A DNA stretch of 64,000 bases, taken from Raja brachyura. Its lineage: Eukaryota. The notes beneath the pieces are model-generated. The model saw nothing but the letters and a program-made list of their open reading frames with translations, ran no database searches and was not told the origin of the DNA. Shown here piece after piece: positions 1 to 64,000 of the stretch (its first letter is position 1; each line of letters starts with the position of its first letter). The translations under genes and the position numbers were made by a program. The stretch covers positions 22,258,001-22,322,000 of the forward strand of contig OY740813.1 in the NCBI GenBank assembly GCA_963514005.1, read 5' to 3'.

Positions 1-1103
1 CAAACAAAGTGTATTTCACTCAACCAAAAATTGAGCTGGAAATGCTTTAACTGTTCTTAAACTTGTAACGCAGATATCAGGACACTGTTATGAAAAGCCA
101 ACCCAGTGAATTTGGTCACCCAATGGCATATCAGCTCTTAAATATAAAATTCAAATTGTAATTTATTAATAATGCAAAGAAATTGAAATTAACAGGAAAC
201 AGTACTAATTGTATTAAGTGTCGGGTACATTTAAAATAATTTTTAATTATTCAATTCACATAAAAATGAAGCTATCTGATACTAATTATAATCAGATCTG
301 ATTCAACCTGTAACTATAAAATGGCCTTTTATATTATTGAATAGAGGTATGCATATTTAGTATATGTAACATGTTAGAGAATTATTTAAACTCTGACATG
401 TCAATGAAACTGCCCATGTTTCTGCAACCACATTTAATGCTCCCTGCGGAATTTCTCTGCTGTACTAAAATGAGCAACGTACATTTAATTTGCATTTGTT
501 CTCTTTGCTAAAAGGGGTGTTTTACCATCTTCTTGACCCATTCTCTGCATTTATGTCCCAAAAACGTACCCCCGCTGAGCTGCTGCCCATCACAGGATTC
601 ACTCAGCGGTCATTCTTGCAGGAGCATGGTATCGTCACACGCCCGTTCTTATTCTCACTCCATACTTTTGTGCCCAGTCACTTTGGGCAGTGGTCACTGG
701 GACGGACCAACTTGCAAATCGTTCTACAATTACAGCTCTTTTCAGCAGTTAGATGAGATCACCTAACTCAGTATTATCTGAAGCACTTACAGCTAAAATT
801 AGGCAAGTGAGGGGGGGGGGGGGTGGTCTAGGGCAGGATTAGTATTAAAAAATAGGCTGCTTGATGGTCAGCACAGTCCAGGTGAGCTGGGGGGCTTCAT
901 TCTGTGCTGTATGGCTCTATGATCTTTATTTCTTTGAATAAACTAGGTTAATTTTCCACTCATCAAATTTCAGTTGTTAAATTATTCAATAAGAACAAAT
1001 TTGAATGCCTTACTCCAAAGGGCATTGTAGATCCTTGCATAAACTCACATGTATTGCAACCATAAAGAGGATGAGGAATGAAATCAGACTGTACCGAAGA
1101 TGA

Positions 1104-1285
1104 ATGTGTGAGTATGTGAGTGTGTGCAGTTGTGTGTGTATAGGTGTGTGTATAGGTGTGTGTGTGTGTAGTTGTGTGTAGGTGTGTGTATGTGTGTCTT
1201 CATGTGTGTGAATACATGCGTGAGTGTATAGGTGCCTGTGCGTTTGCAGATGTGTACATGTGTGTAAGTGTATGCCCCTGTGTAC
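1104..1285. repeat. Degenerate (TG)n microsatellite
   Basis: Interrupted TG/GT dinucleotide run; it explains the His/Thr-rich spurious ORF 1010-1393(-). Confidence 0.9.
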
Positions 1286-1324
1286 GTTGGTTAATTTTTG
1301 ATATTCATTACTAAGATATACAAA

Positions 1325-1790
1325 AGCATTACAGAAAAGTGGTAACTCAGAGTGATTCTCAAAGAGCAGACACATCTGAGGATTAGTTGCCAATCACACT
1401 CAGCTCTCGTTTCACTCCTCCCATTGGTCTGGATCCCTTCCCCACTTGACCACCTCTTGGTAATCACTCAGAAGTTCCCAAAATTACTCTGTGTGATTTT
1501 GTTTAAATGCTGTCTGATATGAACCAGGAACCCGCGTCCTGCAGCTGATGAAAGGTGAGCAAGTGATCACGGCGCAGATATACAGGAGATTTAAAATGGG
1601 AAGCCGATAGCAGCCATTGATGGGACGTGCTTCACTTTCTGTGTACAGCCCCGGCTCTCAAACAAAGCAAGTCGCAGGGTCTGCAGATGCAGCCGTTAAT
1701 TACAGGGCCAGGCAGATCTACCTGGGCAAGGTGTGTGTGCGTTTGCCTCCTGTCCCAATGAAGAAGCCACTCTGTGGAGAGTGGGAAAGC
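1325..1790 (+). repeat. Copy A of an old non-TE duplicated block (partner at 5663-6090); candidate cis-regulatory element
   Basis: Collinear similarity with 5663-6090, including an identical 37-bp core gagcagacacatctgaggattagttgccaatcacact (1364-1400 = 5702-5738). Confidence 0.8.
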
Positions 1791-3336
1791 TCATTAATGA
1801 GGCTAATTAGGTGGAAAGGGTAGAGCCTGGCATCAGCTGCAGCTTATCACAGCTAATGACTAAACTGTGTAATCTCCAGTGTGTAACAACAGCTGACCTG
1901 ACTCCTGTGTGACTGACGTCGGTGGAGGGTGGCTCGGGCACCTGAGCACCCGAGCACAAAGTCATTGAAGGAATACACAACAAAAAGCCTTGTTTAACCC
2001 CTTCTGTGCCGAAGGCAACAAGCAGGCTTTTTAAGATAATTCGTACAAGACAGAAGCAAGATCTTTAATTATGAACGGGACCCAACAAGCATTATTGAAA
2101 TCAATTGAAACAACAGTTTGATATGAGCAACGAATAACTCTGGGAATCGCTTTGTGTTTTAGAAATGAAAATTCTTCGAAAAAGACATAAATTGCTGAAA
2201 AACGCAATGGGCCTCTCTGGAAAATATGGAAAGTTTACATTTTTGGTCGGAGCCCTTCTACCCCTTTTCAGACGTGAATTATCAACAACAGTGACGTTGC
2301 TTGACCTGCTGAATTACTCCAGCACTTTGTGTCTGTTTTTATTAACTGGCATCTGCAGTTCCTTGTATCTCCATTAGAATCCTTAGTTTGCTTTATAATA
2401 AATAGTCACTGCTTTTGTCAAGTATGAAAATCAATTCACATCTCAACATTCAGCAAACCGAGGATGCAGGGGCTGTTTTATCCCCGGCATATGTAATCAG
2501 AGCCATTTAAATTCTGCAGATGTAATTCTGTGTTTAAAATAACTGAGAGGGGAAAGGGTGTGGGAGAGGAGAGGAGATGATTTGACATCAGAGTACACGT
2601 TCAGATTTAGTGCAGCAGTCCTATTCACACATCTTCTGGCTGGTATAATGTTTCAGCCACCCCAAGGATATGGCACCAGACGCGCACAGCTGGTGCAAGT
2701 TCCGCTCTCTGCAAGGAAATGGCACATCTCTCTCACACGCACCAACTCCGAGTTAACAGCTTCACTGCTAGATCAGCTTGGGTATTCCTACACTGCTAGT
2801 GGCCGCAGTAACCTCTCCACGGTTTGCAGCCCCAAAGCATTGCAACGGACTAGCTTAAAGCTGTAAAGCCATAAAAGTGCAAGCGAACTGGGTTAAGTGT
2901 CATCGCCGTAAAGCAGCACAGAAATGTCACAATTTAACAGGGGAGGTCAGGTTATTCCAGAGATGCCGCCTCACCCACTGAGTTACTACAGCACTTTTTT
3001 TTTGTAATCCAGCACCTGCACTTCCTTGTGTTTAAACTTCAGTTCTAGTTTCATGGCACAAAAACAGACATTGTACACTGGGGAGAATTTGACGAGTGTC
3101 CTGGCCAGACCAGTTTGTACATGGCCACTAGGTTCATGGGCTGAGTTAGGGATAGGGATGCTGGAGTTACCAGGTGGGGACAGCATCTGCTGTATTTGTA
3201 TCCGACCCACAACGTCCAGATCAGATGCAGTGGCCTCCTCTTACAAAGCAGTGGTAACATCAGGAGTTAGTTAAAACAAACCCAACATTTTGTTTCAATA
3301 TCGTGAGGAGGCTTCAAACTGAACTCGTTGAGCAGG

Positions 3337-3436
3337 AACTCATCTGAAGAAGGGTCTCGACCCGAAACGTTACCTGTTCCTTCGCTCCATAGATGCCGCC
3401 TCACCCGCTGAGTTTTGCCAGCATTTTTGTCTACCT
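3337..3436 (+). mobile_element. PLE pLTR-derived mini-element with hammerhead-like core
   Basis: ctgaagaagggtctcgacccgaaacgtt at 3344-3371; flanked by the direct repeat tcgttgagcagg (3325-3336 and 3437-3448). Confidence 0.8.
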
Positions 3437-3510
3437 TCGTTGAGCAGGTTGAGCCGGTGTCATTTGCAGAGTGGTTAACAAACTCTGAGACAGTTGTGAT
3501 AACCACATAA

Positions 3511-3791
3511 GTTTAGAGGCACAATGTGGAAACAGGCCCTTCGACGCTCCAAGTCCACACCGAACCCACAATCACCCGTACATTCGTTCTGTCCTACAAG
3601 CGAGGGAGAATTTACAGAAGCCAATTAAATTACAAATCTGCACATCTTTGGGATGTGGGAGGAAACCGGAGCATCTGTCGGAAACCCACACGGTTACAGA
3701 GTGAATGTGCAAACTCCACACAGACAGCACCGGCAGTCAGGATCGAACCCGGGTCTCTGGCGCTGTGAGGCAGCAACTCTACCACGCTGCC
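3511..3791 (-). mobile_element. V-SINE (HE1-like) tRNA-derived SINE
   Basis: Reverse complement of a tRNA head with box B (gggttcgatcc), V-domain (ccggtttcctcccac) and CR1-type tail. Confidence 0.85.
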
Positions 3792-4572
3792 TCACTATAA
3801 AATAGTCACCTAAAATCACACAACTATAAAATAAAAAGAGAAACCTAAACAGAGGACTGAACGGACTGAAGCAAGTCTGGTCACTCTGGAAAACTCATTT
3901 TATACCCTGTGATCAACGTATGCTCTTATTTTGATCAATTACGTAAAACTGGCAGAGTGCCTGGTGTCCGTAGCAAGCCACGAACACCAGGCACGTGGAA
4001 AGGGAGCTTCCACCCTTATCAATGCCATTCAGTTATCAAAAATATGTCCTGAGTTCTGGTGAACAGTAGCCACCTGACAACGCTGTGAAGAGTTAGCCAC
4101 TTTAATCCTCTTGTCTGTTCATTAGATATCCCTGGGCTCATTAAAACATACAAAGGGATATCTTCGAGCTTCACCTGACATCAATCTGAAGACAAGTCAG
4201 TTGGCCTCCAGAAAACAGTGCTTTTTAATAACAGCTCCTTTCTAACAACAGGATGACTTTGCTGGACTGAGATTAATGAATATATTTGCGTTAATCCAGT
4301 GCATGTGTGACACACACTTTGCATGTGTGAAACTTTCAGCGTGACGTGCTCAGAAGCGAGAGACTGAGGTGTGGCAGATCTACACTAATCATGGGAGTTT
4401 TGCATGGATTTTCTATAAGTGGCTGGAGAAAGCACTGATGTGTTAGGAGAGCAGAAATGTTTGATAAAGATAAACTGAGATGCAGAAAGTACAGGAGGTG
4501 CGTTACCTCGCGAAGCAGGATCCTGGTCATGGCCACGTGTCCCTCTCCCACATGTCCTGCCAGGATCTCCAT

Positions 4573-4883
4573 GGACACGGTGGGCCGGTGGTAGAGTTGC
4601 TGCCTCACTGAGCCAGAGACCTGGGTTCGATCCTGACTACAGGTGCGGACTGTACAGAGTTTGTACATTCTCCTTGTGACCGTGTGAGTTTTCATCGGGT
4701 GCTCCGGTTTCCTCCCACGCTCCAAAGACGTACAGATTTGTAGGATAATTGGCTTCGGTAAAAATTGCAAATTGTCCCGAGTGTGTAGGATACTGCTAGT
4801 GTATGGGGATCACTGGTCAGTGTGGACTCGGTGGGCCGAAGGGCCTGTTACTGTGCTGTTTCTCTGAACTAAAAAAACTGAAC
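4573..4883 (+). mobile_element. V-SINE (HE1-like), near full length
   Basis: Box A-like ggtgggccggtggtagag, box B ggttcgatcc, V-domain gggtgctccggtttcctcccacgctccaaagac, tail gggccgaagggcctgtt shared with the CR1 3' ends. Confidence 0.9.
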
Positions 4884-5054
4884 ACACTGCTTCCCCTCTT
4901 GTAGCCTTCGAGATCTTCCCTGACCTCTCTCTCCATCTCTCTCCCTATCTCTCTCTCTCACTCAACTGAAACAGTTAAGTTAGAAATTGAGTGAATATTT
5001 AAATTATAATTAGTCACTGGATGACAAAATATGGAGATAATGCTTTATCTAATG

Positions 5055-5430
5055 AAGAGAGATTAAGCAGATTGGGCCCATCCCTCTGGCGTTTAGTGGA
5101 AGAAAGGACGATCTTATTGAACCGTTGAGGATCCTGTGGGGGCTGAGGGTGCATCTGCGATCAGGATGTTTTCCCAGGTGGGGAAGGGGTGAGGGAAAGG
5201 GGTGCTCTAGGCAATGAGGTATTTCTTCTCTCAAAAGGGGTGAATCTTTGCAAATCTCTACCCCAACGAGCCTTGTGTTATGGCGCATTCAAGGCTGATG
5301 CTGATGAGTGGGACCGACAGGGAAACCAACGGCTATGGGGACCAGGCAGGAAAGTGAAAATGAGACTAGGAGCAGATCTGAAGAGCAGAGGGGGCTCGGG
5401 GGGAGGGGGAAATGGTCTACTCCTGCTCCC
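5055..5430 (+). mobile_element. Old CR1 LINE 3' fragment
   Basis: Degenerate match to the CR1 ORF2 end and 3' UTR seen at 50990-51450 (ends aatggtctactcctgctcc). Confidence 0.65.
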
Positions 5431-5662
5431 CTCCGTCACATTCATCGGCCATAATATTGCTGCTCACGTTTATCGAGCTCACAAAGTGAATTTACAGAAA
5501 ACTCTGCTTTAAGTGTCGAATAGGTCAGAACTCAAGTTCACTTATTTGGTGTTCACATCCGTGGCTCTGCTTATTTTAAGTGCTTTGCTGTAAATCATGG
5601 TGCGCAATGATTTCTGTAAAATCGAACAACATCTTGATATGCATTAGTAGTAAGATGTAGAG

Positions 5663-6090
5663 AAGCATTACAGAAACGTTGCAACTGAGTGTGATTCCCA
5701 GGAGCAGACACATCTGAGGATTAGTTGCCAATCACACTTAGCTTCGTGTACACTCCTCCCATTGATCGGGGAGCCCTCAATGCAATCACTTCTTGGTAAT
5801 CGCTCCCAAGTACTCAGAATCATTCTTCTAATTTTTCTGGTAAGAACCATGGAGCTGAGTCCTAGTGCTGATTAAATGTTAAGGTGAGCAAATAATCACA
5901 GCGCAATATACCTAATAAAAGTACAGAGGCACTGGAGTTAAAATGGGAAGCCGAGAGCAGCTAGTGATGGACGCGCTTCATTTTCTGTGTACAGCACGGA
6001 TCTCAAACAAAGCAAGTCACACAATCTGCAGGCATTAATTATAGGGTCAGGCAGATCTCTCTGTGCCTCCTGTCCCACTCTCTGGAGAGT
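5663..6090 (+). repeat. Copy A' of the old duplicated block (partner at 1325-1790)
   Basis: Shared blocks: agcattacagaaa, the 37-bp core, aaggtgagcaa, aaaatgggaagccga, ttctgtgtacagc, tctcaaacaaagcaagtc, caggcagatct, tgcctcctgtccca. Confidence 0.8.
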
Positions 6091-7179
6091 ATTCATGTTA
6101 TTTACCACATCAAAAACTCGAGTTCACTTCATGCCGATCATATCAGTGGCTCTGGTTATTGTTAAATAATTTGTTGTAAATCACAATGCTTTCCGTAGAA
6201 ACTAACAATTTATAAACATCAGATGCCCAAAATATACCCACCAATAAATTTGCATCTTTTGGGACCGGGTATTTGTGTGTTCATATCAGAACACTGAAAT
6301 ATACTTTAAAGGGTTCACCAAAAGTGTTATTGTTTGTGGAAAGTACTTTAAAGTGCGTAGAACCGAAAGTGCAGGAGGAATTCAGTGGGTCAAGCTGCAT
6401 CTCTGGAAATCATGGATAGGTGACGTTTCAAGTCGGGGGGCCCTTCTGTAGCACTTTTAAAATGTATTGAATTTAAAGTGGGTATAATTTTAAAACAGAT
6501 ATACATGATATACATGGCAATAATAAACTAAACAAAAACTAAACATCATTGTAGTTTGACACAAAATATGAGACTTTAAATGGTCCATGACTCTACTAAC
6601 AAGAGCGATCTATTTATTTTTAATACAATTACCACGCATTAAGTATAGACTGTTCAATTGAATTTTATAATATGAACATGTAAACAAACTAAAATTTGGA
6701 TACCTCAGATATGAGCCAACGCATCATGTGTGGCAAGAGTTGGAACAGTATGTTTGAAATGGTTCAAATAGTAAATTTGTAAAAAAAAAACAAATTGCTA
6801 TTAATTGAACATTGTTGATTATCCAAAATATTTCTAAAACAAAACGAGCTCCACCGAAACTAATGAACAAACAGTATGTAGGCAGGAAAACCCAACTGGG
6901 AAATCAGTGAGCCACAGCCAACAAGGTCCCAGTTAGGTAAATGAAATCCAACTGTTCAAAACATTTTTTTTTTAATGTCTTGCATTTTATTTTCATCATT
7001 ACCGAATGATTTGAACCATAAATTAAAACAAACAGGACTTTGTAATTCTCTATTAAAACTAAATTCAGTCCGTGCATGTTCCAAATGTTTTTTCCATTTT
7101 CCAACTCATCATCTAAAATAGCAACGTATGGAAAACAATCACCACCCCATGATGCACTGAATGTAGAAATAGGAGCAAA

Positions 7180-8150
7180 CCAGTCATCGAGTCATACAGT
7201 GTGGAAACAGGCCCTTCGACCCAACTTGCCCACACCGGCCAACATGTCCCAGCTACCCTAGTCCCACCTGCCTGCATTTGGCCCATATCCCTCCAAACCT
7301 ATCCTATCAATGTACCTGTCTAACAATTTCTTAAACGTTGTGGTAGTCCATGCCTCAACTACCTCCTCTAGCAGCTCATTCCATACACCCACCACCCTTT
7401 GTGTGAAAAAGTTACCCCTCAGATTCCTATTAAATCTTTTCCCCTGCGCCTCCTTTTGAACTGTTCAATCATACTATGGCTTAACTAAACCTCAATGTTT
7501 CTCATTCCTTGATGCCTTATCTGAATAAATATCACCTTCCCTTTCGTCTCTCATGTGGAGGAGGCTGCCAATCCACCCATTGAGTTTCTGGCAAGCTGAC
7601 TTAAATCCCTTTCACCTATTTATTTGCCTGCAAATTTATCTTCAACTCCTTCCTAAAAAAACGTCCTTTAATTCTGAAGCTATGACCTCTAGTCCTAGAC
7701 TCTTCCACTAGTGGAAACATTCTCTTCACATCCACTCTATCCAAGCCTTTCACTATTCTGTATGTTTCAACGAGGTCCCCCCCCCCCCACCCTCACTCTT
7801 CTAAACTCCAGCGAGTACAGACCCAGTGCCGGCAAACGCTCATCTTAGGCTAACCCACTAATTCCTGGGATCATTCTTGTAAATTCCTGGGATCATTCTT
7901 GTCAAGATAAATAATCGCCTCTGCCTGCATGTGATCCATATCCCTCCATTCCCTGCATATCGCTTTGCCTATCTAGAAGCCTTTTAAACGCCACTATCGT
8001 ATCTACCTCCACAATCACAAATGGCAGCATGTTCCAGGCACCCACAACTGTGTGTAAAACAAACCTTGCCCCCATGCATCTCCTTTCAACTTCACTACTT
8101 TCACTGAAGCTATGCCCCCTAGTCTTTGATGTGAAGGCATTCCTTCTATC
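7180..8150 (-). mobile_element. Cluster of three CR1 LINE 3' fragments (approx. 7180-7450, 7590-7900, 7905-8150)
   Basis: Reverse complements of CR1 3' UTR and ORF2 end; ORF 7902-8153(-) gives VVGAWNMLP..IVAFKRLLDR, the CR1 ORF2 C-terminal motif. Confidence 0.8.
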
Positions 8151-9210
8151 CATGCTGGAGGCAGTGGAGGCTCATTTACTGAGTGCAGTTCAACATATTC
8201 CTGGATATTAAAAAGAATAATGGAAAATGGGAATAGTGTGGGAAATTAGAGATGAGAAAGAAGATCGGTAGTAATTTCGATGAATGGTGGGGTGGACTTG
8301 AAGAACTGGATGGGCTATCTTGGCCCTAATTGTTCTAACCATGCATGGATATTGTCCTTTAAAACAGTATGGTATCTAATGGCCTCACAGCAATCAAGTA
8401 CTAAAGACATCATGCCTAAGACAAGGACATGAGGATCGTATTTCTTGCATATATCGTAACCTATTTACAGGATGCAGAAACAGTCACACCATTACTTTGC
8501 AGGTCTTTGCTGCAGTCCCTAACTTCACTGCTCATTACCTCCAGCTGCCAGTGAAGAGCAGCGAGCCTTTCTGCAGAAATGTCATGTTTCCACCTTCGGA
8601 GAAAAGCCATGAAGATGACAGTCTGGTGAAGAGGCCAGTTGCTGTGCGATATCTTAAAAAAAATGCTTTTCTTAGAGATATATTGTATCTCAAATTAGGC
8701 ATGGTTGAAAGTTAAAAAAAAATCACAGCTTTCCGTGTGGAAATAAGATCACTGTAATACCTCAGCCTTCACTGTTTATTTGTCTTTGTAAATATACTCA
8801 TTGCGTCCTGGCAACCACAGCAGTTTTTAATGAAACGTTAATCAGTGAAACACTTCCAAAATCATTCAGGAATATTGGGGGTAGCTTATTCTAAAGGTCC
8901 CACGGCCTCGGTGAAGAAACCACCTCTTCTCCATCCTGTTAAAGGAACTGCAGATGCTGGAGAATCGAGGGTTACACAAAAAGCTGGAGAAACTCAGCGG
9001 GTGCAGGAGCGAAGGAGATACGCGATGGTTCGGGTCGAGACCCTTCTTCAGACCATCCTGAATGGCTGATCTCTTATTTTGAGACACAGATCCCTAGTTC
9101 CAGGCATCAAAGGCAGGGGAAACATCAGCTCTGTCAAACTCAGAAGTTCATTCATATCATTGCGATCACCTCTAATTCTTCCAAACTCAAGAGAGTATAG
9201 CTATTTTCTG

Positions 9211-10237
9211 CTTAATTGTCCCTCTGATAACACAATGACATTCCAAGAATCAGTCTGTTGAATCTAAATTCTAAATCTGCATCAGGTTAAACTTGGCATC
9301 ACAACAGAAATAAAACATTTTAAAAACTGCTGGAATAAAAACAGAAAATGCTGAAAATGTGGAGAGAGCAGGAGTTTATGTTTCGGGTCAGTTTTTTTAA
9401 AACATATTTAAACTCTTTAACAGTTTATTCAATGTTTTCAATAGCTATGCTCCCATAGACATTTTGAAGTATTAAAAAAAAACACAGTAGTGTTGAAGCC
9501 TGACAAAGGTGGGACTTGACTTTGGCAGTTGTCCAAGTTTTTCAGCTGTTTTACGGGAATGCTTGTTTTGGCCTCAGCTTAATACCACCCTCACACAAGG
9601 CCCCGTTACTGTTTACATTACCTTTCTAGTTGGGATCCATGGCTTAGCTTTGGAAATATGCCAAAGGTAATGTCTGAAGATTTTCAGAAAATGCCATCTG
9701 CAGATGGCTCACCGGTGACAATTGCAGACCATGGTACTTGTGTCAGTTGCCTTGCAGACCTACTTCATTGTGGACATTGGACTTAACTGTAACTGTAACT
9801 ATATTCTGCACTCTTTGCTCTACCTGTTGTCCTTGTGTATGACTTGGTTGTACTCATCTATAATCTGATTTAATTGGATAGCACACAAACAAATGCTTTT
9901 CACTGAATCTATGCACACATGATTGAATTATTATTGAATATCGGTACATTATTATTCAATAATAATAATAATCAACCAATACCAATGCATGTGAATGTCT
10001 GAAAAATTAAATAAGTTTAAATATGTTATGAAAAACCAACTGATGCGATATCATTGACCTGAAACAAACTCCTGCTCTCTCTACAATTTCAGCCGTTTTT
10101 GTTTTTATTCCAGCATTTGCAGTTTTTTGCTTTTTAATTTCAGTTGTGCTGTTAAATCTAACCTGACGCAGATTTAGAATTGAGATTCATCAGACTGATT
10201 CCTGGAATGTGATTGTCACATCGGAGAGATAATTTAG
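9211..10237. repeat. Inverted duplication; arms approx. 9211-9391 and 10055-10237
   Basis: The arms are reverse complements, e.g. aaattctaaatctgcatcaggtta / taacctgacgcagatttagaatt and gagagagcaggagttt / aaactcctgctctctc. Confidence 0.8.
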
Positions 10238-10579
10238 ACTTGCTACAACAGCTCTCACTACAAAACAAAAGATTACTTTAACCCAGTAACAAAAATTATA
10301 TTTTTTGAATAAAAATTGCATGGTTTAGTAATATCTTATTGTGCGATTTCAGAAATGCCCATTAAGTAGGTGTCACGACACTTCAGTTTCAAAGAGTCCA
10401 CTCACAATGAAGTGCATGTTCCCTTCCTGGTCCCCAGAATTAAGCGTAATGGTGAATTGTAGCTTAATAGTATCTGGACGTGTCTGACAACTGGACTGAA
10501 GTGATGGTTCGAGATAGTGGTGAGCATGTGTGACAGGAACACAGGCATGGTATCAAATCGAAAATGCAAACTCAGACTA

Positions 10580-11012
10580 ACACAGAACACTACAGCACAG
10601 GAAAAGGCACTTCAGCCCACAACATGTCCGCGCCAACATGATGCCAAGTTAAACCAATTATCTCTTCTGCCTGTACGTGGTCTATTCGCTCTATTCCCCG
10701 CATAGCGATGTTCTCATCTACAAATGTGTTAAATGCCACTATCCTGTTTGTCTCCGTCGCCACCCCTGGCAACACATTCCAGGCACCCCTCATCCTCCGC
10801 CTAAAAAGGCTTAGCCGTGCAACCTTAAACTTTGCCCCTCTCGCCTTGAAGCTCTGCCCTCCAGTCTTTAACATTCCTACCCTGGGAAGAAAGATTCTGA
10901 CTGTCAACATTATCTATGGCTTTTATAATTTTATATACTTCTATTTTATAATTTTATATACGCCTCCCCTCAGCCTCCGACACTCCAGAGAAAACAATTC
11001 AAGTTTGCTTGG
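10580..11012 (-). mobile_element. CR1 LINE 3' fragment
   Basis: ORF 10590-10910(-) contains GAWNVLPG..AF..D; 3' tail gggctgaagtgccttttcctgtgctgtag. Confidence 0.8.
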
Positions 11013-12035
11013 ATTGTAACAAACTATAGAAGGATATGGTGCAAAATAAATAATGACTGGCTTTGCCAGTTCCTACATCTGTTCAGCGGCACAAGAACAT
11101 TTGGATCATTGCTAACGATTAAAGAAGAATTTGTCTCCAATGTTCTAATGTATGTGAGCTACAGAAATATACCCTTGCCTAAAGTACATTTTATTACTGC
11201 TCAATCTCGAATGTTTCAGCAATATATCAACTTTATTTTGCATTGTAACCATGTTCACCGAACAGAGACTGCTTGCTACACCAACAGAGTGGGAATCTGT
11301 GGGCAACATCACAAGACATTTTTTTTCTGTAGTTTTTTTTATTTGTTTTGCCCTGTGCTTGACAGCAAGCCATTTGTCAATCCCATTAAGCTAATTCTAG
11401 CTGTACTTGACTGCTATGATTTGGTTGCCAAACATCTTTGAGGAGGGGAGGTTTACACACATTCTAGAGGAGGGTGGTATCATCAGCAGTGAGAATACTA
11501 ACTGTTTATGACATCCTCCAGATTGTCAGTGAAGATGAGAAACAGAATGGGGCCAACTGTTCCTCACTCGAATTACGAGTCGAAAAAGACTAACATTCAT
11601 TATCATTGCCAAAAGCATGTAGCACAGATCACTTCAATGGTAAATATGCCATAACAAAGCCAAGTTATCAAAAGGGGTGAGTATTTCAATGTATCTGGAA
11701 GATTGAACAGAAACAAATTCAATGTTTTTAACATCACAAATCAATTTGACTTATCTCTCTCCAAGCAGGGAACACTCATTGGAGAAAGACACAAAGTGCT
11801 GGAGTAACTCGGCAGGTCAGGCAGCACCTCTGGAGAACACGAATAGGTGACGTATCGTGACCCTTATTCATCGGAGACTGCCTTTAAAAACAAAATCCAC
11901 CTGGATCAGACCTAAATGGGCTGACTTTTCAAGGTTGGCCAATGACTTGCACACCACTGTTGAAGGAAAGACAGATACAAACAAATTCTAGTACTCTCAC
12001 AGAGGATGAAAAATAATTATGAGGCAGTCAATAAG

Positions 12036-12607
12036 ATCCGGCTGAAGACGTGCCCCTCCCCAAGCTGCAGGACAATCCCCCCCACCGGCCCCCGACAGCC
12101 CCCGCCAGAAGCCGGCCCCCTCCCCCGGCTGCAGAACGCAACAATAGACGCAACGAGAAAGAATGGACTGAATAAATCTCCTCTTTAACGTTTAAATTAT
12201 TGTTATATTTTAAGAGTTGTTCACATTTTAAGCTTTAATAAATCCCTTTTCCACTTGCCGTGCCCGTCAGCTGCACCTGCGCAGTAATACCTGCGTGTTC
12301 TACGTTACATTGGAAACCCAATGGGCAGGAATGGCTGCACCGCCGGAGAGCCGGATGAGGGTGGGGAGGGGGGGGGGGGGCTTGAGGGGGGGATGGAGTG
12401 AGTGTGTGTGGGGGGGAGGGCATGGGGTGGATTGGTGGGGGATGAGGGGAGGAGGGGGATCAGCTTCGTCACAACGGGAACCCATCAGCCAGTTGGGGGC
12501 TTTACTTGAGTGGTGGAATATCGGAATTGGTGGAGAGGTGGAATATTGCATTGGGGAACCAGCCCTCAAATGTGAGAATGGGACCCAATGGGTCCCACTT
12601 AGTCCAG
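12036..12607 (+). mobile_element. Non-autonomous Helitron-like element (3' end clear, 5' end uncertain)
   Basis: Palindrome tgggaccca-a-tgggtccca at 12579-12597, then cttagtccag|t: a CTAG-like terminus 10 nt after the hairpin, followed by T. Interior is G-rich and C-rich. Confidence 0.6.
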
Positions 12608-13582
12608 TATTCCTCTAAACCTGTCCTAACCATGTACCTGTCTAATTGTTTCTTAAATGTTGTAATAGTCTTTGCCTCAACTACCTCCTCTGGCAGCTCG
12701 TTCCATGCACACACCAACCTTTGTGTGAAAATGTTGCCCCTCAGATTCCCATTAAATCTCTCTCCCTTCACCTTAAACCTATTGTGGGTATTAAATTATT
12801 TAATTTTTGATCATTGTATATTATCTATGCGTAATGTGTTTACAGAACTGTTATATTGCTGCAAGTATGAATTTCATTGTTCCATTGGGAGATATTACAA
12901 TTACATTTCTCTGGAACGTCGGTGGTTGAGGGAGATTTGATAAAAGTATATGAAATTATGAAATGCATAGATAGGGTAGACAGTCAGAACATTTTTCCCA
13001 GAGTGGAAATGTCCAACACTAGATGGTATATCTATAAAAAGCGAGAGGAGGAAAGTTCAATGGAGAGGTTTTTTTTACACAGAGGGTGGGGAGCGCCTGG
13101 AACAGATTGCCAGGGGTGGTGGTAGTTGATACACAATGGTGTTTAAGAGTCTTTTGGATAAGCACATGGAAATGCAGGGAATAGTGGGATATGGATCATA
13201 TGCAGGTAAATGAGATCAGTTCAGCTGGGCATCATGTTCGGCACAAACAAGGGCCTGTTCCTTTGCTGTACTGTTCCATCTTCACAGCTTAAGGATAAGG
13301 GGGAAATCCTTTAGGACCGAGATGAGAAGGACTTTTTTCACTAGAGAGTGGTGGGTCTCTGGAACTCTCTGCCACAGAGGGTAGTTGAGGCCAGTTCATT
13401 GGCTATATTTAAGAGGGAGTTAGATGTGGCCCTTGTGGCTAAGGGGATCAGTGGGTATGGAGAGAAGGCAGGTATGGGATACTGAGTTGGATGATCAGCC
13501 ATGATCATATTGAATGGTGGTGCAGGCTCGAAGGGCCGAATGGCCTACTCCTGCACCTAATTTCTATGTTTCTATGTTTCTG
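12608..13582. mobile_element. Cluster of CR1 3' fragments (12608-12785 minus; 12905-13280 and 13283-13582 plus)
   Basis: GDLIKVYEIMKCIDRVD motif in ORF 12877-13125; (ctatgttt)n tail at 13560-13580. Confidence 0.8.
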
Positions 13583-14943
13583 AACGCTATTGACTGTCGT
13601 GACTCAGGTTGGGTTTGACTCTGAAACCTTTCACGTCAAGTTCGCACTGCCCAGATTACACACCTGGGGAAGATATAAAAAGGAACTGTAGCCCAGAGAG
13701 AGGAAGGAGAAAATAGAAACCAACCATGATTCAGGAAGGTTCATATTTCCTGCTGCGTGTGATCACAACAGGAAGGTATCTTAAAGAAGGCCTCTGTGCA
13801 AATTAGACATTAGTGTAAAGAGAATACAGGGAAATCGCAACCGTAAAACGTATCGCTAAATCTGTGAGAGTTTCTGTTTCTGGGGTGGCCTCGCAATTCT
13901 TTGCTTTTAAGCCGTGGCATTGATGAACGGCTTACTAGAATATGTTTGTCCGCCTTCCAAGGGAATTGTTACAGTGGGCTGTTGCTGTAAGAAAATGAAG
14001 TTAAAAAAAGTTCTTATTAATGAGGAGTTTCAGCCTTAGGGCAGTCATTTTTTTGTAAATATTCTCTTGTATGGAAACCATATGGATAAATATGATATTT
14101 TTGGTTACAATGCGAAATAAAGTTGATATACTGCAGAAACATTCGAGATTGAGCACTAATAAAATGTACTTTAGGCAAGGGTATATTTTTGTAGCTCACA
14201 TACATCAGAACATTGAGACAAATTCTTCCTTAATTGTTAGCTATGATCCAAATGTTCTTGTGCCGCTGAACAGATGTGGGAACTGGCAAAGCTAGTCATT
14301 ATTTATTTTGCACCATATCCTTCTGTACCACCTGGTCTGGAATTAAGACTCAAATTCGAACATCCCCCGAGTACCTTCATTATATTATTAACTCCTAAAT
14401 CCAAGCTGGACCTCACCTATGCAGCCCCAGATGGACTGCAGCTATCCGGACTAATCACCTGTGCAATTCAAGCAAATTACCGTCACCCTCATCATTAAGC
14501 TTTCTTAACACAGAGCATTGTTCAGGTGTTGCATTTTGTCTCGTCGCATTAACGCACTGTCACCGTGGCTTGAAAAGACCTGGTGTCCTTGCTTCTCGAA
14601 CACTTCCATGAGAATCACCCATGGAATAAAATACTGTTTACACAATCAAAAACACAAATCACCTCTCCAGCAATTTTGACCAATTCCTTTGTAGAAATGT
14701 GTTCAATTGCACAATATTTAGCGTAATGATCATTTTTAATCCTAAATTAAAAATAAGATATTTGAAATAGAGGCACCAACAGCTTTGAATTGCTGAACAC
14801 AAATACATCATTTTACTGGTTTCTTTTTTCAAATCACTTTTGGGATCTGGAATCTAATTTTTTTTTGCTTGAAAATTTGTCATGAAATTTAAAGGCAATT
14901 TTTTCTTGATTCACCGTTATTTAATTATTTATGTAGCACAGAA

Positions 14944-15706
14944 TCTTGAAGCAAATTTAATACATAGTTTTGTAACGTGCCCACGGTTGAATTATTATTG
15001 GATTGAAATTTTTAAAGTTATTTCGGAAGTTCTTAAGGTTGAACTCGACCCAGACCCAAAATTAATAATATTTGGAATTCCGGAGCCAAATTTGGTACTC
15101 ACAGTAAATCAAAGAAATTTTTTTGATTACTGTTTAATAATAGGGAAAAAAATGATACTTAAATTTTGGAAGGGAACATTATCCCCAACAATTAAAATGT
15201 GGAAAGCAGAGATGTTGGAGACGTTGAATTTGGAAAGAATTAGATTTGTCCTTTTGGACAGGTATAATTCTTTTGAATCGATATGGTCTCCATATATACA
15301 GTATTTAGAGAAGTAGCTATTCTTGGAATCACGGCTCGACGGGTACCCTACGGAATCCGATGCGAATAACTTACTTATATTTGATATTATTGCGCATTTA
15401 TTATAGATATTACTGTATGAAATAGTATTTCGTATAATGTATTTAGTTTTGTTTATATATATGTAATATTTTTGTTTTTTAAATTTTCTTTTTTTTTTAT
15501 GGTTGAAGTATGTGGGAATTTTTTTTTTTTTTAATTCTCTTTTTTTCCCCTCTTTTTTTTTCTCTTTTATATATCTTTTTCTTTATTTCCAAAAAATAGA
15601 AGATATTAAGTATTGATATGTTATTTGTAGTAATATTGAATTAAGGTGTTAGTTTATAAAGTAAGCTATACATTGTAAACTGATTATTTCAAATAAAAAA
15701 ATATTA
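14944..15706 (+). mobile_element. 5'-truncated L1-clade LINE (ORF2 C-terminus + 3' UTR)
   Basis: ORF 14882-15316 gives HSFVTCPRLNYYW..I..DPKLIIFG..KKMILKFWK..P..W..LERIRF..F..IW.PY, a fish-type L1 C-terminus. T-rich UTR, AATAAA plus A-tail; cacagaa duplicated at 14937-14943 and 15707-15713. Confidence 0.85.
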
Positions 15707-16170
15707 CACAGAAAGAGGCCCTCAGGCACAATTTGTTCATGCCGCCCAAAATGCGCCATCCAAACTTGTCCCATTTTGCCCATATTTGTCCCATAGCCTT
15801 CTAACCTTTCCTATTCATGTATCTGTCCAAATGTACGTGTCTCAAATACTTCCTCTGGCAGCTCATTTCATATAACCGCCATCTTCTGTTTGAAAAAGGT
15901 GCCCCTCTGGTTTCTATTAATCTTTCCCCTCTCACCTTAAACCTTTTTGCAATCATTTCTATTCCCATCATGGTGTTATACATCTCTATAAGATCATCCG
16001 TCCACCTCCTGTGCTACAAGAAATAAAGTCCCACCCTGCCCAACTTCTCCCTGTAGTTCGGGCTTGTGAGTCCTGGCAACGTTCTCATAGATCTTCTCTG
16101 CACTCTCCCCAGCTTAATGCCATCTTTCCTACAGTAGGCTGCCAACAACTGAAGTCAATATCCTAAAGTA
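15707..16170 (-). mobile_element. CR1 LINE 3' fragment (target of the L1 insertion)
   Basis: Reverse complement of the CR1 3' UTR and ORF2 end (FKVRGER motif). Confidence 0.75.
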
Positions 16171-16214
16171 AATTGCAATGTCTTTTCTTCTGTCTGACAA
16201 CCGTTGGCTGTAAA

Positions 16215-16460
16215 CCTCTCTAAAATTTCTGTTCTTCTCATTCTGACACTTCATTTATTTCCCAATGTAACCACAGCAATATTATTGGCCATAAACCCTT
16301 GGAATACCTTTGCCATACCTCCCCACATCTTTCTACCTTAAAGACATTCCTCAAAACCTACTCCTTTGAAGAAGCTTTTGGATATCTGCCCTAATACCCA
16401 GCTGTGTGGCTCATGGTCAGTGTACGCCTTTGATAATGTTTCTGCAAAAACACCTTCTTA
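16215..16460 (+). mobile_element. Old L2-type LINE/SINE 3' tail
   Basis: Degenerate ttaaagacattcctcaaaacctactcctttgaagaagcttttgg (FK..LKTYLF..AF-like L2 ORF2 end). Confidence 0.5.
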
Positions 16461-16499
16461 AATGGAACACATGAAAGATTTCCTCATGATTATGAAGAC

Positions 16500-16633
16500 A
16501 GTCTGAAGAAGGGTCTCGACTCGAAACGTCACCTATCTATGTTCTCCAGAGATGCTGCTTGACCTGCTGAGTTACCCCAGCACTTTGTGTCTTTTTGTGT
16601 ATTAACCAGAATCTGCAGTTCCTTGATTCTACT
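16500..16633 (+). mobile_element. PLE pLTR-derived mini-element, long-tail form
   Basis: Core ctgaagaagggtctcgactcgaaacgtc at 16503-16530, then gatgctgc..gctgagttac..atctgcagttcc. Confidence 0.8.
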
Positions 16634-17559
16634 ATTTATACAATGACAATTCCCTATTCGATTGTAGTGATCAATTGGCAATAATGGACCCCCCCCCCCC
16701 ATGGTGCGTTCTAACAAGAGTTTACTATACTAACAGCCCTTCTTTTCATTTCCGCTTTCACTATCCTGTACAATGCTCTCAGATTACCTTTTGATTTATT
16801 AAATGTCTTCATGACCAGAATTCCCCACACCCCCAATTGTTTCTCCCAATTTGCCAGGACACTGTCCCCAGTGCAGTTCAGATGAGCCTCTTCCCAGTGG
16901 ACCCCAGCTCTTTCTTTGTCCAGTGCAGGCACCACTGTGCCAGGTATCAGAACTCTTTTCTCCCACACCAATCCATGAGCCACATGTTTCCCACTCTAAT
17001 CGTGGGTACCCTCGGCCAATTTGCTCATGGCTCAGGTAATGATAGTTTATCACCTCTGCGATTCCCCTGTTCAGTTTTGCCTCGAGCTGTTGATAAACCC
17101 CCAGAACCTCCTTCCTCGCCTCACTTAGATCATCACTGTCTGCGTGAACTGTGATAAATGGATCCTCCCTCTGCCACTCTGTTCTTCTGTAGACCAGAAG
17201 AGTATTTCAATTTCTCTGCTCAGATGAAGATTTGGATTTAAGTTCTGGCATTGACTAAACAGTGCTTTGTATTCATTTACATGTAATCATCATCGCCATT
17301 GTCGGATGGATATTTTCTCATTCATTTCACCTGACTCCCTAATATAATGGCTCCATTGAACTGCGGAGCCTGATTGTTATCGTCTGACATCCTCTCCTTT
17401 CCTGGAGTTTGTCATAGTTGTACTCGAGACAAACATATACAGGAAGCTGCAAATAGATGTTGAACGTTTACTTGCAATAGAAGAGGATATTGGGCCAGAT
17501 TATGGATGAAGGCACTGAGTTCATATGTGTTCCTACGGAATTGCCCAGTTTAGAGAGAG

Positions 17560-18025
17560 AGAGTCAAAGAGTCATATAGTGTGGAAACAGGTCCTTTGGC
17601 CCAACTTGCCCACACCGAACAACATGCATTAGTCCCACCTGCCTACGTTTGGCCCACATCCCTCTAATTATATCCTATCCATCTACCTGTCAAAATGTTT
17701 CTTCATGTTGCGATAGTACCTGCCTCAACTGCCTCCTCTGGCAGCTTGTTCCATATATATCCAACACCCTTTGTGTAAAAAAGTTATCCCTCAGGTTCCT
17801 ATTAAATCTTTCCCCCCCTCACCTTAAAACTATGTTCTCTAGTTCTTGATTTCCCTACACTGGGCAAAAGACTCAAATCGATTGTAGTGATCAATTGGCA
17901 ATAAACCTTTTATGATGTTGTACACCTCCAGAAGATCACCCCTCATCCTCCTGTGCTCCAAGGAATAAAGTCCTCGCCTGCTCAGCCTCTTCCTACAGCT
18001 CAGGCCCTCGAGTCTTGCAAGATCC
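17560..18025 (-). mobile_element. CR1 LINE 3' fragment
   Basis: ORF 17839-18075(-) contains GLYSLEHRRMRGDLLEVYNIIKG. Confidence 0.85.
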
Positions 18026-18852
18026 CCCGTAAATTGAAGAACATCCTCATTTGTTGAAGTACGTTGACAATGCACGATGGGAGTAAAAATGCATCGAATG
18101 TTGGTGAGCGACAGGACCTAGAGTCCACCTCGATAACCACTGCGATTTAACGATCGAAGAAGGGAAACAGGGAACATTGAGGTGGGTGAATTAGAGCAGG
18201 TGAATTCAGAACAAAAAGGGAGAAGAAGATTGGACTTAGAAAAAACAACCATGAGAATGATAAGTCTTTATTAAGAATTTACCATGAAGAATTGAACATG
18301 TGTAACTATAAACAATGTGTAGCCCAGTGGAATGCAACTGCACACTTAATTATTCACTTGCTGGGCAAGATTAGTCGATTGGCGGTTTGCAATTATGTCT
18401 TTAAAGAGATACTTAGACCGTATGCTATTAGACATCATTCACTGTGTTGAATTTACCTTGTATTAATTCACATGTTAAGGATGAAGCTACATTTGTGGCA
18501 ATTTGCAAATGATACAGCATCCTTCCTTGCAACACTGAGGATTAATAAGGGTGAGCGCGTTCGCAGAAAATTACAATTTCTCATTGTTCAATCTCGTAGA
18601 CAGGGTATGCATTCAACATTCTGACAAAGTTCTGACAAGAATCTGCAGATCAAAAACATTAAATGCTTCTCTTTTCCCATTTGCTGCCTGACCGGCTGTG
18701 TGTTTCCAGCATTCTCTGTTTTTATTTTGGATTTCCATTATTTCAAAAAAATATTTTTTACTGATGGATTTAATATTGTTGCTCATTCATACTTGGTTTA
18801 GCCTGGCATTGGTCCTGATGTTGTTTCTTTTCCCTAGACATGCAGAATGTGG

Positions 18853-19120
18853 TAAGGCAGCAACAGTGGTACAGTTGCTGCCTTACAACACCCGAGTCCC
18901 GGGTTCAATCCTGACTACGTGTTCTGTCTGTATGGTGTTTGCACATTCTCCCTGCAACCGTGAGGGTTTTGTCCGGGTGCTATGGTTTCCTCCCACACTC
19001 CAAAGACGTATAGCTTTGTGGGTTAACAGGTTTCAGTAAAATTGTAAATTGTCCCGAGTGTTTTTGGAAAGTGCTAGTGCACGGGTCGCCGCAGACTGTT
19101 TCCACACTGTATTTCTAACA
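18853..19120 (+). mobile_element. V-SINE (HE1-like), internally deleted
   Basis: Box B gggttcaatcc and V-domain ggtttcctcccacactccaaagac. Confidence 0.8.
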
Positions 19121-19312
19121 TATCCAGTAGAGATGATTCAGTCTAAAGTCTGAATCATCTCTATTCGTTGGCTTGCCTTAGTACTGCCAGAACGCAGAAG
19201 GTACTAAGACCTACAGAGTCTGTTAATCTTTTTCTGAACAGTCAGAGGAAGGGTCTCAACCCAAAACGTCACATATTCCTTCTCTCCAGAAATGTTGCCT
19301 GTCCCACAGTTA

Positions 19313-19727
19313 AGGACCTGTCCCACAAGCATGCAACCTGCACGGAGGCACACAGAGAGGGACACGGAGGCACACAGAGAGGGACACGGAGGCACACCGA
19401 GAAGGGCACAGAGAGGGTTATGGAGGCACAGAGAGGGACACGGAGGCACACAGAGAGGGGCACAGAGAGGGTCATGGAGGCACACAGAGAGGGTCAAGGA
19501 GGCACGACGTCGAGGCGGTGCGTGCGGCGTCGAAGCGGCTGTGGGCCGACAGGCCGTTGCCGCGCGGAATTTTGAATTTTGAACACGGTCAGTTTTTCGG
19601 AGCCCAGATGTCGGGACCAGCTCCGCACAACTCCATACGGCTCCGGCGATCGAAGTGGGACCGGCCCCGCGAGGCCGGACGGCTCAAGCGACCACGTTAG
19701 GTTGCGCTTGCTGGTGGGACAGGCCCT
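19313..19727. mobile_element. Harbinger/PIF-like MITE containing a minisatellite, inserted in a PLE mini-element (approx. 19240-19775)
   Basis: TIRs aggacctgtcccac / gtgggacaggccct; TTA duplicated at 19310-19312 and 19728-19730; the host consensus agTTActccagc is restored when the insert is removed. Confidence 0.85.
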
Positions 19728-19904
19728 TTACTCCAGCATCTGCAGTTTAAACAGCATCTGAAGTTCCTTCCTACACAATCTCTGTTTAAATATGGCCCAA
19801 CCTTCAAGTCTGAAGCTGCACAGCACACTCTGGGAGCACTGTGCTACCAAGTGCTCAAGCATCAAAAATAGCAGCACCTGGTCTCCAGCTGGTGAAAACA
19901 CTTG

Positions 19905-20300
19905 TCAGCAGTGACTCCGTTGGTCCTGCTCTCACCCTGGGGATAGAACATCGTAGCTTCACGGTCCGCTCCAGAGACCCGGGCAGCGGAATTCCAGGAC
20001 GTCACGCCAGTGAGGACTGAGATGCACTGCGACGCTGGGAGGTTCTGCCATTTCCACTGCCTTCTCAGTGCGGATGCGAGAGGTCCCACGGCACTTCACT
20101 GAATAGCTGGGTGTTCTCCCTGTTGATTTTGTCAACACTTATCCAGCACCAATCGACATGACAAAATGCAGAATCCCTGGTCACAGTCAGCTTGCTGTTG
20201 GCAGGAACTTGCCGTACGCAAAACTGGCTGTTACAATTCACACGTAAACAGTAGCTACGTTGAGCCACAGTATCACAAGGAATTAGGTGCGATCGTATTC
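19905..20300 (+). mobile_element. Ancient Deu-domain SINE (SacSINE1/AmnSINE-like)
   Basis: Degenerate Deu-domain motifs in the expected order: ctccagagac, ccagtg..actgag, gtcccacggcact, gttctccc, ttgctgttggcaggaacttgccgtacgcaaaactggctg. Confidence 0.7.
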
Positions 20301-20329
20301 CATAAAACCCCCTCAAGCCTCTCGCGCCA

Positions 20330-21010
20330 TTCAATATTCTTCATTAGTAAGGGTGTCGGGGGAGAAGGCAGGAGAATGGGATTCAGAGGGAAAGATACAT
20401 CAGGCATTATTGAATGGCGGGTACACTTGATAGGCCGAATGGCCTAATTCTGCTCCTAGAACGTATGAACATGAATATTATCACAGCAGATCTGCCCCAG
20501 GCCTCATCTCCTCCTCTGCCAGATCCCCTTCGTCCTTAATTTCTTCCGAGCTCTCTATTTGCTGATCTTCCAAATAATTATCAATTCTTTAGTACACCCA
20601 GCCTCCACATCTGTGATACAGAATTTCAAAGATTCGCCACACTCTGTAAGAAATTCCGATATATCTCAGTCTTAAACCTGGGTTGGGGCAACCCTGAATC
20701 TAATAACAACTTTCTCTCGCTCAAGATTCTCCCAACACTGCAAACTTCTTGACATCTAACCTGTCATGTCCCTCAAATATCTTATATGCTTCACTAACAG
20801 CATTCCCCCATTTTTCCGAATTCAAAATATATATACATCTAATTACTTGAGTCGCTCATGACAGGACAAACCTCTTACCCCAAGAAGTAGCCTAGTAAAT
20901 CTCTTCTGGACCACCTCTAATGCTAGTATGTCTTTTCTTGAATAAGGCACGCAAAATTGTGTCAACTACTGCTGGCATGGCCTGACTACAATCTTATATG
21001 ATTGTAACAA
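20330..21010. mobile_element. CR1 fragments (tail 20330-20475 plus; older copy 20480-21010 minus)
   Basis: ggccgaatggcctaattctgctccta tail; degenerate reverse-complement ORF2 end. Confidence 0.6.
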
Positions 21011-21069
21011 AAGGAAGCAATGCCATGCAGAAACAGGCCCTTCAGCCCGCCAACTTCATGCCAACTTCA

Positions 21070-21348
21070 GAGCGGCACAATGGTGCAGTGATAGAGTTGC
21101 TGCTTTACATCGCCAGAGATTAGGACTCAATCCAGACAACAAGTGTGTGGATTTTCTCCAGGGTCTCCTCTTTCCACCCACATTTCAAAGACGTGCAGGT
21201 CTATAAGTCAATTGGCTTCTGTACATTGCTGCTCATGCACAGGATGCGAAACTGGGATACCAGAAATAGTGTGCGGGTGACTCTTGGTTGGCATGGACTT
21301 GGTGGGCTTAAATTCCCGTTTCCATGGTGTATCTCTAATACTAAAACT
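21070..21348 (+). mobile_element. V-SINE (HE1-like), internally deleted
   Basis: gcggcacaatggtgcagtgatagagttgctgc head, V-domain remnant and tail. Confidence 0.75.
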
Positions 21349-21431
21349 ATCAAGAATCCATCTATACTGATCTCATTTAGCAGCACTTGGTCAAATGCCT
21401 TCTATATTCCAGTGACTTAAGTGTTTCAAAA

Positions 21432-21528
21432 GAGTCTGAAGAAGGGTCTCGACCCGAAACGTTGCCTATTTCCTTCGCTCCATAGATGGTTCCTCACCCG
21501 CTGAGTTTCTCCAGCATTTTTGTCTACC
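21432..21528 (+). mobile_element. PLE pLTR-derived mini-element, short form, exact 14-bp TSD
   Basis: Core at 21436-21463; taagtgtttcaaaa at 21418-21431 and 21529-21542. Confidence 0.88.
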
Positions 21529-22237
21529 TAAGTGTTTCAAAAAGTGCTTTAAGGTTGTGAGAGAACACCACATAAGTCCAGATTCTAACCATCTTTTGGA
21601 TGAAATAAAAATCCTCAAATTTTCTTTAAATTTCTTACTCTTGAGACTAAACCAACGGCGTCTCATTTTGGTGTCTAAAATGAGACGGCTTTGGTTTAGC
21701 GTAAAGAATAACTCCATTGGAGACCAGTTTCCTCTTACATACCTTTTCTATGCCGCCTCGTATCTCCCCTTAGCACCCTCTGTCACAAAGATAACAAACA
21801 ATCCCAACCTACACTGCATTGCCTGCAAGCATTTTGTGTGTCCTAAAAGAAAACATCTAAATAATAAATAAATCACTACTCGTCAGTTTAGTTTAGTTTT
21901 TGGTCACATGTACCAAGTTACAGTAAAAAGCTTTGGGGTGAGAAGCAGGAAGGGGATGATAATGTACCAATGCATTAAATGGTGAATTGGTTGGCTCACT
22001 ATGTGACTCACAGAAAGAGCTTGGTGCCTGCTGCCCATTTTCTGAGGCAGATCTTTTATTGGTCTATAATGAAGGGGGTTGCGGTGTGCGGAGTTAGGCC
22101 TGTGGGTGTGGATAACTGGCAAAAATGCCGATCACTGTAATCACTGCACATCATCCACTTATTTTGGAACTGTCCTGGTGACAACAGCGATCGAGAACCA
22201 CTGCTTCTGACCTTCTAACCGTGTGTAAAGTGATAGT

Positions 22238-22510
22238 TCAATTTAGTTTACAGATACAGCGCAGAAACGTGCCCTTCGGCCCACCGAGTCCACGACGATC
22301 AGCGATCTCTGCACACTGACACTATCCTAGTGACAATTTACAAACATACCAAGCCAATTAACCTACAAACCTATAAGTCTTTGGATTGTGGGAGGAAACC
22401 AGAGTTCCTGTGAACAACCCACGCAGGTCACGGGGAGAACGTACAAACTGCATACAGACAGCACCCGTCAGTATCGAACCCAGGTCTCTGTCGCTGTAAG
22501 GCAGCAACTA
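22238..22510 (-). mobile_element. V-SINE (HE1-like)
   Basis: Reverse complement of the 4573-4883 family. Confidence 0.85.
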
Positions 22511-23200
22511 ACATACTCTGATAACTCTGACTGCATTAGTTCCACACTGCACTGTATGCTGTCTCCATGGGACCAGGTGTTTGGCACACTGAGGTGAGAA
22601 TGTGAAAAGGCAAATACAAATGCATCGATATTTCCATTAGTGGAACATTCATGTTAATGACATCATGGAGACAAAAGAAAGATCTTGAGCAAAACACAAA
22701 GTGTTGGAGAAGCTCAGTGGTTCAGGCAGCAGCTGTGGGGAGAATGCCCTGAAGATAGATCCCAATCCAAAATGTTGCCCGTCCATTCCCTCCGCAGATG
22801 CTGCCTGACACTGAGCTACTGCTGCCTACTGAGTTATACCAGCACCATGATATCATGGCCTGTCTAGCAGCGGATGGCATCCAGTCAAGGCATCATTCAC
22901 TGTGATATCATCATGTGCACTGAGAAAAAGTCAACATAATTGATATAAATTAAAATGTTTCTAAAGACTACTATGGGAGATTAATTAAAAGTGTTAAAAT
23001 GGATGGCAAATGAAAACTACAACATTACTCTAGCTAACGTAAAGGAAATAGGGGGTTATATAAAAAGCAGTAACTTGTCATTGGCGCTTACCCCATGCAA
23101 TCATGAGGCAGCGTAAGTCTAATGCGATCAATATTTGGAGTTAACGTGAGAAGGGACAACTTTGGATCATCTCCTGCTATGAGTGCGCTGAGGAACGGAG

Positions 23201-23232
23201 CTGCAGTTTTACAGTTGCCACTAGATGTCAGT
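23201..23232 (+). promoter_or_regulatory. Candidate CTCF site with upstream module
   Basis: ctgcagt-tttacagtt-gccactagatgtcagt: core close to CCACYAGRKGGCR (one mismatch) plus an upstream TGCAG; lies in repeat-free DNA. Confidence 0.45.
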
Positions 23233-24599
23233 GGTGCAAAGACAGTACTGTGAAGATGATGAGAAGGTCACAATGAAAGCAGCCCCTGACTTGGTCCTGT
23301 CAACAACGCTGAGCACATCTGAGCAAATAACGTGACAATATCAGGGAACATTTCGCTGGTGCTTGAGCAAAGACCAATCAATACAATCTGAAATCAAACC
23401 GTACACCACATATATAAAACATTGAAAACAAAAAGAAAGAAATTCTGTCTTGAATTCTCTCAACCGAGTCTTAACTGAAGCCACTGAATATAAATTGTTC
23501 ATAAAGTTGATACATTTGAGTGTGCGATGGAGCACTCAGTGACAGTTTTTCAAAAAAATATCCTACACATATCATATTTGAATAGATGGTATCATTGATT
23601 TTAAATCTATGCCAGATGCATTTGGCTTTATCTCTGATAATATCTGGTTATTTTCTCTAATCGGTACGGCAACTCTGCAATAAAACCTAACTCGGATTCA
23701 ATTTGAAACAGGGTCGGGAAAGAATTGATTTGTCTCTGAAGTTGTCCGAAATGACTGCATGTTTTATTTTCTCAAACTTGTACACTGGAAATCTGTGTAA
23801 AATAAAAGCATCAGGGACTGATTTGTTACTCTAAACATATTTTGCCATTAGCAAATTGATGCCAAGGGTAAAACCAAAAATGAATTATCATGTCAGATTT
23901 ACAGAGTCAACGCCAAAACAAGTTATGTCAAGCTGTCAAAAGCTGCCGGGTTAACGTGCAGCTTAATATAATAGACTGCATCTTGACATAGAATTTTAGT
24001 GAGAGGCAGTGAAGACAGGTACAAGTCATAGCTGAAATATTCCTCACATGCGGATCTGACTAATTTATCTATAAGGAAGTGATTTATTAATTTATGGTCT
24101 CTCATGTTAAGACTGGCGATGCATCTATCACCAATAAAACTATAGCTATCTTCCTGTCAGTTGAGGATTTGTCAAATACAGCATTTCCCTGATCTCTTGA
24201 GTGTAAGATAAGCTTGTTGCAAGAGTGGGATGACGGAGCGATGCTAAATGAGGTTTCAGAAACTACTGACAAACCATCGGAAATCGATGTGTGTACAGAT
24301 CTGCAAATATCAGGGCAATTAGCGATCTTCTCTTGTTTGCATTTATTCTTTATTTAGTACATGGATTTTTGCTGTTATTCTCCGTAGCGAGGTGTCACTA
24401 AATTAAGAGTCACTGGGGTTTAAACAATAAAAAAAAAAGTCTGATGGAAAATGGAGCAAACGTGGTCATGGAGCAGGCTGCAGTTGCTACTGGTGAGCTG
24501 GATTTCTGTCAGTCCCAGGTTGTTGAGGCTCATCCTGAATCAAGCTGTGGATAATGAAGGCTTGCGAAAATATCACCCACAGATTCAGATGCCTGATAG

Positions 24600-25320
24600 A
24601 ATAGTTGAAAGCCTTGGCTCAGAGGCAGCCTTCTCAAGCCCTACAACTGACACGCGGGCACCTAATTAATAGCAGCATTTCAGTGCGGTGCCGGGGAAGC
24701 AGCGCAATATCAGAGGTGCCATCAATTGGACGAAGCTTTAAACCGAGGACCCTCTCAGAAGGAGAGAAGTGATCCCATAACGTTATCAGAAAAAGAGCGG
24801 TTGGCCAAGACATTTATCTGTGAAGGGTACACAAAAGGCTGGAGAAACTCAGCGGGTGCAGCAGCATCTAAGGAGCGAAGGAGATAGGCGACGTTTCGGG
24901 TCGAGACCCTTCTTCAGAAGTCGCTGCAAAGAAGTCAGGTGATCTCACTTATTTCATTGTGACTCAAAGGGACTTGTTGCGGCTTCCATATTTCCTACTT
25001 TACTACAATAACCGCAATTCAAGGTCACAATGTTTAAGGTCACAATATTTAAGAAGGAACTGCAAATACTGGAAAATCGAAGCTAGACAAAAATGCTGGA
25101 GAAACTGAGCGTGTGAGGTAGCATCTATGGAGCGAAGGAAATAGGCACCGTTTCAGGTCGAAACCTCTGAAGAAGGGTTTTGACCCGAAACGTCGCCTAT
25201 TTCCTTTGCTCCATAGATGCTGCCTCACCCGCGGAGTTTCTCCAGCGTTTTTGTCTACTTAAGGTCACAAAGTACTTTGTGATATTCTTAAGTCAGAAAG
25301 GTGTCATGAAAATGCATGTT
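24600..25320 (+). mobile_element. Ancient Deu-domain SINE interrupted by PLE mini-elements
   Basis: cagaggtgcc..ttaaaccgagg..ctctcag..gatcccat motifs; tail gaaaggtgtcatgaaaatgcatg; split by inserts at approx. 24825-24918 and 25050-25258. Confidence 0.65.
25050..25258. mobile_element. Palindromic (inverted pLTR pair) PLE mini-element
   Basis: Long inverted arm plus short forward arm with core at 25167-25194; ttaaggtcacaa on both sides. Confidence 0.85.
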
Positions 25321-25537
25321 GTAGGAAGGAACTGCAGAATCTGGTTTAAACCATAGATAGACAAAAAATGCTGGAGTAACTCAGCGGGACAGGCAGCACC
25401 TATGGAGCGAAGGAAATAGGCAAATAGGTTAGAATAAGTGAAGTTTCGGGTCGAGACTATTCTTCAGACTGAAGAAGGGTCTCGACCCAAAACGTCACCC
25501 ATTCCTTCTATCCAGAGATGCCGCTGAGTTACTCCAC
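25321..25537. mobile_element. Palindromic PLE mini-element
   Basis: Arms join at ttcagactgaaga; degenerate TSD catgaa(a/t)at(g/a)catgtt. Confidence 0.8.
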
Positions 25538-25992
25538 CATGAATATACATGTTCTTTCTTGCTTTTCGCAGTATATTTAGACTTTTTCCACAGGCTGCTA
25601 TGTTGTTCACTGCAAGTCAAAGATTATGCTGTTGCTAGGCAGAGAGATGCTGATCTGCGTGGAAAGAATGTTGTGCGCAATTGCCCAGGAGACAGTGAAG
25701 TAATTGTTTTTTTTACTATTAGTTCCTGGAAAATAAATATTATTTTCATTATCAATACAGGTGGATAAATAAAAATGCCTGCTTGCAACTACACAAATGC
25801 ATCCGTCACCTTTTTAGTAAGCAACTGAGGTTGAAGTTTAACCCAGATCATACTCCAGCGTCGATCAAATGTCTGGGGTAAACAGCCGCATAGAATATAG
25901 AACAGTACAGCACAGGAACAGGGCCTTCGGCCCACAATGTCTGTGCTAACAATGATGGCAAGTTAAATTAATCTCCTCGACCTACATGTGAT

Positions 25993-26375
25993 CCATTGAT
26001 TCCGTCTGCACTTCACACTGCCTCGGGCACGGTCACCTGCATAATCAAGGACGAGTCCCACCACGGTCATTCCCTCTTCTCCCCTCCCCCATCAGGTAAG
26101 AGGTACAGAATGTGAAGACGCACACCTCCAGATTCAGAGGCAGTTTCTTCCCAGCTGTTATCAGGCAACTAAACCATCCTCCCAACAACTAGAGAGTGGT
26201 TCCGAGCTTCTACCTACATCAATGAAGACCCTCAGACTATTTTTAATTGGACTTTACCTTGCACTAACCGTCATGCTCTGTACACTGTGGATGGCCTGAT
26301 TGTAATTATGTGTAGTCTTTCCCCTGCATGGTTAGCATGCAACATTATGTGACAATAAATGAAACTAAACTAAAC
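25993..26375 (+). mobile_element. Rex1/Babar LINE 3' fragment
   Basis: Reads IIKDESHHGHSLFSPPPSGKRYR..HTSRFRGSFFPAVIRQLN (one frameshift); tail gtgacaataaa + (aaact)n. Confidence 0.8.
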
Positions 26376-27418
26376 CATGTTCCTCCATTTCCTGTAAACC
26401 CATTTGCCTGGCTCTGAAATGCCAGTTTCTCCTCCTCCTACTCGTGTTTATAAAATGATGAGGAATTATCTTATCGTGTTACCTTCAAGATATTTTTCCC
26501 TGCGAGTCTGTCAGTTATTTACTATTGGTGGGTGGTGCTTGCAAACAAGTCCCACAGATATGCAGTCCTGTAATTCACATAGCTTCTCAAACTGATTGCA
26601 CAGGTATGTGCTGGGAATTGTGATTTGTTGGTTCGCACTTAGTGCTGAGCTTGCAAAGTGGCTCAAACCTAGTTGTCGTTTCTCTAACAGATACCATTAG
26701 TACAAGCACAGAAAATGGCTCAATTTAATTACTTCATTACAATATTTACCTCTTAATTACATGATAAAACTTTGTTCCTAGTGCTAGGGAAACCACAGTA
26801 ATGCCTGACAGAATTTTTAAATAACGCTTAGATCAATTTACTTGGCTCACCTTCTCATATATAGGCATTCTCTCTCCTGCCAATATCTGTATATATATAT
26901 ATATAAATATGAATGACTCCCAAACTCCTGCTAATAGCAAGAAGGAGACAGATGGAACTGCAGATGCTGGAATCTTCAGCAAAACCCAAAGTGCTGGAGG
27001 AACTCAGCGGGTCAGGGAGGGAACAGATGGGCGACGTTTTGAGTCAGGACTTTCCCTCACGTCATTGTCCATTTCCCTCCATAGACGCCGCCTGACCTGC
27101 TAAGGGCCTCCAGCACTGTGCGTTTGCTCATGCTGATAGTAAGCTGGTCTTTTTTAATGTTGAGATGTTGAGTTGTGAAGTGCAACAATTACAGGTGGGA
27201 TTTGTCATGGTTTTATCAGTTGCTGTGGGAACTGTGAAGGTCAAACACAAAGTTTAGCTGTTCTTCAGAGATGGGGAGTGCTTTCTGGGTTCCTTCTTTT
27301 TGCAACAAAGTGAGACTACCAAGGTTAGGTCAAGTCATGGGCTAGAAGCATTCAAACAGTTCTCCAGATGAATGTTTCTTCAGTGCAACATGAATTAGCC
27401 TAGAACATTCAACAGTAA

Positions 27419-27738
27419 AGGCCCTGTCCCACTTTCCCGAGTTACTCACGAACTCTCCCGAGTTGGCCCCTTGATTCGAATTCGGGGAATGTTGGGTAAT
27501 GTCCGTAGCGAGCTCGTAGGAGTCCGTAGATGCTTCGTAGCGGCTCGTAAGTGCCAACCGTAGGAACTGGAGGCATCACGTAAGTGGGGACGTTTTTTCA
27601 ACATGTTGAAAAATGTTCACAAGTTAAAAAAATAGCCCCAAGTACCTACGAACGGCTATTACTGTAATTCTCCAAGTTCAAATCAAGGGGAAAACTCGGG
27701 AGAGTTTGTGAGTAACTCGGGAAAATGGGACAGGGCCT
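27419..27738. mobile_element. Harbinger/PIF-like MITE, complete
   Basis: Long TIRs aggccctgtcccactttcccgagttactcacgaactctcccgag / ctcgggagagtttgtgagtaactcgggaaaatgggacagggcct; TAA duplicated at 27416-27418 and 27739-27741. Confidence 0.9.
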
Positions 27739-27821
27739 TAAGTATCTTAATGAAATAAATGTGAACGGCAGCTTATTGCTATGCAACATTGATCAGGCAT
27801 GACAATAGGCACATACAAAAA

Positions 27822-28155
27822 TGAGTTCTATTTATATAGAACCTTTCACTCCATTTTCAGGATTTGCCCAAGCCCCACAAAGTACTTTTGAAATGTTGCA
27901 ACTGCTGTGATGTAGTACAGCAATGACTCATCTTTTTTACAGCAGAGATCCAAAAAACAGCAAGGTGGTCTTAAATAGCTTATTGGCTCAGCAACTCTTC
28001 TTTGAAAGAGTTCATACGGCCTTCATATCCACCTCAAAGAGTATGACATCTGAAAGATATCACTTCCGAAAGGCAAGAAAGAGTTGCCACACAATTGCAC
28101 TGAAAAGGCAGTCAATTGAATCATTCTTTGCTACGAGACTTGAACCAATTCTGTA
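27822..28155 (-). mobile_element. Ancient Deu-domain SINE
   Basis: atttatatagaacctttcac..aagtacttttgaa..tgtgatgtag.., the reverse complement of the SacSINE-type tail and Deu domain. Confidence 0.65.
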
Positions 28156-28159
28156 GCAT

Positions 28160-28830
28160 AATCTACGTCTCTCATAACTTTATAAACTTCAATCATGTAG
28201 TAACGTGTCAACCTTGGCCTTTGACACTCCAAGTTTGACCAGCCGCTCCATATAGCTAACGCACTCCAATCCAGGCAATCCTGGAGAACCTCTTCTGCAC
28301 TCTCTCCAAAGCCTCCAGATCCATCCTACAGCATGGCAATCAGAAATGCATACAATACTCCAAATGTAGCCTATACAAAGTTTAAAAATGCTGCAATATA
28401 ACTTCCTGATTAATGAAAGCAAGCATGCTCCATGTATCCATGACCCCCCCCCCTAGCCACTTATATTGTAACTTTCTGGAAATTATGAGATTGCACTTCA
28501 AGTTCCCTCAATACCTCATTGCTGTGAAAGGTCCTGCCATTAACTGCATATTTTGCTCTTGAATTTGACAGCTTAAAATGCATTGTCTGATACTTGTCCA
28601 GATTAAAGTCCATCTGCTATCTTTCCCCCAAAACTTCCAGGAAGAAAATGTTAAATACTAGAGGGCACAGGTTAATGGTGAGAGTGTAAATGTTTCTAAG
28701 AGATCTGTGAGGTAAGCTTTTTTTTAAAGAACACGCGGAGGTACCTGGAACACTGGGAGGTGGTGGACGCAGACACGATGGCAGTATTTAAAGGACATGT
28801 AGATACAAGGACGGATATATTGGAAACAGA
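28160..28830. mobile_element. Old CR1 fragments (28160-28620 minus; 28640-28830 plus)
   Basis: Degenerate ORF2 motifs, e.g. LEYCMHF and SYMERL on the minus strand. Confidence 0.65.
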
Positions 28831-29014
28831 GGCTGATTTAAATAGGCGAAATTTAAAGAGAAGTAAACACTTCTGTCGATATAACATCTGAACACAAAAG
28901 TGGCATCACACATAAGTACTGGTAGGAGAAAAAATGTATTTACATTTCTGTTGCACCTTCACAACCTCAGGATATATCAAGAGGGCTTCATAGCTAATAT
29001 ACTTTGTAGTGTAC

Positions 29015-29790
29015 ATTTAGGTTTATTATTGTCATGTGAACTGAGGTAGAGTGAAATATATATTGCCTTGCTCATTATCCGGTAAGCTCAGATAACACTG
29101 TACCTAAATATGATTAAGTCAAACTCAAGTACAATTGGTAGAGCAAAGAGGAAGATACAGAATGCAGAACTCAGCATTATAATACACTGGTTCAGTTTTC
29201 CGCACCGACCAACGATCCCTGCACACTAACATTATCCTACACACACAGGGACAATTTACAATGTTACCAAGCTAATTAACCTGCAGACGTGCACCTCTTC
29301 GGAGTGTGGGAGGAAACAGGAGCACCCAGAGAAAACCCACGGAGGTCACACGGAGAACACCCAAACTCCATACGGATCGCACTTGTCGTCAGGATCGAAC
29401 CTGGATCTCTAATGCTGTAGGGCAGCAACTCTACCGCTCAGTTCCATAAACAAAGTCCAATGTCCGGAATGGGGTTGAGGTGAATCAGACAGTACCCTAG
29501 CTTATGGAAGGACTGTTCAGAAGACTGAAAAAAGAGGGAAACACCAGAGACTGGTGGTGAACACTGTCAAACTTCTGCATGTTCTGCCAGACGGAAGAAC
29601 GGAGAAGACGGAATGACTAGTGTGGGACAAGTCTTCGATTATGTTGGCTCTTTTCCGAGGCAGCATGAAATGCAGATGGAATCATGTTGGGGGGTCTGGT
29701 CCGTGTGATGGACTATGGCACATCTACAACTCTCTGCAATTTCTTGAGGTCTCAGGCAGAACTGTTCTTAAACCAAGCTGTGATGCAACC
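29015..29790 (-). mobile_element. Rex1/Babar 3' fragment interrupted by a V-SINE (approx. 29197-29440, minus)
   Basis: Reverse tail tttattattgtcatgtg..gtgaaa; reverse ORF fragment ITAWFKN..LQRVVDV..KDLSHTSHS.FS.LPSGR; SINE in between. Confidence 0.7.
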
Positions 29791-30241
29791 CCCACTATTG
29801 TAGGGAACATTGGAATTAGTTAGTACACAGCAAGAGCCAATGGCCTTCAATGTGATTCTGATACTTTAATCTATATAATTGAATGAAAGATACATCATGG
29901 AAACTGGTCGGTGTGGACTCGGCCCTTAGACCACCGAGTCCACACCGACCATTGATTACCCGGTCACATTAGTTCTATGTTATCTCACTTACGCATCAAT
30001 TAATGTACAAACGTGCACAGCTTTGGGATGTGGGTGGAAACCGGAGCACACAGAGGAAGCCCTTGCGGTCATTGGGAGAATGTGCAAACTCTACCCAGTC
30101 AGCATCCAAAGTCAGATTCGAAGCCTGGCCTCTTGCGCTATGACAAACCCTCTCCTCGTCTTTGCCAGGCCAATTACCCAAGCTGATAGTCAGAGCTTTG
30201 GTCTCATGTTTTACCCAAAGGACCACTCATCTTTATCAATG

Positions 30242-30971
30242 TCTACCACCAAGTGGTGCCAGCAATGGCTGCCTCGCCAACAGTCTGTCTGCCCTTCTTT
30301 CTTTGTTGTTTGTTTTTATGTGTTAAATGTATGTTTTTAGTATTGTTTAGCTTGTTTTATGTGTGGGGTGGGGGGGTGGGGGAGTTGGGGGAAACTTTTT
30401 CTAATCTCTTACCTCGATGGAGATGCAATTTTTTTTTCATCTCTTATCTCCGTCCGCACTGCGGCTTAACATCGAGGAATTGGTAGCCTTTGCTGGAGAC
30501 CGATTTCAAGAGCTTAACCGTGGGAGCATGCGGACTTAACATCACAGAGATCTCGATCCCGGTCGGGAATCGACTTTGGTAGCACCAATCGCGGGAGCCT
30601 GCGGACTTTAACATCGTGGAGCTTGTGGTCTCTGGTTAGAGACCGACTTTGGGAACTCCGACGGGGGAGCTTCGATCGCCCCGACGCGGGAGCTTTGTTC
30701 GCCCCGACGCGGGAGCTTTGATCGCCCCGACTGCGGATGGTTCGACTTCCCCGACCCGTGAGAGAATAAAGGAGGAAGAAGATTTGACTTTATTGCCTTC
30801 CATTACAGTGAGGAATGTGGGGAATCTGCTGTGGTGGATGTTTATGTTAACTTTTATGTAGTTGTGTGTCTTGTTGCTTTTTTTTTTAGTATGACTGTAT
30901 GGTAATTCTAATTTAATTGGTACATGTGACCTTAATTGGTACACGTGACAATAAACTGACCTTGGACCTTG
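30242..30971 (+). mobile_element. GC-rich non-autonomous retroelement with Rex1-type 3' end, inserted in a CR1 fragment
   Basis: 5' acagtctgtctg, internal gcgggagctt repeats, hairpin 30799-30838, ggtacacgtgacaataaa tail; the flanks rejoin as CR1 tttatcaatg|atttagatgag. Confidence 0.75.
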
Positions 30972-31810
30972 ATTTAGATGAGAACGTACATGGCATGATT
31001 AGCAACTTTTCCGATGACATTATAGTTTGTCAGAAATTGCAGCAGAATCTTGATCAGTTGGGCGTGTAGGAGGGGAAATCTGAGGTGTTGCATTTTCAGA
31101 AGTCTAACCTGGGCAAGACCTGCACAGTGAACAGTAGGGCTCTGCGGAGTGTTGTACAGCAGAGGGATCTATGGGTTCAGGTACATAGTTCCTTGAAAAT
31201 GATGCCACAGGTAGATCGGGTGAGCAAAAAGGCTTTTGGCACATTGGCCTTCATCAGTCAGAGTATTGAGTAGAGAAGTTGGGAGGTCATGATGCAGTTA
31301 CATGAGGCGATGGTCGGTCACATTTCGAGTATTGTGCTCAGTTTTAGGAAAGGTATTATCAAGTTGAAAAGGGTGCACAGAGCAGTTATGAGGATGTTGC
31401 CAGGACTCGAGGGCCTGAGGTATACGGAGAGAGAGGTTAGGACTCTATTCCTTGGAGAGCAGGAGGACGAGGGGTTATTTTATAGAGGTGCACAAAATCA
31501 TGAGAGGAATAGATTGAGTAAACACACGGTCTCTTGCCCAGAGTAGGGGAATAGAGAACCAGAGGACAGAGGTTTAAGATGAAGGGGGGGGGTGGAAGAT
31601 TTAATAAGAACCTTTTACACAAAGGGTGGTGGATGTATGGAACGAGTTGCCGGGGGAAGTAGTTGAGACAGGTACTAGTACAATGTTTAATAAGCATTTA
31701 GACAGGTTCATGGATAAGATAGGATAGGATAGGTTTAGAGGGATATGGGCCAAACAAAGAAAGGTGGAATAAGTGTAGATGGGACAGGTTGGTCGTGTGG
31801 GCTTACACTC
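30972..31810 (+). mobile_element. CR1 LINE 3' fragment (decayed RT)
   Basis: ISNFSDD motif; ORF 31085-31273 contains QRDLWVQVHSSLK..QVDRV.KKAFGTLAFI. Confidence 0.85.
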
Positions 31811-31844
31811 AATCATTATTTTAATCTAAATCACATATTTGTAA

Positions 31845-32165
31845 TAGCCCTGTCCCACGGTGCGAGTTCATTCCAAGAGCTCTCCCGAGTTTAAAAAAAA
31901 ATCAAACTCGTGGTAAGCACGGAGAATGAACGTAGCGGGTACGTCGGAGCTCGGGGACGTCTGTTAGCGCTAACGGTGGGTACTCGGGAAGACCCGTTAA
32001 CGGCAGGTAAGCACGGGAAAACTCATGAAGATTTTTCAACATGATGAAAAATGTCCACGAGAGGCCTTAGTACAGACGAGTGGCCATTACCGTAAATCAC
32101 CGAGTTCGAATCAGGGCAAACTCGGGAGAACTCGTGGAATGAACTCATACCGTGGGACAGGGGTT
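31845..32165. mobile_element. Harbinger/PIF-like MITE, complete (second subfamily)
   Basis: TIRs tagccctgtcccacggtgcgagttcattcca / tggaatgaactcataccgtgggacaggggtt; TAA at 31842-31844 and 32166-32168. Confidence 0.85.
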
Positions 32166-32215
32166 TAAGGATGTCAGTCCTGATGCAAGGTTTTCTACAT
32201 CGACAACTCCTTCCA

Positions 32216-32410
32216 NNNNNNNNNNNNNNNNNNNNNNNNNNNNNNNNNNNNNNNNNNNNNNNNNNNNNNNNNNNNNNNNNNNNNNNNNNNNNNNNNNNNN
32301 NNNNNNNNNNNNNNNNNNNNNNNNNNNNNNNNNNNNNNNNNNNNNNNNNNNNNNNNNNNNNNNNNNNNNNNNNNNNNNNNNNNNNNNNNNNNNNNNNNNN
32401 NNNNNNNNNN
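32216..32410. other. Assembly gap (195 N)
   Basis: Run of N. Confidence 1.
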
Positions 32411-34084
32411 CTTTGGCAGATTGTTGCTGCGGACTCCAGCATCTGCCGTCTCTTGTGTCTCAACTTGTAAGATTTGTTTAACAAGTTATTTTGAGGGATT
32501 CAGTCGGGTTCACAATACACAGTTGTTTTTTGCAAAATGTAACTTTTTTTTTAAACTACTTACCAGAAGGAGAAAAAATGTTATGTTTAAAAGTTGGTGC
32601 TCAAGAACAGTCATAAACATCAACGACCAATTCCGGCCTTCTGCAAGTGTAAAAGAAGCTATATTTGCACTCATATTTCATTTGCAGAGGGGGTGATATG
32701 CTGTCAAATTTATGTACAATTAGGGATAAGTGGAATGGATTAACAGGCTCTGAGTTAGTCAAAGCTTGAGTGTTCCTTTTAAGGGTTTCTAAGATTCCGA
32801 CAATCCAATTGGAATTTAATTTATTCAAAGTATATTTTTTGGAGAGTAAATTTAAGTAGACAATATTGTTCTTACCTTTAGCTTTATGCAACTGTGGAGT
32901 TACATAGAAGCATGCTTTTTGATGCACTACCATACATTTATGACTCAGAACTTCATTTGTGCCACTTTTGGGAGGTATTTAGCGAAACAGACCGTACATG
33001 TCAACGTTCTGCATTTGGTGAATTAGAATTAAATGGGCGGTATGAAATAATAGCAAGATTAAAATGTACACAAAACCGTAGGAATGAACCAAGTTCAAAC
33101 TATCAGTAGTAATATCACTGAAGTCCCAATTACACAAGATAAATGGGCTGAATTCAGATCAAATAGATACAAATTGAATCTCTCCTCTTATATTTATATT
33201 TAAACGTAGAGAGCTACATTTGTAATTGGGGTGTACAAAATACCATAAATTCCCCAACGTTTATGCTCCTGGTCTGTATGATTAATAGTCTTTTCCTGAT
33301 GGAGGAGGGCTGGATATCACAGCAGAAAGGATGATGCAGCCTCAAAATGTGTGTTCTAACAAAGTACAATGTTAATTTGCCACATTTATCCTCCCTCCCA
33401 CTTAACCTTGCATATTTTGAAGAATTGCCCCATCTTTCACAAGACTTTTGTCTGTGGACAACAAATCATTCTTGGCTTTGGGGAAGTATATCTAAGTCTA
33501 CTCTGCTTTCGAGCCGGCTGTCAGGAAGTCGCGGTGAACAGCCCACTGCAACTTGCGCAGTAATACTGACTCCCCTCTGTTGGGAAATCACTAAAGCCCA
33601 CAGTTAGCATGAACCACCGAGAGACAGTGGAAATGGAGGAAGCGTGAGGCAAAGATGTGTCCACCAACGTACAAAATCACTTTGTCTTGTGTGAAGCACT
33701 TTAATATTAAGTCTGGTCATTTCAGTTAACCAATTAAATTTATAAAACTGCCTAAAAAATTGACCACTACATCTGTTTAGACCAACAAAGGTGGAAGAGA
33801 CGAGAATGATTTATAACAGAAGGTAGAAGCACAAGGGCATTATTTCACACCCGCAGCCACTTTAGCAACAGAAGGCAATAATTTATCTTACAGACCAAAA
33901 GCTGTGGTTAATAATTATTTTATTATACACCAGGGCTAACTAAAAGAGGAACCATCAAAGGAAGTCATTGCACTCACAGTCTCTTATTTTCTACTGATCA
34001 TGTCAATGCATTGTAGACTGCCTCATTCCCAAATCACAATACACCAGTCACCCTGCCCAAACAAATAATTGCTCAAGAAAATGA

Positions 34085-34290
34085 AAATAAAACACTGCAG
34101 ATGCCGGAAATCTGAAATAAAACCAGAATACACTGGAAACAGTCAGCAAGTCAGACATCATCTGTGGAAAGCAAAACACAATTAACATTTCAGGTCTGAG
34201 ACCCTTCATCAGAAGACAGTCCTGTTAGATTGTCTTTCCACAGATGCTGCCTGAGCTGCTGATCGTTCTCAAATATTTGCTTCATTTAGC
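34085..34290. mobile_element. Older palindromic PLE mini-element
   Basis: Minus-strand core ctgatgaagggtctcagacctgaaatgtt at 34184-34212; the opposite arm carries cacagatgctgcctga. Confidence 0.7.
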
Positions 34291-35477
34291 TTCATCTCAC
34301 TGTGTTTTCAATTTCTTCTCAAACTTAAACCGGAATGTTAAGGACCACATCAGTTTGCAAAAATACCACTTCCAAGCTTAAAAGCAGCCATAGAGTTAAG
34401 ATTTTCTTTACGAGAAGAAAACAAAATGTGAACATGGTGGCCCTCAAACCTGAAGTCATGCCCAAGAGAAATTAAAACCATTTTCATTCCTAGAAAGTGC
34501 AATTGCAGATAAAGAACGTTACAAAGGCAGACCGATATGGAGTCAGCCACAATCCATCGACATGGGTAATTTCTATTTACTTATTTTGTTACTACTTGGT
34601 CAGAGGGATCACTGCACCAAGAGAATTCAGAGAAATTAGCAGAAATATGCCGTACGCTTAACATAATTGGGATATGATAAACCTTATCACAGGCACTGAT
34701 TAAGGCAGACAGCATTGTACTTTCCCAGGGATAAATGGATAAATATCTGTAGACCTATCCGGAGCAAGCCAGGCAATTGCTTTCTTTTGAATTATCACAT
34801 CAGGCACTGGCACAATCGACAAGGACTGAAGGGTAATTAACTAATGAGTCTCTGTTGAACTATTTACTGATGAAGCAAGTATACTTGCTTACTTTGCCTG
34901 TGTCGCTGGCTACAGCAGTACAGAGTTCAACAGAGATTTGAATGTGCAAAATCAGTTCCTTACCTCATTTCGTTATTTTTGACTTCAAACCTCTAGTTTC
35001 ACAGGTTAGTTCTGCAGAACATTCATCTAAACTTTATTATATATTGGACATCTAATTTTGCCCACTAATGTGGCGGTGAATACTGGAGCTATAAATGTTG
35101 TGACCCTCCAGTAATGGGACCAACATGGAGACATACGGAACAGCAGACGCAGGAATCTTGAGCAAAACACAAAATGCTGGAGCAACTCAGCGGGTCAGGC
35201 AGCATCTGTGACGGGAAGGAATAGGTGATATTTTGGGTCAGGACACTCCTTCAGGCATAGGTCAGGCAAATGTACTAGCTTTTCTGTCAAACTTGAAGTT
35301 AACTGTCACAGCCCATTGAGCAGGGGGTCACCTTAAATCAGCACTACTATGGCCCTGGTTCAGAATGGCAACACCGATAGCTGCTTCAGTTTATGAAAAC
35401 ATTACAAGAAAGGAAGGTGATTTGCAAAGGTTGAGATGACTTTTATTTCCATAGAAGACAACAAACAGAAAAAGTCA

Positions 35478-35875
35478 TGTGTAGGAAAGAACTGCAATTG
35501 CTGGTTTAAATCGAAAGTAGACATAAAATGGTGGACTAACTTAGACTGAGGAAGGGTCTCGACCCGAAATGTCACCCATTCCTTCTCTCCAGAGTTGCCG
35601 CCTGTCCTGCTGAGTTACTCCAGCATTTTGTGTCTACCCATACACGCTAGTTGTATGTTATCCCACTTTTGTACCCACTCCCTACACACTGAGGCCAATT
35701 AACCCTCAAGTCTGCACAGCTTTGGGATGTTGGAGGAAATCGGAGCACCCAGAGGAAACCCACGCTGTCACAGAGAGAACGTGCAAACTCCACACAGACA
35801 GCACCCAAGGTAAGGATCAAACCCGGGTCTCTGGCTTTGTGAGGCAGTAGTTCTAATAGCTGCGCATCAGTGCCG
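35478..35875. mobile_element. PLE mini-element (35478-35640) abutting a minus-strand V-SINE (35645-35875)
   Basis: ctgaggaagggtctcgacccgaaatgtc core; reverse V-domain and box B. Confidence 0.8.
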
Positions 35876-36409
35876 GATGGATTCAAATTCAACACCACCA
35901 ACATCATTATGCAAATTGGATAAATTTGTCTGTGAGGAAATAGTCTTAGAGTGGATTGACTGGCATGCTTTACAAAAAAATATTTTCAAGCTGGATACCA
36001 CAAAAATTGGTATTAAAATGGAATGGTTCATTAGGCCAAGAGCAGCCCAATAAGCCAATAAGGATGGCTTGTGCAATAAATAAGTAATGCTGATGCAGAT
36101 TCATTAGTTTAGAAATACATCACGGAAACCAACGAGTTCACGCCGACCCGACGATCACCCGTTCACTAGTTCTATGTTTTCCCAGTTTCGCAATCTACAC
36201 ACATCAGTCCTGTGTGCTGCAAGACTGCGGTGCTTCATCCTAAAATCAACTGTTCTATGGCTCTTCATGTACCACCCCATTAACACTCTCTGTATAAGTC
36301 ATTGAGTTTGTCCCATGGAGCCCCAATAATTGTATGTTTTTATGGATGTGTCCAATTCTAACTTCAGAGTTACCATTCAATGTACTTCAACCTGTCTTTA
36401 AAGCAATAC

Positions 36410-36686
36410 TTTCTTGAGTGGCCAAGTCAATCACCCGATCTGAACCCAATTGAGCATGCTTTTTATATGCTGAAGATAAAACTGAAGGGGTCTAGACCCC
36501 AAAACAAGCATAAGCTCAAGATGGCTGCAATACAGGCCTGGCAGAGCATCACCAGAGACGACACCCAGCAACTAACTGGTGATGTCCATGAATCGCAGAC
36601 TTCAAGCAGTCATTGCATGCAAAGGATATGCAACAAAATACTAAACATGACTTATTTCATTTACATGACATTGCTGTGTCCCAAAC
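36410..36686 (+). mobile_element. Tc1-family (DD34E) transposase C-terminal fragment
   Basis: LEWPSQSPDLNPIEH motif; after a 4-bp (aact) duplication frameshift it continues VMSMNRRLQAVIACKGYATKY-stop (36642-36644). Confidence 0.92.
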
Positions 36687-38424
36687 TGTGTCCTGAGTGC
36701 TCTATTAATTACTGCTTTGCAAAATCTAGACATGTTGAGGCTACCATCATTCCCACATCTCTTGGTGTCAAAACCATTCGTTATGTATTAATCCAGTTTT
36801 CCCTCCAATGCCCAAGACCTTACACTTGTCTGTGTAGAAAACCATTTGGCACGACTTTGCCCAGTTGCAATGAAAGACACTAAAAGTATAAAAAACGTAT
36901 CTTTAATCAATAATTAACTTTGATCCATCATATAATATCCCAATTTGTGCGGTTACCCAAGTTGTAGAGGCAAATCTAACATCAAAGTGAAGAAAACACA
37001 TCTTTCGTCCTTAATCTAATGCAAGGACCCACTGATGGCAGTGTAATTTGACACAAATGCATGAGTAACTTTGATAACATGAGAACAAAAACTAAATCGA
37101 AAAAGGCACCGTTTCTGAAGTTAGCTGGAGAAATCGTACGATTCAGTGGAGTCTGCAGAGGGCAATAATTTTAAGAACTTTACTGCAGTTTGCTAACAGG
37201 CTTAGTTATTACTCCAGTTGCAAGCAATTGTCAGTGAAAAGGGAGAAGTAGCTAATAGGAAAAAAAACAGTATCATTAAGCTCCCAATATCTGCAACATG
37301 AGGGGAAAGGGAAGAATTAAGAAAAGGCTGGGATGCTTAAGGGTATGTTTTAATAGGCTATGATCTTGGCTGATGCTACAATCTTCTGCTAAATTTACCA
37401 GATATTCTGTAAACACTATTAGTAGGCATAGATCTGCAATAGAATGTTAACAAAAAGGATATATGACCTATTTATTAAGCATTTGAAGATTATTGGAATG
37501 TACACATTTTAACATAGTTTAGATAAATTTCCATCAAAAAAAAAATCCAACATCTACAAGCATTATATCAAAGGTGAGAGTATGATTCTGCAAAATTAAA
37601 CCATCCATTCTTGAATGTTAGAACACAATTATGACAGTGTTAAGCAATTGGCGTGTTAGTCATTAAAATACCAACTATTATCGTGTTTGAATGGCAACAC
37701 CACGCTGTAATACACAACCAAAAAGGTTCTATGAATGTAGCAACATCATCATTTTCTCCTAAGAGCATAGTGCAGTACAGCAGAGGAATATCTAAACTGC
37801 ACTAAAGGAATATCTGTGCCGAATAAGATGTCAAATTAAACTAATCTCTTCAGCTTGCACATGAACATACCCTTGCATTCCCTACATATCCACGTGCCCA
37901 CCTAAAGGCCGCACTGCCATCGTATCTACTTCCATCAACACCTCTGGCTGTGCGTTCCAGGCACCTACAACTCCATTAGAAATGTACCCAGTACATCCTT
38001 GGAAAAAGGTTCTGGCTGTCTACCCTATCTATGCCTCTCCTAATTTTGTGAACTCCTGTCAGGTACATTGAGAAATAACAACAGTAATATATCTCATTCA
38101 CTTGGAGAGCAAAACAAGGTGCCTTCACTTGTGATAGTCAGCAAATGATTTAATAGGAATTCTGAAAGGCACAACCCTTAAAGACGTGGGATTGCTGCCA
38201 CTTGAATCTGGACAAGTAGCGTGGAAGCATTTCAAAAGGAAACTGGAAAACAGGAGGGAGAAGGATCATACTGACTGGTGATGAAAGGTGGGAAGATTCT
38301 CTGTCCTTCATTTCTTCTGACGATGAAAATGCACAAAATTGTGCGGTGCCATGAAGATCCCCCGATTCTTCATCATGATTGTATTGTTTAACGGGCACGT
38401 CGGAACCATCAACATGAACGGTAT

Positions 38425-38657
38425 GTAGACACAAAAAGCTGGAGTAACTCAGCGGGACAGGCAGCATCTCTGGAGAGAAGGAACGGGTGACGTTCGGGTC
38501 GAGACCCTTCTTTAGACGGGTCAGTCTGAAGAAGGGTCTTGACCCGAAACGTCAACCATTCCTTCTCTCCAGAGATGCTGCTTGTCCCAGTGAGTTACTC
38601 CAGCTTTTTGTGTCTATCTTCAGTTTAAACCAGCATCTGCAGTTTTTTCCAACACAT
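38425..38657. mobile_element. Palindromic PLE mini-element (short inverted arm + long forward arm)
   Basis: Core at 38526-38553; arms are near-perfect reverse complements; degenerate TSD acat(ga/tg)a(c/t)ggtatgt. Confidence 0.88.
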
Positions 38658-38924
38658 TGATGGTATGTTCATTTAAGAGAATTATCTAGCGTCAAGCTAA
38701 TTTTGCTTTATGCTGCCAGGAAGGAGGCCCAAAACTTTTGTTTCTTCCTGACTCCATCTGGTTTCTGTTCTGTCAGAATGCTTGACTGTCATTAGGCCGT
38801 AGATGAGTGAACATTATCCTCGGTGGGCCGAAGGGCCTCTTTCTGCGCTGTATCACTGAACAAAAACTAAACTAAACTAAACAATCAGGAATCCATAGCA
38901 GTATCCTGTGGGCAGCTAGACTGA

Positions 38925-39605
38925 CGTTGCAGCGGCCGCTACAGTCCGTCTGTCTTTTTTAGCACTGTGGTGCGGCCTCCAACCGGAATGACCTGGGGGC
39001 TCCAGTCGCGAAGCCTGCGGACTTACCATCGTGGGGCTGGCCGGCTTCGGAGCGTGGAGAGCTGTGGTGGCGCGCGGCTGCGACCGGACTCCGGAGCTTC
39101 GGAGGCTCCAGCTGCAGGTCCGGTGGACGGTGACATCGGGAGCTCGCAGGTCCCTGGTGGGCGACCGCTTTTCGGAGCTCCCGCAATGGCAACTTCTCCA
39201 GCCCGAGTTGCGGGGTTGAAAATGACCCGGAGCGGGCCCTAACATCGCCTGGCGCGGTTTTAACGGCCGCGGGACATGCCATCGCCTGCCGGGGGATCCA
39301 ACATTAAGGCCCGGAACAGGACCTTACATCGCCCGGCGCAGCCTTAACGGCCGCGGGACTTGCCATCGCCCGCCGGGGGCTTTAACACTGGGAGAAGAAT
39401 GGAACACAGGGGAGAGGCAAGACTTTGCCTTCCATCACAGTGACGAGGAGATTCATTGTGATGGATGTTTGTGTAAATTGTGTTAATTGTGTGTCTTGGT
39501 TTTTCTTTCTTGTATGACTGCAGAAACCAAATTTCGCTTGGACTTCAATTGAGGTTCAAATGACAATAAATAATTGTATTGTATAATTGTAAATTGTAAT
39601 CGTAA
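38925..39605 (+). mobile_element. GC-rich non-autonomous retroelement with Rex1-type 3' end
   Basis: gctacagtccgtctgtc 5' motif, CpG-rich interior with an approx. 83-bp tandem duplication (39237-39388), hairpin 39431-39465, tgacaataaa + (attgt)n tail. Confidence 0.7.
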
Positions 39606-40185
39606 TTTATTTCCCTTGTTAAATCGCTGGCAGGCCAATACTGTCCTCGAGGTGAAATAACTCACCATGGACCAGAATTCAGAGAAACGGAGAACATATT
39701 CCCCATGCCTGCTTCTCAGTCCTAACAAGCTGAACCAATAAGGTGGGGGGCGAGGTAATAGGGCATTTGAGACCCCAACAAATTCCTTCAGTTAGACACA
39801 CTAATCACGAGAATTCTAACAGCATCTTTCAGTATTTAGTTCCTCTATGCAGAATCAATAGAACTATGATTTCTGAATCCAAACCCAAACATCGTTCTGC
39901 AGGCTCTACAAAACAATGCATTTTACCGCTTTGCTCATTTCCCAACGTTGACAGCAGAAGGTTCTGATAAACACATTAGAAATTACATTTCCCCAAACTT
40001 TTCATGCAACGCAATAAAGGTAACGGCGAAGGATATCGGCAGAGAAATTACATTGAATGGGCTAGATAAATCAAACACAACTTCCTATGGAAAAGCAATG
40101 CATAACAGAGGTGTTCTATGCAATATCATTAGTAAGAAAGTTTATTATATATCTTTATATAAGATAAAGTTTCTTTATCTTACTA

Positions 40186-40486
40186 AAACTTTAGACTTTA
40201 GATAGAGCGCAGAAAACAGGCCCTTCGGCCCACCGAGTCCCTGCTAACCAGCAATCATCCCGTACACTAACACGATCCTACACACGAGGGACAATTTACA
40301 ATTTTTACCGAATCCAAATAACCTACAAACCTGCACATCCTTGGAGGGTGGGGGAAACCGGAGAAAACCCACGCGGTCACAGCGAGAAAGTACAAACTCC
40401 GCATGGACAGCACGCGTAGTCAGCATCGAACCCGGGTCTCTGGCGCTGTGAGGCAGCAACACTACTGCTGTACCACCGTACCGCCC
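40186..40486 (-). mobile_element. V-SINE (HE1-like), near full length
   Basis: Reverse complement of the 4573-4883 family, with (ctaaagt)n tail. Confidence 0.9.
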
Positions 40487-41924
40487 AATAAGCAAATTTT
40501 ACACTTAAATATTATTAAATGCATCAGTGCCAATTGTGACACATGTTACAAAAGGAATGGGCAACCTTCAACTCAGACATACCCCTTTCCAATCTGTGAC
40601 CTGAAGCATCAAAAGGGAAAGGACCAAGTGCATTGAAACAACAGCTCTCAAACAGCTCTCCTCCAAGTCGCACACCAATCTGAATATGTAGTAATTATGC
40701 CATTCCTGCATCTTTTGCTCAACCAAAATCCTGGAATTCCCTTCCCAACAACCCTCTCTGAGCAGGAAGGAACTGCAGATGCTGGTTTAAACCGAAGATA
40801 GACACAAAATGCTGGAGAAACTGAGCGAGACAGGGAGCATCTCAGGAGAGAAGGGCCTCGACCGAAACATCACCAATTCCTTCTCTCCAGAGATGTTGTC
40901 TGTCTCGCTGAGTTACTCCAGCATTTTGTGTCCACCCTCCATGAGCACCAGCACCAGCACCTAAAAGCCTGTAGTAGGGATCGTATTGAAGACAGCAGTA
41001 CAATCCCACTTCTCCTTGCCAATAAGGAATAGTTAGATACTAGAGAAGGTAATTGAATCGGATACGCTCTCTGCGTTTGAGAGATAGCTAGACAGGCCAT
41101 TAAATTTTTGGATATAATGCAGGCAAATGCGATTAGTGTAGATGGGCAAATATGTCACCTTGGATGAATAGGCCGAAAAGCCTGTATCTTTATGGGGCAA
41201 CTTTATGAGTCTATCTATGATTATGCAGTATTTTCGGGAGAATAATCCCTTGCTTGCCTTATCCATGTCATAAAAACGTGGCTAGCTCAGAATAGCTGGC
41301 TCGTAGCTTTAAAACAACAGTTTTTTTGGAAAGCCTTAAGAGTGCAATGAATTAGTTCAACTTACAGGTTCGATCTTCAGAGCATCCCTGTAGCTACCAA
41401 AGAGGGCAGCTTGAGTCTTCAAAAATGCACAAGCAACGCCGTCCCCAGTGGTTGTTGAAACTTTCTTGAGTCGATTCTTTAGTGTTGCCAACTGCATATT
41501 GCATGATGATAAGAGAAGAAAAAAGAATTAGCACTCTTGAAATAAGGAATGCATTGCCCTCCATTGAAACCCTGGTAGTCAGCTCTTACACCAGTGCATT
41601 ATTAATAATGCTACGGATTCCAAAAATATATTTGTAAAACAAGCAATGGATTAGTGTGAATCCAACATATCCAGTCTCAACAGAAATCCATGTTAAATTT
41701 TTATTCCACTTTCAACTTTATTCATAACCAAAACTGGCAGCATATTCATTCAGTATAATTCAATTTATATTATTGCAAATTGTTTGTATTTCTAACTTGT
41801 CAATGAAAGGACACGTAAAGTTTGTCACTTTGCCAAGTGAATTAAAGGTTGAGTGACCATCTAATTTTTGTTTATTTAAAATTACAATGTAAACATGCTC
41901 TAGTTGTTGCATTTATTATCCCCA

Positions 41925-42521
41925 TGGACACAAAGTGTGTGAGTAACTCAGCGGGTCAGGCAGCATCCCTGGAGAATATGGATAGGTGACGTTTCGGGTC
42001 GAAACCCTTCTTCAGATTGATTGTAAGGGGCGTGGGGGGGCGGGGGGGTACGGTGTACAAGAAGGCGAGAAAAGGGGAGAGGCACGACAAAGAGTGACAG
42101 GTAATAGGTCGACCTAGGCAAAAGGGGATTTGATAGGCAGATGGTTAGAACAAAGGCCAGAAATAAGAAATAAGGTATGATACAGGCTTGAGGAGTTCCG
42201 GATTGTAAAGCCAGAGGGAGGAAATTGGGAAGGGGAGGAGGGTGAGTGGAGGGGAGTCCAGGTGGGGCGTGGGGCGCAGGGGAGTGAAGTGGGTGGGGGT
42301 AGGGGAAGAAAGTAAGAGATTTCAACGTTCATACTGTTCGGTTGTAATCTACCAAAGCGGAATATGAGGTGCTGTTCCTCCAGGTTGAGTGTGACCTCAC
42401 TCTGGCGATGGAGGAGGTCCAGGACAGTAAAGTCAGTGTGGGAATGATAAGAGGAGCTAAAATGGTTAGCAACCAAGAGATCCAATTGGCTTTGGCAGAC
42501 CGAGAACATATATTCAGCGAC
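41925..42521 (-). mobile_element. Penelope-like element 3' fragment: GIY-YIG endonuclease C-terminus + 3' UTR + pLTR with hammerhead core
   Basis: ORF 42114-42533(-) gives AEYMFSV...DLLVANHFSSSYHSHTDFTVLDLLHRQSEVTLNLEEQHLIFRFGRLQPNSMNVE, a typical PLE ORF end. A pyrimidine-rich UTR follows, then the core at 42015-41988. Confidence 0.88.
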
Positions 42522-42975
42522 ATGGTGGCGCAACGGGTAGTGCCGCTACCTTGCAGTACCAGAGATCTGGGTTCAATCCTGACCTCGGAGTGTGGAGTTT
42601 TCACGTTCTACCTGTGACTGTGTGGATTTCCTCCCACATCAGGTCTGTTGGTTAATTGACCTCTGTAAATTGCCTCTGGTGTATAGGAACTAGAGAGCAT
42701 TGGTTTGGGGTAAGGGGAGGGGGGGGGGAATAGATTTTGAGGGGGCATGAAGGGCAAGTTCTTCACCAACAGTGGTGAGAACCTGGAATGCACTGCTAGA
42801 GAGAATGGTGGAACTAGAGTCACCCAAGGCAGTCAGGAAGCGTCTAGATAAGTACGTGAAGCACTTGGGCAGAAGGCTACGGACCAGGTGCCGGGCAATG
42901 GGTTTAATACACAAGGGTATCCACTAGTCTGCTTGGCCCAAATGGTCTGTTTCTATGCTGCATGATTCTATGACA
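42522..42975 (+). mobile_element. V-SINE fragment (42522-42690) and CR1 tail (42730-42975)
   Basis: Box B gggttcaatcc; CR1 3' end ggcccaaatggtctgtttctatgctg. Confidence 0.7.
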
Positions 42976-44097
42976 GTGACTACGGGAGGAAAAATTAAAA
43001 AGATTCATTAAACAGGAAAGAAATTGTTTTGGCACTTCCTTATTTGTCTCGGGGAAACCTGCGGGTACAGAGACAGCCATTAGAATGAAGGGAAAGGATC
43101 CTGTCGCAGATATTTGTGTTAGTCCGTACAAAGAGAAGGCAAGGGCAGAGCTATCTGACAATCTCAAAGCACAATGGCGCTTTCATATATGCGACACAGT
43201 TCCATCTGAATGACAATATTGGGTTGCAGATGGCCGCATGCTGAACGACCGCCAGTCTGGAAGGAGGTCCTTCCGAGAGTTGGAAACACCATCCCAAACG
43301 ACGGAAAGCAGCTCTGTAACTGGTGGAATTACAAGCAGTGATGATTGAAGTCCGCTGTGTGTTTAACTGATTCACTGGGTATCCAAAATATCCTGATTCA
43401 GCGGGTCATCGTTCTTGCCTTCATAAAAATAAAACCTACTCTGCAAAGTTAAGAAAATCTGCCAGTGCCGAAGAACACAGAAGAACGATAGCTCCTGTAG
43501 GGAGCAGGATTTGACGCGGCTGACACAGATGAAATTAGACACCCAATTTGTGATGGCATTCAAACACCAAAGAAAAATGGACAAGATCAAATAATATCAA
43601 CTGAAAACTGAGGAGTAATAAGGCTTTTTAAAAGATGTAACGGTGTCAAGTATTATACATCTTTTCGGTTATTATTTTTGAAGTTACAATAGAGGAGGCT
43701 GGTAAAGAATTGAGGTGGGACATAATAGAAATGTACTTGGGGTTGTTAGGATTGACGGTGATTGAGATGACAGCATTTATGTCAGAGGAAGTAAAACAGA
43801 GGTACAGGATATTCCAATGGGAAAATTAACTGTCATGTATTTTGTGATAAAAAAGGCAGAAAAGGAATTGATAGACCTTCAACAAGCTCGAGCCATTGCT
43901 ACCAACAGACAGTAATGTAAAACTAACTGGGTTGCTAAATAACAGTGGGAATGACTATCACTAATATCCATCATTGCACCCGGTATTCTATCAAATTAAA
44001 CCTTTAACGAAGTGTCGACCTCAATGTTCTCATCAATGGGGCCTGCCATCACACATGGCTGATTTCAGGCAAGCAAAATCTCAGCTGCATGGATCCT

Positions 44098-44715
44098 GGA
44101 TCTTGTAGAAACATATAAAATTCTTACGGGATTGGACAGGCAACATGCAGGAAAAATGTTCCCGATGTTGGGGGAATCCAGAACCAGGGGTCAGAATAAG
44201 GGGTAAGCCATTTGGGACTGAGATGAGGAAAATCTTTTTTCACCCAGGGTTGTGAATCTTTGGAATTCTCTGCCACAGAAGGCAGTGGAGGCCAATTCAC
44301 TGGATGTTTTCAAGAGATAGTTCGATTTAGCTCTTAGGGCTAATGGAATCAAGGGATATGGGGAGAAAACAGGAACGGGGTACAGATTTTGGATGATCAG
44401 CCATGATCATATTGAATGGCAGTGCTGGGTCGAAAGGCCGAGTGGCATACACCTGCACCTATATTCTATGATTCTATGTTCCTAACTAACATGATGAATC
44501 TGCGGAATTCTGGGCCACAGAAGGTTGTGGAGGCCAAGACAATGGATATTTTTAAGGTGGAGATTGATGGATTCTTGATTAGTACGGGTGTCAGGGGTTA
44601 TGGGAAGAAGGCAGGAGAATATTGTTGAGAGGGAAAGATAGACCAGCCATCATTGCATAATGAAGCACACTTGATGGGCTGAATGGCCTAATTCTGCTCC
44701 TATCACTTATGAACT
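44098..44715 (+). mobile_element. Two tandem CR1 3' fragments (44098-44485, 44490-44715)
   Basis: High similarity to 51060-51450. Confidence 0.85.
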
Positions 44716-45449
44716 CGCTACATGTACTCAACCACCTTTGTGGTTTTGCTTCTTGTGTTCGTCCACTCTTGATCCTATGCCAACTTCTCTGTGTCCAGCT
44801 TCTGTTCAAAGTTTTGGTATGCCTTGCATCCCTGATTTCCCAAACCCTGTAAGCCAACATCTATTCAAGACCTTATCCACACCCCAATCCTCTCCTCCTT
44901 CATATCACATTACTACATTCCTTAATATCCCTTCAAATGTTATTTGGTACCACTCTATATTTGATAGTTTGATAACTCCCCACAAAAGCAAGCAGCTGGC
45001 TATGCAATAATTGCGGACATACTGAATATTAAAACAAGCAGTATATACAAATATAAAAAGTAAAAAGAGTAAATCTGGAAATACTCCGCAAACTAATCAG
45101 CATTTGCGCAGACAGCTAAACAGCTAACGTTTCAAATCGATATATCCCATTTTTTGCAAATTAATAAATTATTGATTTCAAACATTTAGTTCTGATGAAA
45201 GGTCATGGATCTGAAACATTAAACCCACTCTGAATGGATGCTGCCTGGCCTACTGGGAATTTATAGCAGCTGCTGTTTGCATAAAGGAGTGGACCTGCCT
45301 TAAACATAGATGACAAGCACGGTGGGATACACAGACGGACTGAAGAAGGATCCCTACCCCAAATGTCACCTATCTATGTTCTCTGTAGATGCTGCCTGAC
45401 CCGCTGAGTTACAGCAACATTTTATGTCTTTTTGATGGGAAACTAAGTC

Positions 45450-46480
45450 GCCGGTACTGCAAATTGGTGACCCATAGCTTTCTGTTGTTGAGGTAGAATT
45501 AGGGTTGGACAGGTTGGTTTGAGAAACTGATGGTTGTAGGAAAGTAGAATGTGGTTGTTCCTGAACCTGGCGGTGTGGGAACTAAGGCTTCTGTACCACC
45601 TATCCAACAGTAGCAGTGCGAAGAGCAGATGGCCCAGACAGTGGGGATTCTTGGTAATAGATACCCCATTCTCAAGGCAGCTCGTCTTGTAGTCAGTTTC
45701 GAAGGTGAGGTGGGCTGTGCCTGTCATGTTCTTGGCTTAGTCCATGACTCTCTGCAGCCTTTTGTGTTTCAGGGCATTTAAAATTTCATACCAGGTCATG
45801 ATGGAACCAGGCTGGATGCTTTCTACGGAAACCAAACCAACTGCAGATGCTGGAATCTTAAGCAAAGTACTTAGTGTAGGAGGAACTCAGCAGATCTGGC
45901 AGCATCTGTGAAGGGAATGGACGGACGTTTTGGGTCATAGTCATAGAGTGATACAGTGTGGAAACAGGCCCTTCGGCCCAATTTGCCCACACCGGCCAAC
46001 ATATCCCGGCTACACTAGTCCTAACTGCCTGCATTTGGCCCATATCCCTCCAAACCTGTCCTATCCATGCAACTGTCTAACTGTTTCTTTAACGTTTGGC
46101 TAGTCCCTGCTTCAACTACCTCCTCTAACCATGCACCTGTACTCCTAGATCCCTCTGTTCTCCCCATAGCCCTGCCATTCACTGTATAGGTCCTGCCCAT
46201 GCAAGACTTCCCAAAATGTAACTCCTCACATTTCTCTGTATTCTGAAGAAGGGTTCTGACCTGAAACTCTCTCCACCACTACCACTCCAAACCTCCCCCT
46301 TCTGAAGTCAACGATTAGTTCTTTGGTTTTGTTGACGTTATGTGAGAGGTTGTTATGGCACCTCTCAATCAAGTATTCTCTCTCTCTCCTTTACACTGAC
46401 TGATTCAGCCAATCATCTGTGAATTTATGCATGGCACTGGAGCTGAGCTCCAGCATACGGGAGGTACAGAGACCCAGGAC
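45450..46480 (-). mobile_element. Rex1/Babar fragment interrupted by PLE and CR1 pieces (approx. 45835-46265)
   Basis: Reverse translations NVNKTKELIVDFRRG (approx. 46277-46340) and KRLQRV..KNPHCLGHLLFALL..YRSLSSHTARFRNN. Confidence 0.75.
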
Positions 46481-46482
46481 TT

Positions 46483-46795
46483 CATTTAGACATACAGTAT
46501 GGAAACAGATCCTGTGTTCCACCATCCACATCGCCATCGATCACCCTTTCACACTGGTTCTATGTTGTTCCAGTTTCACATCCACTCTCTCCACACTTGG
46601 GGCAATTTAAAGAGGCCAATTAACCTACAAACCCGCACATCTATGGGATGTGGGAGGAAACCAGAGCACCTGGAGGAAACCCATGCAGACACAGGGAGAA
46701 CGTGCGAACTCCACACAGACAGTACCCTGATTGTGCCTGGCAGCAAGGTCAGGGTCAAACCCAGGCAGCAGCTCTACCAGCAGCGCCACTGTGCT
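46483..46795 (-). mobile_element. V-SINE (HE1-like)
   Basis: Reverse V-domain gtgggaggaaaccagagcacc. Confidence 0.8.
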
Positions 46796-47459
46796 GCAGC
46801 TGGTTCGCGATGCCAGAGTTTAGTGGAGAATCTGTGGGAGATGATTGCATTGAACACCATCCATCTTTATGGTGGATATAAGTCCTATCACACATTCGTC
46901 ATTGCAGCAGGTCTCCCTGGAGAACATGAACAGGCGACATTTCGGATCTGGTCTGAACAAGGGACTACTGCACACGTCTTCCGGTTTTAAAAAAAGCATA
47001 AATTAACAAGATGTGAAGATCTGTCACTAATTACCCTGAACACATTTGCAGTGATATTAAGGACATTCATGAAGTGGGTTTTATGCCAATCCAATGGCTG
47101 TGTTTGCTATTACTGAGATTAGTTTTAGTTCTAAATTGAATGTACTTGAATTTAAATTGGCCTGCTACCATGCTAGGATTTGAATCCTCATCTGTGGATT
47201 AATGGGTCACATCTCCAGCTGCTCGTCCAGTAACTTAATCAATGTCCTACTCAAATCTGAGCATTTCTGATGCTCAAATATGTAATGTCTTTGATGAACA
47301 GACATCATTAAAGACATCAGGATGCAAGATATTTTAAAGAGTCAGTGATGTTTTTCCTGGGCTATCATGATGAGAATAACATCAACGTTCTTTCCTTTGT
47401 GCCCCATTAAGAGTGTGTGCCTTCAGGATATATCACAATATCAACCTAATAAGGTGAAC

Positions 47460-47590
47460 AGTAGAAACAAGGAACAGAAGGTGCTGGTTTATAAAAGAAG
47501 GCACAGAGTACTGGAGTAACTCAGCGGGTCGGGCAGCAGCTCTGGAGAACATGGATAGGTGACATTTTGGGTCAGGGCGCTTCTTCAGAC
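47460..47590 (-). mobile_element. PLE mini-element, long-tail form, with TSD
   Basis: tcaacctaataa at 47441-47452 and 47591-47602. Confidence 0.82.
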
Positions 47591-47672
47591 TCAACCTAAT
47601 AAAGTAATTTTCTTCAAATGACTTGCTCTTCAGCCTACGGTTAACAAAGGCTAACCTTGTCAGCAACAATGT

Positions 47673-47877
47673 ATAGGAACTGCAGATGCTGTTTTACACT
47701 GTAGGCAGAAAAAGCTGGAGTAACTCAGGGGGTCAGGCAGCACCTTGGGAGAAAAGGAATAGGTGATGTTACGGATCGGGTCTGAGGAACGGTTTCAACC
47801 CAAAACATCACCTATTTCCTTTTCTCCAGAAATGCTGTTGCCTGATCCGCTGAATTACTCCAGCATTTTGTGTCCAT
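47673..47877. mobile_element. Palindromic PLE mini-element with exact 17-bp flanking direct repeat
   Basis: cttgtcagcaacaatgt at 47656-47672 and 47878-47894. Confidence 0.88.
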
Positions 47878-49856
47878 CTTGTCAGCAACAATGTTGTGAG
47901 AAAACAAGCGGGATCTGTTGAGGGAAATGGTCTGCCGTTGTTTCAAGTCGGGTCCTTTCTTCAGACAGAAGATGCTGCACGCTTCTTGACTTCCTCCAGC
48001 AGTCCATGCTTGGCTCCATATTCCAGCATCTGCAGTTTCTTGTGTCACCAACAATGGTGTTAAATTGGCCATCAGAGATAATGTGGTAAAGTGCTGCTCA
48101 TCATCTTTCTCGATTAATTTCATCACAGATAAATATGCAGGCATGAGGGTCCATCAGAATTTCAAGCAACAAAATATTTTCCATAACGAAACATCACTTG
48201 GGAGTTTCTGATTATTGGAAAAGAAATATTTCTTCAACATTATGAAACTTTTAAATCACATACCTTCAGAAACTATCATAGATGGATATAAGAAAAAAGT
48301 CCGCAGAATATTATGGCCTTCAGCACAATTTACAAAGAATGTTCCTCAAGGACATCAAATAGTCTAAATGAGTCTGCAAGTAATATAACTGGCTCAATGA
48401 ATGCGAAAACTGTCTTTTATTCCTGACAGCATTCCGATTGTATCCATGGCTAATAAGATCTTAAACCATAGAATGCAAATATGGAGGAGTTCCTGTTGAG
48501 TTGGAGGTTAGAAACGTGAATCGCATTCAGATAAAATAAATATTTGTTACAGGTAATTATAAAGATAGTGGAAATGGCTCAAACGCTAGACAGTATCGGA
48601 AATGATGCACGAAAGCTGAGCATCTTCCAAACAGACCATGATACAAGACGCTAAAGTCGGCAAACAAAACCACCTGCTGGGAAATTAAAACAATGTGGGA
48701 GACTGGCGGCAATCATTTGCTTTACAGATTTAGTTCAATTGCCTGACAGACTGGAATAGGTGTAGAATGAAGTCCGGTGATGATATCTTGGCTGTAATGG
48801 ATACAGAACAAGCTGCAAAGTCTGTCTGGCAGAAACTGTCATCTGCATGAATGGAAAAGTCAGGAACAATTTACTTCTGGATCAGTAGTATTACAAATTT
48901 GCATTGATGCAAAACAGTCCGGGCTTGATGAAAACCATGAAGCCTAACTTGGCACTAAATCAAATTTAGGCAAGCACCTTCACGATCACTGAAACACAAT
49001 ACTACAATCATCACACGTTGACATTTATTTATGATTGTGCTTATGTATAGTATGGTTTTACTCAATTGTACACATTGTTACTGATACGTACATGTGACAA
49101 TAAAGTACTATTGAATACCATTGAGCAATGACAAATGGTGTAAAGAAACGTATATGCCCCAATTAGACAACATCATTAAGCTAAGTGAAGCACCTGGCTG
49201 TAAGGAAGTATACGACATAGGCTGTCATAGTTGCCTGGTAAAGTTATTGGAGTTATTGAGAAATAAGTTACACATTGGTAGAAAACATAGGCAAATATAC
49301 ATATCAGGTGAGGGAATTCGTTGAAGATCAAATTATGATGAAGGAAATTACAGTATCCTAGTAATGAATGCGTAGATCAGTCCTTGTCCGCTAATCAAGG
49401 ACTGGTCCCACCCTGGTCACTCTCGCTTCTCCTCTCTCCCATCAGGCAAGAGGTACAGAAGTGTGAAAATGGACACCTCCAGATTCACGGACAGCTTCTT
49501 CCCAGCTGTTATCAGGCAACTGAATTACCTACCAATAACTAGAGAGCGGTCCTGAGATACTATCTATCTCACCGGAGACTCTCAGGCAATCTTTAATCAG
49601 ACTTTATTGGATTTTATCTTGCACTATTTGTTATTCCCTTTTTCATGTATCTGTACATTGTGGATGGCTTAATTGTAATCATGTACTCCAACAACGCGGA
49701 GCTCGTGGTCCCTGGTTAGCGACCGACTTCGGGAGCTCCAAGCCGCGGGAGCTTCGACCACCCCTACGCGGGAGCTTCGATCGCCGGCTGCGGGAGTTTC
49801 AAACGCTCGACTGCGGATGGTTCGACTCCCCCAACCGCAGGAGAAAAGGATGAAAG

Positions 49857-51451
49857 AAGATCTAAGGGGGTAGAGGAACTGAAAGAAATTTTCATCAGGC
49901 GAGAAATAGTATTGGGTAGGCTAATGGGACTGAAGGATGATAAATCCCCTGGGCCTGATGGTCTGCATCCCAGGGTCCTCAGGGAGGTGGCTCTAGAAAC
50001 AGTGGATGCATTGGTAATTATTTTCCAATGTTCAATAGATTCAGGATCAGTTCCTGTGGATTGGAGGATAGCTAATGTTATCCTACTTTTCAAGAAAGGA
50101 GTGAGAGAGAAAACGGGGAATTACAGACCAGTTAGCCTGACTTCGGTGGTGGGAAAGATGCTGGAGTCAATTATTAAAGAGGTAATAATGGAGCAATTGG
50201 ATAGCAGTAAAAGGCCAAGTCCAAGTCAACATGGATTTATGAAAGACAAATCATGCTTGAATAATCTTCTGGAATATTTTGAGGAGGTGACAAGTAAAAT
50301 GGATGAAGTGAATGTAGTGTATCTAGACTTCCAGAAAGCCTTTGTTAAGGTAGGGTGTTGACATGGATAGAAAATTGGTTTGCAGACCGGAAGCAAAGAG
50401 TAGGAGTGAACGGCGATGACAGGCAATGGCGAGTGGAGTGCCGCAAGGCTCGGTGTTGGGGCCGCAACTGTTTACCATATATAGTAATGATTTGGAAGAG
50501 GGAATTAGGAGCAACACTAGCAATTTTGCGGATAACACAAAGCTGGGTGGCAGTGCGAACTGTGAAGAGGATGTTAGGAGGTTGCAGGGGGACCTGGACA
50601 GGTTGAGTGAGTGGGCAGATGCATGGCAGATGCAGTATAATATAGATAAATGTGAGGTTATCCACTTTGGCGGCAAAAACAAGGGGGCAGATTATTATCT
50701 CAATGGGGTTAGGTTAGGTAAGGGGAAGGTACAGCGAGACCTGGGTGTCCTTGTACACCAGTCACTGAAAGTTGGCGTGCAGGTACAGCAGGCAGTGAAG
50801 AAAGCTAATGGAATGTTGGCCTTCATAACAAGAGGATGTCAGTACAGGAGTAAAGAGGTTCTTCTGCAGTTGTATAGGGCTCTGGTGAGACCACACCTGG
50901 AGTATTGTGTACAGTTTTGGTCTCCTAATTTCAGGAAGGACATCCTTGTGATTGAGGCAGGTTCACGAGATTGATCCCTGGGATGGCGGGACTGTCATAT
51001 GAGGAAAGATTGAAAAGACTAGGCTTGCATTCACTGGAGTTTAGAAGGATGAGGGGTTATCTTATAGAAACATATAAAATTATAAAAGGACTGGACAAGC
51101 TAGATGCAGGAAAAATGTTCCCAATGTTGGGTGAGTCCAGAACCAGGGGCCACAGTCTTAGAATACAGGGGAGGTCATTTAAGACTGAGCTGAGAAAAGA
51201 CTTTTTTACCCAGAGAGTTGTGAATTTATGGAATTCCCTGCCACAGAGGGCAGTGGAGGCCAAATCACTGGGTGGATTTAAGAGAGAGTTGGATAGAGCT
51301 CTCGGGGCTAGTGGAGTCAAGGGATATGGGGAGAAGGCAGGCACAGGTTATTGATAGCGGACGACCAGCCATGATCACAATGAATGGTGGTGCTGGCTCG
51401 CGGGGCCGAATGGCCTCCTCCTGCACCTATTTTCTATGTTTCTATGTTTCT
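49857..51451 (+). mobile_element. CR1 LINE, 5'-truncated, frameshifted ORF2 (reverse transcriptase)
   Basis: KSPGPDGLHPRVL, NYRPVSLTS, QHGF, YLDFQKAF, SGVPQGSVLGP, FADNTK (catalytic D mutated), RPHLEYCVQFW; (ctatgttt)n tail. Confidence 0.95.
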
Positions 51452-51550
51452 AAGATAAGTGGGAAATGGGGAGGAGCCGCTGTAGTGAACTGTTATGTCG
51501 ATTTTTTATGTAGTTGTATGTCTTGTTGCTTTTTGGGTATGACTGTATGG

Positions 51551-53594
51551 CAATAGACAATTGACAATAGGTTCAGGAGTAGGCCATTCGGCCCTTTGAG
51601 CTAGCATCAGCATTCAATGTGATCAAGGCTGATCATCCCCAATCAGTACCCCGTTCATGCCTTCTCCCCATATCCCCTGACTCCGCTATCTATAAGAGCC
51701 CTATCTAGCTCTCTCTTGAAAGTATTCAGAGAACCTGCCTCCACCGCCCTCTGAGGCAGAGAATTCCACAGAATCACAACTCTCTTTAAAAAAAATGTTT
51801 CCTCGTCTCCGTTCTAAATGGCTTACCCCTTATTCTTAAACTGTGGCCCCTGCTTCTGGACTCCCTCAACATCGGGAACATGTTTCCTGCCTCTAGCATG
51901 TCCAAACCCTTAACAATCTTATATGGTTCAATAAGATGCCCTCTCATCCTTCTAAACTCCAGAGCATACAAGCCCAGCCGCTCCATTCTCTCAGTATATG
52001 ACAATCCTGCCATCCCGGGAATTAACCTTGTAAACCTATGCTGCACTCCCTCAATAGCAAGAATGTCCTTCCTCAAATTAGGGGACAAAAACTGCACACA
52101 ATACTCCAGGTGTGGTCTCACTAGGGCCCTGTATAACTGCAGAAGGACCTCTTTGCTCCCATACTCAACGACTCTTGTTATAAAGGCCAACATGCCATTT
52201 GCTTTCTTCTCTGCCTGCTGTACCTGCATGGTTACTTTCATAGACTGATGTACAAGGACCCCCAGATCCCATTGTACTTCCCCTTTTCCCAACTTGACGC
52301 CATTTAGATAGTAATCTGCCTTCCTGTTTTTGATACCAAAGTGGATAACCACACATTTATCCGTATTAAACTTAATCTGCCATGCATGTGCCCACTCCCC
52401 CGACCTGTCCAGTTCACCCTGCATTATCATAGCATCCTCCTCAAAGTTGACACCGCCACCCAGCTTTGCGTCATCTGCAAATTTGCTAATGCTACTTTGA
52501 ATCCCTTCATCCGAATCATTGATGTATATTGTAAATAGCTGCGGACCCAGCACCGAGCCTTGCGGTACCCCACTAGTCACTGCCATTCTGAAAGGGACCC
52601 GTTAATCCCTACTCTTTGTTTCCTGTCTGCCAACCAATGTCAGCACTCTACCCATGTCAGCACTCTACCCCCAATACCATGTGCACTAATTTTGCCCACT
52701 AATCTGCTATGTGGGACCTTATCAAATGCTTTCTGAAAGTCCAGGTATACTACATCCCTTGTCCATTTTCCTAGTTGCATCCTCAAAATATTCCAGAACA
52801 TTAGTCAAGCATGATTTCCCATTCGTAAATCCATGCTGACTCGGACCGATCCTGTTACTGCTATCCAAATGTGCGGCTATCTCATCTTTTATAATTGACT
52901 CCAGCATCTTCCCCACCACCGATGTCAGGCTAACTGGTCTATAATTTCCTGTTTTCTCTTTCCCGCCTTTCTTAAAACGTGGGATAACATTAGCTACCCT
53001 CCAATCCACAGGAACTGATCCTGAGTCTATAGAACATTTGAATCTTTTTCATCAATGCATCCACGATTTCTCGAGCCACTTCCTTAAGTACCCTGGGATG
53101 CAGACCATCAGACCCTGGGGATTTATCAGCCCTCAGTCTACCCAACACCATTTCCTGCCTAATGTGGATTTCCTTCAGTTCCTCCGTCACCCCAGATCCT
53201 CTGGCCACTACTATATCAGATTGTTTGTGTCCTCCTTAATGAAGACGGATCCAAAATACCTGTTCAACTCATCTGCTATTTCATTGTTCCCCATAATAAA
53301 TTCACCTTTTTCGGTCTTCAAGGGTCCAACTTTGGTCTTAACTAATTTTCCTCTTCACATACTTAACGAAGCTTTTACTATCCTGCTTTATATTCTTGGC
53401 TAGCTTACCTTCGTACCTCATCTTTTCTTCCGTATTGTCTTTTTAGTTATCTTCTGTTGCTCTTTAACATTACCCAATCCTCTTGCTTCCCGTTTACCTT
53501 TGCTATGTTGTACTTCTCTTTTATTTTTATACTGTCCCTGACGTCCCTTGTCAGCCACGGTCGCCCCTTACTCCCCTTGGAATCTTTCATCCTC
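51551..53594 (-). mobile_element. CR1 LINE, 5'-truncated, frameshifted ORF2 (reverse transcriptase)
   Basis: ORFs 51786-52586, 52722-53009 and 52990-53208 (-): SGVPQGSVLGP, FADDAK, NYRPVSLTS; (ctattgt)n tail. Confidence 0.95.
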
Positions 53595-54374
53595 CAAATT
53601 CCAAATTGGAACCTAATTCCTCATATGTTGCAAAACATACTTTGCTAATAAATTCCGATTATGATTATTATGATAATAGTCCCTCCACTGGCTGGTTAGC
53701 ATGCAGCAAAAGCTCTCAATTGTACCTCAGTACACGCGACAATAAACTCAACTAGACGCGCTGCAATCTGTTCAGTAAGTATTCCAAGTAATCTTTGCAT
53801 GTAACACCTCTTGTACCCTAACCAGCATGGTACAACAAACAGTAAGAAAAATGAGGCTGTCCTTCAACCCCCAAAAAAAACAGGAGGTTGGATGAATTCT
53901 TCTTCAGCGATACTCTCGTTCTGAGCCAAGATCAGTATGTTGAACGTAAAATGAGTGATATAAGGCATTATGGTGTCAAGAAATGGCTGTGGTGGGAATA
54001 CAGTATTGTTATTTGGGAAAAGTAAGCATTCCACCTTAGAAATCAATCCTGCCTTTTTGAAATAATTATAATCAAAGAATAATAACTGGTTAAGCATACA
54101 AAATTGGAGCGAAAACATTGTGAAATAAGCCAGACTCTGAATCTCAGAACCATGACATGAATGTGATAAAAAAAAGATGGAACTGAGTGCAATGTCAGGG
54201 TATAGTCACTGTCAGGCGGTGCTGATAGAACATGTGACGCTACATTAATGTTCTTTATTTTAATTTCTGTTTTCTGATATTCACTCACAAAGATAACATT
54301 GCCAAACAACGAAAAGAGTGCAAATATACATTTGTCACCAAATCTGTTAATTCTCAGCTCCACCAATAGTATTG

Positions 54375-54560
54375 GAGCAAAACACTAAACTACTGGAGGA
54401 ACTCAGTGGGTCAGGCAGCATCTGCGGAGGGAATGGACAGAGGACATTGCGGGTCGGGAATCGTTTTCAGATTCTGAACTCAGCTGCCTGACCCGCTGAG
54501 TTCCTCCTGCACATTGTGCTTTGCTCAAAATTTCAGCATCTGCATTTCTTTGTGTCTCTT
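54375..54560. mobile_element. Palindromic PLE mini-element
   Basis: ggaggaactcagtgggtcaggcagc / gctgcctgacccgctgagttcctcc arms. Confidence 0.75.
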
Positions 54561-55427
54561 TGTGATGTTTACTCATTATTAGATTTAGTATTTATACATT
54601 TAAAGAGATCATGTAATACAGAGAGTGATATTTTATTACATGCTATGTACTAAGTGCCTGCTTGTATAATTAGACTTTGTGAATAACTAACTATTCTCCT
54701 GTAATTTTTAAGAGAGCCCAAATAAATATTTATTTCTCGTTCAAATAAAATAGTATTTCTGAGCAATGCTACAATGGTGAAATAGCTCAGTAAACAATGC
54801 ATTCACTCTTGATTTCTGATTCATGTTAAAAAAAAATAATTTCACTTCCACAAATGTTTAAAGTTGAGAAGCATATTTCTCCTATTTCTAGTTCCACCGC
54901 AGCAGTAGTTTTCAAAATCCAAAAGAAGTCTGGGAGTGAAGATATGGGCAACATTATGACGATATTTGTTCCTTTTGAGGATAGCGATATGTTTGTCAAA
55001 ACTCCTTCTTATCCAAAAGGGCCATGCCACCTGTACATTAGGTTATTCATCACTCAATCATGCCCGGCCGTTATTATTTTGCTCTGGGGGTATTTAATTA
55101 TCTCTAAGGCACAATGCTGCACTTCAAGTGAGCATGTTCCTAATAGCTGATTACCATTTACACAAAGGCGCTATTCGTTGGAAGTATTGAACAGATATCA
55201 ATGGCATTGTCTTTGAATACACAAAGCTTCCATCATAAATAGTACATTTCGAGCACAGAATAATGAATGTTGAGGTTATGATTTCTCTTTCAATACACTC
55301 TTTTCACTCTCCTGTTAAAAGAGCAGATTGAAACCAGTGCTTTGCAGTAACGACTAACAGGCAGAACTTCAGGGGAAGACATAAGGTGCTTGAGTAATTC
55401 GGGTGGTCAGGCAGCTTCTTTGGATAA

Positions 55428-55820
55428 GTGTAAGGAACTGCAGATGCTGGTTTAAACCAAAGATAGACACAAAATGCTGCAATAATTCAGCAGGACAGGC
55501 AGCATCTCTGGAGAGAAGGAATGGGTGACATTTGGGTCGAGACCCGTCGTCAGACTAGTCAGGGGAAAGGGAAACGAGAGATATACTTTGAAGAAGTTCC
55601 CTTCCTCTCTCTGACGATAATTCTGCAGCATCCCCTCTTGCTGCTCCCCCTCTGTGATTCGTTCAATCTTTCTATATCTCTCTACATCACTGCCTATATC
55701 TCTCGTTTCCCTTTCCCTGACTAGTCTAAAGAAGTGTCTCAACCCGAAACATCACCCATTCCTTCTCTCCAGAGATGCTGCTTGTCCTGGTGAATTATTG
55801 CAGCATTTTGTGTCGATCTT
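55428..55820. mobile_element. Longer PLE derivative with inverted pLTR arms, nested in an older palindromic PLE element (55375-56018)
   Basis: Inverted arms extend to ctagtcaggggaaagggaaacgagagatata / tatatctctcgtttccctttccctgactag; 16-bp TSD cagcttct(t/c)tggataa at 55412-55427 and 55821-55836. Confidence 0.88.
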
Positions 55821-56236
55821 CAGCTTCTCTGGATAATATGGATTGATGATATTTGGGGTAGGGACCCTTCGTCAGACTCTGAATTTACAGTCTGAAGCAA
55901 GGTCCTGACCTGAAATGTCACCATCTATGTTCTTCAGAGATGCTGCCTGACCACTGAGTTGCTCCAGCATGTTGTGTCTTTTTTTTGTAAATCAGCAGCT
56001 GCAGTTTCTTATGTCTATAGTACCTCAGGGTAGTCCCACCTGACCCTCATCTGATGTCACAGTACACAAAGGGAGGGACTGCACAACACCAATAACGTTT
56101 GTTAAAGAACTAAATGTTGCGGTGCACTCATCTAAGCACAGATGTGCTGAACATTAATGTGCTGAGATGTCCGAGAAAGGAGTTGCCATTGATCTCCGGG
56201 CGTGTAGGAAACAAATTATAAAGGGTCCAAAGTCTA

Positions 56237-56618
56237 GCATGTGCATATTGGGGACTGAAGGACCCGTTCCTGTGCTGTACTGTTCTTATGTTCTATGCAA
56301 GAAATCAGAAACAAAAGCAAGCACCACCAAGAATAGTAAGTCGATCACTGGATCAATATTATGAGTATGTATAACCTTTAATAGATTTGAGCATTCTGGA
56401 GAAGCATTTGGGAAACAAAAGATTTACATTTGCCAAAGTTCAACAAAGTGTAGTCTGAGCTTGAAAAGAAGGCATCTCATCTTCCAATTGGGTGTTCTTG
56501 AGATCACACCTACCCTAGCCAACAATGGACCTACCAGGCATAGTATAACATTTCCTGCATAGAACATTAGAACAGTACAGCACAGGAATGGGTCCTTCAG
56601 TGCCCAATATGCACATGC
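56237..56618. repeat. Inverted duplication with 69-bp arms (56237-56305 and 56550-56618)
   Basis: 4 mismatches in 69 bp; includes a CR1 tail and the non-TE flanks on both sides. Confidence 0.85.
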
Positions 56619-57454
56619 AATGCTTTGCTCTTGGTCTTTGATTGCTCCTGGTCTTTTCTTGTCTCCAGGTCTCCTCCCCCATTCCTCTATTATCAGTCTG
56701 AAGGGTCCCGACCCGAAACGTCACCCATCCTTTTTTCTCCAGAGATGCTGCCTGACCCATTGAGTTACTCCAGCACTATGTGTCCATCTGTGGTATAAAC
56801 CAGCATCTGCATTTCTTTGTTTGTACTGGGCATTTTACATTCATGGTACTACCTCACACCCCTTCCCCATGTTTCCTTTACCCTCCCCCACCACCCCTCA
56901 TCCCCCACCCCACAGTTGTGCCTTTATTTCAATTGGTGTTGTTTCATTTTACTCAAACTTTTATAGTATTTTTGTGTCTTTGACAATTTTCCCTCTATTC
57001 TCTCCATTTCTCTTTGCATCTTAAAGCACATTTGTCTCCTCACTTTCTGAAGACCCTGGACCCAAAGCATTGATTCCCTTGTACATCCCCCTGATGCTAC
57101 TGACCCCTTCCAGTAGCTTATCAATAAGTATGCAATGCAAGTTATTCTAAAGTATTTCATATATATTATAGACAGATAAACATGCTTTCCAATGCTTGGG
57201 GGGAAATCCACTGATGCTGTACCAGCTTTGATATAGCCCAAAGATAGAACTCAGCTTTCCCACACCACAATTTGCATGTTACTTTGTGGGGAATTTCAAT
57301 GTAAATAATCCAAATATCCCTTAAAAATAAATACTCTTTGGACATTTTAAATATTGGGCCTGCCTACTTCAAATGCTGAAACCAAACCACATACTGGATG
57401 CACAACTGCATTGAATTGTATCATTTCTAAAATAGGTTTAACACTGAAAATATT

Positions 57455-57750
57455 GATTGATTGAGACGACAGGCCCTTTGGCCCACCAAGTCCACACACC
57501 GATCATGGATCACCCATTCACATGAGTTCTGCGTTTTCCCACTTTCCCGCCCACTCCCTAAACAGTTGGAGCAATTTACAGAGACTTAATTCATCTACCA
57601 ACCGGATGTGGGGGGAAACCGGAGCACCCGAGGAAACCCACGCAGTCACAGGGTGAATGTGCAATCTCCATACAGATAGCACCCGATGTCAGGATCGAGG
57701 CTGGGGCTCTGGCGCTGTGCGGCAGCGACTTTGCGCCTCTGTGCCACTCT
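57455..57750 (-). mobile_element. V-SINE (HE1-like)
   Basis: Reverse V-domain and head. Confidence 0.8.
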
Positions 57751-59089
57751 GGTCTTGATATCAGAAATTGAGCTTTATCTCTCTCTCACGCACACGCGCA
57801 TGCACACACACACACAAATAGATATATGGATTATGTTGCTAGAATGCATGAATACGGAAGTGTGGCAAAAGAATAAACAGGATAGAGAAGACACAATGAC
57901 CTACAGAGGCTGGTAGATTAAAAAAAAACACCAAGTGCTGGAGTAACTCAGCGGGTCAGGCAGCATCTCTGGAGGAAATGGACAGGTGAGGACCCAAATT
58001 GTCCCAAAAGGATCTATAGAAAGATCTACTGAAAATGTCATCTGTCCACTGTTACTCCAGCACAAACTGGAAAGTGTTTAAAATCTCAGAGTTCTGTGTT
58101 CATCCAAAGTCAATGCTATCTTCTATGCACGATGATACAGTTATTCATTAATAATATACATGTGTGATGTTAGAATAGTTTGCATTACTTTTCAATAGTT
58201 AATAAATGTTGTTGCAAAATGCCAAATTCATGGTGCTTTAAAAAAATTGAAATTACAACTGTGCTAATTCCTTCTGATTGTAATTGTAATAAATGGTGTA
58301 AACAAAAGATGCTTCTAAAGCTGTTGCGAGTGCCCTAGGCTTAATCACCAGTAATGTTCATATGCCGAGGTACATCTGCCTAATGCAGTCATGAAAATAT
58401 AAACTGACTTAAGTGTGGTATACAAGGATGTTGTATTTGACATCTCTGCAGGATATGAGTGTGGCATCAAACTTCCTCTACTCTGTTTTAATAAGTCCCA
58501 CAGGATAACTGTTTCACAGAATCCATCAATGGTGTAATACTGGACCAACGCAAATCATTCAAGGACACAACCTCTGATAGATATTTTTTCAAAAGGTAGT
58601 CTAGTGTGGTAACAAAATATTCCCTTTGGCCTCAGTTCTATGCTGGCATCCATTAAAGACATTCTCTACTCAAGGTTCGACTAAAGAATCACCTGGATGA
58701 GGGCCTTAATGATAGGAGTTACAGTTGCTTTTTGGAATTGTTCAATGGCACCACCCCACTTTGGCACTGCCTGTAGGTCCAAGACACTCATCTTTCTCCC
58801 CCTTAAATATTTCCATCATTCTGATCGCCCATTATCCTTCGCACTGTTGCTGCCCCCGTCCTCTCAGTAGCAGCTTCTCCGAATGATTTGTACAAATCCC
58901 CCTTCAAATTAGCTGTTCATTACACAACCCTATCAACTATCCCTTCCCATCCCATCCCAACCCCCAATAACCTCAACTTGACTCGACTTCATGAGCATTT
59001 TTGAAAGACCAGGACTAAACCATCTATAAATTTGTCAAGTAGCTAATTTAATATCCTGGGTTGCAAAATAGAGTCCTGGAAATGTGTCT

Positions 59090-59467
59090 TTAAAACGGCC
59101 GTGAAGCTCGGCGGACATTAACGTTACCGGTCGGTCATCTTTGGTTCTGAAAACTACTGCTGATGTATATTTTCCCCAATGAGCCAATGGAATTCGCCGG
59201 TCAGCAGCGGATACACCTTACGAGAACCTTCGACCTCCTGGCAACCCACTAGGACCTCTTGGTGACCCACCTACGGCACGAGAATTCTTGCTACTCTCCA
59301 TGGCGGCTTAATTCTAGTCGTCGCTAATTTTTCAACATGTTGAGGCCGCGACTAGTCCCCAGAGTGCCTGAACCCCTCCCGACTATGAAGGCGACTCCCC
59401 GGCAACCACCCGGGAACATGTGGCGACCATGTGTAGTCTCCTGCAGTGCCTAAGTGGGACAGGCCCA
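59090..59467. mobile_element. Harbinger-like MITE, right end only
   Basis: Ends aagtgggacaggccca|taa; contains tttttcaacatgttga shared with the other MITEs; no left TIR found. Confidence 0.6.
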
Positions 59468-61227
59468 TAACGCAGCAACTCTACCGCTGCGCCACCATGC
59501 TGGCCGATTTAGTTTGTTGTGAACCTGGTCTTTGAACACGGAGCAGGATAACAAAAGCTTTTGCCATGCACACAATAATACTCTGAAAACAGAGTCTCCA
59601 TAGTTTATGATACTTGGGCATTGTGACTTTCCTACTGGTAACATTTCACTAAATGCAATGTATTTTCTTAGGTGATGTCTGCTAACACTTCACCTAAAAT
59701 TACTGCATTTCTGGGTCCCTTCTTGGGATTGCGTAACCCTGTGTATTTTCCCACTATCAGTTTCTCCAGGTTTCTCATTGCTCAGGTAGCACCTTGACCC
59801 TTGTGTCATAGTCATAGAGTCAGACAGCACAGAAACAGGCCCCTCAGCCCATCTTGCCATGTCGACCTATATGTCCCATCTACACTAGTCCCACCTGCCT
59901 GCGTTTGGCTCATATCCCTCAAAACGTATCCTATCCATATGCTAGAATATTGTAGGGGAACTCCATTATCACCTCACTCACATGTCAAATATCATGTTCC
60001 TACAGGATGACCCAAGCAATGTAAGGATCCTATGTCTCTGGACGTTTCCCTCCATGACCCCAATTGCAAAAACCCACAAGGAATGTAGACACCCTGCTCT
60101 GTCAAGTTAGTGTCAGCGTGAACTCCAGAGAACATCAATCTTTCACCAAAAAATCAAACTACTGCTGCTTTTTCAAGTCTTGGAGAAAAATAATTGCCAT
60201 CTAACTTGAACGCCTTCATTGGTTAAATTCTATCCTCTTTGAAGGTTTTTTTGGAAGATTTGGTGGTCAAATAATGATGGACGCTAACACCTCGGACTCA
60301 AGCTGTTACTGATTCAACACCTTAGCATGTAGTCGCGTCTGAAGAAGGGTTCCAACCTGAAAAGTCACCCATCTTTTTTCTCCTGAGATGTTGCCTGTCC
60401 CACTGAGTTTCTCCAGCACTTTGTGTCTATCTTCTGTTCCTTATTCACTTTCTGCTCCTATTTTCATAAACCATCAAGTTAATTCAGCAGGGATCAGGCA
60501 GATACCAGTGATGTACAGGTCCGGGACATTGATGTTTCCCAACATAAAGGCGCTAAGTCACCTTGCATCATGATCTCTCATTCATGCAGGCAATCCCTTC
60601 ACGTGGCCCTTGCAGACGTCCGGCCAGTCCATCGCGAGCTTCTAATCATTCATTACAAACAGTGTGCAGAGATATAGAGTGAAAGGGAGCATCCTTCCGG
60701 TCACTAGACTGCAGACACACGGAGGACACTGCAATGGACAAATGCACCCAAATACACCAGAGTATTTTAATTTTACAAACATGTTATGATTTACATTTAA
60801 TCGGCCATAGTTATTAAAATATCACGGCTGAAAACCATGCTGGCAATAACAAGTATCATTGCGCAGTAGTCAGTGGCTCTGGCAGAACAGCTGCTGGCAT
60901 TATTCTTTGTCTTACTTGGAAAGTGCCGTTCACTGTATCACTACTGACATGCCTTTTGAATAGGTACATTGGTAACTAAATGCTGATAAAAGAATCTGTT
61001 TGATTTTAGGCACATTCTGTGAACTGATTGAGCAGCCTCTAATAAATCCTTTAAGCTGCCCAGTTAGATGTCCTGACACTGGCAAAATGTCTCTTTGAAT
61101 AGACATAAATGCATAACAGTAGCACAATCTTCCTCTATTTGTCCTGTGATTGTTCAATGAATATGATAGTTACACACTATCATATAGCTAGGTTCTGCTC
61201 GCAGGGGCCAAAATGCGCAGTGCAACC

Positions 61228-61545
61228 GGCACGGTACGGTGGCACAGCGGTAGAGTTGCTGCCTTACAGCGCAAGAGACCTGGGTTCGATCCTCACTACG
61301 GGTGTTGTCTATATGGAGTATGTACCTTCTCCCCATGACCCTGTGGGTTTTCTTCAGGTGCTCCAGTTTCCTTACACATCTCAATGAGGTGCAGATTTGT
61401 AAGTTATTTGGCTTTGATAAAAACTGTACAATTGTCCCTAACGTGTAGGATAGTGCTAGTGGGCGGGGATCGCTGGTCGGCCCGGACTTGGAAGGCCAAC
61501 GGCCTGTTGCTGCGCTGTATCTCTAATCTAAACTCAACTACGAAC
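61228..61545 (+). mobile_element. V-SINE (HE1-like), near full length
   Basis: ggtggcacagcggtagagttgctgcc head, ggttcgatcc box B, V-domain and tail. Confidence 0.9.
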
Positions 61546-61777
61546 TTCAACTGGAGTGCAGGCCATCCCTCCATTATCAACACCCATGTTACGCACACCT
61601 TTACATATCAATTAGCTCCCACCATAGTATTACATTCAAGTGGTAGTGAGAGGTACAATTAGGACATTTAAAAGACATTTAGACAGGTACATAGATAGGA
61701 AAAGGTTGGAGGGAATTGGGCATAAGACAGGTAAGTGGGACTAGCTCGGCAAAGCAACCTGGTTGGCCTAGATGAGT

Positions 61778-62597
61778 CCGCGCATCTGACTACAGTCTGT
61801 TCGTTTATTCCCATCTTTTTTTTATTTTAGTTTGTCTAAACAGTTTGTTTTGGGGGATTCTTTAGTTTTTCTGTGGGGGAGTGGACTGTTTCCCAGTCGC
61901 TTCCTGGCGGGGTGCGACTATTTCTCCGTGTCGCGTCCTCGCCCCCCCCCCCTCGCGGCCTACCAGCTGGAACGGAGCGGCCTTTCCTACCGGAGACCAG
62001 GGACTGGACCAGAGCTTCGGCAGTGACGGCGCGGTGCTGGATTCACCGCGGAGCGGGCGATACCTCCCTGGATCGCCGTTTGAAGCTCCAGAGCATTGGG
62101 CCTGCAGCATCGACATCACGGGGCTGTGGTACGCGGTGCTCCCAGCGCAGGCGGCGCTGACCGGCATCGCGGAGTCCCTGGGACCCTTTGCCGAGGGCCG
62201 CCAGCGTGAGACTCTGCCCGGTGCGGCCTGGGGACTTCGGGAGCCGCGGACTCTGGTGGGAAGTGGCCGATTTGGAGGTCCAAGCCACTGAGGTTGGCCC
62301 CCCTTCCGACGTCTGAGTTCCAACATCCCGGCGAGCGGGCCTGGGCGACGGGCTGCCCGTAGCGGCAACTGCGGAGGGCTCCGGAGGCCCCGACCACGGG
62401 TGAACATCAAAGGAAGAGACTGACTTTGGTGCCTTCCCTCACAGTGGGAAACGTTTGATTCTGCTGTGTGGGGATGTTTTATGTTGAACTCTATCATGTG
62501 TTGTGTTCTTTATTTTATTGTATGGCTGTATGGTGACCACATTTCACTGTGCCAACTGGCACATGTGACAAATAAATGTATCTTGTATCTTGTATCT
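61778..62597 (+). mobile_element. GC-rich non-autonomous retroelement with Rex1-type 3' end, inserted in a CR1 tail
   Basis: gactacagtctgttcg 5' motif, CpG-rich interior, hairpin 62435-62474, ttcactgtgccaactggcacatgtgacaaataaa + (tgtatct)n tail; the flanks rejoin as CR1 gatgagt|agggctgaa. Confidence 0.75.
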
Positions 62598-62894
62598 AGG
62601 GCTGAATGCACTGATTCTATGCTTTATAACTCCATGCCCTGTGGACATCCTTTATACAGGACAGTGGAGAAACATCAAAATGCAAAAAGAAGCTTGAAAA
62701 ACTGTGAACCGCAAAAGTAAAAGTTATAAAACAAAACTGATAAGCCTAGCTTGATGGATTATTAAAGTCTCTAGTTTGTAGCCTTTATGATTTCTCAGAC
62801 AGAATCACGATCCCTGCATTAATCGCTTTTCCCAACAATCTGCAGTGATGACCAACTAACTCAGTGCCTTAAGGAAGCTATAAGTCCCAATGCA

Positions 62895-62966
62895 GCCAAG
62901 CTGGGAGTCGAACCCTGCAACTTCCAGCTTGAGAAGAAAGGGCACTAAATAATGGGCCACTGAGTT
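62895..62966 (-). mobile_element. tRNA-derived SINE head remnant
   Basis: Minus strand has box B ggttcgactcc and a degenerate box A; no full cloverleaf. Confidence 0.35.
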
Positions 62967-64000
62967 TCGCCTAGGTTTAATGGTAAATTGTGGTCTCCAT
63001 CTCTATCCCCAGAGCCTATCTGCTGAATAAAAATTTACAACGATATGGAGGTATTTACTTTATTTGATTTTGAAGTCAAACTTGGACTTTGCCAATAAAC
63101 CCGCAAAATGTATTATGAAAGAAATGACACGTTATTCATGGGTGCGTATTTATGTTGGCAGGATGTGCCATCCGCTGCTCTGATATGTAAACGCCCCTGT
63201 GTCTAATCCCAGGGGCAGGCCTACAGTATGGAGAACATGGGTCGCTGAAAGGGTTAAGTTATATCTATTGAAACAGAACAGTTGTTACTGTATAATTACT
63301 TTGGCTGCCAAATTGTGGAGCTCATTGAGTGCACAATAAAGCCTATGGGGAGAATTTTTGTGAGCAATGTGTACTTTCATGTCTGTAAATGTCAAATTGT
63401 TTTTAGTGCAGTAAACCCGAAATGCTGTTAGCATTGCAGACGCTTCCTCAAAGCCGGACAATACTTCAAACAGATGGCGAGCGGGTTGCAAAATGAGGAT
63501 CCTCTGTGCAGCACAATAACTAGTTACACTTCTCACATCTAGGTGCCACATGCAGCAATGATGCCGGCAATGTCACCTTTCAAACAAAACACTGAACAAC
63601 CCAGGCTGCGCCGGAGTGTATGCCACTCTCATTTATCCGCTGTAATTTTGAAGTCAGTGTTCTACATCAAAAAGGACCTTTTCTTCAGTCGGACCTTTAA
63701 ATAACACCCTAAATCTATTCTACCCTTTCTTGTAACATTAAATAAAATCTGAAAAGGCGTCAGAACATCGATCACAAAGTGATCGGAGAAAAATTGAGTT
63801 CTTTCCCTTTCTGGTCCAACTTTGTTTTAGATCAAAGTCGACTGTTATCTCCTCCTGAATTGACACACTTTACCACCTCTGTCATGTCTCTTTGATCTAT
63901 TAATTAAGAGTACTCCAATAGCAGGTGGGCACTGACAGAGTCCAAAGCAAATTGAACACATCTTTTTTTCCTGGCAACCAAACACAATTTAGCTCGCAAT

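Follow-up and report, generated by a model that had tools for sequence, protein, structure and literature searches.

The question raised by this 64-kb stretch of DNA (the window) is what kind of element left many copies of a short repeat bearing a minimal hammerhead ribozyme motif. We built a repeat profile from the copies in the window and counted pieces at E<1e-3. The profile returned 53 pieces at E<=1, compared to 1-3 per shuffled window (n = 5 shuffles), and 49 pieces at E<1e-3, which formed 36 loci, or one per 1.8 kb. The unit was 105-135 bp long, and 30 of the 49 pieces spanned the hammerhead core from C3 to A15.1. These counts agree with the preliminary description of a dispersed short repeat with about 30 copies, approximately one per 2 kb. 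The same description had called some copies young; pairwise identity was 89% at best with a median of 71% (623 pairs), which does not fit that term. We consider it very probable that the repeat is the 3' end, or pseudo-LTR (pLTR), of a Penelope-like element (PLE) with an endonuclease, likely from the Neptune clade, that this end is made up of a minimal hammerhead and an optional tail, and that the copies are old, short and likely dead.

The motif consists of CUGANGA, an extra A, stem II and GAAA-C-G-U-H, and the expected letter was the majority at each core position (C3-A9, G12-A15.1 and U16.1-H17) among the 30 spanning copies. The extra A between A9 and 10.1 was found in 31 of 34 copies having a letter there. 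The 10.1-11.1 pair was G-C in 20 of 30 copies, G-U in 3 and A-U in 3, and positions 15.2-16.2 of helix III were CG in 16 of 38, the remainder being mostly products of CpG decay (10 TG, 8 CA). Stem I was 2 bp with 75% of cells paired (2-3 bp in the preliminary description). Stem II had been described as 5 bp (GGGTC/GACCC); its common form instead has 4 bp and a 4-nt loop, a difference from the known PLE motifs as well. A fifth C-G pair would leave a 2-nt hairpin loop, which is beyond the steric limit. Minimal type I hammerheads in the pLTRs of metazoan PLEs were described in 2014 by Cervera and De la Pena (PMC4209133), and the proposed assignment to this type is supported: the window motif fits the published consensus in its CUGANGA core, extra nucleotide before 10.1, G10.1-C11.1, palindromic 15.2-16.2 without loop III, and short stem I, 2-bp examples of which are also published (PMC4209133). 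Comparison with Rfam, which had been suggested, gave no match to any hammerhead family at E values up to 10 for either the whole window or 21400-21600, as expected since the motif lacks helix III.

All 12 core letters were kept in 12 of the 30 spanning copies, and 7 of 30 were fully intact (all core letters, 4/4 stem II pairs and a palindromic ACGU). Intact or near-intact motifs had been listed at seven places and all were recovered, with C3 at 3344+, 16503+, 21436+, 25167+, 38526+, 24917- and 42015-. Four of these are solo units identified with the profile: 3338..3447 (+; hammerhead 3344-3371, short 3' end), 16498..16623 (+; 16503-16530, one G-U wobble in stem II [GACTC], long tail), 21430..21555 (+; 21436-21463, short 3' end, envelope overshooting) and 24813..24922 (-; 24890-24917). 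The description of helix III as self-complementary ACGT without a loop was correct for the seven intact copies but not for 34212 (AUGU), 45192 (ACAU) or 60339 (AAGU). These three, offered with 55892 as subfamily examples, do have intact cores, whereas 55892 carries the core change A9C. The 45192 copy is a solo CUGAUGA variant with A10.1-U11.1 (45190..45269, +; core 45192-45220), and the 60339 copy is also solo (60333..60436, +; core 60339-60366).

The pLTR unit at 41893..42020 (-; intact hammerhead 41988-42015, short 3' end overshot by the profile envelope) is continuous with the end of a GIY-YIG ORF, and a site after the endonuclease ORF is likewise that of the published PLE hammerheads. This ORF, at 42309..42533 (-), is a 5'-truncated C-terminal remnant of a PLE GIY-YIG endonuclease taken from the ORF list, with 40 phmmer matches at E<=0.001 (best E 1.1e-11), a match to the PLE ORF profile (iE 2e-13) and 47% identity to the zebra-shark RT-EN protein P0051 (E 1e-18). 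Between it and the hammerhead lies a pyrimidine-rich 3' UTR (42016..42308, -). The endonuclease end (E 1.5e-11) and the hammerhead frame (E 0.004) each have a match in a relative, P0024, where they follow one another in this order at similar spacing. The P0051 C-terminal read-through resembles the hammerhead frame by eye and had no tblastn match to the units, and an N-terminal ORF start inside the unit had no assignable match. This continuity and the PLE insertion signatures given below speak against the earlier claim of an independent, non-coding mobile family.

The remnant matched no Pfam family and does not include the linker region, so the clade assignment rests on relatives. A search with P0029, a stingray relative, gave 334 proteins with RT, PF26215 and GIY-YIG annotations, among which ray and shark proteins matched best. 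Among the 120 relatives listed of these 334, an RT YIDD-type motif was present in 101 and an endonuclease module in 67, of which 61 had a separate CX2-5CxxC linker; RT and endonuclease share a single ORF in relatives such as P0048 and P0051. The linker is a mark of Neptune and Nematis (PMC8557442). The element is likely of the Neptune clade, with the linker seen in its relatives being common to Nematis too. Endonuclease-bearing Neptune-clade PLEs (Craig et al. 2021, PMC8557442; for structure, Arkhipova et al. 2013, PMC3846280) share the C-terminal GIY-YIG with CxxC, the linker (in relatives) and 5' truncation; they differ in that nearly all window copies retain just the pLTR, starting with the hammerhead.

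Head-to-head pairs made up 13 of the 36 loci, and 12 of 15 cases of neighbors within 30 nt were head-to-head. An extra 3' tail was present on exactly one arm in 12 of 13 pairs and on both arms in none (permutation p 0.006). Flanking duplications with a score of at least 9, which were 12-17 bp and surrounded the whole pair, were found in 6 of 13 pairs compared to 0 of 155 mismatched controls; the other 7 pairs had no clear duplication at that score. The six are 25056..25259 (plus arm with intact hammerhead 25167-25194, tail on the minus arm; 12 bp, 25034-25045 / 25259-25270), 25328..25539 (joined at one base, minus-arm stem II broken, plus arm G12A; 16 bp with 2 mismatches, 25305-25320 / 25538-25553), 47677..47884 (G12A; perfect 17 bp, 47656-47672 / 47878-47894), 55433..55828 (UTR sequence between arms, both cores broken; 16 bp, 55412-55427 / 55821-55836), 22683..22844 (no tail on either arm; 12 bp with 1 mismatch) and 40769..40939 (truncated cores; 14 bp with 2 mismatches). 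The others are 38417..38647 (plus arm with intact hammerhead 38526-38553 and tail, minus core broken), 55821..56009 (G12C and A9C, plus arm A10.1-U11.1), 34091..34263 (minus arm a CUGAUGA variant with intact core 34184-34212, 5-bp stem II and helix III AUGU), 35489..35643 (plus-arm core intact at 35546, helix III AUGU), 54377..54544 (broken core), and the decayed pairs 2175..2363 and 26955..27132. Head-to-head inverted pLTRs, one-ended tails and flanking duplications have been described for PLEs, including the Neptune clade (PMC3846280; PMC8557442), although the duplications are 8-10 bp in rotifer examples.

Published work on other PLEs suggests how such loci could arise. The RT-endonuclease, probably as a dimer, would nick both target strands, and reverse transcription would start at two internal sites approximately 25-35 nt apart, giving short and long 3' ends. 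With both strands primed, the product would be a single head-to-head insertion with the tail on one side. The RNA template would be uncleaved, because copies contain the complete hammerhead instead of beginning at the cleavage site; the one exception among 49 pieces to start within 2 nt of the predicted site is 57899..57989 (-). In line with this count, uncleaved RNA is the insertion substrate of a PLE of the anole (PMC11167929). That element, PAc, a Poseidon element of Anolis carolinensis (Frangieh et al. 2024, PMC11167929), resembles the present one in having two 3' ends that delimit a tail downstream of the hammerhead and in copies made from uncleaved RNA, as we infer here. It belongs to another clade, and its hammerhead was assayed and is protein-assisted, whereas the window motif is known from sequence alone.

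The arrangement of copies also bears on the earlier comparison to retrozymes, by which a non-LTR retrozyme family would replicate via hammerhead-cut circular RNA monomers. A hammerhead in a high-copy non-coding repeat would suit this explanation, and pLTR-derived retrozymes have been reported in one chondrichthyan genome (bioRxiv 2026.07.22.740005). Metazoan non-LTR retrozymes (PMC7229834; bioRxiv 10.64898/2026.07.22.740005) are likewise non-coding and PLE-related with type I hammerheads; theirs, however, are tandem head-to-tail units with circular RNAs and canonical hammerheads, which have loop-loop contacts, whereas the copies here are scattered, stand alone or head-to-head, and carry a minimal motif with a 2-bp stem I. 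The window contained no tandem array of the unit, and copies were not permuted at the cleavage site. The closest fully intact same-strand motifs were 3.7 kb apart, and a same-strand pair 550 nt apart had one broken stem II; no two intact same-strand motifs in the window are near enough to make a cis dimer likely. The retrozyme reading is largely refuted for this window, and we consider it highly improbable.

A fixed 5' edge was another regularity. Among core-bearing copies, 26 of 30 started 1-3 nt before the core with nothing shared further upstream, and UTR sequence was kept in only 4 of 30. In run X1, 70,020 contigs fell on the region 41860-42580, and joints between opposite strands occurred at the 5' edge of the hammerhead; summed contig depth was approximately 3 million across the hammerhead and had dropped to a few hundred by 20-40 nt upstream. 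We found no published description of such an edge with near-absent cleavage-site starts. The edge could mean that the source was a short non-autonomous master of approximately 135 nt, beginning just before the hammerhead, which derived from a PLE pLTR and was mobilized in trans by PLE protein in the manner of a SINE. Non-autonomous PLE derivatives are published (PMC8557442, bioRxiv 2026.07.22.740005), only 1 of 36 loci had a significant ORF remnant by the PLE ORF profile, and neither an RT of the PLE kind by that profile nor a full element between two direct pLTRs was found in the window. However, short and UTR-bearing copies are interleaved in sequence, several subfamilies have the same boundary, the unit has no tRNA head, and the reference copy has a diverged, C-rich UTR, which explains part of the fall in depth. 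We regard such a master as unlikely. It would differ from the preferred reading, the pLTR of a full PLE, in source RNA only; the PLE machinery is the same. Upstream of the 56695 unit, a possible ORF trace at 56359-56502 was non-significant (iE 3.4).

Within the PLE reading, we tentatively suggest a cause for the edge, which is possible though doubtful. The RNA may start three bases ahead of the core, with the A of TCAGTC, an initiator-like sequence, and the mini-copies may be run-off (strong-stop) cDNAs primed in the 5' pLTR of the uncleaved transcript, often two per insertion. If true, the 2-3 bp stem I would be accounted for, a hammerhead at the extreme RNA 5' end would be a cap-removing switch, and hundreds of thousands of mini-copies would make skate and ray genomes a natural record of PLE reverse-transcription intermediates.

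The repeat does not represent a new mobile family; it is an ordinary new example of the known PLE minimal hammerhead ends in a ray/shark-type genome. The class gains little from it, such ends having been known since 2014, and the annotation is corrected in that approximately 7% of the window (4,618 bp) is PLE end-piece instead of a new RNA family. As in other PLEs, most motifs are dispersed and single, with some opposite-strand pairs; in contrast, no cartilaginous fish is among the motifs of Table S1 and Fig. S3 of PMC4209133, and 30 motifs in 64 kb is a density far above that of the 4,000-9,000 per genome in coelacanth and Xenopus. The very high copy number, one-armed tail, 12-17 bp duplications and fixed 5' edge make a large data set that bears on how PLEs build inverted insertions and on the role of their hammerhead.

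The hammerhead motif is probably a self-cleaving one. Selection on it would act in active source elements and not in inserted copies, and in source elements cleavage would require a dimer or the help of a protein. The alternative that inserted motifs are kept as active ribozymes cutting host transcripts could appeal to the seven intact copies and to 1,560 matching contigs in one run, the RNA label of which is a guess. The C11.1-G12 dinucleotide speaks against it: 17 copies had CG, 8 TG, 8 CA and 4 other (n = 37), meaning that the wobble was kept in 8 copies and the catalytic G12 lost in 8. Loss of G12 by G12A is as frequent as the tolerated C11.1U, the pattern of CpG decay acting symmetrically on a dinucleotide that includes the catalytic G12. 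Monomers folded no better than shuffles, with competing alternative folds (z -0.64 to 2.15), head-to-head pairs would form long hairpins (38417..38647 folds as one), and published single minimal hammerheads were uncleaved, as were 8 of 9 Xenopus dimers. We give this alternative almost no credence. Non-CpG core columns departed from the majority letter in 14 of 347 cells, compared to 400 of 2313 downstream; subfamily-diagnostic columns and clipping by local alignment exaggerate this contrast.

The same decay accounts for most of the stem II covariation noted earlier, which is mainly one-sided C-to-T change at the C11.1-G12 CpG; two-sided change is genuine but limited (10 of 210 cells). Among the 30 related sequences, the covariation score was 0.241 compared to 0.172±0.019 when shuffled (reached by 1 of 500 shuffles), and two tree-robust measures were reached by 17 and 7 of 500. 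Covariation in the window copies is weak, and the case shows how CpG decay may imitate stem covariation in methylated genomes. Decayed solo units included 8943..9056 (-; tail, A15.1 changed, internal deletion), 19238..19307 (+; U4 and G12 changed), 35141..35255 (-; A9 and G12), 45338..45440 (+; G12), 47470..47594 (-; G12, broken stem II), 56695..56814 (+; tail, 3-nt core deletion, pyrimidine-rich UTR upstream) and the fragment 47905..47967 (-; U16.1 changed, A10.1-U11.1). Smaller pieces were a hammerhead-only fragment that stops before the cleavage site (46238..46267, +), 3' fragments without the hammerhead (2955..3025, +; 55367..55425, -), fragments beginning inside the core (6362..6447, -), at U4 with stem II deleted (11779..11870, -) or in loop II with a tail (45837..45937, -), a short fragment (46906..46948, -) and a diverged one (18649..18732, +).

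A plain pattern search for CUGANGA...GAAA returned 21 matches in the window, 15 of which lay within one repeat family. A search profile for this 105-135 bp unit, a minimal hammerhead with an optional 3' tail, was built from 12 window copies and found 53 pieces at E<=1 in the window compared to 1-3 per shuffled window (5 shuffles). Further work used the 49 pieces that scored E<1e-3, leaving out four weak matches; the 49 pieces make up 36 loci and 4,618 bp of the window. The core was spanned by 30 of the 49, and all 12 core letters were kept in 12 of these 30. In seven of the 30, stem II additionally had its four pairs and helix III its palindromic ACGU; the preliminary description had named exactly these seven copies as intact. 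The copies are old, as judged from a best identity of 89% and a median of 71%. Tail-only scraps of the unit lay outside the 49 pieces at 19734-19790, 10111, 32437 and 48024, with two in tandem at 19734 and 19752. Another CUGAUGA...GAAA match, at 5301-5325 (+), is unrelated to the unit family, and its middle has no clear stem. Positions 32216-32410 are a 195-N assembly gap.

The motif fits, feature by feature, the consensus for minimal hammerheads of Cervera and De la Pena 2014, as given in the portions of that article available to us (PMC4209133). Dispersed single motifs and opposite-strand pairs were already described there, and those portions name no cartilaginous fish among the hosts. The motif is real, was correctly recognized and is of a known kind, with one testable oddity. 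The suggested likeness to retrozymes, as these are defined in the available parts of PMC7229834, PMC7761336 and PMC6155905, fails on both tandem organization and hammerhead type; retrozymes themselves have been reported from one chondrichthyan (bioRxiv 2026.07.22.740005, available part). A search of the openly available literature found no elasmobranch description of this family. Comparison with Rfam, proposed as a check on the motif, gave no hammerhead model match in the window; the microRNA-like and plastid Rfam matches there were the hairpins formed by head-to-head unit pairs. An exact 27-nt pattern had 0 matches in metagenome contigs.

Two features precede the unit copy at 42015 (-) on its 5' side: a pyrimidine-rich stretch of 290 nt, and a reading frame whose last residues are EEQHLIFRFG. 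This 71-residue remnant, at 42309-42533 (-), had 40 relatives at E<=0.001 and was 47% identical to a zebra shark protein (P0051). A stingray relative (P0029), used as query, retrieved 334 proteins, the best from rays and sharks and others from corals and echinoderms; the annotations of these proteins include reverse transcriptase (RT), PF26215 and GIY-YIG. Among the best 120 of the 334, the RT aspartate motif was present in 101 and an endonuclease module in 67, and 61 of those 67 carried a separate CX2-5CxxC linker, a mark of the Neptune and Nematis clades according to the available part of PMC8557442. A profile from 20 relatives matched 42533-42309 at iE 2e-13, its sole significant match in the window; with the same profile, a candidate second trace of the frame at 56359-56502 was not significant (iE 3.4). 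One relative, P0024, matches the end of the endonuclease as well as the hammerhead frame, arranged as in the window copy. Taken together, the relatives, the profile match and this shared order identify the repeat as the 3'-terminal pseudo-LTR of a Penelope-like element (PLE). Judging from the relatives, an elasmobranch host is likely. The remnant matched no Pfam family, was found in 0 of 346 candidates in a word-indexed search of longer proteins, and had no usable match in the ESM Atlas; a sequence search of the PDB with P0029 gave no match. Five predicted ray or shark host proteins (P0012, P0014, P0028, P0044 and P0046) have the endonuclease end of this PLE as their last annotated exon, which is either exonization or a gene-model error.

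Head-to-head unit pairs made up 13 of the 36 loci. Two classes of 3' end were seen for the unit, separated by about 25 profile positions, with the longer end extending several bases more. The longer end was on exactly one arm in 12 of the 13 pairs and on both arms in none (p 0.006). Direct repeats of 12-17 bp at score >=9 surrounded 6 of the 13 pairs compared to 0 of 155 mismatched flank pairs; because these repeats flank the whole pair, each such pair is a single insertion. Known features of PLEs include pseudo-LTRs in inverted arrangement, a tail on one side only and duplications in the flanks (PMC3846280, PMC8557442 and PMC8969392, in the parts available). Considered as a target preference, AT-richness gave no signal (59.6% in 14 flanks vs. 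57.1% background). No tRNA-derived head was found on the unit.

A candidate mechanism comes from an anole PLE, as described in the available portions of PMC11167929. The purified anole protein nicks both strands and begins reverse transcription internally, at either of two positions whose spacing defines the tail. That element inserts from uncleaved RNA; its hammerhead cuts only in the presence of the protein and is dispensable for insertion. Anole-like double nicking with two internal RT starts would, by analogy, yield two 3' ends and paired insertions here. In the window, 32 of the 49 pieces began at or before the core and only 1 began two bases or less from the cleavage site, in agreement with an anole-like use of uncleaved RNA.

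The inserted hammerhead motifs are unlikely to be functional, since the predicted monomer folds no better than shuffles, giving no support for a stable hammerhead, head-to-head pairs would form long hairpins, and no two fully intact motifs on one strand of the window are closer than 3.7 kb. In published work, as far as the available text goes, minimal motifs failed to cleave as single copies and cleaved weakly as dimers (PMC4209133); for Xenopus, cleavage was reported for 1 of 9 dimers (bioRxiv 2026.07.22.740005).

Stem II in its common form has four pairs and a four-base loop; the fifth pair proposed in the preliminary description would enclose a loop of only two bases. C11.1 and the catalytic G12 form a CpG, which in 37 copies read CG in 17, TG in 8 (wobble kept), CA in 8 (G12 lost) and otherwise in 4. 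Other CpGs of the unit acted likewise, with 10 TG and 8 CA in helix III and 9 TG and 5 CA in loop II. Such a pattern is the expected outcome of unselected decay in methylated DNA. The supposedly kept wobble of stem II is a change at the C11.1-G12 CpG, where G12 is lost equally often. Two-sided changes were limited to 10 of 210 cells in the 30-copy alignment. These include three A-U pairs at 10.1-11.1, 2 of the 3 in copies with a broken core, and a U-A in stem I in both CUGAUGA copies. The covariation score was reached by 1 of 500 shuffles of the 30 copies, and two relatedness-resistant measures were reached by 17 of 500 and 7 of 500. Non-CpG core columns were off-majority in 14 of 347 cells compared to 400 of 2,313 downstream. 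This contrast suggests that source lineages retained the core while drifting elsewhere, although it is inflated by columns that differ between subfamilies and by clipping at the ends.

Public sequencing runs were compared with the window. For run X1, 70,020 contigs fell on 41860-42580, and contigs of this run had 3 differences from the window across 147 letters and 4 across 237. Summed X1 depth over the unit was 3.0-3.8 million compared to about 10 for locus-specific contigs; this depth is not itself a copy number and indicates only the order of magnitude, 100,000 or more unit copies. Opposite-strand joints in X1 concentrated at the 5' edge of the hammerhead. Raw-read runs X22 and X23 were uninformative, with 4 and 1 matching reads, all less than 90% alike.

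This 5' edge is fixed. Only 4 of the 30 core-bearing copies kept the pyrimidine-rich UTR sequence, and the other 26 shared T at -1 (21), G at -2 (18) and A at -3 (12, p 0.03), with none shared farther out. Loose ends at the edge were the largest 5'-side class in X1, although with low agreement. Random 5' truncation would not produce so fixed an edge. The boldest reading is that the edge is the RNA start and the short copies are run-off products. The edge sequence matches the YYANWYY consensus of initiators. An initiator-like TCACT has been noted in a rotifer pseudo-LTR (PMC3846280, available part). An extra G at -4, as a cap would leave, was the plurality letter among loose ends in X1 and in X17, a run labeled RNA by guess whose contigs cannot reveal RNA ends, but it was present in only 6 of the 26 window copies and was not counted. 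D. virilis speaks against this reading, as its start is 125 nt upstream of C3 and the end of an intron lies 5 nt upstream of C3 (available parts of PMC2377424 and PMC4209133 Table S1). By comparison, reverse transcription in the skate element may stall at a splice acceptor formed by the pyrimidine tract and AG. A short non-autonomous master would likewise give a fixed edge, as would antisense self-priming (PMC3846280, available part). No mention of such an edge was found in the openly available literature.

Another abundant repeat, about 170-190 bp long (families D5, D13 and D20), occurred on both strands, at 3611-3785, 4577-4767, 18855-19045, 29989-30156, 35688-35855, 40297-40464, 46609-46776, 57566-57733 and 61236-61426. 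It looks like a tRNA-derived SINE head; ARAGORN called no tRNA. Diverged LINE reverse-transcriptase remnants (Pfam RVT_1) at 49720-51354 (+) and 51560-53048 (-) are inverted and form a 3-kb imperfect palindrome (78-85%). By eye, the frame at 14873-15316 (+) resembles the C-terminus of an L2-type LINE ORF2, with no Pfam match. A Tc1/mariner-type transposase fragment was located at 36362-36883 (+) (DDE_3, E 8e-4), and inverted repeats of about 225 bp with 95% identity, at 11025-11251 and 14102-14327 and 2.85 kb apart, are possibly DNA transposon ends.
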